Part shown: positions 1 through 57,781 of the stretch, one piece after another
How positions within the stretch are numbered: the first letter of the stretch is position 1
How the letters are laid out: each line of letters opens with the position of its first letter
The notes under the pieces: generated by a model
Database searches by the model: none
Told to the model about the DNA's origin: nothing
What the model saw: only the letters and a program-made list of their open reading frames with translations
Source of the DNA: a virus
Lineage: Duplodnaviria; Caudoviricetes
IMG/VR virus record: IMGVR_UViG_3300032326_000646
Location: 1-57,781 of that record
Length of the DNA: 57,781 nt
Direction: 5' to 3' (one strand)
Made by a program: the position numbers and the translations under genes

Positions 1-1
1 C

Positions 2-184
2 GATTTCGGATTAGAGGCAGGTGGCTATGCCCCTAGCCCTAAGATGATACCTATACGCATAGCACAGCGTATTGCTAACAAGTATCCTAGTGATTTTTCA
101 CAGGGTAGATTCAATTCAACACTAAACCCTAAAGCGGTTGAAATTGCTAAGCGATACATGTCGCTAGTTATGGGGGTTAAATAA
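2..184 (+). CDS. Hypothetical protein, 5'-truncated by the window edge
   Basis: Open frame DFGLEAGGYAPSPKMIPIRIAQRIANKYP...MGVK* ending TAA at 184, directly abutting the next ATG at 185. Confidence 0.6.
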   Translation, partial: DFGLEAGGYAPSPKMIPIRIAQRIANKYPSDFSQGRFNSTLNPKAVEIAKRYMSLVMGVK

Positions 185-370
185 ATGAAAGTTACATTAA
201 CAAGCACATCAGGTGCTACTAAGCAAATGAGTTTCGATACTAAGGAACATGTTCTAGAGTTTATTGAATTGTATAAGGCCACACTACATGTAGGGCAGGC
301 AGTATGCATAGATGCCCCACTGATAGGCATACACAGTGGGTGGATACAGGGTAGCGCACCCAAAATGTAG
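185..370 (+). CDS. Small hypothetical phage protein
   Basis: 61-aa ORF abutting the upstream stop (TAAATG) and followed by a terminator hairpin. Confidence 0.65.
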   Translation: MKVTLTSTSGATKQMSFDTKEHVLEFIELYKATLHVGQAVCIDAPLIGIHSGWIQGSAPKM

Positions 371-391
371 CGCATAGTGTGTGCAAGATCG

Positions 392-424
392 ATAGTGTGT
401 CTATTATGGGCGCACTATTTTTTT
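392..424 (+). terminator. Intrinsic terminator
   Basis: ATAGTGTGTCTA-tta-TGGGCGCACTAT stem (with G:U pairs) followed by a T run. Confidence 0.65.
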
Positions 425-519
425 ATGTTTATTTTTTATATAGTATGTATCGTACATCTGAACAAAATATTCAGATTTTAGGCTATTTGGTTTTTATTCT
501 TGTGGTGTATACTAAGGAT

Positions 520-1680
520 ATGTCATCTGAAAATACTCCTTCTATATTTATGCTTTTAAAAAAAGCAACTCAGGGCAATCCATTTATTAATTTAGATTCA
601 AATAAAGTGTTTTTTGCATTTACGAGTAAAGCAGTAGAAGATGTTGTTTTAAACAAATATAAAAGTTTTAAAAAAGAGGGGGGATTTAAAAGATTAAAAT
701 ATGTACTAGGAGAAGGACTTATAACTAGCGAAGAGCCTATACATATGAACAATAAAAAAGAAATATCTCCCTTATTTAGTCATAACCATATTCAACATTA
801 CGAGACTAAGGTTTCTGAAATTTTAGACTCTATATTGTCTCGTTGGTCAGGAGAGGTCAATGTTAGAAAAGATATGGGGCTATTTGTTTTTAAAACCACT
901 ATGGAAATATTTTTTTCAGAAAACCTAGATAATGATTTTGAAGAAATACGAGATCACATATCTTTGGTATCAGACAAAGTAGCATTTGGGATATATGATG
1001 AAGAACTGGATAAGTCTACTAAATATCTAAAAGATTTAACTAAAAGAATAGTAGATAAAAGATTAGAATCTAACGAAGACAAACATGATTTTTTGAGCAC
1101 TCTTATTAACTCATATAAAAATAAAAAAATAGATAGAGATGGTTTATATGATGAAGCACTTACAATACTTTTGACTAGTTATGAAACAACTGCATATGTC
1201 TTAGAGTGGTCGGTGTATTATCTATCAATAAATAAAAATTGGCAAGAAAAAATATCCAGAGAAGAAGACGTAGATGCTTTTATTAGTGAAGTATTAAGAA
1301 TGTGTCCTGCTATTTGGAATGCAAAGAGAATAGCCGTAGAAGATGTAAATGTCGACGGGACAGATATAACTGCTGGAACAGAGGTAATGGTATGCTCCCT
1401 AGCATCACATAGAGACAAAAACATATTCGAAGATCCAGACACATTTAAACCAGAAAGATGGTTTGAAAATAGAGAACTTGCAAAAGGAGCATACTTTCCA
1501 TTCTTATTTGGCAAAAGGCAGTGTATAGGCAAAGACCTTGCTTGGATGGAAATAAGTCTAGTTTTGACTAAAATTGCTAAAAAATTTAATATAGAATTAG
1601 TAAATAAAGAGGTTTCACATTTTGGTGGTTTGTCATATAGGATCAAAGATCCAATAATCATAAATGTTAAAGAAAAATAA
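520..1680 (+). CDS. Cytochrome P450 (start moved to ATG 520)
   Basis: Heme motif FLFGKRQCIG, ExxR (EVLR), PERW and I-helix TSYETTA; TATACT at 508-513 lies 6 nt before ATG 520. Confidence 0.93.
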   Translation: MSSENTPSIFMLLKKATQGNPFINLDSNKVFFAFTSKAVEDVVLNKYKSFKKEGGFKRLKYVLGEGLITSEEPIHMNNKKEISPLFSHNHIQHYETKVSEILDSILSRWSGEVNVRKDMGLFVFKTTMEIFFSENLDNDFEEIRDHISLVSDKVAFGIYDEELDKSTKYLKDLTKRIVDKRLESNEDKHDFLSTLINSYKNKKIDRDGLYDEALTILLTSYETTAYVLEWSVYYLSINKNWQEKISREEDVDAFISEVLRMCPAIWNAKRIAVEDVNVDGTDITAGTEVMVCSLASHRDKNIFEDPDTFKPERWFENRELAKGAYFPFLFGKRQCIGKDLAWMEISLVLTKIAKKFNIELVNKEVSHFGGLSYRIKDPIIINVKEK

Positions 1681-1709
1681 TTTTTCAGATTTGGAGTATA
1701 ATAGATATT

Positions 1710-1898
1710 ATGGGAATATTAGATAACTTAGAAAATGCCTGGGACGAAGAATTTTCTTTTGAATCAAAACCTATCGTAGAAACCGACGCTATGGGTAGAG
1801 AGATCTTTTGGCAGGACATGGGCAGACCAGAAGAGCCTAACCTGGCTGTAAAATTATTTTCAGAAACCTGCTGTACTAACTGCAGTTGTGGAAATTAA
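1710..1898 (+). CDS. Small acidic hypothetical protein with Cys-rich C-terminus (CCTNCSCG)
   Basis: ORF with TATAAT (1697-1702) 7 nt before the ATG. Confidence 0.65.
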   Translation: MGILDNLENAWDEEFSFESKPIVETDAMGREIFWQDMGRPEEPNLAVKLFSETCCTNCSCGN

Positions 1899-1901
1899 CT
1901 T

Positions 1902-2093
1902 TTACTTAAAAGCGCCTTTAACTTCAAGATCATCATAGATCAAACCAAACATATGTAGCAATGCGGGATACTGCGAATCAACATTTTTTGTAATATCTTC
2001 TTCACTTAACTTGGCCTGCTTCATTAAATTAATATTATAAGTATTTACTGTTTCGATCATTGTTTCAATAACTTCTTCTCTTATCATACCCAT
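1902..2093 (-). CDS. Small hypothetical protein
   Basis: 63-aa ORF overlapping the end of the upstream minus-strand gene; AAGGA-like SD. Confidence 0.6.
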   Translation of the reverse strand: MGMIREEVIETMIETVNTYNINLMKQAKLSEEDITKNVDSQYPALLHMFGLIYDDLEVKGAFK

Positions 2094-2854
2094 TCCTTTT
2101 CTTGGTCATATGTAACAGAATATTCTCCAGTGAATATCTCTGCATATGAAATGATATCTCTATTATACCTTATAAGGGTCTCTATGCCTACTTTGTCACA
2201 TACATACTTCATACCCTGGACTAGTGGCTCAAAAGCCATCTCCTGCCCTTGTAAAGCGTTATTAAGGGTATCTATGTACCTTGTCTTACCATAACGTTTT
2301 GATGTAAAAGATTGATCAACATAATCAAACCTTGCTTGTGCATCATTTCTTTTTGCAATGTCCGAATTGTCTATTATGTACTTTGTTGCAGTATGTTCCA
2401 TCCGTGTTGACCAGTTTCGCATGTTGTCGCTGTATTTCTCCATGTTCTTTAGAGTTGAATCAGCGAAGGCCATGCGTATAAGGTCTTGATCGGAAAGATC
2501 AGCCTCTATTGCGAACGAAATCAAAAAAGCGGTTGCGAAAGGAAATTTGTCGCTATATGTCGTAACGCCGAAGTGCACATTCGGATTAAATGACTCAACT
2601 GACATATTGTCTTTTAATAGTCGCATATGATTTCCGAGAGATACATAATCTTGTCGATTCATATCGCAATCGACGAACAAGCATTCTTCTGGATTGATCC
2701 CGTCGGCGAGACACAAGATGTTCTTGTCATACGAACCCACTATTTTCGAACCGTTAAAACGCTCTAGTAATTTTGCGGACATAAAACCATCCATGTCAGG
2801 GGATATAATTAAATTTTTAGAATACTCTAATGTTTCAAGTATGGCTGTTTTCAT
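2084..2854 (-). CDS. DHH-superfamily phosphoesterase-like protein
   Basis: Motif I ISPDMDG, motif II FVDCD, motif III degenerate (GNH), later ADS. Confidence 0.6.
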   Translation of the reverse strand: MKTAILETLEYSKNLIISPDMDGFMSAKLLERFNGSKIVGSYDKNILCLADGINPEECLFVDCDMNRQDYVSLGNHMRLLKDNMSVESFNPNVHFGVTTYSDKFPFATAFLISFAIEADLSDQDLIRMAFADSTLKNMEKYSDNMRNWSTRMEHTATKYIIDNSDIAKRNDAQARFDYVDQSFTSKRYGKTRYIDTLNNALQGQEMAFEPLVQGMKYVCDKVGIETLIRYNRDIISYAEIFTGEYSVTYDQEKEWV

Positions 2855-2886
2855 TTTTACAAAATACCCCTTATAATAATCTAGTT

Positions 2887-3138
2887 ATGACAATCCAAGA
2901 CTGGGCTTCACTAATAGTAGCCATACTCACAATTGTATCATCAATTGCTTTTTCTATCAAGTGGCTTGTAAAACATTATCTCAGCGAACTTAAGCCGAAT
3001 TCTGGATCAAGTTTAAAGGACCAGGTTTCAAGATTAGAAAATCGCATTAGCGAAGCAGAAGCAACAAGAAAAGATATGGATCGTAAATTAGATCATATGT
3101 ACGATATACTTATTGATTATATTTCTAAATCTAAGTAA
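2887..3138 (+). CDS. Holin-like membrane protein (one TM helix plus coiled coil)
   Basis: MTIQDWASLIVAILTIVSSIAFSIKWLV then LKPNSGSSLKDQVSRLE, a pattern typical of actinophage lysis-associated membrane proteins; start moved to ATG 2887. Confidence 0.6.
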   Translation: MTIQDWASLIVAILTIVSSIAFSIKWLVKHYLSELKPNSGSSLKDQVSRLENRISEAEATRKDMDRKLDHMYDILIDYISKSK

Positions 3139-3320
3139 CTATATATACTATATATAAAGATAGTTTTTAAAACTATAAAGATAGTTCTTTTTTCTTATAT
3201 ATTTAAAGTATACACCATCAAGATCTTGGCAAATACTTTTAAAAGTAACAATTCGGACATTGGCTATTATAACAATTGTATAACAATTATAAAACCTTTA
3301 CTTTAGTGTCCGTTTTGTCT
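3139..3320. repeat. AT-rich non-coding region with short direct and inverted repeats (origin-like)
   Basis: TATAAAGATAGTT at 3153 and 3174; TAACAATT at 3246, 3270, 3281; CGGACA (3254) / TGTCCG (3307) inverted pair. Confidence 0.5.
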
Positions 3321-3339
3321 ATTATGGTATAATTTTATT

Positions 3340-3395
3340 ACTGGCTAATACCTTGGTTTGTCCTATACCCACCAATCAAGGTGTTAGTCTTTTTT
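3340..3395 (+). ncRNA. Candidate small RNA or terminator hairpin
   Basis: TGGTATAAT at 3325-3333 with no ORF downstream, then a 16-bp stem (3343-3358/3374-3389), 15-nt C-rich loop and T6. Confidence 0.4.
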
Positions 3396-3396
3396 A

Positions 3397-3405
3397 TGGT
3401 ATAAT
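3397..3405 (+). promoter_or_regulatory. Extended -10 promoter TGGTATAAT (representative of about 20 copies)
   Basis: TGnTATAAT/TGnTATACT-type motif recurs at 3878, 5686, 6425, 7808, 9302, 12394, 12947, 13620, 16236, 20027, 20817, 22901, 26668, 31864, 34921, 35680, 36396, 52821, 56918, each just before a gene start. Confidence 0.85.
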
Positions 3406-3413
3406 CAATTATT

Positions 3414-3794
3414 ATGGCTACTCATGGACCTGAAGTATTTGGAGCAGACCCTGCTCGTATTAAATGGCAAATAGTTAGAGGAGATACCTCTCCACTTCGT
3501 GTAGAATTTTTGCAAGATGATGAAACAACATATTTTGATACATCCGACTGGACCTATGAGGCTACTACTTATGATCCTCAGTCAGACTTCCTTGATGCCC
3601 TGGAAGTTACAGCAGGAGAAGGATATGTAGACATTTTGGCTCCCGCATCTATTACTGAGTTCTGGGGTACTGGATACAAGTCTATTGTTACTGAACTAAC
3701 TTTTGACCTTCAAGTAATTATTGATGAAAACACTACTTGGACTCCTCTGATTGGAACCATCTCAGTAATTGGAGATGTAACAGGTAGTCTATAA
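3414..3794 (+). CDS. Virion protein, BppU-N-like adaptor domain
   Basis: IVRGDT...LTFDLQV...GTISV pattern; paralogous to 6440 and 12962. Confidence 0.6.
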   Translation: MATHGPEVFGADPARIKWQIVRGDTSPLRVEFLQDDETTYFDTSDWTYEATTYDPQSDFLDALEVTAGEGYVDILAPASITEFWGTGYKSIVTELTFDLQVIIDENTTWTPLIGTISVIGDVTGSL

Positions 3795-3880
3795 TGGCAG
3801 TAGTTAAAATATCAACTCCAAGACCTGAGTTGCCCCCTCTGGTTAGAATTAAAGATAAAACTTTCAAAGTAAATAAGTGA
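3794..3880 (+). CDS. 28-aa small protein absent from the ORF track
   Basis: TAATG coupling; MAVVKISTPRPELPPLVRIKDKTFKVNK* fills the gap exactly. Confidence 0.55.
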   Translation: MAVVKISTPRPELPPLVRIKDKTFKVNK

Positions 3881-3892
3881 TATAATCTAAGC

Positions 3893-4165
3893 ATGACAAC
3901 TCATGCCCTTACAACTCTTAGTAGCACTTCTGCTACCCGCCTAACTCCAAACGGAATGCATTCTGGAATGGATATCACAATTCAAAACGTAGATGCTTCT
4001 GCATATGTGTACCTTGGAGGAGAAGGAGTGACATCATCTGATTACGGATACCGTCTTGCTCCTGGCTCAGCATGGTCTGTAGAACTACCTGGACTAGATG
4101 CAATATATGCAATAACAGATACTAACAATTCTAAAGTTGCGCTAATTAAAATGGGACTTGAATAA
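3893..4165 (+). CDS. Small beta-rich virion protein
   Basis: ITIQN...VYLGG...GYRLAPG pattern common in phage structural modules; leaderless start. Confidence 0.6.
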   Translation: MTTHALTTLSSTSATRLTPNGMHSGMDITIQNVDASAYVYLGGEGVTSSDYGYRLAPGSAWSVELPGLDAIYAITDTNNSKVALIKMGLE

Positions 4166-4167
4166 TC

Positions 4168-5679
4168 ATGGCACGTTTTACTACAGTAGGTAGTAGCGGA
4201 GACGGTACTCCAGGAGCACCAGGTCCAGCAGGATCTAATGGTGCAGATGCTATTTGGAACTACACTGGAGAATACAACGGTGGTGCATCATATGCAGTTG
4301 GAGATTTAGCAACTTACGATGGACAACTTTGGTACCGTGCTAATGCAAACGGTGGTAATGTTGGAGACACACCTTCAGAAGGATTTATTTGGCATCTACT
4401 TGCAGCAAAGGGTACAGATGGAACAAATGGTTCTAGCGGACTTGTATACTTAGGAAACTATATTTCAGGTAATGGATATGTTACAGACCTTGCAGTTGTA
4501 AGAGGAAGCGACAATAATCTATACATTGCAAAAGCAAATGGTGGTTTAGCAGATCCAGTTGGAAACTCTGCAGAGTGGGATATATTCTCTACTAACACTG
4601 GTGGAGGAACTGCAAACATTGCAGACTTTATTTTTACAAATGACTCAGAAGCAACTGGCGCAAGCATTATCAGTTTGCCTGGTGACAAAGAAATGAGAAT
4701 TCAGGCAGGAGCAGATAGTGATCTATACCTAACTGCTGGAGATGATCTTTATATTCAAACTCTTGGCACAGGAGATGATATTCATCTTAATGCAGCAGAC
4801 GACATTCGTTTTACAACAAATAATGAAGACTCTGAATTTGAAACAGTACATCAATGGACAATGGATTCTGAAGGAAGATTGCAACTTCCTGGTTCAGGAT
4901 ATATATCTAATCCAGTTGATTCTTCAGGTGATGGATATGGTAACGATACAATTGTCATTGTCCCAGATACTAACAACGGCTCTTCAGATCAGCAAATTAT
5001 AATTGATCCAACTGCACCAAACCACATACACATTCGTGCTGGCGGAGTGCAAGACTACTCAACTGCAGAACTTATTCTTGGTGGAGAAAGAGCAGGCGTA
5101 CATGTAAGTGATCCATCTGGTACTGTAGTCATTCAGTCAAAACAAGAAGATTATACTTGGTCATATACAAATATCAATGATGTTGAAAATACTACGTACC
5201 GTGTAGAAACATCAATGGCAGAACCAGACTATAATGATTTTACCATTCTCAATGGCGCTAAGTATGTTATTAATAATGTAGTACGAGATGAGCCACAGGG
5301 CATAACAGAGTACACTGCTATAGCAAGTAACGGCACACAACTTGTATTTTATCCTGGATGGAGTTATACTTTTACAAGAGACCGTGGAGAGCATCATTGG
5401 ATCTTTAATACAGCAGGCTACCTAAATGGACCTACAGAAACAGGTTATCTACGTGTAACAGGCATTGTAAATGATGACGGCAATTTAGAGGTTCAGGCAG
5501 ATCAAAATCTTATTCTTAGTGGTGGAGAAAGTAATGGAGAGTATTTACATGACTCATCTATTCCAGCAAACCAGATTGCAACTATTGGAGATTTACCAAT
5601 GGGAGCAACAGGAACATTTACTTCTCAAGATAACAAAACAGTAACAGTAACTAACGGAATAATTACAAGCATAGTTTAA
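4168..5679 (+). CDS. Tail fibre / receptor-binding-like protein
   Basis: Short Gly-X-Y tract, carbohydrate-binding-like YAVGDLATYDGQLW module, C-terminal GTFTSQDNKTVTVTNGIITSI. Confidence 0.65.
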   Translation: MARFTTVGSSGDGTPGAPGPAGSNGADAIWNYTGEYNGGASYAVGDLATYDGQLWYRANANGGNVGDTPSEGFIWHLLAAKGTDGTNGSSGLVYLGNYISGNGYVTDLAVVRGSDNNLYIAKANGGLADPVGNSAEWDIFSTNTGGGTANIADFIFTNDSEATGASIISLPGDKEMRIQAGADSDLYLTAGDDLYIQTLGTGDDIHLNAADDIRFTTNNEDSEFETVHQWTMDSEGRLQLPGSGYISNPVDSSGDGYGNDTIVIVPDTNNGSSDQQIIIDPTAPNHIHIRAGGVQDYSTAELILGGERAGVHVSDPSGTVVIQSKQEDYTWSYTNINDVENTTYRVETSMAEPDYNDFTILNGAKYVINNVVRDEPQGITEYTAIASNGTQLVFYPGWSYTFTRDRGEHHWIFNTAGYLNGPTETGYLRVTGIVNDDGNLEVQADQNLILSGGESNGEYLHDSSIPANQIATIGDLPMGATGTFTSQDNKTVTVTNGIITSIV

Positions 5680-5700
5680 AAGCCGTGAGATAATCTAAAT

Positions 5701-6432
5701 ATGGCAGTTTCTAAATCTATGGATTTCCCAGGTGCAAAAAAATCTTCATATGCTGCACAGGTAGAACAAAGTCAGGCATCTCCTTCTACAGATAATGCTC
5801 TTTCATTTCTTCCAGTCCCTGGTCCAGTAGGACCACAGGGACCTGCAGGCAGAGACGGGAAGGATGGAAAAGAAGGACCTGAAGGACCAGAAGGACAAAA
5901 AGGACCAAGAGGAGAAAAAGGACAACCTGGACAAAACGGACTAAGTTCTTTATCATCTTCAGGACAGCAAGCAGGTTGGGCTTCATATACAAATGCTATT
6001 GAAAAACCAACAAAACTTGGAATCTCTCAGGGAGATGATGGTTGGGTAACACTTTTATTGGACACAAAAGATAAAGTACAAAATGAAAAATATCTTCCTA
6101 AAGGATGTACCAGCCTTTGGAACAGCCATCAAAGAGCCTTAAACTTTCACGGAATAAAAGAAGGTTCTCAAATATTCGTAACATATAACTTTGAACTAAC
6201 TACTTATACAGCCAACACCGAGGTATGGCTAAGAACATATTTTGCAAGTAAAGATCAAGAGTTTGTCCAATTAGTAGGATCTTTAAAGTACCAAAATGTA
6301 TACAATCTTTCAGTAACTCAAAACATATTCATTGAGGATAAGATTATGTGGGGTACTGGAGCAGTTCCTCAAATTAGAACAGATTTTGATGCATCTGTAA
6401 TTCTTAATTCTGTCTACGTCAGCGTGGTATAA
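5701..6432 (+). CDS. Collagen-like (Gly-X-Y) virion protein
   Basis: GPVGPQGPAGRDGKDGKEGPEGPEGQKGPRGEKGQPGQNG followed by a beta-sandwich-like C-terminus. Confidence 0.8.
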   Translation: MAVSKSMDFPGAKKSSYAAQVEQSQASPSTDNALSFLPVPGPVGPQGPAGRDGKDGKEGPEGPEGQKGPRGEKGQPGQNGLSSLSSSGQQAGWASYTNAIEKPTKLGISQGDDGWVTLLLDTKDKVQNEKYLPKGCTSLWNSHQRALNFHGIKEGSQIFVTYNFELTTYTANTEVWLRTYFASKDQEFVQLVGSLKYQNVYNLSVTQNIFIEDKIMWGTGAVPQIRTDFDASVILNSVYVSVV

Positions 6433-6439
6433 TAAAACC

Positions 6440-7213
6440 ATGGCATTTCCAGCGACCTATAATTTTAATTACTATAAGGGTGATACCTTTGAATTTCGTA
6501 TATATCCAAAAAAGAACGATGGAACAGCATACCTACTTGGAGACTTTACTGTTCCAACAAATTTTGCAAATAGCCCAGACTATGTTTTAGATACGTCTGC
6601 ACCTTACGATAGTGCTCAGTTTACTATTGCAAAGGCTAGAGGTCCAATAACTTCGTCTGCTCTGGTGGATCAGCCAATTAGATGTTTTGCTAGAATATCA
6701 GATGCTGGTACATTTGTACAGTGTGCAATTAGACCATCAGACTCTGCTACCCTGGTTCCTGGAACAGAATATGTGTATGATGTTGAAGTTAGATCTCCAG
6801 AAGGAACATATGATAATCCATTTTATGAAAAGGTTTATACCCTTATGACAGGAACTATAACAGTTACAGATCAGGTTACTGGAGCAAATGCAACTACTCG
6901 TGGAACGCTATCAAATTATAAGATATCTGGAGTAACTAAACCAGTTAAGGGGGGAACTCCAGTTACAGAAACTTTTACAACAGCAGAACATTCTGGAACT
7001 ATTTCTTGGTTTGAATCAAATGGGACTACACCTTTAGTTGGTAATTTTACTGCTTCTAAAGTTTATGTTGCAAAAATTACATTAACTATAAAGGATCCAT
7101 ATTCTATAAGTGGTACTCCAGCAAATAAATTTACAGTAGAACATGCAACACTTGTTACAAATGAAATAAATTCAGGAATAGTAACTGCAGTATTTCCTGC
7201 AACAGAGGCTTAG
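6440..7213 (+). CDS. BppU-N-like virion protein with C-terminal Ig-like domain
   Basis: YYKGDT...YVYDVEV...GTITVTDQVT, then GVTKPVKG...VTAVFPAT. Confidence 0.6.
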   Translation: MAFPATYNFNYYKGDTFEFRIYPKKNDGTAYLLGDFTVPTNFANSPDYVLDTSAPYDSAQFTIAKARGPITSSALVDQPIRCFARISDAGTFVQCAIRPSDSATLVPGTEYVYDVEVRSPEGTYDNPFYEKVYTLMTGTITVTDQVTGANATTRGTLSNYKISGVTKPVKGGTPVTETFTTAEHSGTISWFESNGTTPLVGNFTASKVYVAKITLTIKDPYSISGTPANKFTVEHATLVTNEINSGIVTAVFPATEA

Positions 7214-7215
7214 CA

Positions 7216-7815
7216 ATGGCAGATATACTTTTGTCTAATGAAGACCTTACAGTTTTTGGTGGACCAGAAACAATCAGTCTTGATTTAGATTTTGGACCAA
7301 CTGGTGATCGTGGAAGTATTATTATTGGTGTGCAAGGAGACCCAAGACAGTCTTCTGTTAATAATTTAATTTCTCAGGACATACAGGCACTTGATCTTGC
7401 AATTGACTATAGTCCAAGTTCTGAAACATATAAAACAATTTTTCAAAATGTAAAAATGCCAAACAATCAACTACAGTGGACTCCTCTTATTAGCCTAAAA
7501 ACAAATTTTTATTCAGAAACTAAAGGTCCACTAACACCAGTAAACGGGAAAATAGCCATTGCTCCAATAAACCTTTCAAGCATTTATAATTTATCAGAAG
7601 GAACAGTTACATCTTCAAGATTTAGTGTACAGTACTCTATTTCTTCGTCAGATAGCGCTGGTCCTTTAGCAACAAATCTAATTATAAAAGATTTAAATAC
7701 TTCTCAAGGATTTGTTGCGCTACCGCTTGAAATAGAAGGAATAGAATATCTAGAAGGAGCATGGGTGCCTATGACTGGGCCAAAGTATGTTCATCTTTTT
7801 ATTACGGTGGTATAA
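7216..7815 (+). CDS. Putative virion structural protein
   Basis: 199-aa ORF in the fibre cluster; DFGPTGDRGS motif. Confidence 0.55.
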   Translation: MADILLSNEDLTVFGGPETISLDLDFGPTGDRGSIIIGVQGDPRQSSVNNLISQDIQALDLAIDYSPSSETYKTIFQNVKMPNNQLQWTPLISLKTNFYSETKGPLTPVNGKIAIAPINLSSIYNLSEGTVTSSRFSVQYSISSSDSAGPLATNLIIKDLNTSQGFVALPLEIEGIEYLEGAWVPMTGPKYVHLFITVV

Positions 7816-7834
7816 TGAAAAAGGGTGATTTATA

Positions 7835-9298
7835 GTGGCAGCAGAAAATATTGATAATACCGTCAATGGTACTGGGCTATTCCCTACAAAAGTTCCTGGT
7901 CTTTCAGATGCAGCAGATATTCAGGCAGCACTAAGACTATATCATTATGGATCATACACCTATGATGGCTCCAACACCAACAAAGCAAATCTTGTAACAC
8001 CTTCTATTGCTAAACACCTGCAAAATCTTGCTGATGCAGATGCAGCAGAGATAGTAAATAGGAATACTGCTATTGCAAATGCAATTAGTACAGCAACAGG
8101 AGCATACTCAGACCTTGCTGGAAATGCTCTTGAATGGAATTCTGTTGATGAAAGATTTGATGTTGAGCCAAGAATTGCAAATACTGGAGTAGTTTTAACA
8201 AAAACAGCAAACTTTACTTTGTCTCCAAGCGATGTTGGTAAAACTATTCTTTTGTATTCTTCAGATCCTATGACTGTAACACTTCCAGCAAACAATTCAG
8301 TAGAAATTCCAGTAGGATACTCTGTTGATATAATTCAAACAGGTTCTGGATCAGTAACTGTTTCTGAAGGTAGTGTTGCTGTTTCAATTAATAGCAAATC
8401 TAACATAAAGTCTTTAGATGGTCAGTATTCAAAAGGAACTTTAGTCAAAATAGACACCAATACATGGTTTTTTTTTGGAAACTTACTTAACAGTGTAACA
8501 CCAACACCTACACCTGTAGCCCCTACACCAGTTGCACCTACCCCTGTAGCACCTACCCCTGTAGCACCTACCCCTGTAGCACCTACCCCTGTAGCACCTA
8601 CCCCTGTAGCACCTACTCCAGTTGCTCCAACACCTGTAGCACCTACACCAGTTTCTCCAACACCTACAGAAACAACAACATACTGGGCTACAGGTTGCTG
8701 TCTTGGAGCCACCACCAATCGTCAGGTAACTGGAACAAGTACTGAAAATGCTATTGCTGCTGGTGTCAATGTAATTAATGCTTGTAACGGTTCAGGAGAA
8801 AATCTTGGGACTGTTCAAGAAGGTTCGTATACAACAACTAACAACATACCTACTTTAACTTGTACAGCCCCTCCTACACCTGTAGGACCAACAGTTTATG
8901 ATATCTATACTTATTGTGATCCAATATTTCCTGCCATGAGAGGTGGAGCGTATGGAACCCAATCAGCAAGTTCAAGTGTTAATGTTGGAACAACAACTAA
9001 TGCATCCTTAACTAGTGAGCAGATAGTCGCTCTCCTTGGTTATGGATCTGGTTGTCCGACAGTTCCTACCCCTGTAGCACCTACCCCTGTAGCACCTACC
9101 CCTGTAGCACCTACCCCTGTAGCACCTACTCCAGTTGCTCCAACACCTGTAGCACCTACTCCAACTGCTCCTGTTCCAACTCCAGGCGGTGGATGTGTAC
9201 CAGGAGAACTTTGTTACTCTGAATTTGATGGAAGTTGTATTAGTATTTGGACATATAACTCATCTTGTGGATGTGTATTCTCTAGTAGAGTATGCTAA
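7835..9298 (+). CDS. Fibre-like protein with adaptor domain, (PTPVA)n proline-rich repeats and Cys-rich domains
   Basis: GTG start with AAGGGTGA SD; adaptor ending WFFFGNL; 9+6 PVAPT units; Cys clusters. Confidence 0.8.
   Translation: MAAENIDNTVNGTGLFPTKVPGLSDAADIQAALRLYHYGSYTYDGSNTNKANLVTPSIAKHLQNLADADAAEIVNRNTAIANAISTATGAYSDLAGNALEWNSVDERFDVEPRIANTGVVLTKTANFTLSPSDVGKTILLYSSDPMTVTLPANNSVEIPVGYSVDIIQTGSGSVTVSEGSVAVSINSKSNIKSLDGQYSKGTLVKIDTNTWFFFGNLLNSVTPTPTPVAPTPVAPTPVAPTPVAPTPVAPTPVAPTPVAPTPVAPTPVAPTPVSPTPTETTTYWATGCCLGATTNRQVTGTSTENAIAAGVNVINACNGSGENLGTVQEGSYTTTNNIPTLTCTAPPTPVGPTVYDIYTYCDPIFPAMRGGAYGTQSASSSVNVGTTTNASLTSEQIVALLGYGSGCPTVPTPVAPTPVAPTPVAPTPVAPTPVAPTPVAPTPTAPVPTPGGGCVPGELCYSEFDGSCISIWTYNSSCGCVFSSRVC
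8497..8667 (+). repeat. 15-bp coding tandem repeat (CCTACCCCTGTAGCA), block 1
   Basis: Nine PVA units plus one PVS unit. Confidence 0.95.
9065..9185 (+). repeat. 15-bp coding tandem repeat, block 2
   Basis: Six PVA units with the same synonymous variants as block 1. Confidence 0.95.
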
Positions 9299-9332
9299 CT
9301 ATGGTATACTAGTTTAAAAGAAAGGATTTATT

Positions 9333-9560
9333 ATGACAGAGTCAATCGGCGAACTTACAAACATGAAAACTTATGCCATTATTGTAGATGGAGAATTTGC
9401 TTGTGTTTTAAAAATGCCTTCATTGGGTCATCCAAAAGTAGAAATGATATCAGCGGCACTAAGTAGTAATCCAGTCGTTGTAGATATGACTGATGAAGAT
9501 TTTCCAGACGACGGTATTGGATGGGTTTGGAACGGTTATCAACTAGAAAAATCATTATAA
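9333..9560 (+). CDS. Small fibre-associated protein
   Basis: YAIIVDGE...GWVWNG pattern typical of small proteins following tail fibres; TGGTATACT plus AAAGGA SD. Confidence 0.55.
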   Translation: MTESIGELTNMKTYAIIVDGEFACVLKMPSLGHPKVEMISAALSSNPVVVDMTDEDFPDDGIGWVWNGYQLEKSL

Positions 9561-9563
9561 CTC

Positions 9564-9803
9564 GTGGGTGAAAAATTAACTCCCTGGGAACAATATAAAA
9601 AAAATCTTGGAGAAACAAGGCCTTGGGATATAATAAATCCATCAGTTATAAAATCTTCTGAAGAAGAATCTTTAAAAAGATATGAGATATGTAAGTCTTG
9701 TCCAGAATTAATAAAACTTACGTCTCAATGTAAAAAATGTGGATGCTTTATGAAAATAAAAACAACATTGGCAGCAGCAGAATGCCCATTAGGAAAATGG
9801 TAA
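9564..9803 (+). CDS. Small Cys-rich metal-binding protein (DUF6171-like)
   Basis: RYEICKSC...QCKKCGCFM...CPLGKW. Confidence 0.65.
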   Translation: MGEKLTPWEQYKKNLGETRPWDIINPSVIKSSEEESLKRYEICKSCPELIKLTSQCKKCGCFMKIKTTLAAAECPLGKW

Positions 9804-9804
9804 A

Positions 9805-10404
9805 ATGATAAAAGAAGAAATTGCTCCAGGAATAGTTGTTTACAGCAATGTCATTCCTAATAGTGAAAATCTATATAAAGATATAGAAGAGGGTTTAGTT
9901 TCAGCAAACCTTGAATGGCAACAGGCATCAGTTAAAGAAATAGATACTCCAAAGGTAAATACAAACACAAGAGATACGCATACTTTTGGTGTTGACTATT
10001 TGGGTAAAGTTGATGATAGCACTCCATTAAGTCTATCTGAGTTTTTCTTGTTAAGTCTTAATAATATTTTTTTTAAAAGTTTTGATCCAGTAGAAAAAGA
10101 CTACATGGCATCATATGCAATGTTTGCTGACTCTCATGACTCATATGGAATTTTAAAATACGGCAAAGGTCAAAAATTTACAAATCATATAGATGATCAT
10201 AAAGACTACCATAGAAGAGTTTCTACAGTTTATTATTTAAATGATAATTATAAAGGTGGAGAAATAAATTTTCCAAGATTTAATATAAAATTTAAACCAA
10301 AAGCAAATCAAATGATCATATTTCCATCAACATATGTTTATAATCATTCTGTAAGTGAAGTTACCGAAGGATTTAGATATGCTGTAGTTAGTTGGATGAA
10401 ATAA
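9805..10404 (+). CDS. 2OG-Fe(II) oxygenase, prolyl 4-hydroxylase-like
   Basis: HID (HxD), YLNDNYKGGEINF, distal NH and RYAVVSW. Confidence 0.9.
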   Translation: MIKEEIAPGIVVYSNVIPNSENLYKDIEEGLVSANLEWQQASVKEIDTPKVNTNTRDTHTFGVDYLGKVDDSTPLSLSEFFLLSLNNIFFKSFDPVEKDYMASYAMFADSHDSYGILKYGKGQKFTNHIDDHKDYHRRVSTVYYLNDNYKGGEINFPRFNIKFKPKANQMIIFPSTYVYNHSVSEVTEGFRYAVVSWMK

Positions 10405-11219
10405 TGAAAAATGCTATAGTCTATTCTATCAATGCAGTTGGAGAAAAATTTGAAAATTCTGTTAGATTTAGACAGTTGCTTTATTCTGTTTCAAGACTTA
10501 GGAGATTTAATAAAAATATAGATATCTATGCATATGTTTCAGATAAAGATTTTTTTTTGAATACAGAGAAATATAAAAATTTAAATATTATTTTTAAATA
10601 TTTTGAAATACCTATATATAATATATCAAATACTCATTACAGCAAATCAAACAATGCAGAAAAACTTTGGCATAGATGGTCAAACACTTTTGAAGTTTTA
10701 AAAAGTTCAGAATACGATAATGTTCTTTATATTGATACCGATACTGTTTTTTATAATGACCCAGAAATATTATTTTCAATTTACGGAAACACAAACTCTA
10801 TATACACTAAAGAAGACAATTGTTATGAGATTATGAACTCTTTGGGTGTAGATAAAAATGGGCTTAATGCTGGGCAGGTTTTGTTTAGTAAATCTTTGTT
10901 GTTTTCAGAATCTGGAATGTTTGAGTTTATGGATAACTATATAGACTTAAAATTAAAAGAAATAAGAACAACGATGCCAACAGAAATGTATCACCAGACC
11001 ATATGGGTTATTGATCAGTATGCTCTTTATGAATATTATAAATCTATAGATATTCCAGTTAAAATTTATGATAAAAAACATGTTATGTTGCACTTAGAGC
11101 CTTGGATAAATGAAACATCTGAATTAGTTTTACATCATTATTTAAATAGAAATTATAAGGTTGCAGTCCCAGCAGAGTTTGCTTATGATAATATCTTAGA
11201 AAGGATATTTCAAAAATGA
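10404..11219 (+). CDS. GT-A fold glycosyltransferase (GT8-like)
   Basis: YIDTD (DxD), LNAG, DQYAL, late HHY; TAATG-coupled to the oxygenase. Confidence 0.8.
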   Translation: MKNAIVYSINAVGEKFENSVRFRQLLYSVSRLRRFNKNIDIYAYVSDKDFFLNTEKYKNLNIIFKYFEIPIYNISNTHYSKSNNAEKLWHRWSNTFEVLKSSEYDNVLYIDTDTVFYNDPEILFSIYGNTNSIYTKEDNCYEIMNSLGVDKNGLNAGQVLFSKSLLFSESGMFEFMDNYIDLKLKEIRTTMPTEMYHQTIWVIDQYALYEYYKSIDIPVKIYDKKHVMLHLEPWINETSELVLHHYLNRNYKVAVPAEFAYDNILERIFQK

Positions 11220-11749
11220 AAGAATTTAAAGATTTTTTGCCAATTGATTTAGCAAAAAAATATTATAACTTTGGACTAGATGTTGTATCTGGTAGGTCTG
11301 GACTAAATTCTGTTTGGACAAACCAGGCTTGGGATAAAGGAATAGTAGAGGATAGTTCTGTAGTAGTGTGTATTAGACTTCCAGATGAGTTTTTACCTCA
11401 ACTACAATCAATTCTTGAGGATAAATTAATATTCGATAAAAATAGAGATATGCCATTAATCAGTTCAAGATCTGCAATGGTTTATGTTTGGTCAAAAGAC
11501 TCCTACATTCCAGTTCACTCAGACGGTGTATATAGTAGAGCCATTACTGTGTATTTAAATGAAACCTGGCAATATAATGATGGAGGAATGTTTAACTGGC
11601 TTGATCCAGAAAAGAATGAATGGAAAAACATTGAGCCAACATTTAATAAGGCCGTTATAAATGATTCAGGGTATTCCCATGGAATAACACCTGTAAAGTC
11701 ATCTAATAATAGAATAACCTTACAGGTGTTTTTAAGTCCGCTTACTTAG
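11216..11749 (+). CDS. Second 2OG-Fe(II) oxygenase, prolyl hydroxylase-like
   Basis: HSD, VYLNETWQYNDGG, SHGITPV, RITLQ. Confidence 0.88.
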   Translation: MKEFKDFLPIDLAKKYYNFGLDVVSGRSGLNSVWTNQAWDKGIVEDSSVVVCIRLPDEFLPQLQSILEDKLIFDKNRDMPLISSRSAMVYVWSKDSYIPVHSDGVYSRAITVYLNETWQYNDGGMFNWLDPEKNEWKNIEPTFNKAVINDSGYSHGITPVKSSNNRITLQVFLSPLT

Positions 11750-12305
11750 GAAATTTAGCCATCCAAGATTTGGTTCTTGGAGTAATGCCTTTCCACGAAG
11801 ACCAGTCTTCCCCACCGTTTGTCATATAGTATGCAATCTCTGCATTCTTTACGGGATTAAATAACTCAGCATTTGACTCAAGATCAAACTTAGTTCTTCT
11901 GTCAGGACCAAGGTCGTCAATCATATTAATTTGAAACATGCCGTAAGACGAGTCACCAGTCTTATGGTTTCCGTTAAAAGCCAATGGTCTTCCATTAGAT
12001 TCTTTTTTGGCTACTGCCCAAGCAACAACAAGGTCTTTACCCTTGAAGCCCACTAGCGAAAGCAGTTCCTTTAGTTCTAAATCAGTCAGAGAAACCTTGT
12101 TCTCAAAACTCTCTAGTTTTTTTGTCTTAGAAACCAAAAAAACCTCTTTCGAGGCGGTTTCCGATGTCTGAGCCTGTTCAAGGCTAAGGTTATTTTTCGT
12201 ACTTAGTTCTGGGGTAGCATTAGCAGCATTAGAAGATATTGCTACTAATAATACAATACTGAGTGTGCTAATGATCTCTTTGTTTCTTTCGATAAATTTA
12301 ATCAT
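11742..12305 (-). CDS. Exported lysozyme-like lytic transglycosylase (SLT family)
   Basis: N-terminal signal-like segment; catalytic ES (KKESNG), GMFQIN, WSSW; AAGGAGG SD before ATG 12305; TGTTATACT on the minus strand at 12354-12362. Confidence 0.85.
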   Translation of the reverse strand: MIKFIERNKEIISTLSIVLLVAISSNAANATPELSTKNNLSLEQAQTSETASKEVFLVSKTKKLESFENKVSLTDLELKELLSLVGFKGKDLVVAWAVAKKESNGRPLAFNGNHKTGDSSYGMFQINMIDDLGPDRRTKFDLESNAELFNPVKNAEIAYYMTNGGEDWSSWKGITPRTKSWMAKFPK

Positions 12306-12409
12306 AGTTTCCTCCTTAGAAAACAATAACACCCTGGTAGGTGTCTAATACCAAGTATAACATAAAATTTTATCAAAAGTCAACTTTAGATGGTGGTATA
12401 ATAAATTCT

Positions 12410-12949
12410 ATGCCTAACTCACCACTTAATTATCCTACTATGCAATATCCTCTTGCCTCAGACCCAGTTAATGTCCATGGAGATTTTAAGGTTTTAGTTG
12501 ACGCATTAACTAATATTTTACCACCACTAGGAATGACAAATTTTTCTTCAAAAGTTAAAAATAACTCTGGGGTTTCTTTAATTCCAGGAACTCCAGTATT
12601 TATTTCTGGAAGTTTATCTGGTTTACCAACGGTAGCAAAGTATAATCCATCAAGCCCTACACATAACCCAGATGTACCAATTCTTGGAGTTGTTCAAAGT
12701 ACCATAGAAAATAATGCAGAGGGCGTTGTTATCGTGTCTGGTGTTTTACAAATGAATTTAACAGGAATTGCTTCTACAGTAGGTGCAAAAATTTATGTTA
12801 ATGATAGTGGAAATCTTGTAGAAGGTCGCCCATTGACTGGTCCAGCAAGATATATTGCAGTAGTTGCAAACTTAGGCCAACAGGGTTTGCTGATTGTTCA
12901 AGCAAAAGGAAACGGTACTTGGGGTGCACTCAAAGACGGTTTATCGTGA
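12410..12949 (+). CDS. Virion protein (capsid-cement/DUF2190-like beta fold)
   Basis: GTPVFISG...GVVIVSGVL...GAKIYV; leaderless ATG 12410. Confidence 0.55.
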   Translation: MPNSPLNYPTMQYPLASDPVNVHGDFKVLVDALTNILPPLGMTNFSSKVKNNSGVSLIPGTPVFISGSLSGLPTVAKYNPSSPTHNPDVPILGVVQSTIENNAEGVVIVSGVLQMNLTGIASTVGAKIYVNDSGNLVEGRPLTGPARYIAVVANLGQQGLLIVQAKGNGTWGALKDGLS

Positions 12950-12961
12950 TATAATAACATT

Positions 12962-13378
12962 ATGGCAACTTTAAGAGGATCTCAAACATTATACGACATA
13001 GGAAATAAACCACCTACAGTTATTTGGACTGTTGTTCGTGGAGATACTTCTGGTTTTAAGGTTTATGTAACTGATGATGCTAAAGAGCCACTAATTCTAA
13101 AAGGTGAAGGATCTGAGTGGGATATTTCAATGAAGATCAAAAGACCAACACTTGAAAAAGACAAAGGAATTATTACTGATAACGCAACAACAATAATGGC
13201 ATTACATCCAGTTGCAGACGAAGATGATCTGGTCGGAGAATTTACAGTTTGGCTTACAGCAGAAGAATCTAATGTCTTGCAGACAGGAGACATCTTTGAT
13301 ATTCAGGTTAGCGACCCAACAAGAGTCTGGACAGTTTGCCAGGGTAGCATGAAGATTCTTGAAGATGTAACAGATTAA
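12962..13378 (+). CDS. BppU-N-like virion protein
   Basis: VVRGDT...FDIQV...GSMKILEDVT. Confidence 0.6.
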   Translation: MATLRGSQTLYDIGNKPPTVIWTVVRGDTSGFKVYVTDDAKEPLILKGEGSEWDISMKIKRPTLEKDKGIITDNATTIMALHPVADEDDLVGEFTVWLTAEESNVLQTGDIFDIQVSDPTRVWTVCQGSMKILEDVTD

Positions 13379-13602
13379 TGGCAACAGCAACACTACTAGA
13401 TAACTTAAAAGGTAAAACAGAAAAGATATTTCCAATAGACTACCCACTAGTTCAGGTAGAAGACTTTACAAGAAATACAGTAATTAGTGAGATACTTCCA
13501 TTTAGGGTTAAGTTTACAGCCATTCAGATTCAGGCTATTGGTTTGGGAAATACCCCAGCAATTCCTCTCCAAGTTATTGGCTACAGTAACTATATTCTTT
13601 AA
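13378..13602 (+). CDS. Small virion-associated protein
   Basis: TAATG coupling to the upstream gene. Confidence 0.6.
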   Translation: MATATLLDNLKGKTEKIFPIDYPLVQVEDFTRNTVISEILPFRVKFTAIQIQAIGLGNTPAIPLQVIGYSNYIL

Positions 13603-13634
13603 TTATCTAATTAAAAGGGTGATATAATTACGGC

Positions 13635-14081
13635 ATGGCTAAAATATCAATTCCATCAGTTAAGAGTCTATTTCAAACTGGAGATAGGCCTACTCAAGAA
13701 AACTATGAAGATTTAATCGATACCGCTTCAGCCCAGGCAACAGACTTGGGTTCAGCAGGTAACAATGAAAACACAATCACTGGTATTGAGAACGTAACTG
13801 TTATTGATAACTTTGACGCTACAGTTTGGCGTATGGTCAAGTATATTGTTTCAATATCAAAGACCTCTGCAGGGGACAACAAGTTCTATGCAACCGAACT
13901 AACAATTCTCGTTGACGGTACAAATGTAAATGTCAGCGAATACGGAACAATCGACAATGATGGGAATATTGGCACCATTAATGTCTCTCGCACTGGAAAT
14001 ACCGTGGCCTTAACCGTCACTCCAGAACCTGCGATCAAGCCAGTCACAGTTCGTTTCGCACGAATTGGACTTAAGGCATAA
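13635..14081 (+). CDS. Virion protein
   Basis: FQTGDRPTQENYEDLIDT N-terminus; C-terminal domain (KYIVSI...SEYG) paralogous to the end of 14098. Confidence 0.65.
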   Translation: MAKISIPSVKSLFQTGDRPTQENYEDLIDTASAQATDLGSAGNNENTITGIENVTVIDNFDATVWRMVKYIVSISKTSAGDNKFYATELTILVDGTNVNVSEYGTIDNDGNIGTINVSRTGNTVALTVTPEPAIKPVTVRFARIGLKA

Positions 14082-14097
14082 CTAAGGAGATATAAAA

Positions 14098-15744
14098 ATG
14101 GCAACAGTAAATAAAGATTTTAAGATTAAGAGTGGACTTATCGTTGAAGGCCTACAAGGTACAATCAACGGTGAGACAATTCTTACAGAAGTAGCAGGAG
14201 ATCAATACATCCTTGACCTCATTAGCGGAGAAACACTTATCAAGTCTGTTGATACTGATGATTTTACAGTAACCGCTGGACTACTTACAGTAGCAGCAGG
14301 TTCAGACATTGCAAGAAGTGGTGACATCACCAATGCAATTGATGCACTTACAACAGACGTAATTGAAGAAGGTATTAATAACCAGTACTTTACAACAGCA
14401 AGAGTTGACTCACACCTTTCAGGTGGAGCAGGAATTGACTACCAAGCAGGAACAATCTCTGTTGCTACTGGAACTGGTATCACTTTAGAACAAAATGATT
14501 TTATTGCAATTGACCGTAATACAGTAGACAACTGGTACGATGCAAACGGTGCAGCATCAGCAGCACAGGCTGCAGCAGAACTAACTGCTTCAGGAGATGC
14601 AACAACTAAGGCTAACGCAGCAGAGCAGAATGCTAAGGACTATGCAGACGACTTGATCAATGATGCATCAAACCTTTCAACAGAGGTTTGGTCAGCATAC
14701 AAGACAAACACAGAAATTGGTTTGGCTCAAGCAGCAGCAGAACTACATGCAGACAATGCAATTGCTGCACTCGTAGATTCAGCACCAGCAACCCTTGACA
14801 CTCTTAACGAGTTGGCTCAGGCACTTCAGGATAATCCAGATATTATCTCTGACCTTCAAGATATTGCAGCAGGCAAGCAAGATACGCTAACAGCAGGATC
14901 AAACATTGAAATTACTGGACTAAACGTAATCAATGTAACTGGTCTAGATGCAGCAGATATTTCAGACTTTAACACTGCAGCACTTTCAGCAACAGCAGCA
15001 GCATACGATGTTGCAGGAGCAGCAGCCACAGCACAAGGCAACGCCGAAGACTACGCTGATGGACTTGCAGTTAACTACGATGCAGCAGGTTCTGCTTCAA
15101 CAGCACAGACTAATGCTGAATCTTTTGCTACAAATGCAATTAATGCACTTGACACAGACGATATTGAAGAGGGTTCAACTAATCTTTACTTCACAGAGCA
15201 ACGTGCAAAAGATGTAGCACAAGGTCTTCTTGTTCAAGCAACAAAGACTAATATCTCTATTACATCAGATCCAATGGGTGGAATAATTATCACTGCAGAA
15301 AACGGTGTAGCAGATTCTGATACTGATGACCTTGATGAAGGTACAACAAACAAGTACTTTACAGATGTTCGTGCAGTAGACGCTCTTGAAGCAGTTGTTC
15401 CAAACTTTACAGCAGTTGAGTTAAACTCAGTTGCTAAGCAGGTCGCAGCAACACTTTCAGCACCAACAGCAGGAATTCAAGTAGCACACGCCTTCGCAAA
15501 GGCTGACTACCGTTCAGCAGAATACCTTGTAAAGGTTGCCTACGGAACACATACTGAAATCTCAAAGGTCCTTTTGACACTTGATTCTTCAGATAACATT
15601 GCAATTACTGAATACGGAATTGTTGGAACAAATGGCTCAGCGTCATCAATTTCAGCAGGCGTTTCAGGAGCAAATGTACAACTTCAAGTAACAACTGCCA
15701 ACGTTAACTCAACAGTTACTGTTGTCGGAACATTGCTTGCGTAA
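14098..15744 (+). CDS. Tail fibre protein (alanine-rich coiled coil)
   Basis: TDxxxEGxxNxYFT repeats x3, APATLDTLNELA motif, AAGGAG SD. Confidence 0.75.
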   Translation: MATVNKDFKIKSGLIVEGLQGTINGETILTEVAGDQYILDLISGETLIKSVDTDDFTVTAGLLTVAAGSDIARSGDITNAIDALTTDVIEEGINNQYFTTARVDSHLSGGAGIDYQAGTISVATGTGITLEQNDFIAIDRNTVDNWYDANGAASAAQAAAELTASGDATTKANAAEQNAKDYADDLINDASNLSTEVWSAYKTNTEIGLAQAAAELHADNAIAALVDSAPATLDTLNELAQALQDNPDIISDLQDIAAGKQDTLTAGSNIEITGLNVINVTGLDAADISDFNTAALSATAAAYDVAGAAATAQGNAEDYADGLAVNYDAAGSASTAQTNAESFATNAINALDTDDIEEGSTNLYFTEQRAKDVAQGLLVQATKTNISITSDPMGGIIITAENGVADSDTDDLDEGTTNKYFTDVRAVDALEAVVPNFTAVELNSVAKQVAATLSAPTAGIQVAHAFAKADYRSAEYLVKVAYGTHTEISKVLLTLDSSDNIAITEYGIVGTNGSASSISAGVSGANVQLQVTTANVNSTVTVVGTLLA

Positions 15745-15779
15745 TAAAAAATAAAAATAGTTGGAAGAGGGAGTAGTAA

Positions 15780-16229
15780 ATGGCAACAGTCGATAAAGAC
15801 TTCAAGGTCAAGAATGGGTTAGTCGTTGCAAACGGCGGTACATTCGGAGATGCAGTAACAGTAGGAGCCCCAACTCTTGCTGATCATGCAACAACCAAGG
15901 AGTATGTAGATTCAAAATCTATGGCAGTTGGACCTACTCCTCCTTCTTCACCAACTAATGGTACCCAGTGGTTAGACACTGGAACAAACAGAGTTAATTT
16001 TTATTACAATGGTTCTTGGTACACCCAAGCAACTATTGATGATACAAATAACTTACCACAACACATTCACGATACCGCAATTGATGGAACTGGTTTCATA
16101 GTATCTCAGTTCTATGAAGGCGGATCATTTAACAGCCCATTGGGTGTAGGTTTGGATGCAGGTGGACCCTCCACAACAGAGTGGACAGTTGTATTTGATG
16201 GCGGTAGTGTAGTAGATAACTTCAATTAA
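15780..16229 (+). CDS. Short fibre/adaptor protein
   Basis: N-terminus paralogous to 14098; HATTKEYVD; PPSSPTNGTQWLDT; DGG-type motifs. Confidence 0.65.
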   Translation: MATVDKDFKVKNGLVVANGGTFGDAVTVGAPTLADHATTKEYVDSKSMAVGPTPPSSPTNGTQWLDTGTNRVNFYYNGSWYTQATIDDTNNLPQHIHDTAIDGTGFIVSQFYEGGSFNSPLGVGLDAGGPSTTEWTVVFDGGSVVDNFN

Positions 16230-16285
16230 AATTGATGTTATAATAATATAAGAAAATGGGCAGCCCCCATAAGGAGAAATAAAAT

Positions 16286-17863
16286 ATGGCAACAAGAATG
16301 CAACAGCGCAGAGGAACTGCAGCACAATGGACGGCTGCAAACCCAGTATTGGCAGCAGGTGAAATTGGTTTTGAAACAGATACAAATAAGTTTAAGATGG
16401 GTAATGGTTCCTCAGCATGGTCTGCATTGACATACTTTGCTAACGCAGCAGAACTAGCAGCCATTATTGATGGCGCACCATTAGCGCTTGATACTCTTAA
16501 TGAGTTAGCAGCAGCACTTGGTGACGACCCAAACTTCCTAACATCATTAGCAACAAATGCAAGAGTTGATCAAATAGTCCTTAATGGGCAATCAGTAACT
16601 ACTCAAGCAATTACTAAGGCAGAGTCAGAACTTTTAAGCCATGCACAAGACGAAACAAATATTCATGGAATTGCAAACACAGCAGATCTTGCAACAAAGA
16701 CATATGCAGAAGGCGCTGCAGATGCTGCAGTAGATGCTGCAATAGCAGCACTAACAAAGTCTTCAGTAGGTCTATCAAACGTAGACGATACACAAGATGC
16801 TTTTAAGCCAGTTTCAGCAGCACAGGCTTCCGCAATTGCTACAGCAAAAACTGAGGCTATTACAGCAGCAGGCCAAGCAGCAGATACTAAGATTTCAGAT
16901 CATAATACTGATGAAACAAATGTACATGGTATTCCAGATACATCTGTTCTCGTAACACAAACAGAACTTACAAATGCTATTGCAGGTGTAACAGTGGATC
17001 AGTCAGAACTTGCTGGAACAGGTCTTCTATGGGATGGTGTTAATGAGCAATTTACTATTGACACAACAGTTGCAACTAAGACATATGCAGATAGCGCTGT
17101 TTCAACTCACAATGATGAAACCACATCTGTTCACGGTATTTCAGATACAGCACAACTAGCATATAAGAATGCAGCAAATCAAACATTTACAGGAAATCTA
17201 GAAGTTGACGGAAACCTTGTTGTTGATGGAGACATCACAGTTAATGGTGGAAGTTTTAACGCATCAGCAACATCTATCACAATCGAAGATAATATGGTTC
17301 AACTTGCTCACCAGAATGCAGCAAACACTGTAGACCTTGGTCTTGTGGTTGCATATACAGAAGGCGTAGTTGGAAAGCATTCGGGTATCGTAAGAGACGT
17401 ATCTGATGATAAGTGGAAGTTGTTTAAGGGTGTAACAACAGAACCTTCAACAACTGTAGACTTTACTCAGGGATCATTTGATGATCTTAAGGTTGCAGCA
17501 CTTGAGGCAACAACAGTAACCCCATCTTCTGGTATCGTATTCTCAGACGGTACACAGACAAAGTTGGGAGTTCCATCTGTAACAACATTTGCAACAGCAA
17601 TCTCATCATCTGCAACATTAGCAGCAGGAGAAGCAGACAAGTTTGTTCCACTAACTGGAGCAGTTACAATCACACTTCCTGCAACAGGATACTCAACTGG
17701 ACAGTCAATTGACTTCTATCAGGAATCAGGCACAGGAGCACAATTTGCCTCAACAAATAGCGTTGTCGGTACACCAGGTTTGAAGTTTAGAACTACAAAC
17801 TCAGTAGTAACAGCAATGAAGACTTCAAGTGGATGGTTGGTCTTCGGAGACCTATCAGCATAA
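16286..17863 (+). CDS. Tail fibre with Mtd-N-like N-terminal domain and C-terminal adaptor domain
   Basis: QQRRGTAAQWTAANPVLAAGEIGFETDTNKFKMGNG; HxxDETxxHGIxxT repeats; ends WLVFGDLSA. Confidence 0.8.
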   Translation: MATRMQQRRGTAAQWTAANPVLAAGEIGFETDTNKFKMGNGSSAWSALTYFANAAELAAIIDGAPLALDTLNELAAALGDDPNFLTSLATNARVDQIVLNGQSVTTQAITKAESELLSHAQDETNIHGIANTADLATKTYAEGAADAAVDAAIAALTKSSVGLSNVDDTQDAFKPVSAAQASAIATAKTEAITAAGQAADTKISDHNTDETNVHGIPDTSVLVTQTELTNAIAGVTVDQSELAGTGLLWDGVNEQFTIDTTVATKTYADSAVSTHNDETTSVHGISDTAQLAYKNAANQTFTGNLEVDGNLVVDGDITVNGGSFNASATSITIEDNMVQLAHQNAANTVDLGLVVAYTEGVVGKHSGIVRDVSDDKWKLFKGVTTEPSTTVDFTQGSFDDLKVAALEATTVTPSSGIVFSDGTQTKLGVPSVTTFATAISSSATLAAGEADKFVPLTGAVTITLPATGYSTGQSIDFYQESGTGAQFASTNSVVGTPGLKFRTTNSVVTAMKTSSGWLVFGDLSA

Positions 17864-17887
17864 TTTAGAAAAACAAAGGGGAACAAT

Positions 17888-19096
17888 ATGTCAAAGCAAG
17901 CAGGTAGAATGAGTCAAGGAGCAAACGACTTTTTGGCTCCAGGAACACCAACAATAACATCAGTAACAGATGTTGGAACAAACAGAGCATACAATAATGG
18001 TGCAGTAGATGTAGCATTCAATCCAACAGGCGTATATTCAGCATCATCTTATACGGTTCTATCTAGTAGCGGACAAACTGTTACTGGATCTTCTTCCCCT
18101 ATTCGTGTAGAAAATCTTTTGTCTGCAACAGCCTATACATTTACAGTTAAGGCTGCAAATGATGGCGGTGAGTCTGCATATTCTTCAGCCTCATCCCCAG
18201 TTACTGTAACAACTGTTCCAGCAACACCTTCAGCACCATCAGCATCTTCTCCATCAGCAGGAACAGACAGCGTTTCTTGGAGCGCACCAGCAAATGGTGG
18301 AAAAGCAATTACTAATTATCGTTGGTCATCATCAGATGGAAAGGCTGGGGACACCTCTGGTCTCTCAGCAAGTGTTGGCCAAGAGCAGGGAACTGCACAA
18401 ACATACAACGTATATGCTACAAATGCTAACGGAAACTCAGCCACATCTCCTGCATCAGGATCTGTCACTACGGTATTCTCTGCATTCGGTGCCTTCGGTG
18501 CTTTTGGAGCCTTTAGTGCATTCGGTGCCTTCGGTGCTTTTGGAGCCTTTAGTGCATTCGGTGCTTTTGGAGCCTTTAGTGCCTTCGGTGCTTTTGGAGC
18601 CTTCGGTGCTTATAACAAGTCTATAAGCATGCACACATTAGTTCTAACTACACAAGGATTTACACAAGCCTCAAATCTTCAGGTAGGAGATCAACTTGTT
18701 TCTACAGAAGTTCCTGGATTGGGAATTGATTTTACAATGCAAGATATTCAAAACTGGACAGGAAATCCATCAGAACTTCAAATGGTTCCTGATAAAGTTA
18801 CAACAATTAGACACATCGGGTCTTCACAAGCAGAACAGGCTGTTTCTATTAACGGAGAATTCTATTCAGGATCTCACTATATGCTAGTAAAGAGAGATGG
18901 CATTTCTAGAATGATTGCAAGTAGAGACCTTTTGACTACAGACGAATTATGGTCTTCAGACATAAATACTTGGACTCCTATAGTTGAGTTAACAATTTCA
19001 GATATTCCTCATGAGGTTATATCTATCAACTGTGAACCTTATGACATGTTCTATACAGATCATTTCTTGGTTTACGACGGTTATCAAACAGAATAG
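17888..19096 (+). CDS. FN3-domain protein with (F-G/S-A)15 repeat and C-terminal Hint (intein-like) domain
   Basis: Two FN3-like repeats (YTFTVKAAN, YNVYATN); Hint block A SISMHTLVLT, LQVGDQL, block B SGSH, C-terminal VISINCEPYDMFYTDHFLVYD. Confidence 0.8.
   Translation: MSKQAGRMSQGANDFLAPGTPTITSVTDVGTNRAYNNGAVDVAFNPTGVYSASSYTVLSSSGQTVTGSSSPIRVENLLSATAYTFTVKAANDGGESAYSSASSPVTVTTVPATPSAPSASSPSAGTDSVSWSAPANGGKAITNYRWSSSDGKAGDTSGLSASVGQEQGTAQTYNVYATNANGNSATSPASGSVTTVFSAFGAFGAFGAFSAFGAFGAFGAFSAFGAFGAFSAFGAFGAFGAYNKSISMHTLVLTTQGFTQASNLQVGDQLVSTEVPGLGIDFTMQDIQNWTGNPSELQMVPDKVTTIRHIGSSQAEQAVSINGEFYSGSHYMLVKRDGISRMIASRDLLTTDELWSSDINTWTPIVELTISDIPHEVISINCEPYDMFYTDHFLVYDGYQTE
18476..18610 (+). repeat. 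9-bp coding tandem repeat with 36/27-bp higher-order periodicity
   Basis: FSA FGA FGA FGA FSA FGA FGA FGA FSA FGA FGA FSA FGA FGA FGA. Confidence 0.95.
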
Positions 19097-19104
19097 AAAT
19101 ATCT

Positions 19105-19611
19105 GTGCTTGAACTTGTAGACACTTCGGGTATTAAAAACCTTGAATATCCAAAAGAACTTTCTGGAGCCTGGGTTTACTATGTTTTTTTTAAAAATCAT
19201 AAAAATTTAGGTGGAATAGTTTGTGCTTATTTTAATGATAAGTATCCAAGCGGGTCTGTTTATGTAGGAGATCAAATACTAAATGATTATCCCGATGTTT
19301 ACGGTACATGGAAAAAAGATGATGAGTTTAACAAAGTTGTTATGGATAGGGTTGCGGTTTCCCCAATTCTTAGGAATAAAGGTATTGGAAGAGCGGCAGT
19401 ATTTTATGGAGCAAAAGTTCTAGAGTCTTGTTTTAATAAAAAAGTTTCTCACGAGTATGGTTCTGAAATTGGAAATAGGCTTTATACATCTGCTTTTAGT
19501 GTTGATATTGTTGAAGATACATCTGTAGAAAATTCAATAGACTTAAAAGAAGATCTTTTTTATCAGCCTATATACCCGTATATATTTTTTGGCAGAAGGG
19601 TTTCAAAATGA
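19105..19611 (+). CDS. GNAT-family acyltransferase
   Basis: Motif A VAVSPILRNKGIG and SEIGNRLY. Confidence 0.75.
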   Translation: MLELVDTSGIKNLEYPKELSGAWVYYVFFKNHKNLGGIVCAYFNDKYPSGSVYVGDQILNDYPDVYGTWKKDDEFNKVVMDRVAVSPILRNKGIGRAAVFYGAKVLESCFNKKVSHEYGSEIGNRLYTSAFSVDIVEDTSVENSIDLKEDLFYQPIYPYIFFGRRVSK

Positions 19612-20024
19612 TTAGTTATAACGTTAGTAATATAAATGAAAACATTTTAAATTCAATAATTCATCAAGTAAAGTTTATGTGCAAAGAAAATAATATAAAT
19701 TATGAAAAACAAAAGTATAACCTTTTATTTTCTAATGAAAAAGTATTTTATAAAAACAATGATGTAAAATTTACTTCTGGAATGAAAAAATACTTATGTT
19801 TTTATGGAAAAATATATTTAAATAAAAAAGAAATAATTGTTGAAAAAATACATTCAGAAAATGACTTATTTGTTTTTACTCCAGAAAGTAATGATATTCT
19901 AATAATCTCTGGAGGCATAGATAATTCAACAATAGTAAAAGATGATGAAGAGTTGTTGCATTTTTATGTTGCCCCAAGCCATTTACTTGAGTTACAAGAT
20001 CCAAAATTGTGGCAAAGACTTTAA
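19608..20024 (+). CDS. Hypothetical protein, possibly a degenerate DSBH/2OG-oxygenase-like fold
   Basis: FYGKIYL...TPESNDILII...FYVAP spacing resembles phage DSBH proteins, but His ligands are not evident. Confidence 0.4.
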   Translation: MISYNVSNINENILNSIIHQVKFMCKENNINYEKQKYNLLFSNEKVFYKNNDVKFTSGMKKYLCFYGKIYLNKKEIIVEKIHSENDLFVFTPESNDILIISGGIDNSTIVKDDEELLHFYVAPSHLLELQDPKLWQRL

Positions 20025-20055
20025 TATGATATAATTAAAATAACGAAAGGCTTAT

Positions 20056-20769
20056 ATGAATACTCTAAGATTCTTACAAATGTATCCACAATTGCTAAAT
20101 ATTGTTCCAGAGCCAGAACCAGGAACAAAAAATATTCCTTCTTGGTATAAAGAGCAGCCAGCCATTGCAGGAAGTGATATTCCTGATAGAGGAGTCATGA
20201 GGCTTACTGTAAAGAAGTGTCAGGCATTTTTTGATGCAATGGCAATGGGATATATATTAAAAGTTCCATGCGATATATATATAGACACTACTGATGGCAA
20301 TATCAATATTCAACTTCCTGCCAGTATGAACAAATTCTATTCTTTATTAATCAGCGAGCATTTAGAAGAGCAGGTATCTCATTTGCCCATAGACAAAGAC
20401 ATTTATTGTAACAAAATATTAAGAATTCATCCCACATGGATGGTTCAAACTGATAAAGGCTATAGCACATTCTTCACAAACCCAATACATCAAAGCCCGT
20501 CGCCACTAAAGGCTATTGACGCTGTAGTTGACACTGATAACTACTTTACTGATGGGCATCTTTCATTTTTAGTTAAAAAGAATTTTAAAGGAACTATAAA
20601 GCAAGGAACTCCCATGTTTCAGGTTTTTCCATTTAAAAGAGAAGATTGGACAATGGAAATAGATAAAAACTTTTCAGCAAAAAAAGTAGAAGAGCAAAGA
20701 AATAAGGTTAGATCTACTTTTCAAAATGGATATAGGCTTAAGTTTTGGCAAAAGAAAATCTTTAAGTAA
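20056..20769 (+). CDS. Conserved phage protein (dUTPase-like beta fold, DUF6065-like)
   Basis: IPSWYK, TVKKC..FFDAM..GY, GYSTFF, VVDTD, GTPMFQVFPFKREDW. Confidence 0.55.
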   Translation: MNTLRFLQMYPQLLNIVPEPEPGTKNIPSWYKEQPAIAGSDIPDRGVMRLTVKKCQAFFDAMAMGYILKVPCDIYIDTTDGNINIQLPASMNKFYSLLISEHLEEQVSHLPIDKDIYCNKILRIHPTWMVQTDKGYSTFFTNPIHQSPSPLKAIDAVVDTDNYFTDGHLSFLVKKNFKGTIKQGTPMFQVFPFKREDWTMEIDKNFSAKKVEEQRNKVRSTFQNGYRLKFWQKKIFK

Positions 20770-20859
20770 AACTCTAAACAATACATTTAGGGAGAGTTTT
20801 GCTTTTTTAAAAACTCTGCTATAATTAAGACTTATTCCGTTTTTGAAAGGACGATACAC

Positions 20860-22893
20860 ATGTCAGATTTTTTTAGTTTTAAACTTCCAGAGGATTTTGT
20901 AGAAAAGTATAAAAACCAAGAAAGCCCATTTGGGTTTAAGGATGCAGCAGAAAATTCACTTGGAGAAATTACTTTTATACGTACTTATTCTCGAATGAAG
21001 GAAGATGGGACTAAAGAAAGATGGCATGAGGTTTGTCGTCGTGTAATCGAGGGTATGTATTCAGTACAAAAGAATCATGCTAAAGAAAACCGTTTGCCAT
21101 GGAATGACTACAAGGCTCAGAAGTCAGCACAAGAAGCATTCCAGAGAATGTTTGAATTAAAGTGGACACCACCAGGTCGAGGTATGTGGGCATTTGGAAC
21201 TCCTATGACTATGGAAAAAAAGAACTCAGCAGCACTACAAAACTGTGCAATGGTATCTACAAAAGATCTTGACAAGAATGATCCAGGAGCCTTGTTTGCT
21301 TGGGTTATGGATGCATTAATGCTTGGCATTGGTGTAGGGTTTGATACAGTGGGACAGGATAAGAATTTCTCAATCTATACCCCAACAGAACCAGAACAGG
21401 TATTTGAAATCCCAGACACTCGTGAAGGATGGGTAGAGTCAGTACGATTACTTATTAACTCCTACCTAAGACCAAACCAAAGTATTCAGAAGTTTAACTA
21501 TGATTTGATTAGACCTCTTGGAGCACCCATTAAGGGCTTTGGAGGGGTTGCATCAGGACCTGCACCTCTTATCAAGTTGCATGATCAGATAGACCGTGTA
21601 ATTGGCTCTAGAGGGGGTGAAACACTAGATTCTCGTGCTATCGTAGACCTAGTAAACCTTATTGGAACCTGTGTGGTATCAGGCAATGTTCGCAGATCGG
21701 CAACGCTTGCTTTGGGCACTGCAGGAGATGACACATTCATGAATCTAAAGAATTCAGAAATGTTTCCAGAACGCAATTCATTTGATCCAGAAAACCCAGG
21801 CTGGGCTTGGATGTCTAATAATTCTATTTCAGCAGAAGTAGGAACAAAGTACGAAGACTATGTGGATTTAATTACAGAAAATGGAGAGCCAGGTTTTATT
21901 TGGCTTGATGTTGCTCGTAATTATGGAAGACTAAAAGATGCGCCAGACGGTAAGGATTATCGTGTGATGGGATTTAACCCATGTGCGGAGCAGCCATTGG
22001 AATCATATGAACTATGTACACTTGTAGAAGTGCACTTGAATCGTCATGAGTCTAAGGAAGACTTCCTGCGTACCTTGAAGTTTGCATACCTTTATGGAAA
22101 GACTGTAACACTTGTTCCAACTCACTGGCCACAAACAAACGGTATCATGCAGCGCAACCGTCGTATTGGTACATCTCTTACTGGTATTGCGTCATTTGCA
22201 GATCAAAAGGGTTTGCCTATTGTTCGTGAGTGGATGGATGAAGGATACAATAAAATTCGTCACTATGACCACCAGTATTCAGAATGGCTTTGTGTTCGTG
22301 AATCAATTCGTGTAACAACAGTTAAGCCATCAGGATCAGTTTCAATACTTTCTGGTGCAACTCCTGGAGTTCACTGGGGTCCTGGAGGAAACTTCTTCCT
22401 TCGTGCAGTTAGATTTGGAAATACAGATCCAATGATGCACTTATTTAAAGCAGCAGGGTATACAATTGAAGATGACGTAGTATCAGCAAATACATCAGTA
22501 GTTTACTTCCCAATCAAGTCAGGCCATCCAAGATCTGAAAAAGATGTAACACTATTTGAAAAGATTGCACTTGCTGCAACTGCTCAAAAGTATTGGTCTG
22601 ATAATGGTGTTTCTGTAACACTTTCATTTGATAAGGAAACTGAGTCAAAGCATGTTGTTCCAGCACTACACATGTACGAAGGACAACTAAAGGCAGTATC
22701 ATTCCTACCAATGGGAAACACTGTTTACCCACAACAGCCATACACTCAGATTACTGAAGAAGAATATGAGTCGTATGTTGGTAAATTGAAGCACATTGAT
22801 TTTGCTGCTATTTATGATGGAGCAGAAAATCTTGAGGCTCAAGGAGAGATGTACTGCACTACAGACTACTGCGAAATTAAAGTAAACAAGTAG
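20860..22893 (+). CDS. nrdJ: Class II (adenosylcobalamin-dependent) ribonucleotide reductase
   Basis: QNCA, NPCAEQ, TTVKPSGSVS, C-terminal CTTDYC; no beta subunit nearby. Confidence 0.93.
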   Translation: MSDFFSFKLPEDFVEKYKNQESPFGFKDAAENSLGEITFIRTYSRMKEDGTKERWHEVCRRVIEGMYSVQKNHAKENRLPWNDYKAQKSAQEAFQRMFELKWTPPGRGMWAFGTPMTMEKKNSAALQNCAMVSTKDLDKNDPGALFAWVMDALMLGIGVGFDTVGQDKNFSIYTPTEPEQVFEIPDTREGWVESVRLLINSYLRPNQSIQKFNYDLIRPLGAPIKGFGGVASGPAPLIKLHDQIDRVIGSRGGETLDSRAIVDLVNLIGTCVVSGNVRRSATLALGTAGDDTFMNLKNSEMFPERNSFDPENPGWAWMSNNSISAEVGTKYEDYVDLITENGEPGFIWLDVARNYGRLKDAPDGKDYRVMGFNPCAEQPLESYELCTLVEVHLNRHESKEDFLRTLKFAYLYGKTVTLVPTHWPQTNGIMQRNRRIGTSLTGIASFADQKGLPIVREWMDEGYNKIRHYDHQYSEWLCVRESIRVTTVKPSGSVSILSGATPGVHWGPGGNFFLRAVRFGNTDPMMHLFKAAGYTIEDDVVSANTSVVYFPIKSGHPRSEKDVTLFEKIALAATAQKYWSDNGVSVTLSFDKETESKHVVPALHMYEGQLKAVSFLPMGNTVYPQQPYTQITEEEYESYVGKLKHIDFAAIYDGAENLEAQGEMYCTTDYCEIKVNK

Positions 22894-22918
22894 TCTTCTG
22901 TGGTAAAATAGACTTATA

Positions 22919-25900
22919 ATGTCTACTCCATCAAACCTGTATGCAGAAAAAGTCTTCGCCGAGCATCCAACTGGCCTCTGGGCTTTAGATGATAATGCTG
23001 ACTACATTTCTTTAATTTCAGAACAACAGAGAGTTCTTTCTGATTCTACAAAATGGGACATCATTGGTGGGGTTGCCAACAACTTTAGCCAATCATTGGG
23101 AGAGCCATTTCCAGGTAGTTATGTTGGAAGAGTTATAGCAAATACAACACCTAATCAAAATTCATCAGTAATTCTAAGAAGCAAAGAAATAATAGACTCA
23201 TCTGATTTAAATACATATCTCAGAACATTTTCTGTAGGTGCTTATCTATACTCAGAAAGTCCTTATATATCTGGTTTTGAAATAGGATACCAGCAAAAAG
23301 ATACTACAAGTGGTCAAGATGTACTTTATTTAAAAAGTTTTGATACAGTAATAAATAATAGTTGGATCTTTATATCAGAAACATTTGATGCTCCTAAAAA
23401 TAAATCAGGAATTAAACTTGTTATTAAAATTAATTTTGTTGGAAGTTCAGAAACAGAAAATTCCTTTAGAGTTAACGGAATAACTTTTGGACAATGGTCA
23501 GAAGAATTTTCTTCAACATCTTTAGGAACTAACTTGATAGACATTCCATCAAACATATCTATAGCACCACAAAAGGGTGTTGTTGCACGATGCTACGGTC
23601 TTCAAGAGTTGAATGGTTATTATCTTGCTGCAAACAATATGCTAAAAGCAAAAAATTCTGGCATACCTTTAGTATATGGAACACCTGGACATACAACTCT
23701 TTATAGCAATTCTAATCTACCATCTTTAATTATTCCTGGTGTTGGAATGCTAAATAAGTCTGGACAATATAGAGAGTATACATTAGAAACCTGGTTAAGA
23801 GTAAATTCTTACACAAATGAAACTAAAAAAATTATTGGGCCAATAGGATCTTCTGACGGAGTATATGTAGATGGTCCATCAATAGGATTAAAAATTGGAA
23901 CAGAATACAAAACAAATTATATAGGCGAGTGGACAAGACCTATGCTCGTTCATTTAAAAATTGGAAAAGATAGCGCATCTCTTTTAATTAATGGCGATGA
24001 AGTAGTTTCTGTTCCGTATTCACAAGAGTTGGCAAACCTACCTTCAAAATTAAATAATGGCAAAGATCAAGACTGGATAGGGTTTTATGCCTATGATGAT
24101 GTTTCTCCCATAGATATAGATTGTGTTGGAATTTACCCATATTTAGTTGCTACTCAGGTTGCAAAAAGAAGATATGTTTTTGGTCAAGGAGTTGAAATTC
24201 CAGAAAATATTAATACATCTTATAGCGGAACATCTGTTGCAATTGATTATTCATTTGCAGACTATACAGCAAACTACTCTTATCCAAAAACTGGTTCTTG
24301 GGGTCAAGGGTTTGGCGATAATATATCAACACTTAATAAGTCTATTTCTGTAATATCTCATCCACTTCCAGAACTTGTTCTTTCGTCTAAAACAAAGTCA
24401 GAGTTATTTCAAGACAATAAAGTTTCTAATCAAGTAGAAGATAGTTCTAGTTTTTTCTATGACACTAAAGAATATTTTTCATTTAGACCAAACTCTTCTT
24501 GGAGTTCTGTTTTTGGATACTTATTCTTTGAAAATTTTGATTTCTTAAAAACACCAGTTTCAGCATTTTATGGATGCTTTCAATTAAAAAATAATGCAAC
24601 AACACCACAAATACTTTTTAAAATTGAAAAAGAAAACACTTCCAATTATTTTAAAATACAAGTAGAAAATAATATTTTAAAATATATTATAAATATAAAC
24701 GGACAATCTAAAATTCTTTGTTCTTCTGAGGTGTTAAGTCCAAATGAATTTTTTGAAGCAGGAGTTAATATTCCTAAGTTTGTAGAAATTTTTGGTAATC
24801 CTGCATCTGACTTTTTTGGATCTCTAGGAGATCTAAGATTGTATGTTGGTGGTGATAAAACTAACACACAACAATTCACTGGAAAAATTTATAATGTTGG
24901 ATTTTCAACAAATCATAATTTTCAAAAAATTAAAAATTTATTTAATGAAATTGGCATACCAAAACTAAATGAAGATTTATTTTTTGCCTATCTGAATGAT
25001 CAATCTATAGATATTGATGGAGGAATTGACACTACATCTTTGCCACCATATGGAGGAACAACTGACACTGTTTTAGGAGCCGTTTCTGGTGGAGGGGTAG
25101 TTCTTTTAGAAGAAGACTTTTTGATTGAGCATACTGCAAGTTATACTTTAGTTCCTGATATTTTGTTTGATAAGTATACTCTCTCTGTTGCATCAAATGC
25201 TTACTGGGAAGATAATATTCCTTTGACATACTTTGCAGAATCTGTTTTTGATAAAAGAGGAGATCAATACTTTGATCTTGACTTTATCCAGTTTAATATT
25301 AATTATCCAATACCAACAAAAACAATTGCAATAGAAACAGATGCAATTTCTTGGACTTATGCAGATCTTGCTAACGAGTATGGTGTTCCAGTGCAAAGAA
25401 CCTATGCGTCATTAGATAATTACTTATTTACTGGATACAATGATTACGAAGATTTAAAAAATAAAATTGCAAAAGATTACAAATATGATACAGATGGTGC
25501 ACTTGTAAAAACTTATGTAACATTTCAATATACCGAACTTGGTGCAAATGCAACTGCTCAATATTTTATTAAAACAGAAAGACCTTCAAGAGATGGTGTG
25601 CTTATACCAGGATCAGACTGGATGACAACAAAGTATGAGGTTGTAGACAATATGATTATTTATCCTCCATCTGGAGTTGATTTTAATGACTTATCAATAG
25701 TAACACATATAGATATTAATATAAAAAATTCTGAAACAAATAACGTAAGTATTAAAAACATGTCGTATTCTTCACAATCTTTTAATGATTCAGATGCAAG
25801 CCCTATTGGAACTAGATTTGGAACTCCCCTATATCCATATACAAAAACTGGAATTTATTATAATTTTAAAAATAACAATCCTTTTTCAATTTATAATGCA

Positions 25901-26665
25901 TCTTCTCCATATTTATATTTAACAAAAACTAGCGGTATCCAGTTAAAAGGAACTTATGACCCTCTAGTAAACAGAGGGCTTGCTATACCAGTTAATTCAA
26001 GTAGGGCTGATGGGTTTAAGGTTATTGCTATGCAACTTGCTATTAGATTTGATGGAGACTATTTCCCATACGCACCAACAGAAATTTTTGAAATAGAAAG
26101 TAAAGGCTCTTATATTAAATTCTATCTTGTAGCATGTGATCCAAGCGGAAGACGAGCAAAAATTTATGCTATTGATACAAAGACTGGTTTAATTCAAAAT
26201 GGAATAGGATTTTATTGGAATGGAAGAATTGTAAAAGAGCCAGTTGTAAGTCTTCAGGATTGGGGATTTTTGGGTATTAGTTTTGCAGATAGTTTAGACT
26301 TTTCGTATTTTGAGGGGGCGATCAGACTTACTGGTCCACTATTGTTCAATAATATATCTTTTTATCAATCAACAAATCTACAAGAGGTTCAGAATGTTTC
26401 TGAAAGACCTTGGTTTAGGGTTAAAGTTCTTAAATCATCCCAATTAGACTGGAAATTTTGGAATACAGGCTCTTTTAATTGGAACAAGGTGCTTGTTTTG
26501 TCAGAAACAAGTTATTATGGGGTAAGCCCATCCGAAGTTTATAAGAGTTATACAGGAACTAATAAGATTATTATAGACGATGAAAAGGTTTTGAGGTTTG
26601 GAAATTATAAGTACACTGGATACTCGGATGTAGGTTGGAACCAAATAGTAGTTGATCCAGTTTAA
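22919..26665 (+). CDS. Large virion protein with LamG/ConA-like domains
   Basis: YAEKVFAEHPTGLWALDD and YTLETWLR motifs; 1248 aa, beta-rich. Confidence 0.6.
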   Translation: MSTPSNLYAEKVFAEHPTGLWALDDNADYISLISEQQRVLSDSTKWDIIGGVANNFSQSLGEPFPGSYVGRVIANTTPNQNSSVILRSKEIIDSSDLNTYLRTFSVGAYLYSESPYISGFEIGYQQKDTTSGQDVLYLKSFDTVINNSWIFISETFDAPKNKSGIKLVIKINFVGSSETENSFRVNGITFGQWSEEFSSTSLGTNLIDIPSNISIAPQKGVVARCYGLQELNGYYLAANNMLKAKNSGIPLVYGTPGHTTLYSNSNLPSLIIPGVGMLNKSGQYREYTLETWLRVNSYTNETKKIIGPIGSSDGVYVDGPSIGLKIGTEYKTNYIGEWTRPMLVHLKIGKDSASLLINGDEVVSVPYSQELANLPSKLNNGKDQDWIGFYAYDDVSPIDIDCVGIYPYLVATQVAKRRYVFGQGVEIPENINTSYSGTSVAIDYSFADYTANYSYPKTGSWGQGFGDNISTLNKSISVISHPLPELVLSSKTKSELFQDNKVSNQVEDSSSFFYDTKEYFSFRPNSSWSSVFGYLFFENFDFLKTPVSAFYGCFQLKNNATTPQILFKIEKENTSNYFKIQVENNILKYIININGQSKILCSSEVLSPNEFFEAGVNIPKFVEIFGNPASDFFGSLGDLRLYVGGDKTNTQQFTGKIYNVGFSTNHNFQKIKNLFNEIGIPKLNEDLFFAYLNDQSIDIDGGIDTTSLPPYGGTTDTVLGAVSGGGVVLLEEDFLIEHTASYTLVPDILFDKYTLSVASNAYWEDNIPLTYFAESVFDKRGDQYFDLDFIQFNINYPIPTKTIAIETDAISWTYADLANEYGVPVQRTYASLDNYLFTGYNDYEDLKNKIAKDYKYDTDGALVKTYVTFQYTELGANATAQYFIKTERPSRDGVLIPGSDWMTTKYEVVDNMIIYPPSGVDFNDLSIVTHIDINIKNSETNNVSIKNMSYSSQSFNDSDASPIGTRFGTPLYPYTKTGIYYNFKNNNPFSIYNASSPYLYLTKTSGIQLKGTYDPLVNRGLAIPVNSSRADGFKVIAMQLAIRFDGDYFPYAPTEIFEIESKGSYIKFYLVACDPSGRRAKIYAIDTKTGLIQNGIGFYWNGRIVKEPVVSLQDWGFLGISFADSLDFSYFEGAIRLTGPLLFNNISFYQSTNLQEVQNVSERPWFRVKVLKSSQLDWKFWNTGSFNWNKVLVLSETSYYGVSPSEVYKSYTGTNKIIIDDEKVLRFGNYKYTGYSDVGWNQIVVDPV

Positions 26666-26683
26666 TATGGTATACTTATAGTT

Positions 26684-27070
26684 ATGGATTCACTAATAGA
26701 CCCAAAAACTGGTCAACCAATTGTAAAAAATGTTAGACGACAGGTAATTGAAAAGAATTACGACTGGGGTCTTTATGTATACAAGAAGGCTAATGGTAAG
26801 TGGTTTACAGACGGAAATGGTTCTGTACTCAACATTCCCTCAGACAAGAATGACATTTCCAGAATGGCAGAATTAAAAAAGACTGCAATGCATTACGGTG
26901 ATCCAGGAGATGGAACATGTGTATTTGTTCCAGGACTAACAAGAGTTTCTGAAGAAGAATATTCGGAACAAGTTGATCGCCTAAAGGCTGGACTTATTCC
27001 TTCACTAAATGATCTAGGAGCCGTTCAAGCAGCAAAAGATACAATTGCTAAGTATGGGGATGAGGAGTAG
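26684..27070 (+). CDS. Hypothetical protein upstream of portal
   Basis: Leaderless start (TGGTATACT + 7 nt); abuts the portal gene. Confidence 0.7.
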   Translation: MDSLIDPKTGQPIVKNVRRQVIEKNYDWGLYVYKKANGKWFTDGNGSVLNIPSDKNDISRMAELKKTAMHYGDPGDGTCVFVPGLTRVSEEEYSEQVDRLKAGLIPSLNDLGAVQAAKDTIAKYGDEE

Positions 27071-27072
27071 TC

Positions 27073-28665
27073 ATGCAAGAAAATGAGTACGAAATCGGTG
27101 CAAGAATTGACGAAGCAGCAAAGAAAGACGATACATTTGCAAAGTCAGATCCATTTAATGGCAACTGGGAAACACTAAAAACTTTAGATGGTTTAGATTC
27201 AAACTTTAAAAGAAGAACAAACAGACTTTCAACCAAGATGGTTGAGCCAACTACACAATACACAACTGCAGCACTTGCTGGAAAAAGCGGTATTGATGGA
27301 GCACAGTCAAAAGAGATAAACCCAGGATTAGTCTACGTAAACGGCTATGGAATGTTCGATGTAATAACACCACCATGGAATCTTTATGAATTAGCAAACT
27401 ACTACGATACATCATTTGCAAACCACGCAGCAATTGATGCAAAGGTAGAAAACATTGTTGGCCTGGGATATGAGTTTAAGGTTTCTCCAAGAACAATGAT
27501 GAGACTAGAAGCGTCAGAAGATAACAGCGCAACACAAAAAGCAAGAAAGAGAATTGAAAGAGCAAAGATTGAAATGCGTGATTGGCTGGAGTCTCTAAAT
27601 GATGACGACTCTTTTACAGCCACAATGGAAAAAGTTTATACAGATCTTCAGTCAACAGGTAATGGTTACTTAGAAATTGGTAGAACAACTCGTGGAGAAA
27701 TTGGATACGTTGGACATATACCAGCAACAACAATGAGAGTTAGAAGACTAAAAGACGGATACGTTCAGATCATTGGAAACAAAATTGTTTACTTCCGCAA
27801 CTTTGGGGCAAAGAATCAAAACCCACTAACCACAGATGCTAGACCAAATGAAATTATTCACTTTAAGCAGTACTCACCTCTAAATACATTCTACGGAGTG
27901 CCAGACATAATGTCGGCCATAAACTCACTACATGGAGATTCTCTTGCTTCACAATACAATATTGATTATTTTGCAAACAAGGCAGTCCCAAGATATGTTG
28001 TAACATTAAAGGGTGCCAAACTTTCTGGAGATGCAGAAGACAAGATGTTTAGATTCTTACAGACAAGTCTCAGGGGGCAGTCTCACAGAACGCTATATAT
28101 TCCACTTCCAGGTGATAGCGAAAACAATAAAGTTGAATTTAAGATGGAGCCCATCGAAGACGGTATACAGGACGGCTCATTTAAAGAGTATCGTAAACAA
28201 AACCGTGATGATATCCTAGTAGCACATCAAGTGCCATTATCTAAACTTGGAGGTGGCGATTCTGGTTCTATTGCAGCAGCACTTGCACAGGATCGCACCT
28301 TTAAGGAACAAGTTGCAAGACCAGCACAAAGACAATTAGAAAAAATGATTAATAAAATCATTCGTGAAAAGACAGATATTATTGAGTTTGTGTTTAATGA
28401 ATTAACACTAACTGATGAAATAGCACAGTCTCAAATTCTTGAAAGATATGTTAAGAATCAAATAATGACTCCCAATGAAGCACGAGTTGTTTTAGATATG
28501 CCACAAAGAGATGGTGGGGATGATGTCTTAGATCTAAGTCCAGCAGCATCATCAGAAGCAAGGACAACAAGATCAAGAGACACAGAAAGAACAAATAATA
28601 ATTCAGATAGCACTTCTACAGTTGCTGGACGAAACCCAAAAGGTGAAGGGCGATCTTCCCAATAA
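27073..28665 (+). CDS. Portal protein
   Basis: TGNGYLE, EIIHFK, YGVPD, YFANKAVP, MTPNEAR. Confidence 0.92.
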   Translation: MQENEYEIGARIDEAAKKDDTFAKSDPFNGNWETLKTLDGLDSNFKRRTNRLSTKMVEPTTQYTTAALAGKSGIDGAQSKEINPGLVYVNGYGMFDVITPPWNLYELANYYDTSFANHAAIDAKVENIVGLGYEFKVSPRTMMRLEASEDNSATQKARKRIERAKIEMRDWLESLNDDDSFTATMEKVYTDLQSTGNGYLEIGRTTRGEIGYVGHIPATTMRVRRLKDGYVQIIGNKIVYFRNFGAKNQNPLTTDARPNEIIHFKQYSPLNTFYGVPDIMSAINSLHGDSLASQYNIDYFANKAVPRYVVTLKGAKLSGDAEDKMFRFLQTSLRGQSHRTLYIPLPGDSENNKVEFKMEPIEDGIQDGSFKEYRKQNRDDILVAHQVPLSKLGGGDSGSIAAALAQDRTFKEQVARPAQRQLEKMINKIIREKTDIIEFVFNELTLTDEIAQSQILERYVKNQIMTPNEARVVLDMPQRDGGDDVLDLSPAASSEARTTRSRDTERTNNNSDSTSTVAGRNPKGEGRSSQ

Positions 28666-29258
28666 TGAAGTCTATATGCAAGTCTAATTTTTTTGATGAC
28701 GAAACTTTTAATAAAATAAAAAAAAATGTTTTAGAAAAAATAAATGATAAAAATGAGATTCGTTATAGCAAAGAGTTTAGAAGATACTTCAGAATCGTTT
28801 CTTTACCAGATGACATTAAAGATGTGCTGCTAGATATAGCGAAACAAGAAGTCCAGGATCAAGACCTGGAAATTATTTACAGCCAAGTTGTTAGATATCA
28901 GATTAAAGATGGTGCTATTCCAGAATTAAGAGAGCATAAAGATTCAGCAAATGGTGAGTGGGTTATGGATATAGTTATTGATGCCACCGTTGATTGGCCT
29001 CTAGTAATTGACGGCCAAAGTTTTTCAAATATCGAAAACTCTGTTTTTTTTATAAAGGGAGAAGAGGACCTACACTCTAGACCAGATTTCCCTTCTCAAA
29101 GCGAAGACGACTATGTTCTTCTTCTTTTTGTTCATTTAGCCAATAAGCATACCCACTATGCAAGGATATCCAGAGAGATCTTTAGTATGGATGAAAAAAA
29201 CCTTAATACCTTCTTGAGAGTCATCAAGCCTGCCTGGGGAGAGTATGAAGATTCTTAG
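28665..29258 (+). CDS. 2OG-Fe(II) oxygenase-like protein
   Basis: LREHKD (HxD), WPLVID, GEEDLHSR, LFVH. Confidence 0.7.
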   Translation: MKSICKSNFFDDETFNKIKKNVLEKINDKNEIRYSKEFRRYFRIVSLPDDIKDVLLDIAKQEVQDQDLEIIYSQVVRYQIKDGAIPELREHKDSANGEWVMDIVIDATVDWPLVIDGQSFSNIENSVFFIKGEEDLHSRPDFPSQSEDDYVLLLFVHLANKHTHYARISREIFSMDEKNLNTFLRVIKPAWGEYEDS

Positions 29259-29308
29259 AATTCAGTATCTCAGTATTCAAGATATGAAAAAAAGGGGTAT
29301 ATAATATA

Positions 29309-30646
29309 ATGGTGAGCAATATATCTAAAGCCCATTGGAATTCAGATGGGGAAAATCTTCGTCTTTCGATGCCTTTTAGCAAGGTAGACAAAGAACGACG
29401 CATCGTTTCAGGTTTTGCATCTCTAGACAATTTAGATAAGCAAAACGATATTGTTACATCTGAAGCATCAATGAATGCATTTGCAAAGTTTCGTGGAAAC
29501 ATTAGAGAAATGCACCAGCCACTTGCAGTTGGCAAAATGATTAACTTCAAAGAAGACAAGTACTTTGATCCAGAATCAAAGAAGTTTTATAAAGGTGTTT
29601 TTGTTTCTGCATATGTTTCAAAAGGCGCACAAGATACTTGGGAAAAAGTTCTTGATGGAACACTAACAGGTTTTTCCATTGGCGGAAGAATGAATAAGTG
29701 GGATGACGGGTATGACGAAAAGTCAGACTCACAAATTAGAATTATTAAGGATTATGATCTTGTTGAGTTGAGTCTTGTAGATTCCCCAGCAAATCAGTTT
29801 GCAAACATTATGTCAGTTGAAAAAGTTGATGGTGTAGATATTATCAAAGCAGACGACACAGTATTAGAAAATGTTTTTTATGATAAAGAAAATGGAATTG
29901 TTATTTCATCTGAAAATGAGTCAGAACTTAGCCCAGTTACTGGAGAACAGATGGAAAATATAGGGTTCGTTGAAAAAACGGATGATGAAAAAACAACAAT
30001 GATAAAATTCTTAGTTGATAGTGCTAAAGGCATTAATACTTCTAAGATTAACAAGGAGGTACAACCTATGACAAAATCAAAAACACAAGTTGAAAAGACA
30101 GACGTAATTGAAGATGTTGTGGTCGCTCCAGAGGCAGATGCATCAGTTGCAGAAGTTACTGAAGAAGTTGCTAAGGCAGAAGAGGTTGAAGCAACAGAAG
30201 TTGCTAAGACTGATGAAGTTGTAGCAGAAGAAATTGCTAAAGCAGAAGATGCTGAAGCAGTTGAAGAAGTAACAGAAGCAGTTGTAGAAGTATCTAAGTC
30301 AGAAGAGGTAATTGCAGAGGCAGTTACCGAAATGAAAAATACTCTAGAATCAGCCTTTAGCGATCTAGTGTCAACAGTAAAGTCTTTGCAAGCAGAAGTA
30401 GAACTTCTTAAGTCTTCAAAGGTAGATGTTGATACAGTAAAGGATTCATTTGCAGCAGTTGCAAAAGATATTGCAGCAGTATCAAATGAGTTTAACGAAT
30501 TTGGAAAACGAGTAGACGCTGTGGAAGCAGACACCGCATTCCGAAAGTCTGGAGATATCGGCGATATCTTCCAGTCTCAGCCTGAAATGGTTGAAAAATC
30601 CCTATGGGGCGGTAGTTTCCTCAAAACAGCCGATCTATTCAAATGA
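29309..30646 (+). CDS. Prohead protease fused to scaffold
   Basis: GFASLDNLDKQND, REMH, GFSIGG, ELSLVDSPAN, then an acidic coiled-coil C-terminus. Confidence 0.88.
   Translation: MVSNISKAHWNSDGENLRLSMPFSKVDKERRIVSGFASLDNLDKQNDIVTSEASMNAFAKFRGNIREMHQPLAVGKMINFKEDKYFDPESKKFYKGVFVSAYVSKGAQDTWEKVLDGTLTGFSIGGRMNKWDDGYDEKSDSQIRIIKDYDLVELSLVDSPANQFANIMSVEKVDGVDIIKADDTVLENVFYDKENGIVISSENESELSPVTGEQMENIGFVEKTDDEKTTMIKFLVDSAKGINTSKINKEVQPMTKSKTQVEKTDVIEDVVVAPEADASVAEVTEEVAKAEEVEATEVAKTDEVVAEEIAKAEDAEAVEEVTEAVVEVSKSEEVIAEAVTEMKNTLESAFSDLVSTVKSLQAEVELLKSSKVDVDTVKDSFAAVAKDIAAVSNEFNEFGKRVDAVEADTAFRKSGDIGDIFQSQPEMVEKSLWGGSFLKTADLFK
30068..30646 (+). CDS. Putative nested in-frame scaffolding protein
   Basis: Internal AAGGAGGT (30053-30060) 7 nt before in-frame ATG 30068. 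Confidence 0.6.
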   Translation: MTKSKTQVEKTDVIEDVVVAPEADASVAEVTEEVAKAEEVEATEVAKTDEVVAEEIAKAEDAEAVEEVTEAVVEVSKSEEVIAEAVTEMKNTLESAFSDLVSTVKSLQAEVELLKSSKVDVDTVKDSFAAVAKDIAAVSNEFNEFGKRVDAVEADTAFRKSGDIGDIFQSQPEMVEKSLWGGSFLKTADLFK

Positions 30647-30669
30647 ACAAATCACTAGGAGGTGACAAT

Positions 30670-31800
30670 ATGTCAGAAGAAATAATCAAAAACCAGCCAG
30701 GCGCTGCGGGAGATCTAGGTGGAACTGCACCAGGACTTTACCAGGGTCAAGGTGCTTTCGCATCAGGTGGAATTGGTGGAGTATCAGATCCAGGTGCAAA
30801 TACACTTGGAAACATTCCAACAGCAACTCTTGGATCTACAAGCGGAGCAAACGCTGTTAACCCTAGTGGTTCAGCGGCTTCTGGAATTTTGCGCCCTGAG
30901 CAGGCACGTCGTTTTATCGACTATGTTTGGGACGCTACAGTATTAGCAAAGGATGGCCGTCGTGTAACAATGAAGGCTAATTCAATGGAACTTGAGAAGG
31001 TAAACGTCGGTGAGCGTGTAATTCGTGCAGCAGCGCAAGCAGTTGGTACATACACAAACACAGGTGCAACATTCTCTAAGGTCGAACTTACTACCAAGAA
31101 GATTCGTCTTGATTGGGAAGTAACAGCAGAATCATTGGAAGATGGTGTAGAAGGTGACGCTCTAGAAGATCACTTGGTACGCTTGATGACCAACGCATTT
31201 GCAAATGATATCGAAGATCTCGCTATCAATGGTGATGGATCAACAGGAGCATTCTTGTCAATCATGCCAGGCTTCGTTAAGAAGGCAAAAGATGGAGACG
31301 CTCATGAGTCAGTTGTAACCGTAGCAGATAATGCTTGGACACCTGATGTAATGCAGGGTATCATCAACGCAATGCCACGCAAGTACCGTGCACTTAAGAA
31401 CAATCTTAAGTTCTACGCAGGTACAGATGCATTCGGTGGAATCGTTAAGAATAACGGTACACTTGCTGATGCAGTAGCAGAAGCATTCGCAGGCCAGATG
31501 CCAGGATCAACCCAGGCAAACCGCCAGTCATATCTTGACGGCATTGGACAGACATTCGGTGGAGCACGTACAACTCGTGTTCTCGGAATTGAAGTTCAGG
31601 AAGTTCCTTACTACCCAGCAGGCTATATCGACTTGACATTCCCTGCAAACCGTGTATGGGGATTCCAGCGTGACATCACTGTAAACCGTGAATACGTAGC
31701 AAAGAAGGACACAATTGAATACACAGTATTCGTCCGCTTTGGTATTCAGTGGGAAGAAGAGGATGCAATCGCATTCGCTGACGCTGCTTCAGATGCATAA
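30670..31800 (+). CDS. Major capsid protein (HK97 fold)
   Basis: GILRPEQARRFID, EDLAINGD, position after the scaffold; GGAGGTG SD before ATG 30670. Confidence 0.9.
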   Translation: MSEEIIKNQPGAAGDLGGTAPGLYQGQGAFASGGIGGVSDPGANTLGNIPTATLGSTSGANAVNPSGSAASGILRPEQARRFIDYVWDATVLAKDGRRVTMKANSMELEKVNVGERVIRAAAQAVGTYTNTGATFSKVELTTKKIRLDWEVTAESLEDGVEGDALEDHLVRLMTNAFANDIEDLAINGDGSTGAFLSIMPGFVKKAKDGDAHESVVTVADNAWTPDVMQGIINAMPRKYRALKNNLKFYAGTDAFGGIVKNNGTLADAVAEAFAGQMPGSTQANRQSYLDGIGQTFGGARTTRVLGIEVQEVPYYPAGYIDLTFPANRVWGFQRDITVNREYVAKKDTIEYTVFVRFGIQWEEEDAIAFADAASDA

Positions 31801-31821
31801 TCTGTAAACAGTACCTTTAAT

Positions 31822-31860
31822 GGGGGGCGGGAGTTCACTCTCCTGTCCCCCTTAATACTT
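31822..31860 (+). terminator. Hairpin after the major capsid gene
   Basis: GGGGGGCGGGAG...CTCCTGTCCCCC followed by an AT-rich tail. Confidence 0.6.
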
Positions 31861-31890
31861 TAATGATATAATACAAACAAGGAGGATACA

Positions 31891-32334
31891 ATGGAAAATA
31901 ATAATGTTTCAGAAAACAAAGAGCAAAAAAACTCTACAGGATACTGGTCAACTCCAGAGCAAGTTGCTGATGCAGCAGCCAAAGTTGAAACAGTTGAAGA
32001 AGCACCAGTTGTCGAAGCACCAGTAGAGGACAAAGAAGCCCCTGCTGCAGTTGTAGAGGCACCAGCAGCAGAAGAGCCAGTTCAGTCCCTAGGATTTACA
32101 AAGACAGGTGCTATTGGATCAATGGCTGCAGATGGACCAAAGAAAACAATTAAGCCAGAAATAGAACTTTCAGATAAGGTAGCAATACACTCAACAAAGA
32201 GTGTTCGCTGGGAATCAGTGGGTTCAATTTCTAAGGGCTACAATATTGTAACAAAGGCACAAGCAGACAAGTGGCTTACACGCTCACATGTTCGTACCGC
32301 CACACCAGAAGAAGTCCAGAAGGCTTTTGGATAA
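31891..32334 (+). CDS. Hypothetical head-associated protein
   Basis: TGATATAAT plus AAGGAGG SD; acidic EAP-rich linker. Confidence 0.7.
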   Translation: MENNNVSENKEQKNSTGYWSTPEQVADAAAKVETVEEAPVVEAPVEDKEAPAAVVEAPAAEEPVQSLGFTKTGAIGSMAADGPKKTIKPEIELSDKVAIHSTKSVRWESVGSISKGYNIVTKAQADKWLTRSHVRTATPEEVQKAFG

Positions 32335-32336
32335 TT

Positions 32337-33233
32337 ATGGAAATATTGAGAGTTTCGCCATATGCAGATATATCTATTGATTTTGTAGTTCCTGCGGGAA
32401 TAACATCATCAACTATAACTGTCACCATAACGGATATGGCGGACCTCTCAGTTTCAACATTAACATTTTTAAATAAAGTAGCAGGCAACACTTTAGACAT
32501 ATCTTTGTCAGGAAAGTACGACTCATCATATAGGGTGGAAATTGTTAAAAATCCTGGAACAGAAAGCGAACAGTTTTTACAAGATGAGACATATGAGATA
32601 GTTAGACCATATGTTGATCCATCAACAAAAGCAACTACAGCATCTGACATAGCGACATACGGTTTAAATGAAGAAATTGCAAGAGCGGTTATTGACTCAA
32701 TAATCCCAGAAGGATTTTATTACAAGAAAAAGGTTTTAAATTTTACAGGAACTGGATCAGATTATTTGCCTATCTGGGATGATGTAAAAAAGGTTTTAGA
32801 GGTATACGAAAACAATAAGTTGGTTGAAGATAGACAGTATGAAGTAACATCAGATAAAACAGCAATTGTTGAAAAATCTACAGACAATATTAATCGTGCA
32901 GAATCTTCTCCATTAGTTTTGCCAGCAGCGTCTTCAGACTCTCTTGATCCTCAGTTCGTATACAGAGGTTTTGGAAAAACTTGGGATTATAGAATTACCG
33001 TTGAGCATGGATACACAGCAGTTCCATCTGACATTATTAGAGCAACAGAAATGCTTGTTCATGACATAGAGTGCGGAAAGTTAGATTATTACAAGAGATT
33101 TATTTCTTCTTATAACACAGATCAGTTTAGAATTCAGTTTGATAAGGGTCTTTTCGAAGGAACAGGAAATATAATCGTAGACAAGATACTTTCCAAGTAT
33201 GCTAAGTCTATTACAAAAATTGGGGTGTTGTAA
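32337..33233 (+). CDS. Head-tail adaptor/connector
   Basis: GYTAVPSDIIRATEML, VDKILSKY; position after capsid. Confidence 0.65.
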   Translation: MEILRVSPYADISIDFVVPAGITSSTITVTITDMADLSVSTLTFLNKVAGNTLDISLSGKYDSSYRVEIVKNPGTESEQFLQDETYEIVRPYVDPSTKATTASDIATYGLNEEIARAVIDSIIPEGFYYKKKVLNFTGTGSDYLPIWDDVKKVLEVYENNKLVEDRQYEVTSDKTAIVEKSTDNINRAESSPLVLPAASSDSLDPQFVYRGFGKTWDYRITVEHGYTAVPSDIIRATEMLVHDIECGKLDYYKRFISSYNTDQFRIQFDKGLFEGTGNIIVDKILSKYAKSITKIGVL

Positions 33234-33682
33234 TGACAGTTTGTGAGACACCAGACTTTATGTTTCCAATGCAGGCATCTGTGTATCATCCAATAGTTGA
33301 GCAAGGCGACTTTGGCTCAATCAAAAAGCACTGGGTTTTAGATAGAGTTTTTGCGTGTAGTTTTAGTTCTGGCGGTTCTGCATTTAAAGAAGAAGTAAAG
33401 CCAAACGTAAATATTACACAAAACTCGATCCTTGTTGGAAGAGCAAAGTCAGACATTAGAATTTCTTCTCTTGATAGTAAGAATGCTTTAACAAATATCT
33501 TGATATCTGACATTAAGGATCAAGAAGGAAATTTAATATATATGGAAACATCTGGTCCTAGATCTGGAAAAGGAACCTTATTTGAGATAGCAACCTTTGA
33601 GCCTTTTACTGGACCGTTTGGAACTGTAGAGTCTTATAAGTTAGTAATAAGAAGATCAGAAAATCAGTCAGGTGACGTATGA
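33233..33682 (+). CDS. Head closure (stopper) protein
   Basis: Position, size and GDFGSIKKHW pattern. Confidence 0.5.
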   Translation: MTVCETPDFMFPMQASVYHPIVEQGDFGSIKKHWVLDRVFACSFSSGGSAFKEEVKPNVNITQNSILVGRAKSDIRISSLDSKNALTNILISDIKDQEGNLIYMETSGPRSGKGTLFEIATFEPFTGPFGTVESYKLVIRRSENQSGDV

Positions 33683-34353
33683 GAGCCGTATTTGCTTCTA
33701 GCCAATTTAAAAAAGAAATGAACAATATAGTAGATTACTCTATAGGATTTTTAGAGGGCATACAAAGAGGTAAGACAGTATTCCTAAAAACAGTAGGACT
33801 AGAAACAGTAGAATTGATGAAAGAGTTTATAGATTCAAATGCAAGAGTTAATCCAGAAATGCTTCACCATATATATGAATGGAATCAGACTGGTAGCCCA
33901 AGTGCAAGGCTTTACGATATTTCTTATACAACTAGTAATCTAGGTCTTTCTTTTAGATCATCTTTTAGTCAGTCAACATCTATTAAGAACGGATCAAGAA
34001 CTCCTTTTTATGATAAGGCAAGAATTATGGAAGAAGGAATCCCAGTTACTATTAGGCCACGGATTGCACAAACTTTGGCTTTTGAAGATAACGGAGAAAC
34101 TGTGTTTACAAAAGGACCAGTAAGGGTAGACAACCCTGGAGGAGCAGAAGTGGAAGGCGGGTTTGAAAGAGTCTTTGATATGTTCTTTAATAGATATTTT
34201 TCACAAGCATTTTTACGAGTAAGCGGTATAGCAAAATATTTAGAAAATCCTTATGTATATAAAAAGAATATGTTAGCAGGAAAGAATATGGGAAGATCTA
34301 AAGGCTTGTCTACAGGTTATCGATGGATTGCTAACGCAGGGGTAGGTGCATAA
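33679..34353 (+). CDS. Neck/tail-completion protein
   Basis: KARIMEEG motif; position. Confidence 0.5.
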   Translation: MRAVFASSQFKKEMNNIVDYSIGFLEGIQRGKTVFLKTVGLETVELMKEFIDSNARVNPEMLHHIYEWNQTGSPSARLYDISYTTSNLGLSFRSSFSQSTSIKNGSRTPFYDKARIMEEGIPVTIRPRIAQTLAFEDNGETVFTKGPVRVDNPGGAEVEGGFERVFDMFFNRYFSQAFLRVSGIAKYLENPYVYKKNMLAGKNMGRSKGLSTGYRWIANAGVGA

Positions 34354-34916
34354 TGTCTGCAATAATTCACCATCCACCTACAATCATCAATGCATATCTT
34401 GCTTCAAATATTGACCCAAACTTTGATTTAGATGACCAGTCTGTTTCAGTTATGGGAGTGCCAGGAAACAGGTCAACAGGAATAACATACTTCTTCCCAA
34501 CACTTCCAACAGACATTGAAAATCTAACGACAATGTTTCCACAAAGCAATGAGGTTTTTGGAGTATACGACAGAATGTTTAAAATGAGAAGAACTCCATT
34601 TCCATACATCAAGTGTGAACAACTGTTATATTATTTCTACGCAGTTGGACCAGAGGCAAGTTCTAAGATGGTTGTTACTCAGCAGCAAATAAGTGATCTT
34701 CTGGACAATGGTGATGACTCAGCAAAAGATATTAATGATTGGGCAGCAGCAAATACAGGTAAATGGGATACAGAGTCTAAGCCCATTTTCTTCCATAACT
34801 TTAAGATATACCAACTAGAAGAAACTAGAGACATTATTGACTTTGGAACAGCCCGTACCTATGCGGGTAATAAGATAATTATTGATTACGACTGGCACCC
34901 CGTAAACCCTCAATAA
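34353..34916 (+). CDS. Tail terminator-like protein
   Basis: Immediately precedes the tail tube gene. Confidence 0.45.
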   Translation: MSAIIHHPPTIINAYLASNIDPNFDLDDQSVSVMGVPGNRSTGITYFFPTLPTDIENLTTMFPQSNEVFGVYDRMFKMRRTPFPYIKCEQLLYYFYAVGPEASSKMVVTQQQISDLLDNGDDSAKDINDWAAANTGKWDTESKPIFFHNFKIYQLEETRDIIDFGTARTYAGNKIIIDYDWHPVNPQ

Positions 34917-34977
34917 ACGGTGTTATAATTAAGATGAGGAAACAACCCCCTTTTAATAAAATGAAAGAGGTGAAAAT

Positions 34978-35628
34978 ATGGCATACAGCCGTGGTTCAAG
35001 TAGCAATATCATCGTAGGTGCAGCAGCACTATTTACGCATGACGCAGGTCCAATCGGATACCTAAATGGAGCAATCACTGATACTCAAGCAGCATCAGAT
35101 CTTCCAGTATTTACAGCATCCGCAACTTCCTATAAGGATACATTGTCTTCAGACGATGCATTCACAAACGTAGGATACACATCAAATGGTTTGGAACTCG
35201 CATTCCAGCCAGATTTTGGTGATGTAGCAGTAGATCAACTTCTCGACGTTGCTCGTCTTTTCAAGCAAGGTATGACAGTTAATCTAAATACATCTTTTGC
35301 AGAATCAACACTAGAAAATCTTCTAGTAGCGATTGCAGGAAATGACACAGATTTAACATCAGCATCAGGAGTTTCACAACTTCGTATGTCTGCTGGTGAC
35401 ATTGGCGACGTTCCACTAGAACGTGGTCTAGTAGCAGTAGGACCAGGATCTGGTTCTTCTCTAGAGCCAAAGGAAAGAATCTATGTTGCATACCGTGCAC
35501 TCTCAATCGAGAATGTTACAGTATCAGCAAAGCGTGATGAAGCAACAATGTTTGAAGTTTCATTCCGTCTTCTTCCAAATGACAACGCATCATACGGTAA
35601 GATCGTAGATCGTTCACTAGAAGCATAA
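34978..35628 (+). CDS. Major tail (tube) protein
   Basis: NIIVGAA, VGYTSNG, VDQLLD, ESTLENL, FEVSFRLLP; GAGGTG SD. Confidence 0.85.
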   Translation: MAYSRGSSSNIIVGAAALFTHDAGPIGYLNGAITDTQAASDLPVFTASATSYKDTLSSDDAFTNVGYTSNGLELAFQPDFGDVAVDQLLDVARLFKQGMTVNLNTSFAESTLENLLVAIAGNDTDLTSASGVSQLRMSAGDIGDVPLERGLVAVGPGSGSSLEPKERIYVAYRALSIENVTVSAKRDEATMFEVSFRLLPNDNASYGKIVDRSLEA

Positions 35629-35643
35629 TACAACTTAATATAT

Positions 35644-35680
35644 GAGAGGCTCAATCCTTCGGGGTTGGGCCTTTCTGTTT
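35644..35680 (+). terminator. Intrinsic terminator with UUCG loop
   Basis: GAGAGGCTCAATCC-TTCG-GGGTTGGGCCTTTC then TGTTT. Confidence 0.8.
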
Positions 35681-35694
35681 GGTATACTTATATA

Positions 35695-36372
35695 ATGGCA
35701 ACAAAAATATATCATACTAAAAAAATATCATTAATAGATGAAAGCACTATTACTGCTGCCCCCTTAAAAATTAAATATCTTAGAGAGTTTCTAGAAACTT
35801 TTGAAGAAATTAAAGATGCAAAGACAGATGATGAGTCAGTTGCTGTTTTGGCAAAATGTGCTCTTATTGCTATGCAGCAGTATTGTCCATCGATAACAAC
35901 GATAGAAGAGTTAGAGGATAGTTTAGATTTACCCACAGTATACGAAATAATAGATGTAGCAGCGGGAATTAAAATTAATGAAAAGTCAGAAGATACGGTA
36001 AAAGCCCAAGCAGTAGAAAGTGGATCAACATGGGAAACCCTAGATTTGGCAAAGTTGGAGTCTGAGGTTTTCCTTCTTGGTATTTGGAAAGACTATGAAG
36101 AGTTAGAGTCTTCTTTATCTATGCAAGAATTAACAGCAACCCTACAAATAAAAAGAGAACTAGATTATTCAGACAAGAAATTTTCTGCTGCAATGCAAGG
36201 TGTAGATTTAGATAAAAATTCTGGTAGTGGAAACGAATGGGAAGACATGAAGGCTAGAGTGTTTAGCAAGGGTGCAACCACTAATGGAAATGATATTCTG
36301 GCTTTGCAAGGCATGAATGCTGAGAAGGCTGGTTTCGGCATAGGCATGGGACTTGATTATGAAACTTATTAA
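35695..36372 (+). CDS. Tail assembly chaperone, long (GT-like) form
   Basis: N-terminal ~100 aa paralogous to 36431; extra C-terminal domain; leaderless ATG 35695. Confidence 0.7.
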   Translation: MATKIYHTKKISLIDESTITAAPLKIKYLREFLETFEEIKDAKTDDESVAVLAKCALIAMQQYCPSITTIEELEDSLDLPTVYEIIDVAAGIKINEKSEDTVKAQAVESGSTWETLDLAKLESEVFLLGIWKDYEELESSLSMQELTATLQIKRELDYSDKKFSAAMQGVDLDKNSGSGNEWEDMKARVFSKGATTNGNDILALQGMNAEKAGFGIGMGLDYETY

Positions 36373-36430
36373 TAATAAAAAATAAGCCTGCGCTATGGTA
36401 TAATTGACTAAACCTTATAAGGAGGAATAA

Positions 36431-36757
36431 ATGGCAACTGCCACAACAGAAGAAAAGACCGTAACACTGATCGATGGAACAAAGATCAAGGTCAGACCAC
36501 TTAAAATCTCGCTACTTCGTCCATTTATGAAGAAGTTTGAAGATATCGCAAAGGTCGCAGAAGATAACGAAAAGTCTATGGATTTGCTTATGGACTGTGT
36601 ACAAATTGCAATGCAACAATACAAGCCAGAGTTGGCAGAAGACAAGGAAGCCCTAGAAGAAAACCTAGACCTTCCAACAGTATACAAGATTGTCGAAGAG
36701 GCATCAGGGATTAAACTTTCTGACGCATCACTACTTGGCAACCTTGCAAATAACTAA
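36431..36757 (+). CDS. Tail assembly chaperone, short (G-like) form
   Basis: Lies between tail tube and tape measure; AAGGAGG SD. Confidence 0.75.
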   Translation: MATATTEEKTVTLIDGTKIKVRPLKISLLRPFMKKFEDIAKVAEDNEKSMDLLMDCVQIAMQQYKPELAEDKEALEENLDLPTVYKIVEEASGIKLSDASLLGNLANN

Positions 36758-36775
36758 ATAAAGAGGTGTTAATGG

Positions 36776-39700
36776 ATGGCTGATGTTCAATCCAATATTC
36801 ATGTAAATATTGATACGTCTGATGCTTTAGCAAGTCTAAAACTTCTGCAACGTCAAATATCAGCCTTCCATACACAAATGGCAAAGTCTGGTACCGCAGC
36901 AGCAGCGGTATCTGCAAATCAAGCACAAAACTTGATGAACGCAATAAATGCTACTGGACAATTCCAAGCATCTATGCAAAAGGTAACAACAAGCACAGAG
37001 CATTTTACTGATGCGTTAGAACGTAACAAATTAACATCCAGAGAATATTTTAGATATACTGGAGCAGCCACAAAGACCTTCGGAAGACTATTTAAGTCTG
37101 AGTTCGAGACAATCAACAAGGTTGCACGAGAGCGTGTAAAAGATATTCAGACACAGTATATCAAACTGGGTCGTGGTGCTAATGGTGCACTAGAAGCAAT
37201 TGCTGTAAGACCTCTTACCCTTGACATGAAAAATTTGGGTACTCAAACAGCCATCGCAGCACAAAGACAACAACTATTAAATCAACTATTAAAGCAAGGA
37301 TCAACAAACCTTCTAAACTTTGGTAAGAATACTCAGTGGGCTGGTCGTCAGTTGATGGTTGGTTTTACAATTCCATTGGCAATGCTTGGAGCCCAGGCTT
37401 CAAAAACATTTATGCAGATGGAAGAGCAAGCAATTAGATTTAAGCGTGTGTATGGAGAACTCTTTACCACTCAAGAAGAAACAGACGCAATGGTCAAGCA
37501 GATTCAGACTCTTGCAAAAGAATACACTAAGTACGGTGTAGCGGTAGAAGAAACAATGAAAATGGCTGCAGATGCAGCAGCAATGGGTAAGATGGGTGCA
37601 GAATTAACTGCACAAGTTGCACAGGCTACTAGACTTGCAGTTCTTGGTGGTGTTGAACAAGCCCAGGCCTTAGAAACAACCATATCAGTAACAAATGCAT
37701 TTGGTGTTGCAACAGAAGATTTAGCAAAAAAGATTGACTTCCTCAACGCAGTTGAAAACCAGACAGTTGTATCTATTGAAGATTTAACAGTTGCAATTCC
37801 AAAGGCTGGCCCAGTTGTGCAACAACTTGGTGGAGATGTAGAAGATTTAGCATTCTTCCTTACAGCAATGAAAGAAGGTGGAATCAATGCATCAGAAGGT
37901 GCTAACGCACTCAAGTCTGGTCTTGCATCTTTAATTAACCCATCTGAAAAAGCATCAAAATTCTTAGGAAATCTTGGAGTTAATATCCGTGGAATTGTTG
38001 AAGCAAACAAGGGAGATATTAAAGCAACAGTTGTTGGATTTTCAAAGGCATTAGACACACTAGATCCACTTAACCGTGCTCGTGCTATTGAGCAGTTATT
38101 TGGAAAGTTCCAGTTCTCAAGATTATCTACACTATTTCAAAACGTAGCAGCAGAAGGCACACAAGCACAAAGAGTTTTAGGACTAACAAAAGCAACTACA
38201 GAAGAACTTGCAATTTTGTCACAACGAGAATTAGACAAGATAGAAAACACCACTACCTATAAGTTTAAAAAGTCAATGGAAAATCTTAAGGTTGCTCTTG
38301 CCCCAGTTGGAGAGCAGTTCTTAAAGGCTCTTACTCCTATTGTTGAATTTGTTGGAAAGATACTTGATAAGTTTAATAATCTTGGCGATGGAACTAAAAA
38401 GTTTATAACTATATTTACTGTTGCAGTTGCAGGTATTGGTCCAGTTCTTTTGATGACATTTGGTTTGATAGCAAATGCTGCTGCTAATATAATTAAACTA
38501 TTTGCAAGTATGAAGTCTATGTACAATAGAACTGGAAATGCAAGTACAGTTTTAGGAGAACAAACAAATTATTTAACTAAGGAGCAGATAGAAGCATCAG
38601 CCGTTGCAGCATCACTTGATCAAGTTCATCAAAAACTTAGACAAACATTTACATCTGAAACAACTGCAGTCAACTCTCTTGCAGCAGCATACAGAAGAGC
38701 AATCGCAGCCCAAGCAGGATTTACTGGTCCAGTTAGGGGCGCTGGAAAAGCCCCTGGTTTAAAGAAGTATTCAACAGGAACTACAGAAGTTCCAGGAAGT
38801 GGAAGCAGAGATACAGTACCAACAATGCTAACTCCTGGAGAAGCCGTTATCCCAGCACGGGCAGCACAAGATCCAGCAAATAGGCCAATGATTGCACAGT
38901 TAGTCGCAGGGAAAAAGGTTCAAGGATTTAACACAGGAACAACTGGAGTAACACAAAGTGGAGAAACACAAAAAACACACGTAGGTGGAAAGAGTGAGCA
39001 AAAACTAATTTCCGACATCCTCAAGAATAATCCTTTTATGGGAGATGATCAAAAAGCCAAATTAAGAGCGCTTGAGGCAATTTTAAAATCACAAGGCCTT
39101 CCACCAACAACTGCAACACTACATAAGTTAATGTTTACATTCCCAGCATCAATGAACATGTCAATGAGTGCTGGTGTTGGAATTCCTGCTCAAAACTTTA
39201 TAGATGCTTGGGATAAGTTAGGACCAAATAAGTGGGAAGCATCTAAGATCGCTGGCCCAGTTGCGGATCCTTTTGATAGAGCAATGATAGATATGATCAA
39301 AAAAGATTTGGCAGATAAAAAAATAACACATGTCAATGATGATTATGTTAAAGATATATTTACAAAAAGAATCCCAGCAGAACGACCAGATATTGCAAAA
39401 ACTGCTGGGTATAGTCAAGCAGAAAAACTATACAACACCTCTACACAATTTTTGCTTGGAAAGGGACTAGGAAATACTCCAGAAGAAAGCACAAGAATTT
39501 TACAAGATGCAGTAAAGAAAGGCGCTATAAAAAGTTTTACTCTTGAGTCAAGAGAAGGAACTGGAAAAACAAACAAGGGTAAAATTGTAACTGGATCAGC
39601 CACAGTAACCTTAAATGATGGAACAGTTGTAAATATGAATCGTCTCGGTTCTGGTCATAGAGTAAACATCAGCCAAGACGAAAAAAGCCAAGAAAGAAGT

Positions 39701-42700
39701 AATGCAGCAGCAGCAAGAGCAAGAGCAAAAGCAATAGCAAAAAGAGCAGCAGATGTACCAAGTCAATCAAAAATGACAGTTCTAGAACGTGTTGCTGCAG
39801 CAGCAGAAAAAACAGTATCTGGAAAACTTCCTGCCACCGACTTTGGAAAACAACTTGCCTCTTCATCTGGTTATAGTTTTAAAGAAGCCTCTTTCATGGG
39901 CGGTCTTTATGAAAAGTCTAATGGCAAAAAAGTATTTGTAAAGCCAATGATGAGTGAACTAGACGCTATAGCAGAAAAAAGAGCAACAGACTTTGCTAGA
40001 AAAGTTCAAGGACTTGATACGCCAGAGCAAAACATTAAAACAATGATTGATCCTTCAGATCCAGAAGGTAAAAGAAAGATAATTGTTTTGGAATCTCCCT
40101 TTAATGAAAGGTTTAGTACAAAAAATATTCCAAAGACATTTACTCAGGCAGAATATTTTACACAGTTAGTCGCAGCAAATCTTCGTGGAGATAAAGATCT
40201 TAAGGCAGGAAATCTCGGTGGAAATGTCATGACAGACGGAGGCACCATGGGTGTCTTTGATAAAGCCTCTGGAGATAGAAGCCTTTCAAAAAAGATGCCA
40301 TCGCTAGAGCAAATGGCAGAAGAAAACCTAAAGGGGCTTCCAGAAAAAAGCAAAGGAAACCCACAAAATTCCCCTAACTGGTTTGCAAATGCAACTAAAG
40401 ATATTGCTTTAAATTTAAAACCAGATCAATACGATAAGGCTATGAAAGATGAAATCAAAAGACAGATTGAACTTATGGTTCCTTATGTAAAAGGCATGCC
40501 TAACAATGATCCGCTAAAACCTTACTACACCAAGATGTTAGCAAGACTTAGAGCAGGACTAAAGGTTGACTGGAAGAGACTACATCAAAAGCATAGTAGT
40601 ATTCTGGTAAAACCTGATGAAGTTCTTGAAGATAAAGATGGTAACATCAAGAAAATACCTACAGAGCCAAATAACGGCAAATTTAAATCTGACTCAGGCA
40701 TAAAAGATACAAGAATTGCTTCAAAGGAAGTTGAGTCATCAGTCCGTCAAAGACCTAGACTGCGTGGAAAATCAGATGCTCCAAAAGCAAGTATTGATAT
40801 TTCAGAACAAGAACTTGCTCGCACAGCACCAAGGGGTATAAAAAGAATAGTAGATCCAGTAGGAGCAGTAGTTGCTGGAGCAAAGACTTCTATAGCAGAA
40901 GCAAAGTCAGTTGGAAGTACAATTGGAACAACATTGTCTCAATCTGCAGCAGCAGCCTCAAGAACAATGCTGTACGGTACTGGACCAGTAGATGCTGATG
41001 CAAAGTCTGTACGTAGACAACTAGAAAAGCGACAAAGAGCGCAAGCAAAAACACAAGCAAAGGCAGCAGCATCAAGAACTGCTCTTTATGGCACGGGGCC
41101 TGTAGATGCAGATGCAAAGTCTATGAGACGTAATGCAGAAAAAGAAATGAAGAGAAGTAAGTTAGCAGAAAAGGTAGCCTACCAACAATCAATTATTGAT
41201 CAAAGAGCAGCAGAAGAAGCAAAGAAAAGAACTCCTACAGGGAGAATCAAAACATTTGTAGAAAATAGACAAGCAAAAAGACAAGCAAGAATAGATGCAG
41301 GCAAGCGCCCAGGAATGGGAATGACTGGAGCAGCAGGTGTTGCAGCAGGTGCAGCAATGCTTGGCTCAATGGCACCAGGAAAAGTTGGAGAGATTTCACA
41401 AAAAGTAATGATGCCACTTATGGGTCTTTCCATGGTGCTTCCAATGCTAAAGAGCCCTATGGGGGCTGTTGCAGTTGGCCTTGCAGCAACCGTTGGAGCA
41501 TTTGTTGCTTTAAGAATGGCTTTTGATAAAGCAGCAAATAAGGTTCTAGAGGAAAATGAAAAGTTTAGAGGATCCACTTCTGCAATAAATTCAATTGCAA
41601 AGTTTAGTGGCAAAGTAACAGCATCAGAGCAGATGGACTTAAGAAGAAAAAATTCCTTTTCAATGCTTGGGCCAGCAAGAGGTAAAACAACTTATGGAGA
41701 AGCATTTATTCAGACAGCAGAAGGAAAAGATTTAACAAAGCGAATTTCAGAACAAAATGCTGCAGGTAAGGGTGGAGAGGCAGCAAAAGATTTAAGTGGA
41801 CAGTTAACTGCATCAATAATGTCTGGTGCAATTGATATGAGTCAAGCAAAAAGTTTAGCCATGAATGCTGCTAGACAGGCTGGAGATATGTCAATAGGTA
41901 TTAGAGTAATTGCTCAAATGGAATCACTCCTTGGTCCAAATGGAGAAAAACTTGATCAAGAACCATTAAAGGTTAGAATGAATATGATTTCTGAAAATTC
42001 TAAGAATATGCAAGGCAGTCTTAAAAATATTCAAAATGCTAATCCAATAACAAAACTTGCTGGACAAAAGACAATGCAAAAAGTTGGCATTGGTGCCACT
42101 GCAGCAGCAGGAGCAACTGTCGGCGCAGTCCTTGGTTCAATTGTTCCTGGGGTTGGAAATGTTGTTGGAGCAATTATTGGTGGTGGCATCGGCGCAGCAG
42201 CGGGAGCAATTGGTGGATACTTTGCATCGCAAAAGTTTGTAAAGCAAGCAGGAGCACTTGGAGCAGCCTATGCAGTAGATGCTAAGATTGCAATGGAACA
42301 AAACAAGCAAATGCTAGACTCATTTGATATGTACTATCAAAAGAAAATTGAAGAATTAAGGCTACAAGGAAAAATAAATGAAGCCAATGAAATGCAAACA
42401 AAATATATTAAAGAGAGAGATGAGTTAACCGCTGCTCAAGGTCAATTGCAAGGCAATATTGTTTCACAATACAATTCTGCTGGAGGTCTTCAAGAATCAA
42501 TGATGAGCGGTATGAAGAAGGCCGCAACCGCAAGATACAAGAATGATCCAAATCAATTAGCATATCTTGATGTTGTTAATCAACAAGCAGGGGATCTTAG
42601 AAAAGATGGACTTATTAGTAGTGGTCAAGAATTTTTAATTCAGGCAAAGATGGCAAGTGGAGATATTCCTCCAGCAGTGTTTAGATCACTTCTAGGTTTG

Positions 42701-45568
42701 GCAGCAGACAACAAAGATATTGCTCCAAAGATGATGGAAATTATCACAAAGTTTAGTGGGGCGACTTCTGAATCTATTGGAGTTGCAGCACAGAATATTC
42801 TTGGATCAGATGGAGTTATTAACAAAACAGTTCAGACTGAATTTATTACAAAAGTTGAAGCATTTGAAAAAGACTCAGATGCACTTGATTTTACAAAGAA
42901 TATGATTAAACTAAATAATTCTAATTCAGTAATTCCGTCAGATGTTCTAGTTAGTTATTATACAAAGAATAGCGAAGCATACGAAAGTCTAAATAAAGCA
43001 TTGGATGCAATTGAAAGCAAAAAAGATTTAACTATTCCTTTTATATATGAAATATTACCAGAGTTAAAAGAGTCTGAAGCATTTGATGAAGAATACTTTA
43101 AGACATTAACCGAAGACCAGCAAAAAGTATACACCGAAACAATTACAAAATTGATAAAAATGACTACGCCAGAAATTCTTGAAACTGAAGATTTTAAGGC
43201 TTGGCGTAAAGAAAATCCTGATGTCAAGGGAAGCAAATCTTTTATAGTTCAAAAGTATATTGAGGCTCAAGGAAATAAGGCCGTAACCGATGGCGTTGCT
43301 GTAGGCACAAATGCTCCAACAGGAACAACTTCAACTGGTGGTGGAAGTAAGGTGCAGTCTTCGCCTCTGGATGATTTAGTTAAAAAACTTAGGGATGTAA
43401 GAATGAACCAGATTAAGGTCACGGAGGGCTGGAGTGCCTCACGGAAGGCTTTAGATGGGCTGTTTGGTGGCAAGAAGACGATAGATGTATTTAGTGGTAT
43501 AGAGAACGATATAAGAAAACTTGGCGGTAGCCAAGACTTTATTGAACTCATAGTAGGCATGGATCCAAAAGAATACGAGAAGCAAAAGAACTCCCTGTTC
43601 TTATTTGACAATAAGAAAAATATTATTGGTCTTAAGAAAGATGCAAAGAATATCCAGGAAGCAATGAACTCTATTGCCATGGGTGATTGGAACTCTAGTA
43701 TGGAAGAAGAATCTAAGGCTCTTGATAACCAAGCAAAAGCATTTTCTAGAGTATCAGGTCTTGGAGTTCCAGTAGCAAATGCCTATGAACTTATAACAGA
43801 TAAAACAATTGCTTCAGCAATTGCCAATGGGGTAAATGACAAAACTCTAAAAACATTAATTGATAGATATAAGGGTTTGACAGCAGCACAAGAAAAGTCC
43901 GCAGCAATTCAAGCAACAAAAACAGATATTGCCCAATTTAAAAAAGACAGAGTTCAAGAAGATAGAATTAGAAGTAAGTATAGTTCAGAAAATGCTTTTG
44001 TAATTGGTTCTGATGAAAACCTTAAAACAATGGAAGGTGCTATCGCTACTCAGCAATCAAAGGTAAATCGTTTAATTGCTAAGGGTGCAGATAGTGGACA
44101 AATTAAGGCTGCACAAAAAGAACTAAATAGTATGATAACTGATTTTGATGAAAGATTAAATCAACTAAAAAGCACTATTGGATCAATGCAGGATATGTTT
44201 CATGAAGGTTTTGGAAATGCAATGGAGTCATTTGATGTTCAAGAGACTGCTCTTCAAATAAAGTTTAATTTAGATACTAAAGAAAGCACTAAGATAATTG
44301 AAGAAGCACAAAACACCATTGCTGGAATTCAGTATAAGATTGATGACAAAGAAGCATCTCTTAGGGCTATTGAAGATCAAGAGCAGAAGATTAATGAAAA
44401 GTATGATGAAAGAATCAAAGCCTTAGATGAAGTAGAAAAGGCTAATGCTTCTATTGCTAACCAGCAACGAGGCCAACTCACACTAGCGGAAGCCTTAACA
44501 TCTGGAGACATCGCAGCAGCAGCCAGAGCAGCACAAGATATGAGAGCACAACAGGCTGCAGATGCTGTAACAAGACAAAAGGATGCGGTAGAACAGTCTA
44601 GACAGTACGAACTTAACTCAGTAAAAGCATATGATCCTGTTACAAAATCTTATAGAACTAGAAAAGAAATTGAAACAGATATTAAAAATCTTCAAAATGA
44701 AATTTTTGATCTAGAAGAAAAGAAAATAGAGCCAGCACAAGAGTTTGTTCGATTAAGACAAATACAACTAGATAAAGATATCGAAGGAATTACTGTTCTT
44801 GGAAAAACAAGAGATGCCTGGGAAGCAATTAAAAATCAAGTAGATCTTGCTATGACAAATAGCGCAAAGTTTATAGAGTCAATGAAACTTGCATTAGGTA
44901 TTCAGGCAAACTTGACTCAGGGATATAAGAATGAAAAAACAAGTGGCAACAATCCAATAGTAGGAGCAACATCAGGTTCCACAACAACTGCAGAAGCAGA
45001 TGCAGCAGCAGCCAAGGCCAATGCGATGGCTGATTTTGCTTTAGCAAATACAGGAGCGCAAGTAAACACAGCAGTTGCTAATGCAGTTAAAGCAGGACTA
45101 ACTCCAACAGTGATTGCAAATGCAATGGTACCAGCCTTAATTAATTCTGGAATGGATGCAGCAGCAGCAGCATCATCTGCTAGATATACTGGTCAAGGAT
45201 TGCAGTGGCAAGCACAGCAAAAGGCAGCAGCAGCAAAGTGGAGACCAGGTGGGCTATCTATGGGTGGCATTGTTCCTAAACACTTTGCAGCAGGTGGTTT
45301 TGCAAAGGGCACTGATACAGTTCCAGCAATGCTAACTCCAGGAGAGTTTGTTATGAGCAAGTACGCAGTAGACTCATACGGAGTAGAAAATCTTAAGAAG
45401 ATTAATAATGGCGATACACCTAGCGGAGCAGTGTATAATAATACATATACATTAACTGTTAATGCAAAAACAGATGCTAATCCAAATGAAATTGCACAAG
45501 CAGTAATGTCAACAATTAAGCAAGTAGACGACAGAAGAATTAGGGGGATTGGAATAAATGGTAGATAA
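36776..45568 (+). CDS. Tape measure protein with inserted kinase-like domain
   Basis: 2930 aa; TP901-type TMP core (AENQTVVSIEDL...EGANALKS), Ala/Gly-rich hydrophobic segments, coiled coils. Confidence 0.9.
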   Translation: MADVQSNIHVNIDTSDALASLKLLQRQISAFHTQMAKSGTAAAAVSANQAQNLMNAINATGQFQASMQKVTTSTEHFTDALERNKLTSREYFRYTGAATKTFGRLFKSEFETINKVARERVKDIQTQYIKLGRGANGALEAIAVRPLTLDMKNLGTQTAIAAQRQQLLNQLLKQGSTNLLNFGKNTQWAGRQLMVGFTIPLAMLGAQASKTFMQMEEQAIRFKRVYGELFTTQEETDAMVKQIQTLAKEYTKYGVAVEETMKMAADAAAMGKMGAELTAQVAQATRLAVLGGVEQAQALETTISVTNAFGVATEDLAKKIDFLNAVENQTVVSIEDLTVAIPKAGPVVQQLGGDVEDLAFFLTAMKEGGINASEGANALKSGLASLINPSEKASKFLGNLGVNIRGIVEANKGDIKATVVGFSKALDTLDPLNRARAIEQLFGKFQFSRLSTLFQNVAAEGTQAQRVLGLTKATTEELAILSQRELDKIENTTTYKFKKSMENLKVALAPVGEQFLKALTPIVEFVGKILDKFNNLGDGTKKFITIFTVAVAGIGPVLLMTFGLIANAAANIIKLFASMKSMYNRTGNASTVLGEQTNYLTKEQIEASAVAASLDQVHQKLRQTFTSETTAVNSLAAAYRRAIAAQAGFTGPVRGAGKAPGLKKYSTGTTEVPGSGSRDTVPTMLTPGEAVIPARAAQDPANRPMIAQLVAGKKVQGFNTGTTGVTQSGETQKTHVGGKSEQKLISDILKNNPFMGDDQKAKLRALEAILKSQGLPPTTATLHKLMFTFPASMNMSMSAGVGIPAQNFIDAWDKLGPNKWEASKIAGPVADPFDRAMIDMIKKDLADKKITHVNDDYVKDIFTKRIPAERPDIAKTAGYSQAEKLYNTSTQFLLGKGLGNTPEESTRILQDAVKKGAIKSFTLESREGTGKTNKGKIVTGSATVTLNDGTVVNMNRLGSGHRVNISQDEKSQERSNAAAARARAKAIAKRAADVPSQSKMTVLERVAAAAEKTVSGKLPATDFGKQLASSSGYSFKEASFMGGLYEKSNGKKVFVKPMMSELDAIAEKRATDFARKVQGLDTPEQNIKTMIDPSDPEGKRKIIVLESPFNERFSTKNIPKTFTQAEYFTQLVAANLRGDKDLKAGNLGGNVMTDGGTMGVFDKASGDRSLSKKMPSLEQMAEENLKGLPEKSKGNPQNSPNWFANATKDIALNLKPDQYDKAMKDEIKRQIELMVPYVKGMPNNDPLKPYYTKMLARLRAGLKVDWKRLHQKHSSILVKPDEVLEDKDGNIKKIPTEPNNGKFKSDSGIKDTRIASKEVESSVRQRPRLRGKSDAPKASIDISEQELARTAPRGIKRIVDPVGAVVAGAKTSIAEAKSVGSTIGTTLSQSAAAASRTMLYGTGPVDADAKSVRRQLEKRQRAQAKTQAKAAASRTALYGTGPVDADAKSMRRNAEKEMKRSKLAEKVAYQQSIIDQRAAEEAKKRTPTGRIKTFVENRQAKRQARIDAGKRPGMGMTGAAGVAAGAAMLGSMAPGKVGEISQKVMMPLMGLSMVLPMLKSPMGAVAVGLAATVGAFVALRMAFDKAANKVLEENEKFRGSTSAINSIAKFSGKVTASEQMDLRRKNSFSMLGPARGKTTYGEAFIQTAEGKDLTKRISEQNAAGKGGEAAKDLSGQLTASIMSGAIDMSQAKSLAMNAARQAGDMSIGIRVIAQMESLLGPNGEKLDQEPLKVRMNMISENSKNMQGSLKNIQNANPITKLAGQKTMQKVGIGATAAAGATVGAVLGSIVPGVGNVVGAIIGGGIGAAAGAIGGYFASQKFVKQAGALGAAYAVDAKIAMEQNKQMLDSFDMYYQKKIEELRLQGKINEANEMQTKYIKERDELTAAQGQLQGNIVSQYNSAGGLQESMMSGMKKAATARYKNDPNQLAYLDVVNQQAGDLRKDGLISSGQEFLIQAKMASGDIPPAVFRSLLGLAADNKDIAPKMMEIITKFSGATSESIGVAAQNILGSDGVINKTVQTEFITKVEAFEKDSDALDFTKNMIKLNNSNSVIPSDVLVSYYTKNSEAYESLNKALDAIESKKDLTIPFIYEILPELKESEAFDEEYFKTLTEDQQKVYTETITKLIKMTTPEILETEDFKAWRKENPDVKGSKSFIVQKYIEAQGNKAVTDGVAVGTNAPTGTTSTGGGSKVQSSPLDDLVKKLRDVRMNQIKVTEGWSASRKALDGLFGGKKTIDVFSGIENDIRKLGGSQDFIELIVGMDPKEYEKQKNSLFLFDNKKNIIGLKKDAKNIQEAMNSIAMGDWNSSMEEESKALDNQAKAFSRVSGLGVPVANAYELITDKTIASAIANGVNDKTLKTLIDRYKGLTAAQEKSAAIQATKTDIAQFKKDRVQEDRIRSKYSSENAFVIGSDENLKTMEGAIATQQSKVNRLIAKGADSGQIKAAQKELNSMITDFDERLNQLKSTIGSMQDMFHEGFGNAMESFDVQETALQIKFNLDTKESTKIIEEAQNTIAGIQYKIDDKEASLRAIEDQEQKINEKYDERIKALDEVEKANASIANQQRGQLTLAEALTSGDIAAAARAAQDMRAQQAADAVTRQKDAVEQSRQYELNSVKAYDPVTKSYRTRKEIETDIKNLQNEIFDLEEKKIEPAQEFVRLRQIQLDKDIEGITVLGKTRDAWEAIKNQVDLAMTNSAKFIESMKLALGIQANLTQGYKNEKTSGNNPIVGATSGSTTTAEADAAAAKANAMADFALANTGAQVNTAVANAVKAGLTPTVIANAMVPALINSGMDAAAAASSARYTGQGLQWQAQQKAAAAKWRPGGLSMGGIVPKHFAAGGFAKGTDTVPAMLTPGEFVMSKYAVDSYGVENLKKINNGDTPSGAVYNNTYTLTVNAKTDANPNEIAQAVMSTIKQVDDRRIRGIGINGR

Positions 45569-46196
45569 TGTTGATCCAAGATACACCTATATGCAGAGTC
45601 GTAAAAAGTATAATAGGCCTAGCGGAATGCTTTGGTCTGAAAATTCTGGAACCCTGATCAATGGTTTGTACATACCTTACGGTCTGGAGGTGGGTGCGGA
45701 TGCAACAGCAGAGTCAGACCCAAATCTTGTAGATCAGTTTTTAATGCTTACAGACGATAATAGAGGTCCATTAGATTTTTCAGATGAGCGCATTGAAAAA
45801 CGGGAAAGAATGATTAATGGCCGAATGAGATCATACCATATTGCAGATAAAATGAGGCTTAGTACAAACTGGAGCATGATTCCATCAAGGTCTCATCCTG
45901 ATATTCCAGATTTTAATCCAGCAACTGGTCTATCACCACACAAATCATATACAACAGACGGAGGTGCAGGAGGAGCAGATATGCTTGAGTGGTACGATGA
46001 CCACAAGGGATCTTTCTGGGTATTTCTTGCTTATGATAAAAAGGGCATATTTAAAGGAACAGATGTTCCGTATGGTCATCTTTCTCAATACAATCAAATT
46101 GTAGAAATGTTTATTTCTAGTTTTACATACTCTGTAGAAAAAAGAGGAGCCAATTTTGATTATTGGAATGTCTCAGTTACTTTGGAAGAAGTATAA
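45558..46196 (+). CDS. Distal tail protein-like
   Basis: Follows the TMP; RMINGRMRSY, ends VSVTLEEV. Confidence 0.6.
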   Translation: MVDNVDPRYTYMQSRKKYNRPSGMLWSENSGTLINGLYIPYGLEVGADATAESDPNLVDQFLMLTDDNRGPLDFSDERIEKRERMINGRMRSYHIADKMRLSTNWSMIPSRSHPDIPDFNPATGLSPHKSYTTDGGAGGADMLEWYDDHKGSFWVFLAYDKKGIFKGTDVPYGHLSQYNQIVEMFISSFTYSVEKRGANFDYWNVSVTLEEV

Positions 46197-49100
46197 TGTT
46201 TGAAGATAAAGATTTACAAAATTTCTTAGAAACAGCACCTACGATAAAAAATAGGTCTATTATAACTGCTGAATGGAACATGAACATTCCTACAAATATT
46301 AAGCATATAGGAAACTATAGATATAGGCCAACACAAACAGGATCAGTTTACTCTTCTCTGCCCACAAGTTTTGATATCAATGACTCTGGTAATTTTTATA
46401 CTGATGCAACAGACGCAGATATTGTTGTAGATGGTCTATTTGATAATGATGATATTCCAACAACCCTTTTAAGCAAAAAAGAAAAAAATAAAATACTATA
46501 TTCTTTAGAAGATTGTTTTAGTCAGTTTAGGCCTAGATCTGGAATCAACAAGGCTGCATTTTTTGAAAATAGAAAACTCCACCATCCAAACTTATTTATG
46601 GCAGATAGACCTAGATACTATATGCCAGATAAAAATGATAAATTTAAATACTGGACATCATATAGAACTGAGTCTGGAAAAGAGTATGGAATTGCCTCGA
46701 TTGTAAGCGAGTCTCAGTACTCGATAGAAGATGCTGCCCCATTTGTTGTTTATAAAGAAAAAATTCCAACTAATAGAGTTGTAGTTAAAATGCAAACTCA
46801 TACAGGAACAGAAAATTTAGGTCCATTTTCATCTTCAACTGGCTCGTACTCTGATCCATTTTATGGAGAACTAAATCAAAGAACTCCTAATAAATGGAAG
46901 ATACAGTTTCTTAAAGATGGAAATTGGGAAAATGTTATATCTTTTAATTCAGCGTCAAGAAGGAAAGATGGCTCTTTAATAATTAAAAGTGATGGATATG
47001 TAGAAATTGCTTACGGTCTAATCATTCCAGACGAATGGCAAAGAAATTTTATATTTAAAGATACCTACACAAGCACAGCACTGCTTCCTGAGCAATCTAT
47101 TGTTGGGCATGCCTATTTAATTAAAATAAATAGCGATGATATAGGAATTTTTTACATTTGGAATGGAGAATCCTATACTGAGTTGACACCAAAATATGGC
47201 TGGTATGTACAAGATGAAACAGTAGATAGGCTAACAAACTTTGTTACAGATGCAACATCCCCAGATATTTTTCTAAAAAACATAGATAAAAAAATACAAT
47301 TTAGAGAATTTGAATATATTAGTGGAATTAGAATTGTTGTTGATACAATGAATACAAAAGATTCTACGTTTGATCTTATTGAGATTTCACCAAGACTGGT
47401 TCTTGATATTTCTGATAAAACTCTAGATTACTCTATAAATAAAAGCGCCTCAGATTTAGGAATTTCTGGTTTGCCAGTCGGACAACTTATAGCCTCTAAT
47501 GGAAATATAAATATTTTTGATCATGATCAAGCGTTTAATCCTAATAATAAAAATAGTATTGTTTCTAAATATATTTCAAGACATATACAATTTAAGTTTT
47601 ACGAAGTAATTGTCGATGTAAATGGATGGGATTACTATGTTCCAATAAAGACACTTTACTCTGACTCATTTCCAAAACAAGATTTAATGACAAAGCGTGT
47701 TTCTATAAACCTAAGAGATCTCTACTGGTACCTTGAATCAATTACTGCACCAGAAATTTTAATGACTGAAGTATCTGTTAGTTCAGCAGTTTCACTACTT
47801 CTAGACTATATTGGATTTTCAAACTATACATTTAAAAGAGTTCCAAATGAAAAAGAGATAGTTGTTCCTTATTTTTTTGTTGCACCAGAGAGCAGTGTGG
47901 CGCAGGTACTTCAAGATCTAGCAATATCAACACAGACTGCAATGTTCTTTGATGAATACAATAACTTTGTAATGATGAGTAAAAATTATATAATGCCAAC
48001 CATATCAGAAAGACCAACTACTTTTGCTTTAAAAGGAACTAAAGATTTTGTGCAGGATTTAGAGGTAAAAAATAAAACAAGTAATACAAAATTAGCAAAT
48101 ATTATTTCTGTTTCAACTCAAGAAAATTCGGTATATAATGATGGATCAATTAACTATAGTACAAGGTATATACAAAGGTCTATTGGCTCGCTCAGACAGG
48201 CAAGCCTTGTTGATGACGAAAGATATTATACATATAAGCCAGCACTTCTCTGGGAAGTATCTGGTACTCAAAATACAAAATCTATTAATAATGAGGTTGC
48301 AAATCAGTCAGCATATGTGCTAAGCGCAATACCGCTTAACTCAGATTTAACAGCAGATGTTCCAATGGTTAAAAATAATATTCTGATTAATAACACTTTT
48401 AGTTTAGGAGAAGCAGCGTACTGGATTACTAGATATAACGGATACTTTTATTCACAAGGAGAGATCATAAAGTATGATGCCGTTCAATATAATGTGTCTG
48501 GTTTTGGAAATGTTTGGATAACCTCTACAGAAGATTATCAAAACTATTTTTCAAAACTTCCATTTAATGGAAAAATATATCCAACTGGTCTTGTTAGGAT
48601 TTACTCTGAGCCAAAGTATTTTGAAAAAGATGGTGTAGTAAAGTTGCAAAATGGAAATGTGCAAAAGCATGGTCGTGGTCAGTTTGGAACAAGTATTGTT
48701 GCACATAGTGCTGGAATATCAAACTATTGGAAATCAGATGAAAATATAAAAGGCTGCTATATGTCATCAGAGTATTTGTTCCAAAAAGATCTACCCATAC
48801 CCGCAACAACTGTTGGTTCATCTGGAAAATTAACTGACTCTGGAATGTCTTCTGATGCTATTTCAAAAACATCTTCTAGAAGCGGAATCATTAAAAACTT
48901 TATGTCAACATCTTTCTTGGGAGAGGTCAGTACGGCAACAATTAATCAAAAGGGAACTATACAGTCTTCTGCGCTTTCTCTTACTGGTCCAAACTTTACT
49001 GCAAAAGAAAAGCCAAGAAATTTTATCTCGTATGTTCATAAATCTTTAGAAGATAATAAATATAAGCACTTTGGAACAAGAATGAGAATTGTCGGAAAAA

Positions 49101-50485
49101 TAGAAAATAGTTCTGACAGAGGGCAGACATCTAATGGATCTTCAACATACTATGTTGTTAATGGAAGCACACCAGATAAAAATATTAATATCTCTGGAGG
49201 TTCTGGCGGACTTGCCTTTATGATAAACTCATCAACAAATGTTGGATATTATTTTGAGATTGCAGCACTTGGTATAGGAAATCTTTCCAAAGAAGAAAGA
49301 GAAAGCGTAAGCAATGTTTTCTTTTATAAGATAAGGTCTGATAATGGAAAGGCAATACCAGTTAAGTTGTGGGAAGGCCTTGGAGAGATAACTGTAGATG
49401 ATGGTAAATTTACTGGTCAGGCAAGAATCGTGGCTGAAGAAAACCCTACGGTTTACGATCTTGCAGTTGAATACCAAGACATAGGAAAAATAAGAAGATT
49501 CTATTTATACCTAAATGGTAAAATAATTAAGACAGTTGATGATACAGATCCTCTACCAGTTTACTCTGGAATTGCACTATTCTCAAGAGGATCTTCAAGA
49601 ATAATGTTTGAGAATGTCTATGCTCTTTGCAATAACTATTCCCAAAATACAACATTTTCTCTAGGTGCTCCAGTTAACTCAGCATTTGGAGATTCAGATG
49701 TTGATGCAAATGAATCTTTTAGAAAGTATGCCCTAAGTGGTCTAATCCAAAACACATACTTGTCTGGAATTGGAACATCAGAAGCACCTAAGTATAATAT
49801 ATTCTTTGAAGAGTTTGGGTCAATAATGAGAGAAGCAGCGACATTTAATTTTAAGTATGATAAGGCGTTTCCAGCATTGACTGCAAAAATATCACCAACA
49901 TTTAATAAGATTAAGGGATATGTTGTTTCAGGTTTTAGGGCTGGATCTTACGGGGCAGAGTTTATTATCTTTAACGCAACTGATACAGCAATTAGTTTAG
50001 ATGAAACAACAGGAAACTATTTAAGAGTTCAGGGAGTAACTTTTACTCAGCAATCAGATAATAGATTGACAGTCGATGATTATTTTAGCAAAAATAGTTT
50101 AACATCAAATCCAGAATTTGTTGCAGAAAAATTAATTTCAAACCCCTACAAATTTAAACAAGACTATCAAGATATAAAATTAAGTAGGATGACTTATGGG
50201 AAAAAAGATTTTTCTTTAAATGCTCCATATATCCAATCTTATGATGAAGCAAATAGTTTAATGAAATGGCTTGTTGAAAAAATAACAAAACCAAGAAAGT
50301 CTGTTGGCGTACAGATATTTGCAATTCCAACATTGCAGTTAGGGGATATTGTTACTTTAGACTACGAGGAAAATGGAATAAATCTGGCCTCATCTCCATC
50401 AAGCAGATTCGTTGTGTATAATATAGACTATTCAAAGAGTTCAGATGGTCCAACAATGACGGTATTTTTAAGTGAGGTAGTTTAA
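46196..50485 (+). CDS. Large tail tip / baseplate hub protein
   Basis: QDLAISTQTAMFFDEYN and PTLQLGDIV motifs; TAATG coupling gives start 46196. Confidence 0.7.
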   Translation: MFEDKDLQNFLETAPTIKNRSIITAEWNMNIPTNIKHIGNYRYRPTQTGSVYSSLPTSFDINDSGNFYTDATDADIVVDGLFDNDDIPTTLLSKKEKNKILYSLEDCFSQFRPRSGINKAAFFENRKLHHPNLFMADRPRYYMPDKNDKFKYWTSYRTESGKEYGIASIVSESQYSIEDAAPFVVYKEKIPTNRVVVKMQTHTGTENLGPFSSSTGSYSDPFYGELNQRTPNKWKIQFLKDGNWENVISFNSASRRKDGSLIIKSDGYVEIAYGLIIPDEWQRNFIFKDTYTSTALLPEQSIVGHAYLIKINSDDIGIFYIWNGESYTELTPKYGWYVQDETVDRLTNFVTDATSPDIFLKNIDKKIQFREFEYISGIRIVVDTMNTKDSTFDLIEISPRLVLDISDKTLDYSINKSASDLGISGLPVGQLIASNGNINIFDHDQAFNPNNKNSIVSKYISRHIQFKFYEVIVDVNGWDYYVPIKTLYSDSFPKQDLMTKRVSINLRDLYWYLESITAPEILMTEVSVSSAVSLLLDYIGFSNYTFKRVPNEKEIVVPYFFVAPESSVAQVLQDLAISTQTAMFFDEYNNFVMMSKNYIMPTISERPTTFALKGTKDFVQDLEVKNKTSNTKLANIISVSTQENSVYNDGSINYSTRYIQRSIGSLRQASLVDDERYYTYKPALLWEVSGTQNTKSINNEVANQSAYVLSAIPLNSDLTADVPMVKNNILINNTFSLGEAAYWITRYNGYFYSQGEIIKYDAVQYNVSGFGNVWITSTEDYQNYFSKLPFNGKIYPTGLVRIYSEPKYFEKDGVVKLQNGNVQKHGRGQFGTSIVAHSAGISNYWKSDENIKGCYMSSEYLFQKDLPIPATTVGSSGKLTDSGMSSDAISKTSSRSGIIKNFMSTSFLGEVSTATINQKGTIQSSALSLTGPNFTAKEKPRNFISYVHKSLEDNKYKHFGTRMRIVGKIENSSDRGQTSNGSSTYYVVNGSTPDKNINISGGSGGLAFMINSSTNVGYYFEIAALGIGNLSKEERESVSNVFFYKIRSDNGKAIPVKLWEGLGEITVDDGKFTGQARIVAEENPTVYDLAVEYQDIGKIRRFYLYLNGKIIKTVDDTDPLPVYSGIALFSRGSSRIMFENVYALCNNYSQNTTFSLGAPVNSAFGDSDVDANESFRKYALSGLIQNTYLSGIGTSEAPKYNIFFEEFGSIMREAATFNFKYDKAFPALTAKISPTFNKIKGYVVSGFRAGSYGAEFIIFNATDTAISLDETTGNYLRVQGVTFTQQSDNRLTVDDYFSKNSLTSNPEFVAEKLISNPYKFKQDYQDIKLSRMTYGKKDFSLNAPYIQSYDEANSLMKWLVEKITKPRKSVGVQIFAIPTLQLGDIVTLDYEENGINLASSPSSRFVVYNIDYSKSSDGPTMTVFLSEVV

Positions 50486-51030
50486 TGACAACAGGGGCAA
50501 CTCCAAATCTTCCAGATCCACAAATAATAATTGATAATCGGTCAGTAAAAATTGCTACTCCTGATTTAATTATAAGAGATGAAGAAGAAATGTCTATTGA
50601 TATAATGACAGATCTAATATTTGAAGACATTGGTGGGCAAGAACTTGCAACAATTTCTAGACATGATCTAGTCAACGGTCAAAAAATATTGTATAGTCCA
50701 ATAAAAAACTTAACTGATCTTTACTTACAATATAATCCTAATAATATTTTAAGACTTTATTCATCAGATTCATACTTTAAATCTCTTTCTCTTTCTATTC
50801 TCGATCATTTGCCCGAATGCGGTAATGGATACGATCTGATTGAAAAAGAAGGGGAACCAGACAAAACTAAATGGACTAAGGTTCCAAACTGTAAGTCAGT
50901 ATACATAGACCCAATAACAGGAGACTTAGTGATTAATTTAATTAATGTAAAAGATGGCGAGCAAGCAGAAGTTCAAATATTGACCAGTGGTAAAACGTTT
51001 AATGATACAATATATAGTGGAGGAAACTAA
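50485..51030 (+). CDS. Minor tail protein
   Basis: Coupled ORF in the tail-tip operon. Confidence 0.55.
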   Translation: MTTGATPNLPDPQIIIDNRSVKIATPDLIIRDEEEMSIDIMTDLIFEDIGGQELATISRHDLVNGQKILYSPIKNLTDLYLQYNPNNILRLYSSDSYFKSLSLSILDHLPECGNGYDLIEKEGEPDKTKWTKVPNCKSVYIDPITGDLVINLINVKDGEQAEVQILTSGKTFNDTIYSGGN

Positions 51031-52397
51031 TGATAACTAATACAGGCAAAAACATCTTAGCCAAATATCTTGTTGGACAAACGCCGTCGTATGCATCTCA
51101 CATAGCCGTTGGATGTGGTCCAAAGCCAATTATTTCAGATGGGGTACTTGGGGACTACTCAAACAAAACTTCTCTTGATTTTGAAATGTTTCGTGTTCCC
51201 ATAATTTCTCGTGGATTTGTAGATGAAGGCGGAGTATCCAAGGTTGTATTAACAGCAGAACTTCCAACAGAAGAAAGGTATGAGATTACAGAAGTTGGTA
51301 TATTTTCTGCAGCATCTAACCCTGCTGCTGGATCATTTGATAGCAAAAATATTTATTCTTTTTCTGAGTTAGAATCTTGGAAATATTCTTCCCAAGGAAC
51401 ACAAATACCTTCAATCTATGAGCCACTAGATGATCGTGTTGTTAAAATAGTTAATGCAACAATTTCTTCTCGAACCCCTTCAGGATCTACTTTAACATAT
51501 ACTACCGATGCAGAGCATGGACTAACGATGGGAACAAGAATATCCATATCTGGAATTAGTCCAACAGTATTTAATTTATCAGATGTGACTATTGAGACTG
51601 TGCCAACAGCAACTTCTTTCACAGTTGTTTCTTCTACTAGTTTAACAGGAACATTTGTTTCTTCTGGTTATTTAATTAATGATGTTGATACAAATATAAT
51701 TAATCAGGTTTATCCAGTATTTCAAACAAATGCAGATAATAAAATATTTACAAACTCAAATAGAGTTAACAGATATGAAAGATGCAGATTCTTAAATAAT
51801 ATTTTTGCAATATCTGGAAACAATGCAAACATATCAATAAACCAAAATGGAAATTTAACAGCCGAATCAGGATCCAACTTTATACAATTAACAAATACCT
51901 CTGTTGACTTTAGCAAAAACTCTCCAACAGATGAATTAAGACTTGCATTTTCTGTTGTTAACAAAGTTGGATCAGCAGTTACACTTCCAAAGTCAGTAAG
52001 AATCATAGTTGAATTTTCATCTACGGGTAGTTTTAAAACTGGCAAATGGGCAATCTTTGAAGCAGTTGTTGATGACACCAATAATAATTTTGCAACTAAT
52101 AGATATTTTGTTGTTTCAAAACAACTTCAGCAACTACAAAAAAGTGCTGAATTTTCTTGGGCAGAAGTAAACAGTGCAAGAATTTATGTTTCTGTCATAA
52201 AGGATGGTAGCACAACTCCAACTTCAGATTTTTATGTTTGCCTAGATGGACTTAGACTTGAAAATGTTACATCTAATAATTCTTTGTATGGACTAACAGG
52301 ATATTCAGTTGTAAAAACTTTAGAAGCAAAAACAATCATTAAATCAGCAAACACAACAAACTATATTGAGTTTAGATTTGGCTTGGATGTGGTATAG
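51030..52397 (+). CDS. Minor tail/baseplate protein
   Basis: MITNTGKNILAKY...HIAVGCG...ITEVGIFS collar-like N-terminus. Confidence 0.6.
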   Translation: MITNTGKNILAKYLVGQTPSYASHIAVGCGPKPIISDGVLGDYSNKTSLDFEMFRVPIISRGFVDEGGVSKVVLTAELPTEERYEITEVGIFSAASNPAAGSFDSKNIYSFSELESWKYSSQGTQIPSIYEPLDDRVVKIVNATISSRTPSGSTLTYTTDAEHGLTMGTRISISGISPTVFNLSDVTIETVPTATSFTVVSSTSLTGTFVSSGYLINDVDTNIINQVYPVFQTNADNKIFTNSNRVNRYERCRFLNNIFAISGNNANISINQNGNLTAESGSNFIQLTNTSVDFSKNSPTDELRLAFSVVNKVGSAVTLPKSVRIIVEFSSTGSFKTGKWAIFEAVVDDTNNNFATNRYFVVSKQLQQLQKSAEFSWAEVNSARIYVSVIKDGSTTPTSDFYVCLDGLRLENVTSNNSLYGLTGYSVVKTLEAKTIIKSANTTNYIEFRFGLDVV

Positions 52398-52828
52398 TGG
52401 CAGATCCAGGAATAAAAAACATTATTATAAAAAAAGAATTTTTAGGAAAGGTTACATCAGAAAACAATAGAGCAGTAAGATTTAGACTTGTTTCTGAGGA
52501 TAAAAATAGAAAATCTGCTTGGTCTCAAATATTCTTAGTTAATTCTGAAGCAGTTAAAGTACTATCAGGTGATTTAAATATTGTTGGAAATACAATAATC
52601 GTTAATTGGTCTAAAGGATCAACCACCTCTACCCAAGAGATGTATGATATTTTTGTTTCGTTTGATGGCGGAGAATACTCAAATGTTGGTGTTTCTATTG
52701 GAACAAGTTATTCATTTTTAAAAACTGGCACTTCATCAGTTAGAGTCTTGGTGCAGGTAGCATCCATCAATCCATCAATAAAGCCTGCTCTTAAGGTTTA
52801 TGATTCTGGAGTTAGGTCTCTGGTATAA
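52397..52828 (+). CDS. Minor tail protein (FN3-like)
   Basis: SAWSQIF, VNWS, YDIFVSFDGG. Confidence 0.5.
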   Translation: MADPGIKNIIIKKEFLGKVTSENNRAVRFRLVSEDKNRKSAWSQIFLVNSEAVKVLSGDLNIVGNTIIVNWSKGSTTSTQEMYDIFVSFDGGEYSNVGVSIGTSYSFLKTGTSSVRVLVQVASINPSIKPALKVYDSGVRSLV

Positions 52829-52835
52829 TTATAGT

Positions 52836-53279
52836 ATGGCTATTTTACCTGTACCAGAAAGAGGACAACCTTTAGATGTAACATACATTTATCAGATTGT
52901 TAAGGCTGTTAATGATTTATCTACCCAGATATCTCCATCAAACTATAAGTATGTCACTGTAGACACACCAACATCGGGAAAGCAAAGTGTAAAGGCCTCA
53001 GAAGCCCGTATAATCGGTGGATATGTTCAGGTTACAACAAGTACAACACAAACAGCAGGATCATCTAAGCCATTCTCTTATGCTTTTGGAACAGACTTTA
53101 AGTTTGCACCAGTAGTTACGGCAACCCCTATAAATATTGGAAGTACAGACGCTGGAAAAGATGTCACAGTAACAATTAATAGCATATCAACTTCAAGAAT
53201 AGAAGGAACAGTTAAATTTAATACTGGTGGAGACACAAGTATTGGCATTAACCTTATTATAGTTGGAATACCTAACTAA
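52836..53279 (+). CDS. Minor tail protein (H-type lectin/gp53-like C-terminus)
   Basis: FKFAPVVTATP...INLIIVG; leaderless ATG 52836. Confidence 0.55.
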   Translation: MAILPVPERGQPLDVTYIYQIVKAVNDLSTQISPSNYKYVTVDTPTSGKQSVKASEARIIGGYVQVTTSTTQTAGSSKPFSYAFGTDFKFAPVVTATPINIGSTDAGKDVTVTINSISTSRIEGTVKFNTGGDTSIGINLIIVGIPN

Positions 53280-53470
53280 TGTTATCATGCAAAAAATGCA
53301 AAGGTAGAATGTTTATAGATAGACAATATACTGAGATTAACCACTTAGAAGTATATTGCATGAGTTGTGGAATTAGAGTATTTTTTCATCCACCTAGTCA
53401 CACTTTGGAGGGACAATGGTTACTAAAAAGGGAACTATTGAGAGCGAAAAATACAATGAGTCACCTGTAA
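53279..53470 (+). CDS. Zinc-ribbon protein
   Basis: CKKC...CMSCG. Confidence 0.65.
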   Translation: MLSCKKCKGRMFIDRQYTEINHLEVYCMSCGIRVFFHPPSHTLEGQWLLKRELLRAKNTMSHL

Positions 53471-53958
53471 TACCAGGAAATAAAAAAGTTTGGTTTCTTA
53501 ACGGAGACCTTGTTAGGATACATCATTATAATCATTCTAACGGAATAATGTCTGTTTATAATATTACAAAAGATCAAATTGAAAGTTGTTTTATTAGTGA
53601 TTTTAAAAGTAAAAGAGAAAGAGCATACACAGTTGGTCAGACTGCTGATCTAGTTAATCGTCATAAAAAATACATGCCATCATTAATGAAACGAGGAGTC
53701 ATTCCATTTCCAACAGGATCTCAAAAAGGTGGTGCTAGAGGATTTCAAGTTAGATCTTATTACTCTGAATCGCAGGTAAAGGAGATTCGTGATATACTTG
53801 CTTCATACCATATTGGTAGACCAAGAAAAGACAAGTTAATAACAAATGATATTACGCCCAGCAAACAAGAGTTGACACGTAGAATGGGCGATGGTATACT
53901 TACTTATAGGAAAACAGAAGATGGTCGGTTTGTTCCAATCTGGAATGAATCTATTTAG
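53416..53958 (+). CDS. MerR-like HTH DNA-binding protein
   Basis: YTVGQTADLVNRH...GVIP...RSYYSESQV; GGAGG SD. Confidence 0.6.
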   Translation: MVTKKGTIESEKYNESPVIPGNKKVWFLNGDLVRIHHYNHSNGIMSVYNITKDQIESCFISDFKSKRERAYTVGQTADLVNRHKKYMPSLMKRGVIPFPTGSQKGGARGFQVRSYYSESQVKEIRDILASYHIGRPRKDKLITNDITPSKQELTRRMGDGILTYRKTEDGRFVPIWNESI

Positions 53959-53971
53959 CGAAGGGTATAAA

Positions 53972-54181
53972 ATGGAAAACGAACCAACAAAGGTATCTGT
54001 AACACTTGGATACACACTTAACCTAGGAAATTTTCAATCACTAAGGCTTGATCTTGGGGTTGTTGACAGTTCACGCAATGGAGAGACAGTAGATCAGTCT
54101 TTTGAGCGTGTGTATAAATTTGTTGAAGATAAACTTACGGCAAAGATTCTTGAAGCCCAAAACGAGGCTGAAGAGAAGTAA
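53972..54181 (+). CDS. Hypothetical protein
   Basis: VTLGYTLNLGNFQSLRLD; start moved to ATG 53972. Confidence 0.6.
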   Translation: MENEPTKVSVTLGYTLNLGNFQSLRLDLGVVDSSRNGETVDQSFERVYKFVEDKLTAKILEAQNEAEEK

Positions 54182-54489
54182 TGGCTGAACGCAAAGACCG
54201 CATGGCTTTGCTTTCAAGATACAGCAAGTATCATACCGAAAGGTACGAATCAAAGCCATCCCTAAACCTTAATGTAGAGCAATGGGCTTCAGATGCTCTT
54301 GTTGAATCATATACGTTACCAGGATGCTACGATATACTTGAATATTACTTTTTAGTTGCAGAGAATCCGTCTTGGAACTATTTTGCATACAACGCAGAAA
54401 AAATATTGCAGGCACAAAAAGATAAAATTAAAGATACAGAAGAGAGAGCAGAGCGTAGACGAATGGCAAAGGAGTGGCTAAGTGAATAA
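54181..54489 (+). CDS. Hypothetical protein upstream of the helicase
   Basis: Coupled ORF. Confidence 0.6.
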   Translation: MAERKDRMALLSRYSKYHTERYESKPSLNLNVEQWASDALVESYTLPGCYDILEYYFLVAENPSWNYFAYNAEKILQAQKDKIKDTEERAERRRMAKEWLSE

Positions 54490-55702
54490 TACAGAGGCAA
54501 AACTACTTACGGCTGTTTTAAAAGATAAGCAAATTCATGTTCTTCTTCAGGCTAATGTTGATAATCTTTTAAGAACTCATGGAGACATCTGGAACTTTGT
54601 TCGACTATACTTTGAAAATAACTCAGTTCTTCCACCAGCAGAATTGGTTACCGAAAAGTTTAGAGACTTTGAACCAGTTAATGGTGTGGGTGCAACAAAA
54701 CACCACCTTGAAGAACTTCAGGGTGAATATTTAACGGATAGTCTAAAAGATATAATTAGATCTGCAGCATCTGAGATTCAAAATAATAATGGAACTGTTG
54801 CACTTAATGAACTAATCACAAAAACTTCAGAACTGAAAAAGAATACTGCTGCAATTCGTGATATTGATGTTACAGACCTTGAGTCTGCTATCGCCTATTT
54901 TGAGAATGTTAAAAAGCAGCAAGCACTTGGCCTATCTGGGATTAAGACAGGTCTTCCAGGATTTGATAACTATCTACCTTCTGGAATTATGCCAGGACAA
55001 CTTGGGGTGTTTCTTGCTTATCCAGGTATTGGAAAGTCTTGGCTTGCACTTTACTTTGCTGTTCAAGCATGGAAGCAGGGAAAGTCTCCTATGATTATCT
55101 CACTTGAAATGTCTGAGACAGAAGTTCGCAACCGTGTATTTACAATTATGGGTGAGGGTCGTTGGTCACACAGAAAAATTAGCAATGGAGAGATTGAGAT
55201 TGACATGCTAAAGGATTGGCATGCAAAAAATCTTGCAGGCAAGCCAGAATTTCACATCATTTCAAATGATAGCGGTGGAGAAATTAATCCATCAGTACTT
55301 CGTGGAAAGATCGATCAGTATAAGCCAGACTTTGTAATCGTTGACTACCTTCAGTTAATGGCTCCTAATCAGAAGTCAGATAACGAAACGGTACGAATGA
55401 AGAACCTTTCACGAGAACTTAAACTAATGGCTATTGGCGAAGAGGTTCCAATTATTGCTATCTCATCTGCTACACCAGATGATGTTAATGACCTCTCTAC
55501 AGTCCCTACACTGGGTCAAACAGCGTGGTCTAGACAGATTGCTTACGATGCTGACTGGGTGCTTGCATTAGGCCGTGGTACAAATAGTGACATTATTGAG
55601 TGTGCATTTAGAAAAAACCGTAATGGGTTTATGGGAGATTTCTTGGTTCAGTGTGACTTTGACAAGGGATATTACAGATATAAAGACTTTGAAGATAAGT
55701 AG
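54482..55702 (+). CDS. dnaB: DnaB-like replicative helicase
   Basis: Walker A YPGIGKS, SLEMS, VDYLQLM, KNRNG. Confidence 0.92.
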   Translation: MNNTEAKLLTAVLKDKQIHVLLQANVDNLLRTHGDIWNFVRLYFENNSVLPPAELVTEKFRDFEPVNGVGATKHHLEELQGEYLTDSLKDIIRSAASEIQNNNGTVALNELITKTSELKKNTAAIRDIDVTDLESAIAYFENVKKQQALGLSGIKTGLPGFDNYLPSGIMPGQLGVFLAYPGIGKSWLALYFAVQAWKQGKSPMIISLEMSETEVRNRVFTIMGEGRWSHRKISNGEIEIDMLKDWHAKNLAGKPEFHIISNDSGGEINPSVLRGKIDQYKPDFVIVDYLQLMAPNQKSDNETVRMKNLSRELKLMAIGEEVPIIAISSATPDDVNDLSTVPTLGQTAWSRQIAYDADWVLALGRGTNSDIIECAFRKNRNGFMGDFLVQCDFDKGYYRYKDFEDK

Positions 55703-55714
55703 TTATAATATGGT

Positions 55715-56071
55715 ATGTCAAAAAGTAGTGCTACCACTTATAATTCTTATCACCATAAGTCTATTAAGCGCTTCTGCCTTGACGGAGTAATATACGATGA
55801 TTCGATGATCGGAAGGCTCAAAGAAGAGTATATAAGATTATTAATATCAGAAATGAAATTAAGTGGATATGTGCCAAGAATTGATCTTGACCCAGACTTC
55901 ACAATACGGTATAATGATATAAAGAACTATTTTGAATTTGAATTATCAATACACGCAGTATACACAGGGAAAAGGAAGAGCGAATGGATAGCAGGAATAG
56001 ACGGAGCCAAACCCATCTTTATTCCGCAGAGCAAGTCAAGCGAGTCCTTACAGGATCGGGTGTTACCGTAG
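55715..56071 (+). CDS. Hypothetical protein
   Basis: ORF between helicase and primase with TATAAT just upstream. Confidence 0.6.
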   Translation: MSKSSATTYNSYHHKSIKRFCLDGVIYDDSMIGRLKEEYIRLLISEMKLSGYVPRIDLDPDFTIRYNDIKNYFEFELSIHAVYTGKRKSEWIAGIDGAKPIFIPQSKSSESLQDRVLP

Positions 56072-56928
56072 AGTCTGAACTTGATGCAGACTTTATGATA
56101 TTTTGCCCATTTCACAATAACCACAGAACACCAGCAGGAGAGGTACAAAAAGATAGCGGAATGTTCTTTTGTTTTTCTTGTCAAAAATCTGCAGACCTTA
56201 TAGAGTTAGTTATGCACACTTCTGGTAGAACATATTTTGAATCTGCAAGATTTATAAAGAGTAAGGAAAAGTTAACTAATCTTACTACAGAAATTGACAA
56301 GGTTCTTATAAAAGAAGAAACCTATAAAACTTTTGACGAACTTATTATTAAAAGATTACATAATAATTTGGTTGCTTCAGAAAGAGCAAAAAATTATTTT
56401 ACATATAGAAAAATTGAAAAGCCGTCTTGCCTGAAGTTCTCATTGGGCTACTCAGAAAAGCAAGACATGGTAACTGTTCCAGTACATAGTCCAGACGGAA
56501 TTCCTCTAGGCTTTGTTGGCAGATCTATTGAAGGAAAAGATTTTAAGAATACACCAGGACTCCCAAAGAGCAAGACATTGTTTAACCTGCACAGAGTTAA
56601 GAAATCTGATAGAGTATATGTGGTGGAATCATCGTTTGATGCAATCAGGCTTGACCAGGTTGGACTCCCAGCAGTAGCAACACTTGGTGCAAATGTATCA
56701 AGCACACAAATAGAATTGCTTCAGAAGTATTTCAATAACATTATTGTTGTTGCTGATAATGATGAGGCAGGAGGAAACATGAAAGATAGAATAGTTGAAA
56801 AACTTTCTAGCCGTGTTTCTGTTATTAAACTAAATAATCAGTATAAGGATATTGGAGATATGCCAGACGAAGAACTTAGAAACTTAGAGTTTCAGTTTGA
56901 CAAATCCATATCGCTTATGCTAAACTAA
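55984..56928 (+). CDS. dnaG: DNA primase (CHC2 zinc finger + TOPRIM)
   Basis: CPFH...CFSC; VVESSFD; DNDEAG; KDIGD. Confidence 0.9.
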   Translation: MDSRNRRSQTHLYSAEQVKRVLTGSGVTVESELDADFMIFCPFHNNHRTPAGEVQKDSGMFFCFSCQKSADLIELVMHTSGRTYFESARFIKSKEKLTNLTTEIDKVLIKEETYKTFDELIIKRLHNNLVASERAKNYFTYRKIEKPSCLKFSLGYSEKQDMVTVPVHSPDGIPLGFVGRSIEGKDFKNTPGLPKSKTLFNLHRVKKSDRVYVVESSFDAIRLDQVGLPAVATLGANVSSTQIELLQKYFNNIIVVADNDEAGGNMKDRIVEKLSSRVSVIKLNNQYKDIGDMPDEELRNLEFQFDKSISLMLN

Positions 56929-56953
56929 TACAAACACACAAAGGAGAAAAAAT

Positions 56954-57610
56954 ATGAGCATTGTAAAGGGAATCAAGAACATCAACGCCCTGCTCGATAG
57001 ACCAAAATACGAAAACGACGGGCCAAAAGTAAAGTGGCTTAAACTTGCAGATGGTCAGTCTGTAAAGATTCGATTCATTGAAGAACTTGATGAAGATTCT
57101 GCAAACTATAACGAACAGCGTGGCTTAGCACTTGTTGTTAAGGAGCACGTAAATCCAAAGGACTACAAGCGTAAGGCTGTAGACACTATGGAATCAGAAG
57201 GCCGTGACTGGGCAGAAGAAATGCACCGCAAGGATCCAAAGGCAGGATGGCGAGGCCGTCTTCGCTTCTATTGCAACGTACTAGTTGACGATGGAATTGA
57301 AGCACCATATGTTGCTATCTGGTCAATGGGCATCAGTAAGCAATCATCATTCAACACAATTCGTGAGTATGCACTTGAAACAGGGAGCATCTCAAATGTA
57401 CTGTGGAAGTTAAAGCGTAATGGTCAGGGAACTGAAACTAATTACACACTTATTCCATCAGCACCAGATAAGGAACCATTTGATTGGGGAACAATCGAAC
57501 CTTATCCATTGGAGTCAGCACTAAAGAAGATTCCATACGCAGAACAAGAAGCGTTCTATTTGGGCTTTGATGGCCCATCTACCACTTCAGCAACTAACGC
57601 TGATTGGTAA
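56954..57610 (+). CDS. Single-stranded DNA-binding protein (gp32-like)
   Basis: WLKLADGQSVKIRF, KRNGQGTETNY, acidic/Trp C-terminus; sits in the replication module. Confidence 0.7.
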   Translation: MSIVKGIKNINALLDRPKYENDGPKVKWLKLADGQSVKIRFIEELDEDSANYNEQRGLALVVKEHVNPKDYKRKAVDTMESEGRDWAEEMHRKDPKAGWRGRLRFYCNVLVDDGIEAPYVAIWSMGISKQSSFNTIREYALETGSISNVLWKLKRNGQGTETNYTLIPSAPDKEPFDWGTIEPYPLESALKKIPYAEQEAFYLGFDGPSTTSATNADW

Positions 57611-57611
57611 T

Positions 57612-57781
57612 ATGAACTACGTCGGCTTACATGTCCATACCCATTTTAGTTTATTTGATGGGATTGCTACTCCAGAAGAATATGTTGACCGTGCAGTTGA
57701 GTTAGGGATGCCAGCAATTGCCATCACTGACCACGGTACTTTATCTGGGCATAGGGAACTGCACCGTATTGCAAAAGCAAA
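57612..57781 (+). CDS. dnaE: DNA polymerase III alpha subunit, PHP domain (3'-truncated)
   Basis: MNYVGLHVHTHFSLFDG...AIAITDHG. Confidence 0.88.
   Translation, partial: MNYVGLHVHTHFSLFDGIATPEEYVDRAVELGMPAIAITDHGTLSGHRELHRIAKA

Follow-up and report, generated by a model that had tools for sequence, protein, structure and literature searches.

The described systems with which the locus analysed here can be compared include Hint domains. For example, in the passages of the two reports drawn on here, the Tetrahymena BIL2 domain needs no ATP to make an isopeptide bond to lysine (PMC8616854), and hedgehog Hint domains transfer their upstream domain to cholesterol (PMC7765530). Another example is that of the glycosyltransferases of Nanopelagicales phages, for which the section of the source concerned with them proposes DNA protection or cell-wall modification (PMC10202952). 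A further parallel is the hydroxylation of animal or Bacillus collagen-like proteins.

The window (the whole stretch of 57,781 nucleotides that was analysed) belongs to a large, freshwater, siphovirus-like phage whose host, by inference, is probably an actinobacterium, and the region from 7835 to 20769 is a piece of its fibre-gene cluster. In a first-pass annotation, this region had been described as two parallel cassettes of adaptor, repeat protein and modifying enzymes with a RiPP-like logic. The repeat proteins are indeed modular and located inside the fibre-gene cluster, and the enzyme runs are AT-rich as described, with GC contents of 0.26-0.33 (9501-11500) and 0.23-0.33 (19001-20000) versus 0.42-0.46 in the repeat genes. 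However, the two loci are not parallel, (FGA)n being devoid of a conserved hydroxyl, amine or proline for decoration, and the RiPP comparison is an analogy only, since a leader/core organisation was not seen. The sequences show that the two repeat proteins, named here gA and the 17888 protein, draw on one module repertoire, made up of a fibre-end beta domain of ~95 aa, FN3 domains, beads rich in Cys, linkers rich in Pro, short-period aromatic repeats and, at the C-terminus, a Hint domain. The reading favoured here, whose chances as a whole are about even, is that the linkers of gA are modified by the enzymes of the adjacent island, and that the 17888 protein is docked to a fibre and self-cleaved by its Hint domain. 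All the modification chemistry is what we infer from gene neighbourhood.

The gA Fibre Protein and the Shared Beta Domain

All features given below lie on the plus strand unless otherwise stated. The gA fibre protein (7835-9298) consists of a conserved N-terminal part of ~220 aa followed by Pro/Thr-rich linkers that alternate with Cys-rich beads (12 Cys). The adaptor beta domain, domain A (8186-8485, residues ~118-217), is directly followed by an array of ten PTPV[A/S] units (8507-8656, residues 225-274; TRF period 15/30, score 207-210), so that the reported fusion of this domain to (PTPVA)n holds; a second array, of six PTPVA units, is found at 9065-9154 (residues 411-440; TRF score 116-148). 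Residues 1-225 have 232 homologues, whose C-termini differ in how long they are and in the domains they contain (PASTA, FN3, Flg_new), and the Pro-rich ones (22/22 distinct) each have several Pro-rich segments with Cys-containing stretches between them.

The second copy of the beta domain, domain B (17585-17860, residues ~434-525), is the C-terminal end of a fibre protein with an Mtd_N N-terminus (16286-17863; PF18454, 4.7e-15, and many PHROG tail-fibre families). The pairwise likeness of A and B is weak (BLASTP, 27% over 91 aa, E 0.003), but profiles made from 24 and 42 family sequences, respectively, were aligned by hhalign over 90 columns with 98.7% probability and an E value of 2.9e-16, versus 0.23-0.79 for one reversed and ten column-shuffled controls, and the proposed homology of both adaptors is thereby borne out. 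Domain A matches PHROG tail-fibre and minor-tail families, namely the C-terminal ends of phrog_21510 (2.1e-12), 29238, 8780 and 18179, as well as the ends of minor tail proteins from Gordonia phages. Domain B terminates its gene just before the repeat gene, as had been noted, and both are separate genes, with a TAA stop in the former and an AAGGGG Shine-Dalgarno site before the ATG at 17888. The beta domain is present in cis in gA, and for the 17888 protein on the preceding fibre. In relatives with upstream DNA, the 17888-type gene lies directly downstream of a 16286-type gene; an ORF holding domain A/B precedes 44 of the 49 Hint genes with upstream DNA (the domain being C-terminal in 32), and one further Hint gene holds the domain itself. 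The C-terminal 110-115 aa of the 16286 protein are 85-89% identical in relatives with diverged shafts, and the 17888 protein would dock onto this conserved end domain.

The Island Downstream of gA

The genes that follow gA start with a small, family-less ORF of 75 aa (9333-9560), with no match in Pfam, PHROG or NCBIfam, which is variable across relatives and among gA loci has homologues only in L002 and L010. The first conserved island gene encodes a small Cys-rich protein (6 Cys) of the DUF6171 family (9564-9803; PF19668, 1.4e-6; phrog_13558, 2.1e-15). Next is a P4H-like 2OG-Fe(II) oxygenase (9805-10404; PF13640, 1.7e-18; H128-x-D130 ... H181), the best PDB sequences for which are those of the Bacillus anthracis prolyl 4-hydroxylase (3itq/5hv0, E 2.3e-5). 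A second 2OG-Fe(II) oxygenase (11216-11749; PF13640, 3.7e-9; H101-x-D103 ... H155 ... R166) was related to the P4H-like family by hhalign (95.7% probability, E 9e-9). Of the reported order oxygenase/glycosyltransferase/oxygenase, both oxygenases are thus firm; the gene between them (10392-11219) encodes a probable, weakly assigned GT-A glycosyltransferase of GT8-like type, whose Pfam match lies below the cut-off (PF01501, E 4e-4, 20.4 versus 24.3 bits), with no match in PDB even by profile; an invariant D115-T-D117 is shared by 4 homologues. On its right side the island is bordered by a conserved minus-strand gene for a lysozyme-like/SLT protein with a hydrophobic N-terminus (11742-12332; PF18896, 3.8e-16).

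Under the favoured reading, the (PTPVA)n linkers would be the substrates of this hypervariable island. The P4H-like oxygenases would turn linker proline into hydroxyproline, and the glycosyltransferase (GT8-like here; in relatives a PF11397-type enzyme, with sugar-nucleotide enzymes or a sulfotransferase) would put O-glycans on Hyp or Thr. The product might be an extensin- or mucin-like spacer, stiff, protease-resistant and antigenically variable, that holds the Cys-rich distal beads off the virion.

Comparison with relatives involved 34 gA loci, 33 of them closed on the right, in which a collagen-like gene, two further genes, gA, the island and the SLT gene follow one another in conserved order; the SLT gene is on the opposite strand in 33/34 (L020 stops short of its position). 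All 33 closed loci keep the Pro-rich "beads-on-a-string" fibre gene with a hypervariable island of 1.7-6.7 kb after it, and 18 combinations of repeat unit and island architecture occur among them, in agreement with the idea of a swappable enzyme cassette. Every closed island has a DUF6171 homologue and a P4H-like gene (19), a C1 gene (20), or both, C1 being an uncharacterised HxD..H protein; overall, a 2OG or C1 gene lies within 1.5 kb downstream of 22/32 distinct DUF6171 copies. A recognisable glycosyltransferase is present in 22/33 closed islands (PF11397 in 16, GT8-like in 6), and a glycosyltransferase or sugar-nucleotide enzyme in 30/33. Other enzymes found in relatives are an epimerase/dehydratase, a HAD-nucleotidyltransferase, a sulfotransferase and, in one island, a radical SAM/SPASM enzyme, a class that typically modifies peptides. 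To judge by these gene contents, the island points to protein or glycan modification.

The strongest rival explanation, which is unlikely although it deserves real weight, is that the islands are ordinary hypervariable "moron"/auxiliary-gene sites, that their enzymes act elsewhere (on host envelope or polysaccharide for superinfection exclusion, on other virion proteins, on metabolites or on DNA), and that the repeats are unmodified flexible spacers. In line with this, the islands show strong mosaicism and a high AT content, and the enzyme set at the gA locus turned out to be largely independent of the repeat unit, contrary to the covariation that the first-pass annotation had proposed to look for, (PTPVA)n being found with four island architectures and (PT)n with five. 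P4H-like homologues are also common in cyanomyoviruses, with generic annotation only (266 phage records); sugar-nucleotide enzymes and the sulfotransferase suit polysaccharide work equally well, and the non-repeat roles proposed for glycosyltransferases in the part of the Nanopelagicales phage study cited above point the same way. On the other hand, all 33 closed loci have the island immediately downstream of the Pro-rich gene, the oxygenases are of the PF13640 (P4H) type rather than Tet/JBP, and the radical SAM/SPASM enzyme also speaks against this explanation. All gA homologues are Pro-rich except one, so that the gA locus offers no negative control; in L030 the protein at the gA position has an F/P repeat and a Hint domain in place of the Pro-rich segments, and the gA-position proteins of L030 and L087 both end in F/P repeats plus Hint.

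Repeat Proline Content and Oxygenase Number at the 17888 Locus

The 17888 gene (17888-19096) encodes a protein of 402 aa with two FN3 domains (fn3, 2.5e-6), an array of fifteen F[G/S]A units (18476-18610, residues 197-241; 11 FGA and 4 FSA; TRF scores 130-185) and a Hint domain. Its relatives were confirmed in 100 cases in viral contigs, and 80 of them, representing 79 loci, were kept. They include proteins with an internal duplication in the N-terminal region and homologues with PV linkers and Cys beads (L049-61); in the L041-43 proteins, a gA-like bead precedes (FGFTP)n and Hint.

Here, the number of oxygenase genes follows the proline content of the repeat, including a shift from 0 to 5 genes, a further point against the auxiliary-gene explanation. 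P4H-like genes were counted within 8 kb downstream of 36 distinct 17888-type genes, each followed by 6.9 kb or more of sequence. One or more were present after 15/16 genes whose repeats reach 12% Pro versus 2/20 below that value, a threshold set after the data were seen. The extremes range from no P4H-like gene within 8 kb in any of the 18 FGA-dominated relatives (Pro at most 11%) to five downstream of (FFPP)n-type repeats (33-37% Pro). In L087, six PF13640 matches were verified in the DNA that follows the repeat gene. The proposed test for covariation of repeat type and enzymes thus gives a positive signal at this locus (Spearman rho 0.86; Fisher p 5e-7, kinship ignored), which comes down to five phylogenetically independent pairs on well-supported branches, with 3-4 in the same direction and 0-1 in the opposite one (sign test, p about 0.125). 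Block recombination can co-inherit neighbouring DNA without any functional link; L044 lacks a 2OG gene although its repeats contain Pro, and in several relatives the 2OG genes, one or two in number, do not adjoin the repeat gene but lie past the RNR gene.

The Hint Domain and Its GNAT-Fold Neighbour

The distinctive feature of the 17888 protein is its Hint domain, not enzymatic decoration. This autoprocessing domain (18620-19081, residues 245-398) has a Hint/BIL fold, as profile, AF2 and Foldseek results agree: the profile hits the gp41-1 intein (1.8e-5) and a C. thermocellum BIL (9.4e-5) in PDB, and the AF2 model (pLDDT 89.7) is best matched in Foldseek by Tetrahymena BIL2 (6y75; E 2e-7, TM 0.70/0.74) and 2lwy, then by inteins and hedgehog (1at0). 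In the alignment, position 1 is Ser245, block B has His330, and the C-terminal His-Asn is missing, with Tyr-Asp in its place. Ser or Cys occupies position 1 in 18/18 aligned sequences and in 109/117 library representatives; in 110/117 the Hint domain is C-terminal, and of the 117 stretches of 60 aa upstream of it, 59 are F-rich and 22 P-rich. From this sequence, cleavage of Ser type is expected at K244|S245, where an N-to-O acyl shift would lead to self-excision, leaving the hydrophobic (FGA)15 array as a free C-terminal tail. Since the domain would thus cut itself off from the tail, it is proposed to be a removable solubilising/assembly module.

Next to the Hint gene is that of a GNAT-fold protein of 168 aa (19105-19611), with an R90-N-K-G-I-G motif. 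The GNAT assignment made earlier stands as regards the fold, by this motif and by the AF2 model (pLDDT 68), for which the 50 VIA matches listed are overwhelmingly GNAT-fold acetyl/acyl-transferases (Z 6.9-8.3), although the Pfam score falls below threshold (18.0 versus 20.7). The GNAT-fold gene comes next after 29/45 distinct Hint-bearing genes and after 0/9 Hint-less ones, and it overlaps or abuts the Hint gene across proteins merely 37-40% identical; it may serve Ser-type Hint proteins as an accessory partner.

This association is also what might be expected if the Hint domain were a ligation device, an improbable alternative in which a nucleophilic acceptor (a virion-protein lysine, a lipid or a glycan) would resolve the ester or thioester arising at K244|S245, perhaps assisted by the acyltransferase-like GNAT-fold neighbour, so that the F-rich tail would become covalently tethered. 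BIL2 as closest structural match, and the BIL2 and hedgehog precedents of acyl transfer in the cited passages, would fit; however, the acceptor remains hypothetical, the GNAT-fold gene is missing and hence dispensable in 16/45 cases, and distant members no longer have the RxxGxG motif. In addition, the Ser nucleophile gives an oxyester less reactive than a thioester, which weighs against ligation and against the predicted Hint cleavage alike; the missing C-terminal His-Asn also counts against this cleavage.

Other Genes of the Region

A collagen-like fibre protein of 243 aa (5701-6432; PF01391, Collagen, 5.9e-8) forms the left part of the conserved backbone, with homologues 69-100% identical in gA loci whose flank reaches that far upstream. 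That the P4H-like oxygenases act on this or other collagen-like fibres and not on PT/FP repeats is very improbable: the gene lies two genes upstream of gA, is kept in the loci that reach it, and the PDB entries nearest to the 9805 protein carry the name procollagen-proline dioxygenase/P4H (B. anthracis), but the collagen-like gene is constant while there are between 0 and 5 oxygenase genes depending on how Pro-rich other repeats are, its Gly-X-Y run has proline mostly at X with a single X-Pro-Gly site, and the oxygenase genes are downstream of gA, not of the collagen-like gene.

Between 19105 and 20769, no oxygenase or glycosyltransferase was recognised. The 138-aa protein at 19608-20024 (GC 0.23), formerly labelled DSBH-like, is family-less, with no match in Pfam, PHROG or NCBIfam; that label is not sustained by hhalign, in which comparison with the 2OG family gave an E value of 0.046 and a probability of 1.2%. 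An Atlas lead to Hint_2 (0.91) was rejected, as hhalign gave an E value of 0.41, the same as for shuffles. In close relatives this gene co-occurs with the GNAT-fold gene. It and the following gene (20056-20769) are at most candidate members of the system. The product of the latter, a beta-fold protein in the first-pass annotation, is DUF6065-like (phrog_7084, 7.9e-42; Atlas cluster with DUF6065) and, rather than part of a repeat-specific cassette, belongs to a family widespread in viruses. PF19541 matches two paralogues in L087, and proteins from 49 haloarchaeal virus records (HF2-type) and from one cyanophage are 30-32% identical to the product of the 20056 gene.

Phage proteins with aromatic repeats and a C-terminal Hint domain

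The more distinctive result of this analysis is a large and unnamed family of phage proteins which, judging from sequence, combine short-period aromatic or proline repeats with a C-terminal, BIL-like Hint domain of Ser or Cys type. The member found in the window (17888–19096) is composed of two FN3 domains, 15 F[G/S]A triplets and the Hint domain. Among 79 loci fetched for this type of gene, it is located directly after a fibre gene of the 16286–17863 type in the loci with upstream DNA. The family layout includes one to three FN3 domains, short-period aromatic repeats, sometimes PV linkers with Cys beads, and usually a conserved C-terminal domain of about 160 aa; the repeat units are (FGA)n, (FGFTP)n, (FGVFGFSP)n, (FFPP)n / (PPxFFS)n and (PGFS)n. 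A collagen-like Gly-X-Y helix was rejected for (FGA)n, since Ser replaces Gly in 4 of the 15 triplets and the units of the relatives at the same position have 5 (FGFTP), 8 (FGVFGFSP) or 4–6 (FFPP, PPxFFS) residues. The 17888 gene shares a common frame with the 16286 fibre gene, and the idea of a read-through fusion was dropped because a TAA stop and a Shine-Dalgarno sequence precede its ATG.

The C-terminal domain is a Hint domain by both profile and model. An 18-sequence profile matched, in the PDB, the gp41-1 intein (E 1.8e-5), a Clostridium thermocellum BIL domain (9.4e-5) and a PolB intein (8.5e-4). In addition, the AF2 model of the window domain (pLDDT 89.7) gave 39 PDB matches in Foldseek at E ≤ 0.001, and every one listed belongs to the inteins or to the BIL, Hog or Vint domains; Tetrahymena BIL2 (6y75, TM 0.70/0.74) and another BIL domain (2lwy, TM 0.66/0.77) ranked first, and many inteins and hedgehog were also matched. 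At position 1, 14 of the 18 aligned domains have Ser and the other 4 have Cys, and one of these two residues is found there in 109 (Ser 60, Cys 49) of the 117 representatives listed with at least 60 aa upstream of the domain. In the window position 1 is Ser245, followed by the block A pattern, and block B reads S-G-S-H330, this His being present in most of the 18 aligned domains and replaced by Glu in L068 and L094. A His-Asn ending is found only in the Cys forms (L065, L068, L069, and L094), the Ser forms having [Tyr/His/Phe]-Asp. The window domain ends in Tyr-Asp-Gly, just four residues before the end of the protein, and thus lacks the His-Asn and C-extein of inteins and A-type BIL domains; a true intein is excluded because the C-extein is absent.

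Pfam Hint models barely detect this domain (best E 0.006–0.013, for 1–3 of the 18 members). The proteins are named "hypothetical protein" in their sources, their precomputed Pfam annotation displays fn3 only, and a few structural neighbours in BFVD have been automatically named "Hint domain containing protein". The profile found 1,416 cluster representatives at E ≤ 0.001 and 563 at E ≤ 1e-10 (clusters at 50% identity), so the architecture of aromatic repeat plus C-terminal Hint domain is common. Among the 117 representatives listed, the domain is the very C-terminus in 110, and the 60 residues ahead of it are F-rich in 59 and P-rich in 22. With cleavage predicted at one defined bond, the domain is a possible self-removing tag or serine-based protein-ligation tool.

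A shared fibre-end domain links the two loci

The first-pass annotation had noticed the same small beta domain in two genes of the window, and the comparison of their profiles bears it out. One copy (domain A, residues ~118–217) belongs to gA, a fibre protein encoded at 7835–9298 in which it is followed by (PTPVA)n linkers and Cys-rich beads; the other (domain B) ends the 16286 fibre. Pairwise, both domains are 27% identical over 91 aa (E 0.003), and the alignment of profiles built from 24 and 42 sequences of related loci reached 98.7% probability with E 2.9e-16 over 90 columns, versus E 0.23–0.79 for one reversed and ten column-shuffled controls; therefore, domains A and B are homologous. The repeat arrays were also found as claimed, (PTPV[A/S]) 10 and 6 times and (F[G/S]A) 15 times, and the AT-rich runs of enzyme genes after the repeat genes are visible in the base composition. 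Tail-fibre, minor-tail and structural families of PHROG carry the shared domain at their extreme C-terminus. By its sequence relatives it is a fibre-end domain, beyond which gA has gained a C-terminal extension. A second short motif is located upstream of the end domain, gA residues 77–115 resembling residues 225–263 of the 16286 fibre (38% identity over 39 aa, E 2e-5; window 7835–8180 and 16958–17074).

Further links are provided by hybrid proteins at the gA position. In L030 and L087 these proteins end in F/P repeats and a Hint domain, and the one of L087 is followed by a small ORF, a DUF6171 gene and a PF13640 gene. Another example is given by three loci (L041:967–3801, L042:1162–3906, and L043:1069–3813) with gA-position proteins of 914–944 aa that lack the gA N-terminus; their last bead, which resembles the second bead of gA, precedes (FGFTP)n and a Hint domain. 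Linkers, beads, aromatic repeats and Hint domains are therefore interchangeable modules on, or at, the same fibre-end domain. The genomes of these last three loci each hold two Hint-terminated proteins. By a Rosetta-stone-type argument, we infer that the end domain of the 16286-type fibre is the docking site of the 17888 protein, because the modules are fused in cis in gA, the end domain of the 16286 fibre is conserved (85–89% identical) where the shaft has diverged, and, among the 49 Hint genes for which upstream DNA is available, 44 come after an ORF that contains domain A or B and one more contains the domain itself.

Genes downstream of the Hint protein

The genes that follow the 17888 gene had been described as GNAT, DSBH-like and beta-fold, and as a second enzyme cassette parallel to that of gA. 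The first of them (19105–19611) follows 29 of 45 distinct Hint-bearing genes versus none of 9 Hint-less ones; it recurs beside Hint domains merely 37–40% identical to that of the window, and it is absent from all four Cys-type forms examined. Its GNAT label stands as regards the fold, which is backed by the structural neighbours of a moderate AF2 model (pLDDT 68). When aligned by VIA-align with 48,161 chains, nearly all of the 50 matches listed were GNAT-fold acetyl- or acyl-transferases, with Z 6.9–8.3 (values below 8 can reflect a common arrangement) over about 100–120 residues, and the top Foldseek matches were mostly acetyltransferases (best E 1e-3). On the other hand, the protein is below threshold in Pfam (18.0 vs cut-off 20.7) and NCBIfam (15.7 vs 171), and the search of its profile against PDB sequences gave only E 0.18. 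The RNKGIG motif (RxxGxG) is intact in the window protein, and its glycines are lost in the homologues of L041 and L101 type. The complex prediction for the Hint domain and the GNAT-fold protein scored 0.00 (mark 0.32), a value that carries no weight for or against an interaction.

The DSBH-like description of the next gene (19608–20024) was not borne out, as the protein has no family match and hhalign against the 2OG family gave E 0.046. In the Atlas, 27 of its 30 feature matches are Hint_2 clusters at 0.91; a second Hint domain was rejected, with an hhalign E of 0.41 against the Hint alignment that falls within the range of eight shuffles (0.023–0.61). The "beta-fold protein" (20056–20769) could be identified as a DUF6065-type viral protein, also present in HF2-like haloarchaeal viruses, and a hidden DSBH oxygenase was rejected for it (hhalign against the 2OG family, E 0.45). 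Its homologues, 30–32% identical, occur in 49 records of haloarchaeal tailed viruses of HF2 type and in one cyanophage record, an unusually wide spread across viruses. The (FGA)n repeat offers no conserved side chain for modification, with scattered Ser, Ala, and Asn replacements of Gly; therefore, the run 19105–20769 is not read as a decoration cassette, and the image of two parallel cassettes does not hold.

The hypervariable enzyme island of the gA locus

Residues 1–225 of gA as query led to 34 viral loci, the ORFs of which were called by script (labels C0–C21 are those of this analysis). The gene order is kept in them: a collagen-like gene, two genes, gA, an island, an SLT gene on the opposite strand and the downstream fibre genes. 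All but one of the 23 distinct gA homologues have a conserved N-terminus followed by several Pro-rich arrays with Cys-containing stretches between them, the arrays including (PTPVA)n, (PT)n, (PVT)n, (PTPTA)n, and (PTPPS)n; L030 is the one that departs from this, carrying instead an F/P repeat with a Hint domain. In 33 loci the island is closed, and it spans 1.7–6.7 kb. A DUF6171 gene is present in all 33 closed islands, as is at least one of two other genes, P4H-like (19) or C1 (20), the latter coding for an HxD..H protein of the relatives. Other members are a PF11397 transferase (16 loci, 6.7e-21), the GT8-like protein (6 loci, sub-threshold), an NAD epimerase/dehydratase with two unknown proteins of 315–343 aa (9 loci, Pfam), Sulfotransferase_2 (3 loci, Pfam), a cupin (3 loci, Pfam below cut-off, 24.9 vs 27.2 bits), and, in one locus each by Pfam, a HAD-nucleotidyltransferase fusion and a radical SAM/SPASM enzyme. 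Repeat unit and island architecture form 18 combinations, four architectures being found for (PTPVA)n and five for (PT)n; (PVT)n alone occurs with a single enzyme pair, P4H plus cupin, in 3 loci. The island is therefore swappable, as had been proposed for the enzyme cassettes, and biochemically coherent, yet the set of enzymes is unmatched to the repeat unit.

In the window, the two genes labelled as oxygenases after the Pro repeat are solid PF13640 matches. Gene 9805 scores 67.8 bits (cut-off 27) with the iron triad H128, D130 and H181, its best PDB sequences being those of the Bacillus anthracis P4H (E 2.3e-5), and gene 11216 scores 37.9 bits with H101, D103 and H155. For gene 10392, labelled as a glycosyltransferase, the Pfam match to GT8 lies below threshold (20.4 bits, cut-off 24.3); a DxD motif is present and invariant. 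Searches against PDB sequences gave no match for this GT8-like protein, either as single sequence or as profile, nor for the PF11397-type protein of L002. C1 displays H-x-D ... H by eye, and its interpretation as a hidden DSBH oxygenase found no support in profiles (hhalign against the 2OG family, E 0.23).

Several features of the island deserve a separate mention. DUF6171, a small Cys-rich protein (9564–9803 in the window; L002–L035, L087, and L109), is encoded by the first conserved gene in every island. A P4H-like or C1 gene is located within 1.5 kb downstream, on the same strand, for 22 of the 32 distinct DUF6171 copies; second copies elsewhere in L025–L035 lie on the opposite strand, with a 2OG gene nearby in L026 and L029. 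The DUF6171 protein may be a metal-binding helper of the oxygenases. The literature search did not find the term "DUF6171", and for "PF11397" it found one unrelated paper. In 33 of 34 loci the island is bounded on the right by a constant gene, that of the SLT/lysozyme-like protein (11742–12332 in the window, minus strand), which has a hydrophobic signal-like N-terminus. The largest island (L021:12453–17144, 6.7 kb) holds the HAD-nucleotidyltransferase fusion and the radical SAM/SPASM gene between DUF6171 and the PF11397 transferase; a SPASM enzyme beside a protein of Cys-rich beads may point to peptide crosslinking, through thioethers or otherwise. Regarding the RiPP-like logic that had been proposed, the candidate substrates are structural proteins of 400–1000 aa, and this gene of L021 is the only RiPP-type enzyme seen.

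Proline content and number of P4H-like genes

A covariation of repeat type with enzyme family, proposed in the first-pass annotation as a check, is not seen at the gA locus, with its 18 combinations, and is seen at the 17888 locus, where the number of P4H-like genes follows the proline content. For each distinct 17888-type gene, the Pro fraction of the F-rich repeat and the P4H-like ORFs within 8 kb downstream were scored, the latter by an HMM built iteratively from the 9805 protein. From 54 distinct genes scored, 10 with less than 6.9 kb downstream and 8 without the N-terminal tree region (L101–L114) were removed, leaving 35 loci plus the window; loci were collapsed only when the protein was identical, near-identical ones being kept. 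At least one P4H-like gene is found downstream of 15 of 16 repeats with at least 12% Pro, a threshold set after the data had been seen, versus 2 of 20 below it and 0 of 18 in the FGA-dominated subset (Pro ≤ 11%); six repeats with 33–37% Pro are followed by five such genes each. Both the correlation between proline content and gene count (Spearman rho 0.86) and the Fisher p of 5e-7 are without correction for kinship. Mapped on a tree built from the N-terminal FN3 region, the Pro state shows nine changes and the oxygenase state seven; well-supported branches provide only 5 independent pairs, the second trait going the same way in 3–4 and the opposite way in 0–1 (sign test p ~0.125). Recombination, moreover, can move adjacent DNA together, a caveat on this covariation; in some relatives, oxygenase genes are found beyond the RNR gene. 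In L087:9408–14484, six PF13640 paralogues and two DUF6065 paralogues (by Pfam) come in one run directly after the (FFPP)n-Hint gene, and genes for a Peptidase_S74 fibre and a Laminin_G_3 protein come next; a seventh PF13640 protein is encoded in the gA-position island. DUF6065 may be part of the same chemistry as these PF13640 paralogues.

Peptidyl-proline hydroxylation by the P4H-like enzymes is suggested only indirectly, by their likeness to the B. anthracis P4H and by this covariation. The earlier observation is largely right, all of its chemistry being read from genes, and the idea of a decorated fibre is plausible, a covariation signal that is real, if statistically thin, now speaking for proline hydroxylation. 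The dosage pattern (0, 1–2 or 5 oxygenase genes for 0%, ~15%, or ~35% proline) is a testable enzyme-substrate prediction. A much broader reading, which we consider quite improbable as a whole, is that of an extensin- or mucin-like fibre coat made by two coupled post-translational routes, the decoration of Pro repeats and a Hint-mediated covalent transfer of tails. By the first route, the Pro-rich repeat spacers would be decorated by sets of prolyl hydroxylases and glycosyltransferases whose dosage is matched to them. In the second, the C-terminal BIL-type Hint domain would turn the preceding peptide bond into an ester or thioester, helped in some lineages by the GNAT-fold protein, and the aromatic-repeat tail would be passed covalently to an acceptor (a virion lysine, a lipid or a glycan). 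If true, this second route would give phages an equivalent of Hedgehog cholesterylation or of BUBL isopeptide conjugation. Hydroxylated and glycosylated linkers, if present, would represent a hydroxyproline-based decoration of a bacteriophage virion, undescribed as far as our literature searches show, and swappable enzyme sets could diversify the surface chemistry while leaving the fibre gene unchanged.

Comparison with known systems

Mycobacteriophage virions are reportedly O-glycosylated, with glycosyltransferase genes beside structural genes and low-complexity extensions of virion proteins as proposed substrates. The loci described here share with them the phage glycosyltransferase genes near structural genes, the low-complexity candidate substrates and, probably, actinobacterial hosts. 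In contrast, the candidate substrate in the window is a fibre with long Pro-rich tandem arrays, and islands of this type add P4H-like oxygenases, DUF6171 and sugar-nucleotide enzymes. Another example is the chlorovirus PBCV-1, which is said to have a prolyl 4-hydroxylase and Pro-rich repeat substrates. According to an unpublished note in the reference list of PMC7019647, hydroxyproline was not detected in PBCV-1 particles. The likeness consists of a virus-encoded 2OG oxygenase of P4H type together with virus proteins of short Pro-rich tandem repeats. PBCV-1 is, however, a giant virus of eukaryotes in which enzyme and substrate genes are uncoupled, whereas here the enzyme genes are direct neighbours of the repeat genes, and their number varies with the latter. 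Mimivirus collagens, which are part of fibres, are hydroxylated and then glycosylated. In PMC9546862, on collagen hydroxylysine glycosylation, Mimivirus is described as encoding both collagens and the enzymes that modify them, a likeness to the present case in that one virus encodes repeat proteins and candidate modifying enzymes. The differences are its lysyl instead of prolyl chemistry, the Gly-X-Y collagen repeats and the eukaryotic host.

PF11397 is presumably linked to Gnt1 of the Skp1 prolyl-hydroxylation/GlcNAc pathway (PhyA plus Gnt1). In 11 relatives (including L002, L011, L012, L021, L022, L025–27, L029, and L030), the genes for a P4H-type oxygenase and a PF11397 transferase are adjacent; on the other hand, the window has a GT8-like gene instead of PF11397, and in the eukaryotic pathway just one proline, in one protein, is the target. 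As for the Hint domain, the Peptidase_S74 chaperone of endosialidase-type tail spikes, which cleaves itself by means of a Ser-Lys dyad, is also a C-terminal module of fibre proteins expected to remove itself after assembly, and L087 has an S74-bearing fibre in the same cluster. The two modules are unrelated in fold and chemistry, an acyl shift being predicted for the Hint domain instead of the S74 mechanism. BIL domains (Amitai 2003; Dassa 2004) are described in PMC7765530 as located in hypervariable regions of non-conserved proteins, A-type BIL domains having His-Asn and B-type ones lacking the C-terminal motif and cleaving at the N-terminus. The phage domains resemble them, including Tetrahymena BIL2, in the Hint fold, the hypervariable region and the Ser or Cys at position 1 (PMC7765530, PMC8616854). 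By the description of the types in PMC7765530, Cys forms with His-Asn are similar to the A-type and Ser forms to the B-type. They differ in that the phage domain is found at the extreme C-terminus of fibre-associated proteins (110 of 117 listed), after short-period aromatic, Pro or Gly repeats.

Genome setting and host

The record has 57.8 kb and an estimated completeness of 53% (IMG/VR). Downstream of the loci studied, it encodes a class II RNR (20860), a portal (27073), a prohead protease (29309), a major head protein (30643), a minor tail protein (46163) and a DnaB-like helicase; between the head genes and the minor tail gene there is an ORF of 2,930 aa (36776–45568), probably the tape measure, in which case the tail would be unusually long. 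The nearest relatives of the major head protein are Streptomyces phages of ~127 kb (41–43% identity), matches to the "adaptor" domain occur at the ends of minor tail proteins from Gordonia phages and in a fibre of a freshwater Actinomycetia phage of 129 kb, and PASTA domains are present in several gA homologues; because of these three features, we infer with modest confidence that the host is an actinobacterium. The collection of prokaryote genomes gave a single match (L115), a 10-kb contig of a Gammaproteobacteria-labelled MAG from a lake metagenome, probably a phage contig carried into the MAG bin. This contig is too weak for naming a host, and it is not good evidence against an actinobacterial one. 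Among phage records, no match was found by megablast with the whole region, or by tblastn with gA, the 17888 protein and its Hint domain, where the low-complexity filter is a possible contributor. Finally, a conserved protein of 1,248 aa (22919–26665), with no PHROG match, is encoded between the RNR gene and the head module, and some relatives have an insertion of one or two 2OG oxygenase genes immediately ahead of this type of gene.

Follow-up and report, generated by a model that had tools for sequence, protein, structure and literature searches.

A candidate hydroxylation and O-glycosylation island beside a (PTPVA)n-bearing, fibre-like gene of a freshwater phage

The fibre module and its gene order

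The window, that is, the entire 57,781-nucleotide stretch of DNA analysed here, is half of an approximately 110-kb siphovirus, a freshwater bacteriophage. Its relatives are actinophages, with whiB found in five of five complete relatives' genomes and with Streptomyces phages supplying the nearest matches to the window's portal. Within the window lies a fixed backbone that is common to hundreds of related contigs, consisting of a collagen-like gene (5701–6432; Pfam PF01391, E 5.9e-8), two further genes, a fibre-like gene, a DUF6171 gene, a variable island, and then a lysozyme-like gene. The last of these (11742–12332; PF18896, E 3.8e-16), whose SLT_3 product has a hydrophobic anchor at its N-terminus, with hydropathy peaking at 1.70 (aa 20), forms the right-hand border of the variable island. 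It is found on the minus strand; all other features described here are found on the plus strand.

The fibre-like gene (7835–9298) starts with GTG and encodes 487 aa. A conserved N-terminal domain (aa 1–220) is followed by two PTPVA linker arrays which part small Cys-bearing modules, with all 12 of the protein's cysteines located in its C-terminal half, i.e., between and after those arrays. PHROG minor-tail and tail-fibre families match aa 71–218 (E 1e-7 to 8e-9), and it is from these matches only that the label 'fibre-like' derives. There are, as initially counted, exactly 15 PTPVA units, nine at aa 225–269 and six at aa 411–440. Tandem Repeats Finder places the corresponding DNA arrays, which have a 15/30-bp period and 86–90% matches, at 8505–8665, coding for (PTPVA)9 along with degenerate ends, and at 9065–9171, coding for (PTPVA)6. 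Across loci the N-terminus of the fibre is conserved while its C-terminus is hypervariable. The fibre in some relatives is divided over two genes.

The first-pass annotation placed this protein in an 'extensin-like' pathway, a label that is incorrect because the PTPVA repeat is of the AP/TP type, i.e., Ser-Pro(3-5) blocks are absent and the repeat provides instead non-contiguous Ala-Pro and Thr-Pro dipeptides. Judged by its sequence, the repeat appears to be closer to AGP glycomodules, as AP/TP dipeptides are described in PMC7427127, or to bacterial PT linkers, than it is to extensin.

Coupled enzyme genes are indeed found downstream of the fibre gene, but not directly so as had been claimed, with a 75-aa ORF and the DUF6171 gene intervening. 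The 75-aa ORF (9333–9560), of unknown function, has no match in Pfam or PHROG; homologues occupy the same position in eight sources, window included, of the ox1-anchored set. The DUF6171 product (9564–9803) matches PF19668 at 29.1 bits (cut-off 27) and displays the pattern CxxC-x9-CxxCxC-x12-C, the six cysteines of which are invariant in 32 sequences. Of the 65 sources made up by the ox1-anchored loci and the window, 53 have this gene, as do 55 of the 88 non-redundant groups anchored on SLT, and it stays beside the fibre gene even where no enzyme comes after. Among the 120 longer homologues listed are 18 fusions of DUF6171 with GT60, two with PF13640, and one with a GNAT, and the DUF6171–ox1 pair is tandemly duplicated in two loci (L082 and L085).

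The DUF6171 stop is located 1 nt ahead of the ATG of a first oxygenase gene, ox1 (9805–10404). The ox1 stop in turn overlaps, as TAATG, the start of a glycosyltransferase (GT) gene (10404–11219), for which ATG 10404, the start originally assigned, is the conserved one. The GT stop then overlaps, as ATGA, the ATG of a second oxygenase gene, ox2 (11216–11749). These four genes form one start-to-stop coupled block inside the virion-fibre module, and the four island proteins of the window are soluble, having no TM segments.

Oxygenase and glycosyltransferase families

Both oxygenases had been called prolyl-hydroxylase-like, and both do fall, by profile and model matches, within the protein prolyl-hydroxylase branch of the 2OG-Fe(II) oxygenases. 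The P4H-type ox1 matches PF13640 (E 1.7e-18, 67.8 bits) and possesses the conserved HxD...H...R arrangement that had been noted, as HID at 128–130, H181, and R191, with H128, D130, and H181 invariant in 38 relatives. Its profile, when compared with solved structures, matches 58 sequences at E<=0.1, all of them either protein prolyl/lysyl hydroxylases or PiuC-type enzymes, with neither AlkB nor TET among them. The B. anthracis P4H is the best of these matches (3e-11), followed by PiuC, PHD2, P3H1, and the PBCV-1 and Chlamydomonas P4Hs. The nearest cultured homologue is a cyanophage gene (31.6% identity) that is located in a non-structural region.

The PHD-type ox2 also matches PF13640 (E 3.7e-9), and its HSD at 101–103, H155, and R166, in agreement with the motif as first read, are all invariant in 50 sequences. 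Down to rank 50, the Foldseek matches listed for the ox2 structure model (pLDDT 96.8) are all PHD-type prolyl hydroxylases, and the best structural matches are Pseudomonas PPHD (VIA Z 18.0), Trichoplax PHD, Dictyostelium PhyA (Z 16.0), and PHD2. Further matches include OGFOD1 (Z 15.2) and the PBCV-1 P4H (Z 14.9), with AlkB homologues ranking below the prolyl hydroxylases, and with PolD, PasI, and EvdO2, which are 2OG oxygenases acting on nucleoside or sugar natural products, found at lower ranks. Elsewhere, members of the ox2 family occur in fusions with GT25 and with a sulfotransferase.

That the third enzyme is a DxD glycosyltransferase is borne out by a DTD at 115–117 (numbering of the TTG-start ORF) that is invariant in 32 homologues. 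Its match to Pfam GT8, at 20.4 bits, is below the cut-off of 24.3. From its structure model (pLDDT 92), however, it can be assigned with confidence a predicted GT-A, GT8-like fold, consistent with a retaining enzyme, with LARGE1, WbbM, UGGT, GlyE, LgtC, glycogenin, and XXYLT1 as Foldseek neighbours (TM 0.47–0.58). One homologue is named by its source as an LPS-biosynthesis glycosyltransferase. In relatives the island GT is most often GT60 (PF11397, E 6.7e-21), which the window lacks. Characterised GT60 members are described in PMC6939170 as adding GlcNAc to the hydroxyproline of Skp1, following PhyA, or to T. cruzi mucin polypeptide.

Island content and linker type among relatives

Relatives were collected by anchoring on the lysozyme (SLT) gene rather than on an oxygenase, giving 240 loci, 125 of which had the fibre N-terminus, and these reduced to 88 non-redundant groups. 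An oxygenase (ox1, ox2, or c3) and a PT-type linker of at least 100 aa are found together in 35 groups and are both missing from 45; five groups that possess an oxygenase have no long PT linker, and three PT-rich groups lack an oxygenase (Fisher 1.5e-15). The definitions of the linker classes (F/Y filter, thresholds) were adjusted once a first sample had been viewed. The association is stable at linker thresholds of 50 to 200, and it also holds in the 55 groups bearing DUF6171 (33/3/3/16, p 2.5e-8). Counted by island architecture, fibres are solely PT-rich in 23 of 27 architectures with an oxygenase versus 3 of 12 without. As the ox1-anchored set supplied the sequences for the enzyme HMMs, the 28 groups which lack an annotated island may contain other enzymes that these HMMs miss.

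Thr-rich fibres are accompanied by GT60 without an oxygenase, and two minimal pairs can be drawn. That is, DUF6171–rSAM–GT60–epimerase islands occur with Thr-rich fibres (four groups), and the same island with ox1 added occurs with a PT-rich fibre; likewise DUF6171–GT60 occurs with Thr-rich fibres (three groups), and with ox1 or c3 added occurs with PT-rich fibres (five groups). Fibres with YSFTP or PPFFPP repeats have neither oxygenase nor GT60 (six of six). The islands of relatives also hold NAD-dependent epimerase/dehydratases and a radical SAM/SPASM enzyme, along with one ORF resembling a nucleotidyltransferase and one resembling a methyltransferase.

Under phylogenetic control, using those branches of the lysozyme tree that have support, the oxygenase–linker association is not significant (median p 0.25); only six independent pairs are left, of which 3.4 change in the same direction, 0.2 in the opposite direction, and 2.4 not at all. 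Fibre and island are adjacent, and they may travel as a single recombination cassette without there being a substrate relation between them.

Candidate pathway, known systems, and alternatives

In relatives, island make-up tracks fibre-repeat chemistry, which is suggestive of a phage decorating its own fibre chemically. Our preferred reading, to which we assign a probability of roughly 0.55, is that 9564–11749 is a swappable cytoplasmic island which would hydroxylate and O-glycosylate the linkers of the upstream fibre (7835–9298). Late in infection, the soluble P4H- and PHD-type oxygenases would hydroxylate prolines in the (PTPVA)n linkers, and the GT8-like transferase would then transfer hexose onto Hyp and/or neighbouring Thr, using a host NDP-sugar as donor. 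The small, six-Cys DUF6171 protein may be an accessory, adaptor, or targeting module for whichever enzyme comes after. The product could be a stiffened, protease-resistant, glycan-coated spacer on which the fibre's small Cys-bearing modules are held outward. The sequences themselves show the enzyme families, their catalytic residues, the coupling of the genes, the variability of the island, and the statistical agreement of enzyme set with linker chemistry; substrate, modified residue, sugar, and DUF6171 role are here what we infer from family membership and co-occurrence. A hydroxylation and glycosylation pathway is what the first-pass annotation had proposed, and enzyme families, gene coupling, fibre-module location, oxygenase–linker tracking, and the GT60 of relatives are consistent with that proposal, its 'extensin-like' qualifier excepted.

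The Skp1 pathway of Dictyostelium and Toxoplasma (PhyA, Gnt1/GT60, and later GTs) is similarly cytoplasmic and soluble, consisting of a PHD-type prolyl 4-hydroxylase, the Dictyostelium version of which is matched by the ox2 model, followed by glycosyltransferases, and GT60/PF11397 genes occur in the island's relatives. According to PMC6939170, the Gnt1 acceptor must be a hydroxylated proline. That pathway, however, addresses one proline of one regulatory protein, whereas the candidates here are tens of prolines located in a virion protein's repeat linkers. The window, in addition, has a GT8-like enzyme rather than GT60, the island genes belong to phages, form a cluster, and are exchanged as cassettes, and DUF6171 has no counterpart in the Skp1 pathway. 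We know of no GT8 enzyme that starts a glycan on Hyp.

The PBCV-1 P4H (vCPH, PDB 5c5t) too is a virus-encoded, small, monomeric P4H and, as had been claimed of it, acts on proline-rich repeats, specifically non-collagen Pro-Ala-Pro-Lys repeats as described in PMC3634087. It is matched by the ox1 profile (8.8e-5) as well as by the ox2 model, but PBCV-1 is a eukaryotic virus, and B. anthracis P4H and PHD-type enzymes rank above its P4H as relatives. To our knowledge, no GT or adaptor gene is found beside it. Freeman et al., in 2023, reportedly described virion O-glycosylation of mycobacteriophages by phage glycosyltransferases, with GT genes located near structural genes, which is a likeness given that the window's relatives are actinophages. 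The targets there are said to be capsid and tail-tube extensions rather than PT-repeat fibres, with no hydroxylases involved; DUF6171 is absent, and we know of no description of cassette-by-linker matching for that system. In plant and algal HRGPs (extensins, AGPs), P4H hydroxylation of Pro-rich repeats precedes O-glycosylation on Hyp, and the ox1 profile matches the Chlamydomonas P4H (1.2e-4). These glycoproteins are made, though, in the secretory pathway, using GT31/GT95-type Hyp transferases which are absent from the island, and the comparison implies no substrate homology. Human LH3 and mimivirus L230, which are weak matches of the ox1 profile (7e-4 and 1.2e-3), likewise couple 2OG hydroxylation of a repeat protein to a subsequent GT step, and the ox2 family includes a GT25–PF13640 fusion, but LH3 and L230 are fused enzymes acting on lysine, not proline, and on collagen.

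The oxygenases and GT might instead act on host factors or on other virion proteins, with PT linkers as unmodified spacers and with co-occurrence a product of cassette linkage and shared ancestry. Pseudomonas PPHD, the best structural match of ox2, acts on EF-Tu, and OGFOD1/Tpa1, also near, on a ribosomal protein. The complete relatives carry 1, 10, 9, 10, and 6 PF13640 genes, in one case including paralogues in early and DNA-metabolism regions with no fibre adjoining, and because of such numbers and locations the family has other targets too. The cyanophage homologue is likewise in a non-structural region. This possibility, which also accommodates the non-significance under phylogenetic control, we consider to be unlikely but worth keeping in view. 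Host-takeover enzymes would not be expected to change with the linker chemistry of a neighbouring fibre, the island is within the fibre module and coupled to a DUF6171 gene that persists there, and the presence in this slot of GT60, from a polypeptide-transferase family, and of sugar-nucleotide genes is indicative of glycoprotein synthesis. Rather less likely still is that the island remodels a host surface glycan, or that its product is a small molecule or an altered sugar (e.g., for superinfection exclusion or receptor masking), with the oxygenases acting on sugars or metabolites. The additional enzymes of relatives' islands, the LPS-biosynthesis name of one GT homologue, LgtC and WbbM among GT8 neighbours, and PolD, PasI, and EvdO2 could all be so read. 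The solubility of all four proteins and the peptidyl-proline substrates of the top relatives of both oxygenases argue otherwise, however, and both the enzyme-set/linker match and the DUF6171–GT60 fusion would be left unexplained.

The collagen-like protein had been offered as an alternative substrate, and the gene is only three genes upstream while the closest solved relative of ox1, the B. anthracis P4H, acts on collagen-like peptides. That gene nevertheless is present as well where no oxygenase follows, in the three loci examined (L068, L138, and L142), and therefore does not co-vary. Pro is in the Y position, the position hydroxylated by collagen P4Hs according to PMC12433258 and PMC12525012, in just one of 14 G-X-Y triplets (versus six Pro in X), all of which makes this substrate very unlikely. 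Even more improbable is DNA hypermodification of a TET/JBP type, i.e., base oxidation by an oxygenase followed by glycosylation by the GT, which had been put forward as the main alternative. Oxygenase-plus-GT pairs do serve this way in some phages, the PHROG families matched by ox1 and ox2 are labelled 'DNA endonuclease', and ox1 has a weak Tet_JBP match. That match, though, is sub-threshold (14.1 bits versus 34.9), and Tet_JBP is above cut-off in none of five genomes. Nucleic-acid oxygenases, moreover, are missing from the 58 solved relatives of ox1 and outranked among those of ox2, the genes are in a fibre module rather than beside replication genes, and the GT60 of relatives belongs to a polypeptide-transferase family.

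If linker hydroxylation and O-glycosylation by the island is indeed what occurs, then exchanging the cassette along with linker type would alter the virion surface of these phages.

The putative fibre gene and the enzymes encoded behind it

The ORF at 7835-9298 encodes a putative fibre in which the first-pass annotation had counted 15 repeat units. Exactly 15 PTPVA units are indeed present, in two arrays of 9 and 6, with tandem arrays at 8505-8665 and 9065-9171 matching these blocks at the DNA level. All 12 cysteines of this ORF sit in small modules that the PTPVA arrays set apart. A Pfam search with it gave no match, and residues 71-218 match tail-fibre and minor-tail proteins in PHROG (E = 1e-7 to 8e-9), a resemblance, to the ends of such proteins, seen at the PHROG level only. 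The description of the repeat as ‘extensin-like’ has to be given up, as Ser-Pro(3-5) repeats and contiguous proline runs are both absent from this fibre, the repeat being PTPVA. That is, (PTPVA)15 gives alternating AP and TP, i.e., non-contiguous Ala-Pro, Thr-Pro, and Val-Pro in PAST-rich sequence, as in AGP-like proteins and PT linkers (the AGP glycomodule being taken as defined in the excerpted text of PMC7427127). The likeness to AGP glycomodules and bacterial PT linkers is one of AP/TP pattern, hence of composition only.

Found 3' of the fibre gene are a 75-aa ORF (9333-9560), a DUF6171 gene (9564-9803), a first oxygenase gene (ox1; 9805-10404), a glycosyltransferase gene (GT; 10404-11219), a second oxygenase gene (ox2; 11216-11749), and a convergent lysozyme-like SLT_3 gene (11742-12332, minus strand). 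The DUF6171 stop lies 1 nt ahead of the ox1 ATG. Coupling of the enzyme genes, as had been claimed, is seen in the GT ATG at 10404, which overlaps the ox1 stop, and in the ox2 ATG, which overlaps the GT stop; the lysozyme-like gene overlaps ox2 by 8 nt. The SLT_3 protein has a hydrophobic N-terminal segment (maximum hydropathy 1.70 at residue 20), possibly a signal-anchor of the sort found in secreted endolysins. No membrane segment is predicted for ox1, GT, ox2, or DUF6171.

Both oxygenases match PF13640 (67.8 bits for ox1 and 37.9 bits for ox2, with a gathering cut-off of 27), and the HxD...H...R motifs noticed earlier are conserved in both. Thus, H128, D130, and H181 of ox1 are invariant in 38 sequences, with R191 either R or K, and H101, D103, H155, and R166 of ox2 are invariant in 50. 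The 38-sequence ox1 profile has as its best structure match the B. anthracis P4H (3e-11), followed by PiuC-type hydroxylases, PHD2, P3H1, the PBCV-1 and Chlamydomonas P4Hs, LH3, and mimivirus L230. With ox2, single-sequence and profile searches of the PDB returned only matches of E > 0.1, and with the GT nothing meaningful; both proteins therefore were folded. The ox2 predicted structure (pLDDT 96.8) resembles PPHD, PHD2, and PhyA (TM 0.62-0.71, Z 15-18), with PPHD best at Z 18.0, a Trichoplax PHD at 17.1, and Dictyostelium PhyA at 16.0; beyond these the list shades without a break into other 2OG oxygenases, AlkB homologues reaching at most Z 13.9. The closest solved relatives of both enzymes, for ox1 by profile and for ox2 by model, consequently are peptidyl-prolyl hydroxylases, in keeping with the earlier designation of prolyl-hydroxylase-like, and ox1 and ox2 are predicted to be prolyl hydroxylases of the P4H/PHD branch of 2OG-Fe(II) oxygenases. 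The ox2 family also includes fusions (P0148, P0081, P0079, P0122) to GT25, sulfotransferase, thioredoxin, and luciferase-like monooxygenase domains. The collagen hydroxylysine galactosyltransferase belongs to GT25.

The GT scores 20.4 bits against PF01501 (GT8), under the gathering cut-off of 24.3, and only one of 36 homologues has a precomputed PF01501 match. Its model (pLDDT 92) displays a GT-A fold and its DTD is invariant, and the enzyme is a DxD glycosyltransferase as first proposed. Foldseek neighbours are LARGE1, WbbM, GlyE, LgtC, glycogenin, and XXYLT1, at E = 3e-9 to 1e-7, as well as UGGT, with TM of only 0.47-0.58, and by its model the GT appears nearest to retaining GT8-type transferases. 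These neighbours are split between enzymes of protein-linked glycans (GlyE, glycogenin, XXYLT1, UGGT, LARGE1) versus LPS (LgtC, WbbM).

Island contents and linker types among relatives

Related loci were gathered as 63 viral contigs with ox1 relatives, two loci found via the GT, and the window, for a total of 66 sources without dereplication, all but one with an ox1 relative. A constant backbone is seen consisting of a collagen-like gene, two further genes, the fibre N-terminus, DUF6171 (in 53 of the 65), ox1, and finally the lysozyme gene. Freely variable are the C-terminal part of the fibre and the 0.5-4.6 kb from ox1 to the lysozyme gene. Periodic proline runs of at least 44 residues are present in the fibre region of all 37 ox1-anchored loci which include a fibre N-terminus.

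The commonest island gene in these relatives encodes a 185-aa family, c3 (39 sources), followed by GT60 (PF11397, E = 6.7e-21; cluster c4, 31 sources), a NAD-dependent epimerase/dehydratase (c5, 17), the window's GT (c6, 16), a 339-aa family lacking a Pfam match (c7, 11), the window's ox2 (c8, 9), and a second epimerase/dehydratase family (c18, 4). Rarer are JmjC/cupin and radical SAM/SPASM genes along with weak methyltransferase and sulfotransferase matches. The c3 family probably is a divergent oxygenase: Its HxD...H pattern is conserved and among named Atlas clusters those of PF13640 come nearest (0.90-0.92), with hhalign probabilities of 9.5% to ox2 and 0.1% to ox1. Three island families of 280-340 aa, c7 (L004 7163-8182 and relatives), c11, and c13, have no Pfam match and share by eye an N-terminal G-x-x-(G/F)-N-(Q/R) motif which we take to resemble that of fucosyltransferase-type enzymes; searched against the PDB, the c7 profile has POFUT2 (protein O-fucosyltransferase 2) as its top match, which is not significant (E = 0.16).

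GT60 had no match in the window itself and none in the PDB, and is found in 31 of the 65 ox1-anchored sources as well as in 20 of 88 groups of a second, lysozyme-anchored sample. According to the excerpted text of PMC6939170, Gnt1, which adds GlcNAc to the PhyA-made hydroxyproline of Skp1, belongs to CAZy family GT60, as does the T. cruzi polypeptide GlcNAc-transferase.

As the first set was picked via ox1, relatives were resampled via the lysozyme gene, using three divergent queries of 80 loci each (240 in total), of which 125 have a fibre N-terminus, forming 88 non-redundant groups. At least four linker chemistries are found: Pro-rich (PT, PTPVA, TPAV, and the like), poly-Thr, YSFTP-type aromatic, and PPFFPP. 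An initial proline-run expression, P-x(1,2), missed (TPAV)n and counted PPFF, and window-based classes were used instead. Counting c3 along with ox1 and ox2 as oxygenase, and setting PT-type linker at 100 residues or more, 35 groups have both, five have an oxygenase only, three a linker only, and 45 neither (Fisher p = 1.5e-15), with linker classes having been adjusted once the first sample had been seen. Thresholds of 50-200 residues always yield p below 1e-11, PT coverage has a median of 231 residues in oxygenase-bearing groups versus 22 in the others, and leaving out c3 gives, in the same order, 21, 5, 17, and 45 (p = 4.9e-6). For the 55 groups with DUF6171 the counts are 33, 3, 3, and 16. 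By linker class, PT-type fibres are accompanied by an oxygenase in 33 of 36 cases, Thr-type fibres by GT60 without an oxygenase in seven of nine, and YSFTP or PPFFPP fibres by oxygenase or GT60 in none of six.

Across 39 island architectures, fibres are exclusively PT-rich in 23 of the 27 with an oxygenase versus three of the 12 without, and one and the same island is found with a PT-rich fibre when ox1 is present and with a Thr-rich fibre when it is not. Along the lysozyme tree, the two traits switch often (20 and 15 changes). Supported branches supply only six independent contrasts, of which approximately 3.4 agree in direction, 0.2 run counter, and 2.4 are unchanged (median p = 0.25). Fibre and island adjoin, hence they may recombine jointly. 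The enzyme HMMs were built from the first set, and the 28 groups without an annotated island therefore may hide unrecognised enzymes.

Fibres of these relatives vary in other ways as well. In L004, L009, L010, L027, and L057 the fibre is split into an approximately 255-aa N-terminal protein ending in ...SKFA and a separate PT-rich protein beginning MSPLFRN(P)S.IGIFL (in L009 a GTG start, MPLFRN...), with an RBS-like purine stretch preceding the second gene in four of these five. Programmed frameshifting was considered and rejected, as the junction in all five is a stop, a spacer, and the start codon (ATG save in L009) of the second gene. Aromatic YSFTP/YTFTPTA linkers occur in L068, L083, L138, L158, L173, L176, L189, L224, and L226; downstream of these fibres are neither oxygenase nor recognised GT (GT60, GT8-like), with L138 having only c13. 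PPFFPPFFPP runs, for which we know of no counterpart, lie near the C-termini of many fibres (e.g., L135, L149, L150, L219), with as many as 30 PFFP/PPFF motifs in a single fibre. Several fibres finish with an approximately 150-aa stretch, starting with Cys and ending in HN plus Ser or Lys (ORFs L068 8427-9695, L138 3690-5276, and L079 3566-6481, on reversed copies), which by its appearance may be a Hint/intein-like autoprocessing domain.

DUF6171, the probable host, and paralogous oxygenases

DUF6171 (79 aa) scores 29.1 bits against PF19668, with a cut-off of 27, and its six cysteines are invariant in 32 sequences. It adjoins the fibre even where no enzyme gene comes after, and in two groups is duplicated together with ox1. 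Among 120 longer homologues listed, 18 have DUF6171 fused N-terminally to GT60/PF11397 (e.g., the approximately 400-aa ORFs after the fibre in L097, L098, and L135; proteins P0187-P0243), two have a PF13640 fusion (P0190, P0210), P0202 a GNAT domain, and P0255, weakly, a sulfotransferase. We read DUF6171, as judged from these associations, as an accessory or targeting module of modifying enzymes. Complex predictions with ox1 gave 0.64, 0.00, and 0.00 over three runs, with the median under the mark, which speaks neither for nor against binding. An Atlas search with DUF6171 returned its own family only, and no paper on it was found among the open-access articles searched. In several other homologues DUF6171 is C-terminal to unknown domains, and a second copy is found elsewhere in the genome (complete relatives G001-G005; L308-L311).

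The window is the whole IMG/VR record, 57,781 bases and an estimated 53% complete. It encodes a siphovirus-type set (portal, head protease, major head protein, and minor tail proteins), upstream of whose portal and head genes the fibre module lies, as well as a DnaB-like helicase, a primase, and a ribonucleotide reductase. The 2,930-aa tape measure protein (36776-45568) implies a very long tail. A DNA similarity search of 7000-13000 against a phage collection gave zero matches, and each anchor search yielded more than 590 related contigs, i.e., the lineage is abundant. The portal's nearest matches are from Streptomyces phages of approximately 130 kb (48.6% identity over 95%), and whiB is present in all five complete relatives (109-122 kb); the host therefore is probably an actinobacterium. 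Within the window, which is half a genome, whiB is absent. A G+C content as low as 30-43% would be in line with a low-GC freshwater lineage as host.

PF13640 genes number 1, 10, 9, 10, and 6 in the five complete relatives, the genome with just one being that with a YSFTP fibre and no island. G002 carries five consecutively, just before the ribonucleotide reductase gene and after two further fibre-like ORFs; other paralogues are found in the company of early genes close to whiB or precede a large unannotated 596-aa ORF. Clearly this family has more than one role in these phages. In the phage collection, 266 records match, almost all of them cyanophages. In Synechococcus phage S-MbCM7 (L312, KF156338.1 35553-50071), two annotated 2OG-Fe(II) oxygenases directly follow the gp12 short tail fibre gene, and the closest ox1 homologue adjoins two genes labelled ‘DNA endonuclease V’. 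As both ox1 and ox2 match PHROG 274, which is likewise so labelled, oxygenase paralogues may have been given that label wrongly.

Candidate substrates and their implications

What had been observed at first pass thus stands, while its interpretation is supported in part and is recast here as a cassette model, without the extensin label. We propose, as based on sequence, that the fibre linkers are the target of the island enzymes, at a probability of roughly 0.55. Under the fuller mechanism, a slot of constant position, downstream of a fibre gene that is itself hypervariable, would receive cassettes fitting the linker's chemistry, with Pro-rich linkers calling for prolyl hydroxylases, Thr-rich linkers for GT60 without a hydroxylase, and aromatic repeats for nothing, and with the six-Cys adaptor DUF6171, often fused to enzymes, recruiting the cassettes. 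This joint picture, of linker-matched cassettes in a fixed slot, a DUF6171 adaptor, and a Hyp/Thr O-glycosylated fibre in freshwater actinophages, is tentative and rather doubtful as a whole.

The strongest rival is hydroxylation by island oxygenases of host proteins, since ox2 bears its strongest resemblance to the EF-Tu hydroxylase and the genome has paralogues at scattered places. Given sugar-nucleotide genes in the islands and LPS-type neighbours of the GT, chemistry on surface glycans or metabolites is possible as well. Modification of the collagen-like protein at 5701, suggested earlier as an alternative substrate, fares worse, for it does not come and go with the oxygenases and has a single Y-position proline. 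Least supported among rivals is DNA hypermodification, previously the main alternative: Against TET/JBP (PF12851) the ox1 region scores 14.1 bits with a cut-off of 34.9, none of five genomes passes that cut-off, and the 58 sequences matched by the ox1 profile include no AlkB or TET enzymes.

Fibre-linker modification would have precedents. Closest in biological setting is mycobacteriophage virion glycosylation, reportedly described by Freeman in 2023. The cytoplasmic PhyA/Gnt1 pathway of Skp1 is closest in working logic, and the PBCV-1 P4H, which per the excerpted text of PMC3634087 hydroxylates Pro-Ala-Pro-Lys repeats, is closest in substrate type. Searches of open-access main texts yielded nothing relevant to the hydroxylation of virion prolines by phage enzymes. 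Hydroxyproline, to our knowledge, is generally considered absent from the proteins of bacterial viruses.

The island system is abundant and testable. If the proposal is true, the fibre would be the first bacteriophage virion protein with hydroxylated prolines and O-glycans on Hyp/Thr, and the island's enzymes would be compact, soluble means of putting Hyp and O-glycans on designed PT linkers. A eukaryote-like Hyp-glycoprotein pathway would be operating in the bacterial cytoplasm, swapped in cassette form together with the receptor-binding fibre, and would bear on the host range of virions and on their immune or protease resistance. It would also supply a function for some of the many 2OG-Fe(II) oxygenases of aquatic phages, cyanophages included, whose expansion has long lacked an explanation.

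Follow-up and report, generated by a model that had tools for sequence, protein, structure and literature searches.

Does the giant tape measure protein of an uncultured tailed phage carry a protein kinase, and where would such an enzyme act? The locus that raises this question lies in IMG/VR record IMGVR_UViG_3300032326_000646, a caudoviricete sequence of which we analyzed a single stretch of 57,781 nucleotides (hereafter the window). An initial annotation had placed a HipA/PI3K-like kinase inside the tape measure protein and proposed that it is injected as an effector that serves host takeover or anti-defence.

The domain lies within a TP901-type tape measure protein

The open frame that contains the domain (Table 1) matches Pfam PF10145 over residues 246–443 (E = 3.7e-24; 86.1 bits against a cut-off of 33.2) and NCBIfam TIGR01760 (tape_meas_TP901) over residues 200–556 (E = 9.9e-32; 110.3 bits against a cut-off of 28.8). 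Ten PHROG tape-measure families also match it, mostly over residues ~8–670, with phrog_167 extending to residue 964. The frame is preceded by an Ig-domain major-tail-like gene and a pair of chaperone-like genes, and a minor tail protein gene comes next. By profile matches and gene order alike, it encodes a TP901-type phage tail tape measure protein in the canonical position. The two upstream genes belong to a family without a function in PHROGs (phrog_10504), and their position suggests that they are tail assembly chaperones.

The N-terminal tape-measure module, which is present in 198–219 of 264 relatives, shares 29–31% identity with tape measure proteins of Streptomyces phages; the capsid relatives are likewise Streptomyces phages. 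Beyond the kinase-like domain, weak Pfam matches below cut-off (PF13488 Gly-zipper_Omp and PF21724 DUF6861) fall at residues 1747–1845. TRF found no long DNA repeats in the frame, and no tRNA genes were found within the 57,781-nt window.

Table 1. Features of the tape measure locus, with positions in the window and residues of the tape measure protein
Feature	Position (nt)	Strand	Residues	Basis or remark
Two chaperone-like genes	35665..36372 and 36431..36757	+		phrog_10504 matches, E = 4.9e-23 and 7.1e-21
Tape measure protein ORF (P0001)	36776..45568	+	2930 aa	Open frame without stop
N-terminal TP901-type tape-measure module	36776..38875	+	1–700	PF10145, PHROGs, TIGR01760
Hydrophobic segment in N-terminal module	38396–38506	+	541–577	Hydropathy
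P-x-M-L-T-P-G-E motif, first copy	38819..38842	+	682–689	Within DTVPTMLTPGEAV; end of N-terminal module
Variable slot (region A), globular insert	38876..39832	+	701–1019	Directly upstream of kinase-like domain
Protein-kinase-like domain core	39833..40615	+	1020–1280	~260 aa; AF2, Foldseek, ESM features, coverage
Gly-rich hairpin and strand with invariant Lys, GGLYEKSNGKKVFVKP	39899..39946	+	1042–1057	Strands 24–27, 33–38 (domain positions)
Helix-C-like segment AEKRA with invariant Glu	39971..39985	+	1066–1070	Helix 42–57 (domain positions)
Catalytic-loop-like RGDKDLKAGNL	40184–40216	+	1137–1147	After helix 105–118 (domain positions)
DxG motif in MTDGG (D1154-G-G1156)	40229–40243	+	1152–1156	
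Hydrophobic (membrane-type) segment 3' of kinase-like domain	41453..41527	+	1560–1584	Kyte-Doolittle maximum 1.93 (19-residue window)
Gly-zipper-like hydrophobic region	42089..42217	+	1772–1814	Hydropathy
P-x-M-L-T-P-G-E motif, second copy near C-terminus	45323–45346	+	2850–2857	

Conserved residues resemble those of a kinase active site

We counted conservation over 265 aligned instances of the domain, down to ~29% identity, using as denominators the instances with a residue at the position concerned. The lysine of the Gly-rich hairpin strand (K1056) is kept in 249/249 instances and the glutamate of the helix-C-like segment (E1067) in 253/253. In the catalytic-loop-like segment, D1141 is kept in 259 of 260 instances and N1146 in all 259, and D1154 of the DxG motif is equally constant (259/259). 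G1043 is retained in 247 of 248. Given this conservation, the motif set is more than chance, and at the level of sequence the domain possesses a PKL-type Lys and Glu, a D-x4-N loop and a D-x-G site. R1137 (252/260), D1139 (252/260, the other eight being Asn) and Q1130 are conserved in addition to the standard kinase set.

These findings bear out much of the initial annotation: the four motifs that it named were confirmed by translation and position within one 2930-aa frame, and the residues that it picked are the invariant ones. Its span for the domain, 39880–40600 (residues ~1035–1275), was slightly too narrow; most relatives align from position 2 to ~260 of a query that starts at residue 1020.

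N1146 and D1154 are 8 residues apart, and a short hairpin separates the RGDKDLKAGN loop from the DxG motif in the AF2 model; the equivalent spacing in PKA and PI3K is 13. This unusually short spacing, together with the many inserts that tape measure proteins tolerate, could indicate a catalytically dead structural module of kinase descent, employed as a plug, spacer or membrane-docking knob. Pseudokinases typically lose one or more catalytic residues, however, whereas five catalytic-type residues are essentially invariant here even among distant relatives, and we consider a dead module very unlikely.

The predicted fold is kinase-like

From a 51-sequence alignment, AF2 produced a confident model of a mixed alpha/beta globular domain (pLDDT 89.0, pTM 0.84), unlike the helical stretches typical of such proteins and in line with the earlier description of a non-helical insert. 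In domain positions, the model consists of strands 24–27 and 33–38, helix 42–57, strands 67–72 and 82–89, helix 105–118 and helices 158–255. The resulting order—Gly-rich hairpin, Lys strand, Glu helix, two strands, helix, D-x4-N loop, short hairpin and D-x-G—is canonical.

We compared this model with solved and predicted structures using Foldseek, the check that had been proposed at the outset. All 47 PDB matches listed are kinases; the best has an E-value of 1.1e-3, with none at E ≤ 1e-3, and among the matches listed the query-normalized TM scores of 0.17–0.36 and rmsd of mostly 11–19 Å reflect poor global superposition. They include CtkA (3akk_C; prob 0.92, TMq 0.36), actin-fragmin kinase (1cja; prob 0.84, TMq 0.28) and HipA (3dnu; prob 0.82). 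In BFVD, 8 matches have E ≤ 1e-3, with a top E-value of 7e-5 (prob 1.00); the best of these are phage proteins, and ranks 8 and 9 are labelled as PI3K/PI4K catalytic domains (E = 8.5e-4 and 1.2e-3). As a control, the model of region A from the same protein gave a best PDB E-value of 0.37 and no kinases. An alignment-free comparison with the ESM-Atlas named the same kinase families as the structure search. Its top-ranked named family is LepB_N (0.93–0.95; 174–178 of 256 features shared), HipA_2 clusters account for 17 of the 30 named matches, and PI3_PI4_kinase and Act-Frag_cataly clusters are also named, with PF00454 found on 19% of the members of one cluster.

The model points to a bilobal PKL fold, in which a beta-rich N-lobe and helix C are followed by a C-lobe of helices, at structural E-values that are weak. 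A skeptic could hold that the AF2 model is misleading or the Foldseek matches too weak, and that the motifs are coincidental in some other alpha/beta fold, citing the lack of any PDB match at E ≤ 1e-3, the low TM scores, hhalign probabilities of ~1% and the absence of HMM matches (see below). We give this position little credence: every PDB match listed is a kinase as against none for region A, BFVD matches have prob 1.00, the alignment-free comparison arrived at the same families, and both the element order and the invariant residues agree with the kinase template.

The domain falls outside known kinase families

Profile searches did not place the domain in an existing family. Run on the domain and 51 alignment members at E ≤ 10, Pfam returned nothing except scattered chance families, each in at most 4 of the 51 members, and neither HipA family (PF07804 HipA_C or PF20613 HipA_2) matched; Pfam also found no HipA N-terminal domains in the tape measure protein. 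No PHROGs or NCBIfam model matches the domain, and scans of the whole record at E ≤ 10 with PF18640 (LepB_N), PF00454 (PI3K/PI4K), PF20613 and PF09192 (actin-fragmin kinase) gave no match, leaving it outside LepB_N, PI3K/PI4K and actin-fragmin kinase as these models define them. Sequence and profile searches of the PDB returned coiled coils, designed proteins and PKC C2 domains, which we discarded, and no kinase domains.

The HipA/HipA_2/CtkA Ser/Thr kinases (PF07804, PF20613; 3dnu, 3akk) are among the best solved-structure matches. When the domain alignment was compared by hhalign with 25 HipA_2 domains, it scored 20.4 (P = 0.052) at a probability of only 1%; the reversed control gave P = 0.56, and only 2 out of 100 shuffles of the columns scored as high. 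At that P of only 0.05, the alignment is colinear, pairing K with K, E with E and DxG with DHG, and it links the Lys strand, the AE...AR..GL..P helix and the catalytic loop. The loop itself reads DRTxRNxN in HipA_2 and DKDLKAGN here. HipA also belongs to a toxin-antitoxin pair, whereas this domain is embedded in a virion protein.

Likeness to PI3K/PI4K consists of the labels on BFVD matches and one ESM cluster; against it, PF00454 is unmatched and the loop R-G-D-K-D-L-K-A-G-N has no Arg-His after the Asp, so that the DRH triplet is absent. PI3K/PI4K labels also occur on uncharacterized proteins of phages and archaeal viruses. One such case is HSTV2_16 of HSTV-2, a 490-aa protein encoded in a structural module, in which PF00454 covers the catalytic loop (E = 1.5e-5; 25.5 bits, below the cut-off of 27.1). 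Its hhalign comparison with our domain is weak (P = 0.095, probability about 1%). Judging from equal length and the Pfam match, L7TJZ0 is probably HSTV2_16.

In our reading, the domain represents a new family within the protein-kinase-like superfamily, separate from HipA and PI3K. The proposal of a HipA/PI3K-like kinase therefore holds for the superfamily, on the strength of AF2, Foldseek and ESM features, and fails for membership in HipA or PI3K/PI4K, for which no sequence model speaks. Within the best explanation, the nearest branch is the atypical one of HipA/CtkA, PI3K/PI4K, actin-fragmin kinase and LepB_N.

LepB_N (PF18640) shares the top language-model features with our domain in spite of the missing HMM match, and both occur in delivered proteins, delivery being a prediction in our case. 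The LepB N-terminal domain is a lipid kinase. That ESM features rank LepB_N (Legionella LepB, Rickettsia Sca4) above the HipA clusters thus raises an alternative in which the kinase fold serves another chemistry or a non-protein substrate: a membrane-lipid, small-molecule or cell-wall-precursor kinase, or an enzyme of nucleotidyl or glutamyl transfer like some pseudokinase-like effectors. The membrane-type segments that flank the domain and the extra invariant residues R1137, D1139 and Q1130 would suit such a role. For a lipid substrate in particular, the capsid and tape-measure relatives are Streptomyces phages and phosphatidylinositol occurs in actinobacterial membranes, although actinobacteria may not be the host of this phage. 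The closest solved folds (CtkA, actin-fragmin kinase and HipA), however, are protein kinases, and we regard a different chemistry as rather improbable.

Two further systems invite comparison. According to Iyer et al. 2017 (PMC5512222), predicted kinases occur in polyvalent proteins of phages and conjugative elements, mainly elements of Verrucomicrobia-Chlamydia and Bacteroidetes, that are thought to enter the recipient together with DNA; the paper contains 0 mentions of tape measure proteins. The concept is similar, a divergent kinase-superfamily domain in a large multidomain protein beside swappable enzymatic modules. As described there, those kinases have lost the whole C-terminal subdomain, whereas our model keeps helices 158–255; this comparison is by description only, and the C-lobe helices predicted to be retained argue against membership in that group. 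Tape measure proteins with wall hydrolases likewise hold an enzyme-like globular domain: the related protein of Streptomyces phage BoomerJR (2093 aa) has at its end a lysozyme-like region and an HLHFE motif of M23 type, the motif being recognized by eye. Such hydrolases work without ATP, on peptidoglycan outside the membrane, whereas the domain studied here carries residues of kinase type and is located in the N-terminal third of the protein.

A fixed domain next to a variable slot

The domain occurs at 328 IMG/VR loci, and its location is constant in 200 giant tape measure proteins; its relatives at E ≤ 1e-3 form 156 representative clusters (50% identity). Over residues 1051–1250 it is present in 249–255 of 264 relatives. 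All occurrences that we saw are in giant tape measure proteins from uncultured phages, and none stands convincingly alone. A tblastn search of 50,697 records of cultured phages gave no match. Single-sequence searches for a free-standing form recovered 1 fragment among 1775 candidates, and a profile search gave 17 short matches among 8000 scored candidates, with no convincing stand-alone gene. These 17 lie mostly on contigs shorter than 3 kb, with two on ~7.5-kb contigs and one on a 15-kb contig, and two of the short profile matches (P0276 and P0277) cover only the C-terminal tail of the domain. Scanning genome contigs uncovered 1 relative, on a 9.9-kb MAG contig that offers no basis for a host or prophage assignment. 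Within a clade of ~3000-aa tape measure proteins from uncultured siphophages, the kinase-like domain is a constant module.

The initial annotation had asked whether relatives swap other effector domains into this position. The kinase-like domain itself is constant; it is the slot immediately upstream, region A, that varies. Its residues 751–1000 are present in only 72–82 of 264 relatives, three relatives have an unrelated insert there, and one has a cytidylyltransferase-like (nucleotidyltransferase-fold) domain. The region A model (pLDDT 73.6, pTM 0.58) was assigned no fold by AF2 and Foldseek, and no Pfam or NCBIfam family matched above cut-off.

Proposed delivery with the tape measure protein

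The explanation that we favor, at roughly even confidence, is that residues ~1020–1280 form a divergent protein-kinase-like domain that is active, leaves the tail with the tape measure protein and acts in the new host. The domain would bind ATP-Mg and be catalytically active, with a K1056–E1067 pair that may anchor the phosphates, D1141 as the putative catalytic base, and N1146 and D1154 as probable metal ligands. Being covalently joined to the tape measure protein, it would be carried out of the tail at infection, and it could then act at or within the cytoplasmic membrane of the cell just infected, ahead of phage gene expression. In the tape measure protein it sits between predicted hydrophobic segments (residues 541–577 and 1560–1584). 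The substrate could be Ser/Thr of a protein, as with HipA, CtkA and actin-fragmin kinase, or else a lipid of the membrane, as with LepB_N and PI4K. The lumen of a siphophage tail should not fit a folded ~30-kDa domain in three copies; with a lumen too narrow for the folded domain, it would travel unfolded or sit elsewhere.

The same active kinase might instead work in the producer cell, its presence in the virion being incidental. Its targets there would be host or phage proteins, for example in blocking superinfection, countering defence or controlling tail assembly. Tape measure protein is made late, in quantity and in an ATP-rich cytoplasm, where ATP is certain, whereas access to the cytoplasm after ejection is only presumed. 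The HSTV-2 protein whose loop resembles that of PI3_PI4_kinase likewise has its gene in a structural module, and Benler et al. 2021 (PMC8008677) argue for producer-cell action of a late-module HipA-like kinase of 'Gratiaviridae'. Yet if delivery did not matter, fixed covalent embedding in an ejected protein would be difficult to account for, and a free gene would be the simpler arrangement, of which we found no convincing example. We consider action confined to the producer cell unlikely.

If the favored explanation of an active, delivered domain holds, a more tentative extension, which we offer as a possibility, is that these ~3000-aa tape measure proteins are effector-delivery vehicles combining a fixed atypical kinase with a swappable enzyme slot and acting before phage gene expression. 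The cytidylyltransferase-like domain in the adjacent slot of one relative fits a cargo-carrying tape measure protein. Both modules would be threaded through the tail, and the kinase would come to lie at the cytoplasmic membrane face, beside the tape measure protein's own membrane segments. In its boldest version, the domain would phosphorylate a membrane lipid, such as phosphatidylinositol if the host is actinobacterial, or else a membrane protein, and so open or stabilize the DNA-entry channel or disarm an envelope-linked defence.

Discussion

Our searches of the open-access literature (PMC and bioRxiv) yielded no account of a tape measure protein that contains a kinase. With no Pfam, PHROG or NCBIfam model for the domain, and with its absence from cultured phages, current annotation of such proteins says only 'tape measure'. 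Characterized phage protein kinases number two in the count given by Benler et al. 2021 (PMC8008677), and neither is known to be a virion component.

If true, our explanation would define a new route of pre-transcriptional host manipulation, with a kinase in the one protein that all siphophages pass into the host envelope, and it would extend tape-measure cargo from wall hydrolases to ATP-dependent enzymes. It also raises a physical question, the passage of a 30-kDa globular domain through the tail lumen. The variable slot hints at a modular platform comparable to polyvalent proteins and to those effectors of contractile injection systems that are related to tape measure proteins. Besides DNA, the tail may thus carry an enzyme to the host.

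A kinase-like domain within a giant tape measure protein

The region for which the initial annotation proposed a HipA/PI3K-like kinase (39880-40600) falls within a single unbroken ORF encoding a 2930-aa tape measure protein. The N-terminal part of this protein is a TP901-type module, which is matched by PF10145, TIGR01760 and ten PHROG tape-measure families, most of them spanning roughly residues 8-670, and the genes around it follow the order of a siphophage structural module (see table). CheckV places the completeness of the IMG/VR virus record (57,781 bases) at ~53%. Streptomyces phages of the Stanwilliamsviridae hold the nearest relatives of both the capsid protein (at 41-43% identity) and the tape-measure module at the N-terminus (29-31%), and supply 127 of the 226 records that match the former and 127 of the 274 that match the latter; from these relatives, an actinobacterial host can reasonably be guessed. 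The G+C content of the window is only ~37%. The 2093-aa tape measure protein of Streptomyces phage BoomerJR lacks the kinase-like domain and carries wall-hydrolase-type sequence at its C-terminal end, where an M23-like HLHFE motif was spotted by eye. Elsewhere the window encodes a cytochrome P450, a class of gene rare in phages, and several other proteins listed in the table.

Coordinates of features in the window, the tape measure ORF and the AF2 model of the kinase-like domain
Feature	Window position	Strand	Residues or domain positions	Detail
Cytochrome P450, 433-aa ORF	379-1680	+		PF00067, E 3.9e-48, 164.8 bits (cut-off 22.8)
525-aa protein, Mtd_N (major tropism determinant N-terminal) domain	16286-17863	+		E 4.7e-15
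Class II (B12-dependent) ribonucleotide reductase	20860-22893	+		PF17975, E 6.1e-32; PF21995
1248-aa ORF	22919-26665	+		Directly upstream of portal region; no Pfam match at E <= 1e-3
Portal	27073
Prohead protease	29309
Major capsid protein	30643
Ig-domain major-tail-like protein	34978
Two chaperone-like genes	35665, 36431			phrog_10504 match for both
Tape measure ORF	36776..45568	+		After chaperone-like genes
TP901-type module			residues 1-~700
PF10145 match			residues 246-443	E 3.7e-24
TIGR01760 match			residues 200-556	E 9.9e-32
Hydrophobic segments			residues 541-577, 1560-1584, 1772-1814
P-x-M-L-T-P-G-E, two copies	38819-38842, 45323-45346	+
Region A	38876-39832	+	residues 701-1019
Four motif strings	39899-40243		residues 1042-1057, 1066-1070, 1137-1147, 1152-1156
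AASRTxLYGTGPVDADAKSxRR repeat, x2	40970-41122	+	residues ~1392-1455	~38-residue repeat
Minor tail protein, 1440 aa	46163			After tape measure ORF
Hairpin with GG and Lys			domain 24-38	AF2
Helix with Glu			domain 42-57	AF2
Two strands			domain 67-72, 82-89	AF2
Helix leading into R-G-D-K-D-L-K-A-G-N			domain 105-118	AF2
Short hairpin, then D-G-G				AF2; after R-G-D-K-D-L-K-A-G-N loop
Helical C-lobe			domain 158-255	AF2

Kinase-type residues are essentially invariant

All four strings on which the kinase proposal rested, a Gly-rich/Lys-strand string, AEKRA, RGDKDLKAGNL and MTDGG, are present in the ORF, and they are not a product of chance. A 311-aa query (residues 1020-1330) retrieved 200 proteins at E <= 1e-3 from 90% clusters; among the 120 listed, lengths run from 1685 to 4461 aa, 109 carry PF10145, and those that are named are usually labelled TP901 tape measure protein. 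Among 50% representatives the query found 156 clusters (147 at E <= 1e-10) sharing a core from query position 2 to ~260, and a relative is encoded in 328 of 379 pattern-matched IMG/VR stretches. Counted over 265 aligned instances, the kinase-type residues G1043 (247/248), K1056 (249/249), E1067 (253/253), D1141 (259/260), N1146 (259/259) and D1154 (259/259) are essentially invariant, as are the family-specific Q1130 (259/259) and R1137 (252/260); position 1139 carries D in 252 of 260 instances, with N taking its place in the remaining eight. The D-x4-N spacing points to D1141 as the putative catalytic base. A purely structural role, with these residues so constant, appears very improbable.

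The predicted fold is kinase-like

An AF2 model built from a 51-sequence alignment (pLDDT 89.0, pTM 0.84) presents its elements in the order of the kinase template. Foldseek against the PDB gave no match at E <= 1e-3 (top E 1.1e-3, AAK1), and all 47 matches listed are kinases, among which Helicobacter CtkA (3akk_C; prob 0.92, TMq 0.36) has the highest TM-score and probability; actin-fragmin kinase (1cja, prob 0.84) and 3dnu, labelled 'MDT protein' and presumably HipA (prob 0.82), also appear. A control with residues 701-1019 (AF2 pLDDT 73.6) yielded a mixed list containing zero kinases (best E 0.37). The alignment-free ESM-Atlas agrees with Foldseek, naming a LepB_N cluster (0.93-0.95, 174-178 of 256 shared features), HipA_2 in 17 of 30 hits, an actin-fragmin kinase cluster and one cluster in which 19% of members carry PF00454. 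That there is no kinase fold here at all is thus highly improbable.

Against BFVD, eight matches fell at E <= 1e-3 (top E 7e-5, prob 1.00). They belong to large proteins of phages, 490-1340 aa in length. ADP-ribosyltransferase is the label on two rows and HK97 portal on one; rank 8 (E 8.5e-4) and rank 9, just beyond that threshold (E 1.2e-3), are labelled PI3K/PI4K catalytic domain.

At the sequence level, no model in Pfam (including PF18640, PF00454, PF20613 and PF09192), PHROGs, NCBIfam or the PDB, by sequence or profile, matches the domain. HipA_2 domains were found in 39 of 301 Actinomycetota genomes, and hhalign with 25 of them is colinear (K/K, AE/AE, GL..P/GL..P, catalytic loop/catalytic loop, DGG/DHG), pairing D1139, not D1141, with the HipA_2 Asp; the statistics of this alignment are weak (P 0.052, probability 1%; reversed control P 0.56), and 2 of 100 column shuffles reached its score. 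BFVD match L7TJZ0 is, by its length, probably HSTV2_16 (490 aa), a hypothetical protein encoded between the capsid and tail-sheath genes of the haloarchaeal myovirus HSTV-2 (KC117376.1, 10647-12119). Its PF00454 match is confined to the catalytic loop (E 1.5e-5, 25.5 bits, just under the 27.1-bit cut-off), and hhalign with our domain gives P 0.095. HSTV2_16 gives a hint that structural modules of tailed viruses may harbour kinase-like proteins more widely.

Given a predicted kinase-like fold, no sequence-model match and weak alignments with HipA_2 and HSTV2_16, we assign the domain to a new family within the protein-kinase-like superfamily. It lies closest to the atypical HipA/CtkA, PI3K/PI4K, actin-fragmin-kinase and LepB_N branch but belongs to none of these families. 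The structural part of the initial proposal thus stands at superfamily level, where the AF2 model, Foldseek and invariant residues converge, and fails as an assignment to HipA or PI3K/PI4K by sequence model.

A constant domain beside a variable slot

The domain was seen only within giant tape measure proteins. Searches limited to short proteins returned fragments, mostly on few-kilobase contigs; tblastn of 50,697 records found it absent from cultured phages, and 185,579 species genomes yielded one relative, on a 9.9-kb MAG contig. Coverage by 264 relatives resolves two blocks that stay constant, residues 1-700 and 1020-1280 (1051-1250 covered by 249-255), flanking a slot in which residues 751-1000 are covered by just 72-82. 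Among 225 long relatives, a sample biased toward close ones, the start of the domain falls within residues 700-799 in 58 and within 1000-1099 in 98. Three relatives fill the slot with an unrelated insert; in the related giant protein P0035 it holds a cytidylyltransferase-like domain (PF01467, residues 731-856, E 1.5e-5, 25.7 bits, cut-off 21) ahead of the kinase-like domain (residues 1243-1532). To the suggested check for swapped-in domains the answer is that exchange occurs in the upstream slot, and the kinase-like domain itself is fixed.

Precomputed Pfam places PF01467 on 4 and LysM (PF01476) on 16 of 120 listed relatives. In our sequence the slot (region A) is modelled with moderate confidence (pLDDT 73.6, core positions 40-190 at 75-96), has no relative detected by Foldseek against the PDB or by NCBIfam, and is strongly conserved within a subclade (67 invariant columns among 13 sequences).

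Two repeats were also observed. P-x-M-L-T-P-G-E, within DTVPxMLTPGE[A/F]V, closes the N-terminal ~700-aa module and recurs ~80 residues before the C-terminus; loosely defined, it occurs at least twice in 123 of 206 relatives above 2500 aa, and could mark where an ancestral protein ended, or be a motif for docking or a site of processing. AASRTxLYGTGPVDADAKSxRR lies in a basic stretch that links the kinase-like domain to the hydrophobic segments, was not seen in the DNA by TRF, and recurs loosely in 49 of 239 long relatives. With its many Ser, Thr and Tyr residues it is conceivable, speculatively, as an autophosphorylation site.

Possible function

We found no report of a kinase within a tape measure protein in a literature search that covered the texts of PMC open-access and bioRxiv papers. 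The nearest published concepts are kinase domains in polyvalent proteins of phages and conjugative elements (PMC5512222, where tape measure proteins go unmentioned), a HipA-like kinase in the late module of 'Gratiaviridae' (PMC8008677) and the effectors related to tape measure proteins in contractile injection systems of actinobacteria (PMC13277306).

Action late, in the producer cell, seems to us unlikely, and other chemistry or a non-protein substrate slightly more so. Any delivery model meets the objection that the tail lumen should be too narrow for three folded 30-kDa domains; the domain must therefore travel unfolded or sit elsewhere. Beyond the fold-level assignment, conservation and architecture demonstrated here, we infer catalysis, delivery and target. 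The reading we favour, which as a whole we hold at about even odds, is of a catalytically active phosphotransferase that depends on ATP. Built into the tape measure protein, the domain would exit the tail with it and would work early in infection, at the host membrane or inside it, on a substrate that may be protein or lipid.
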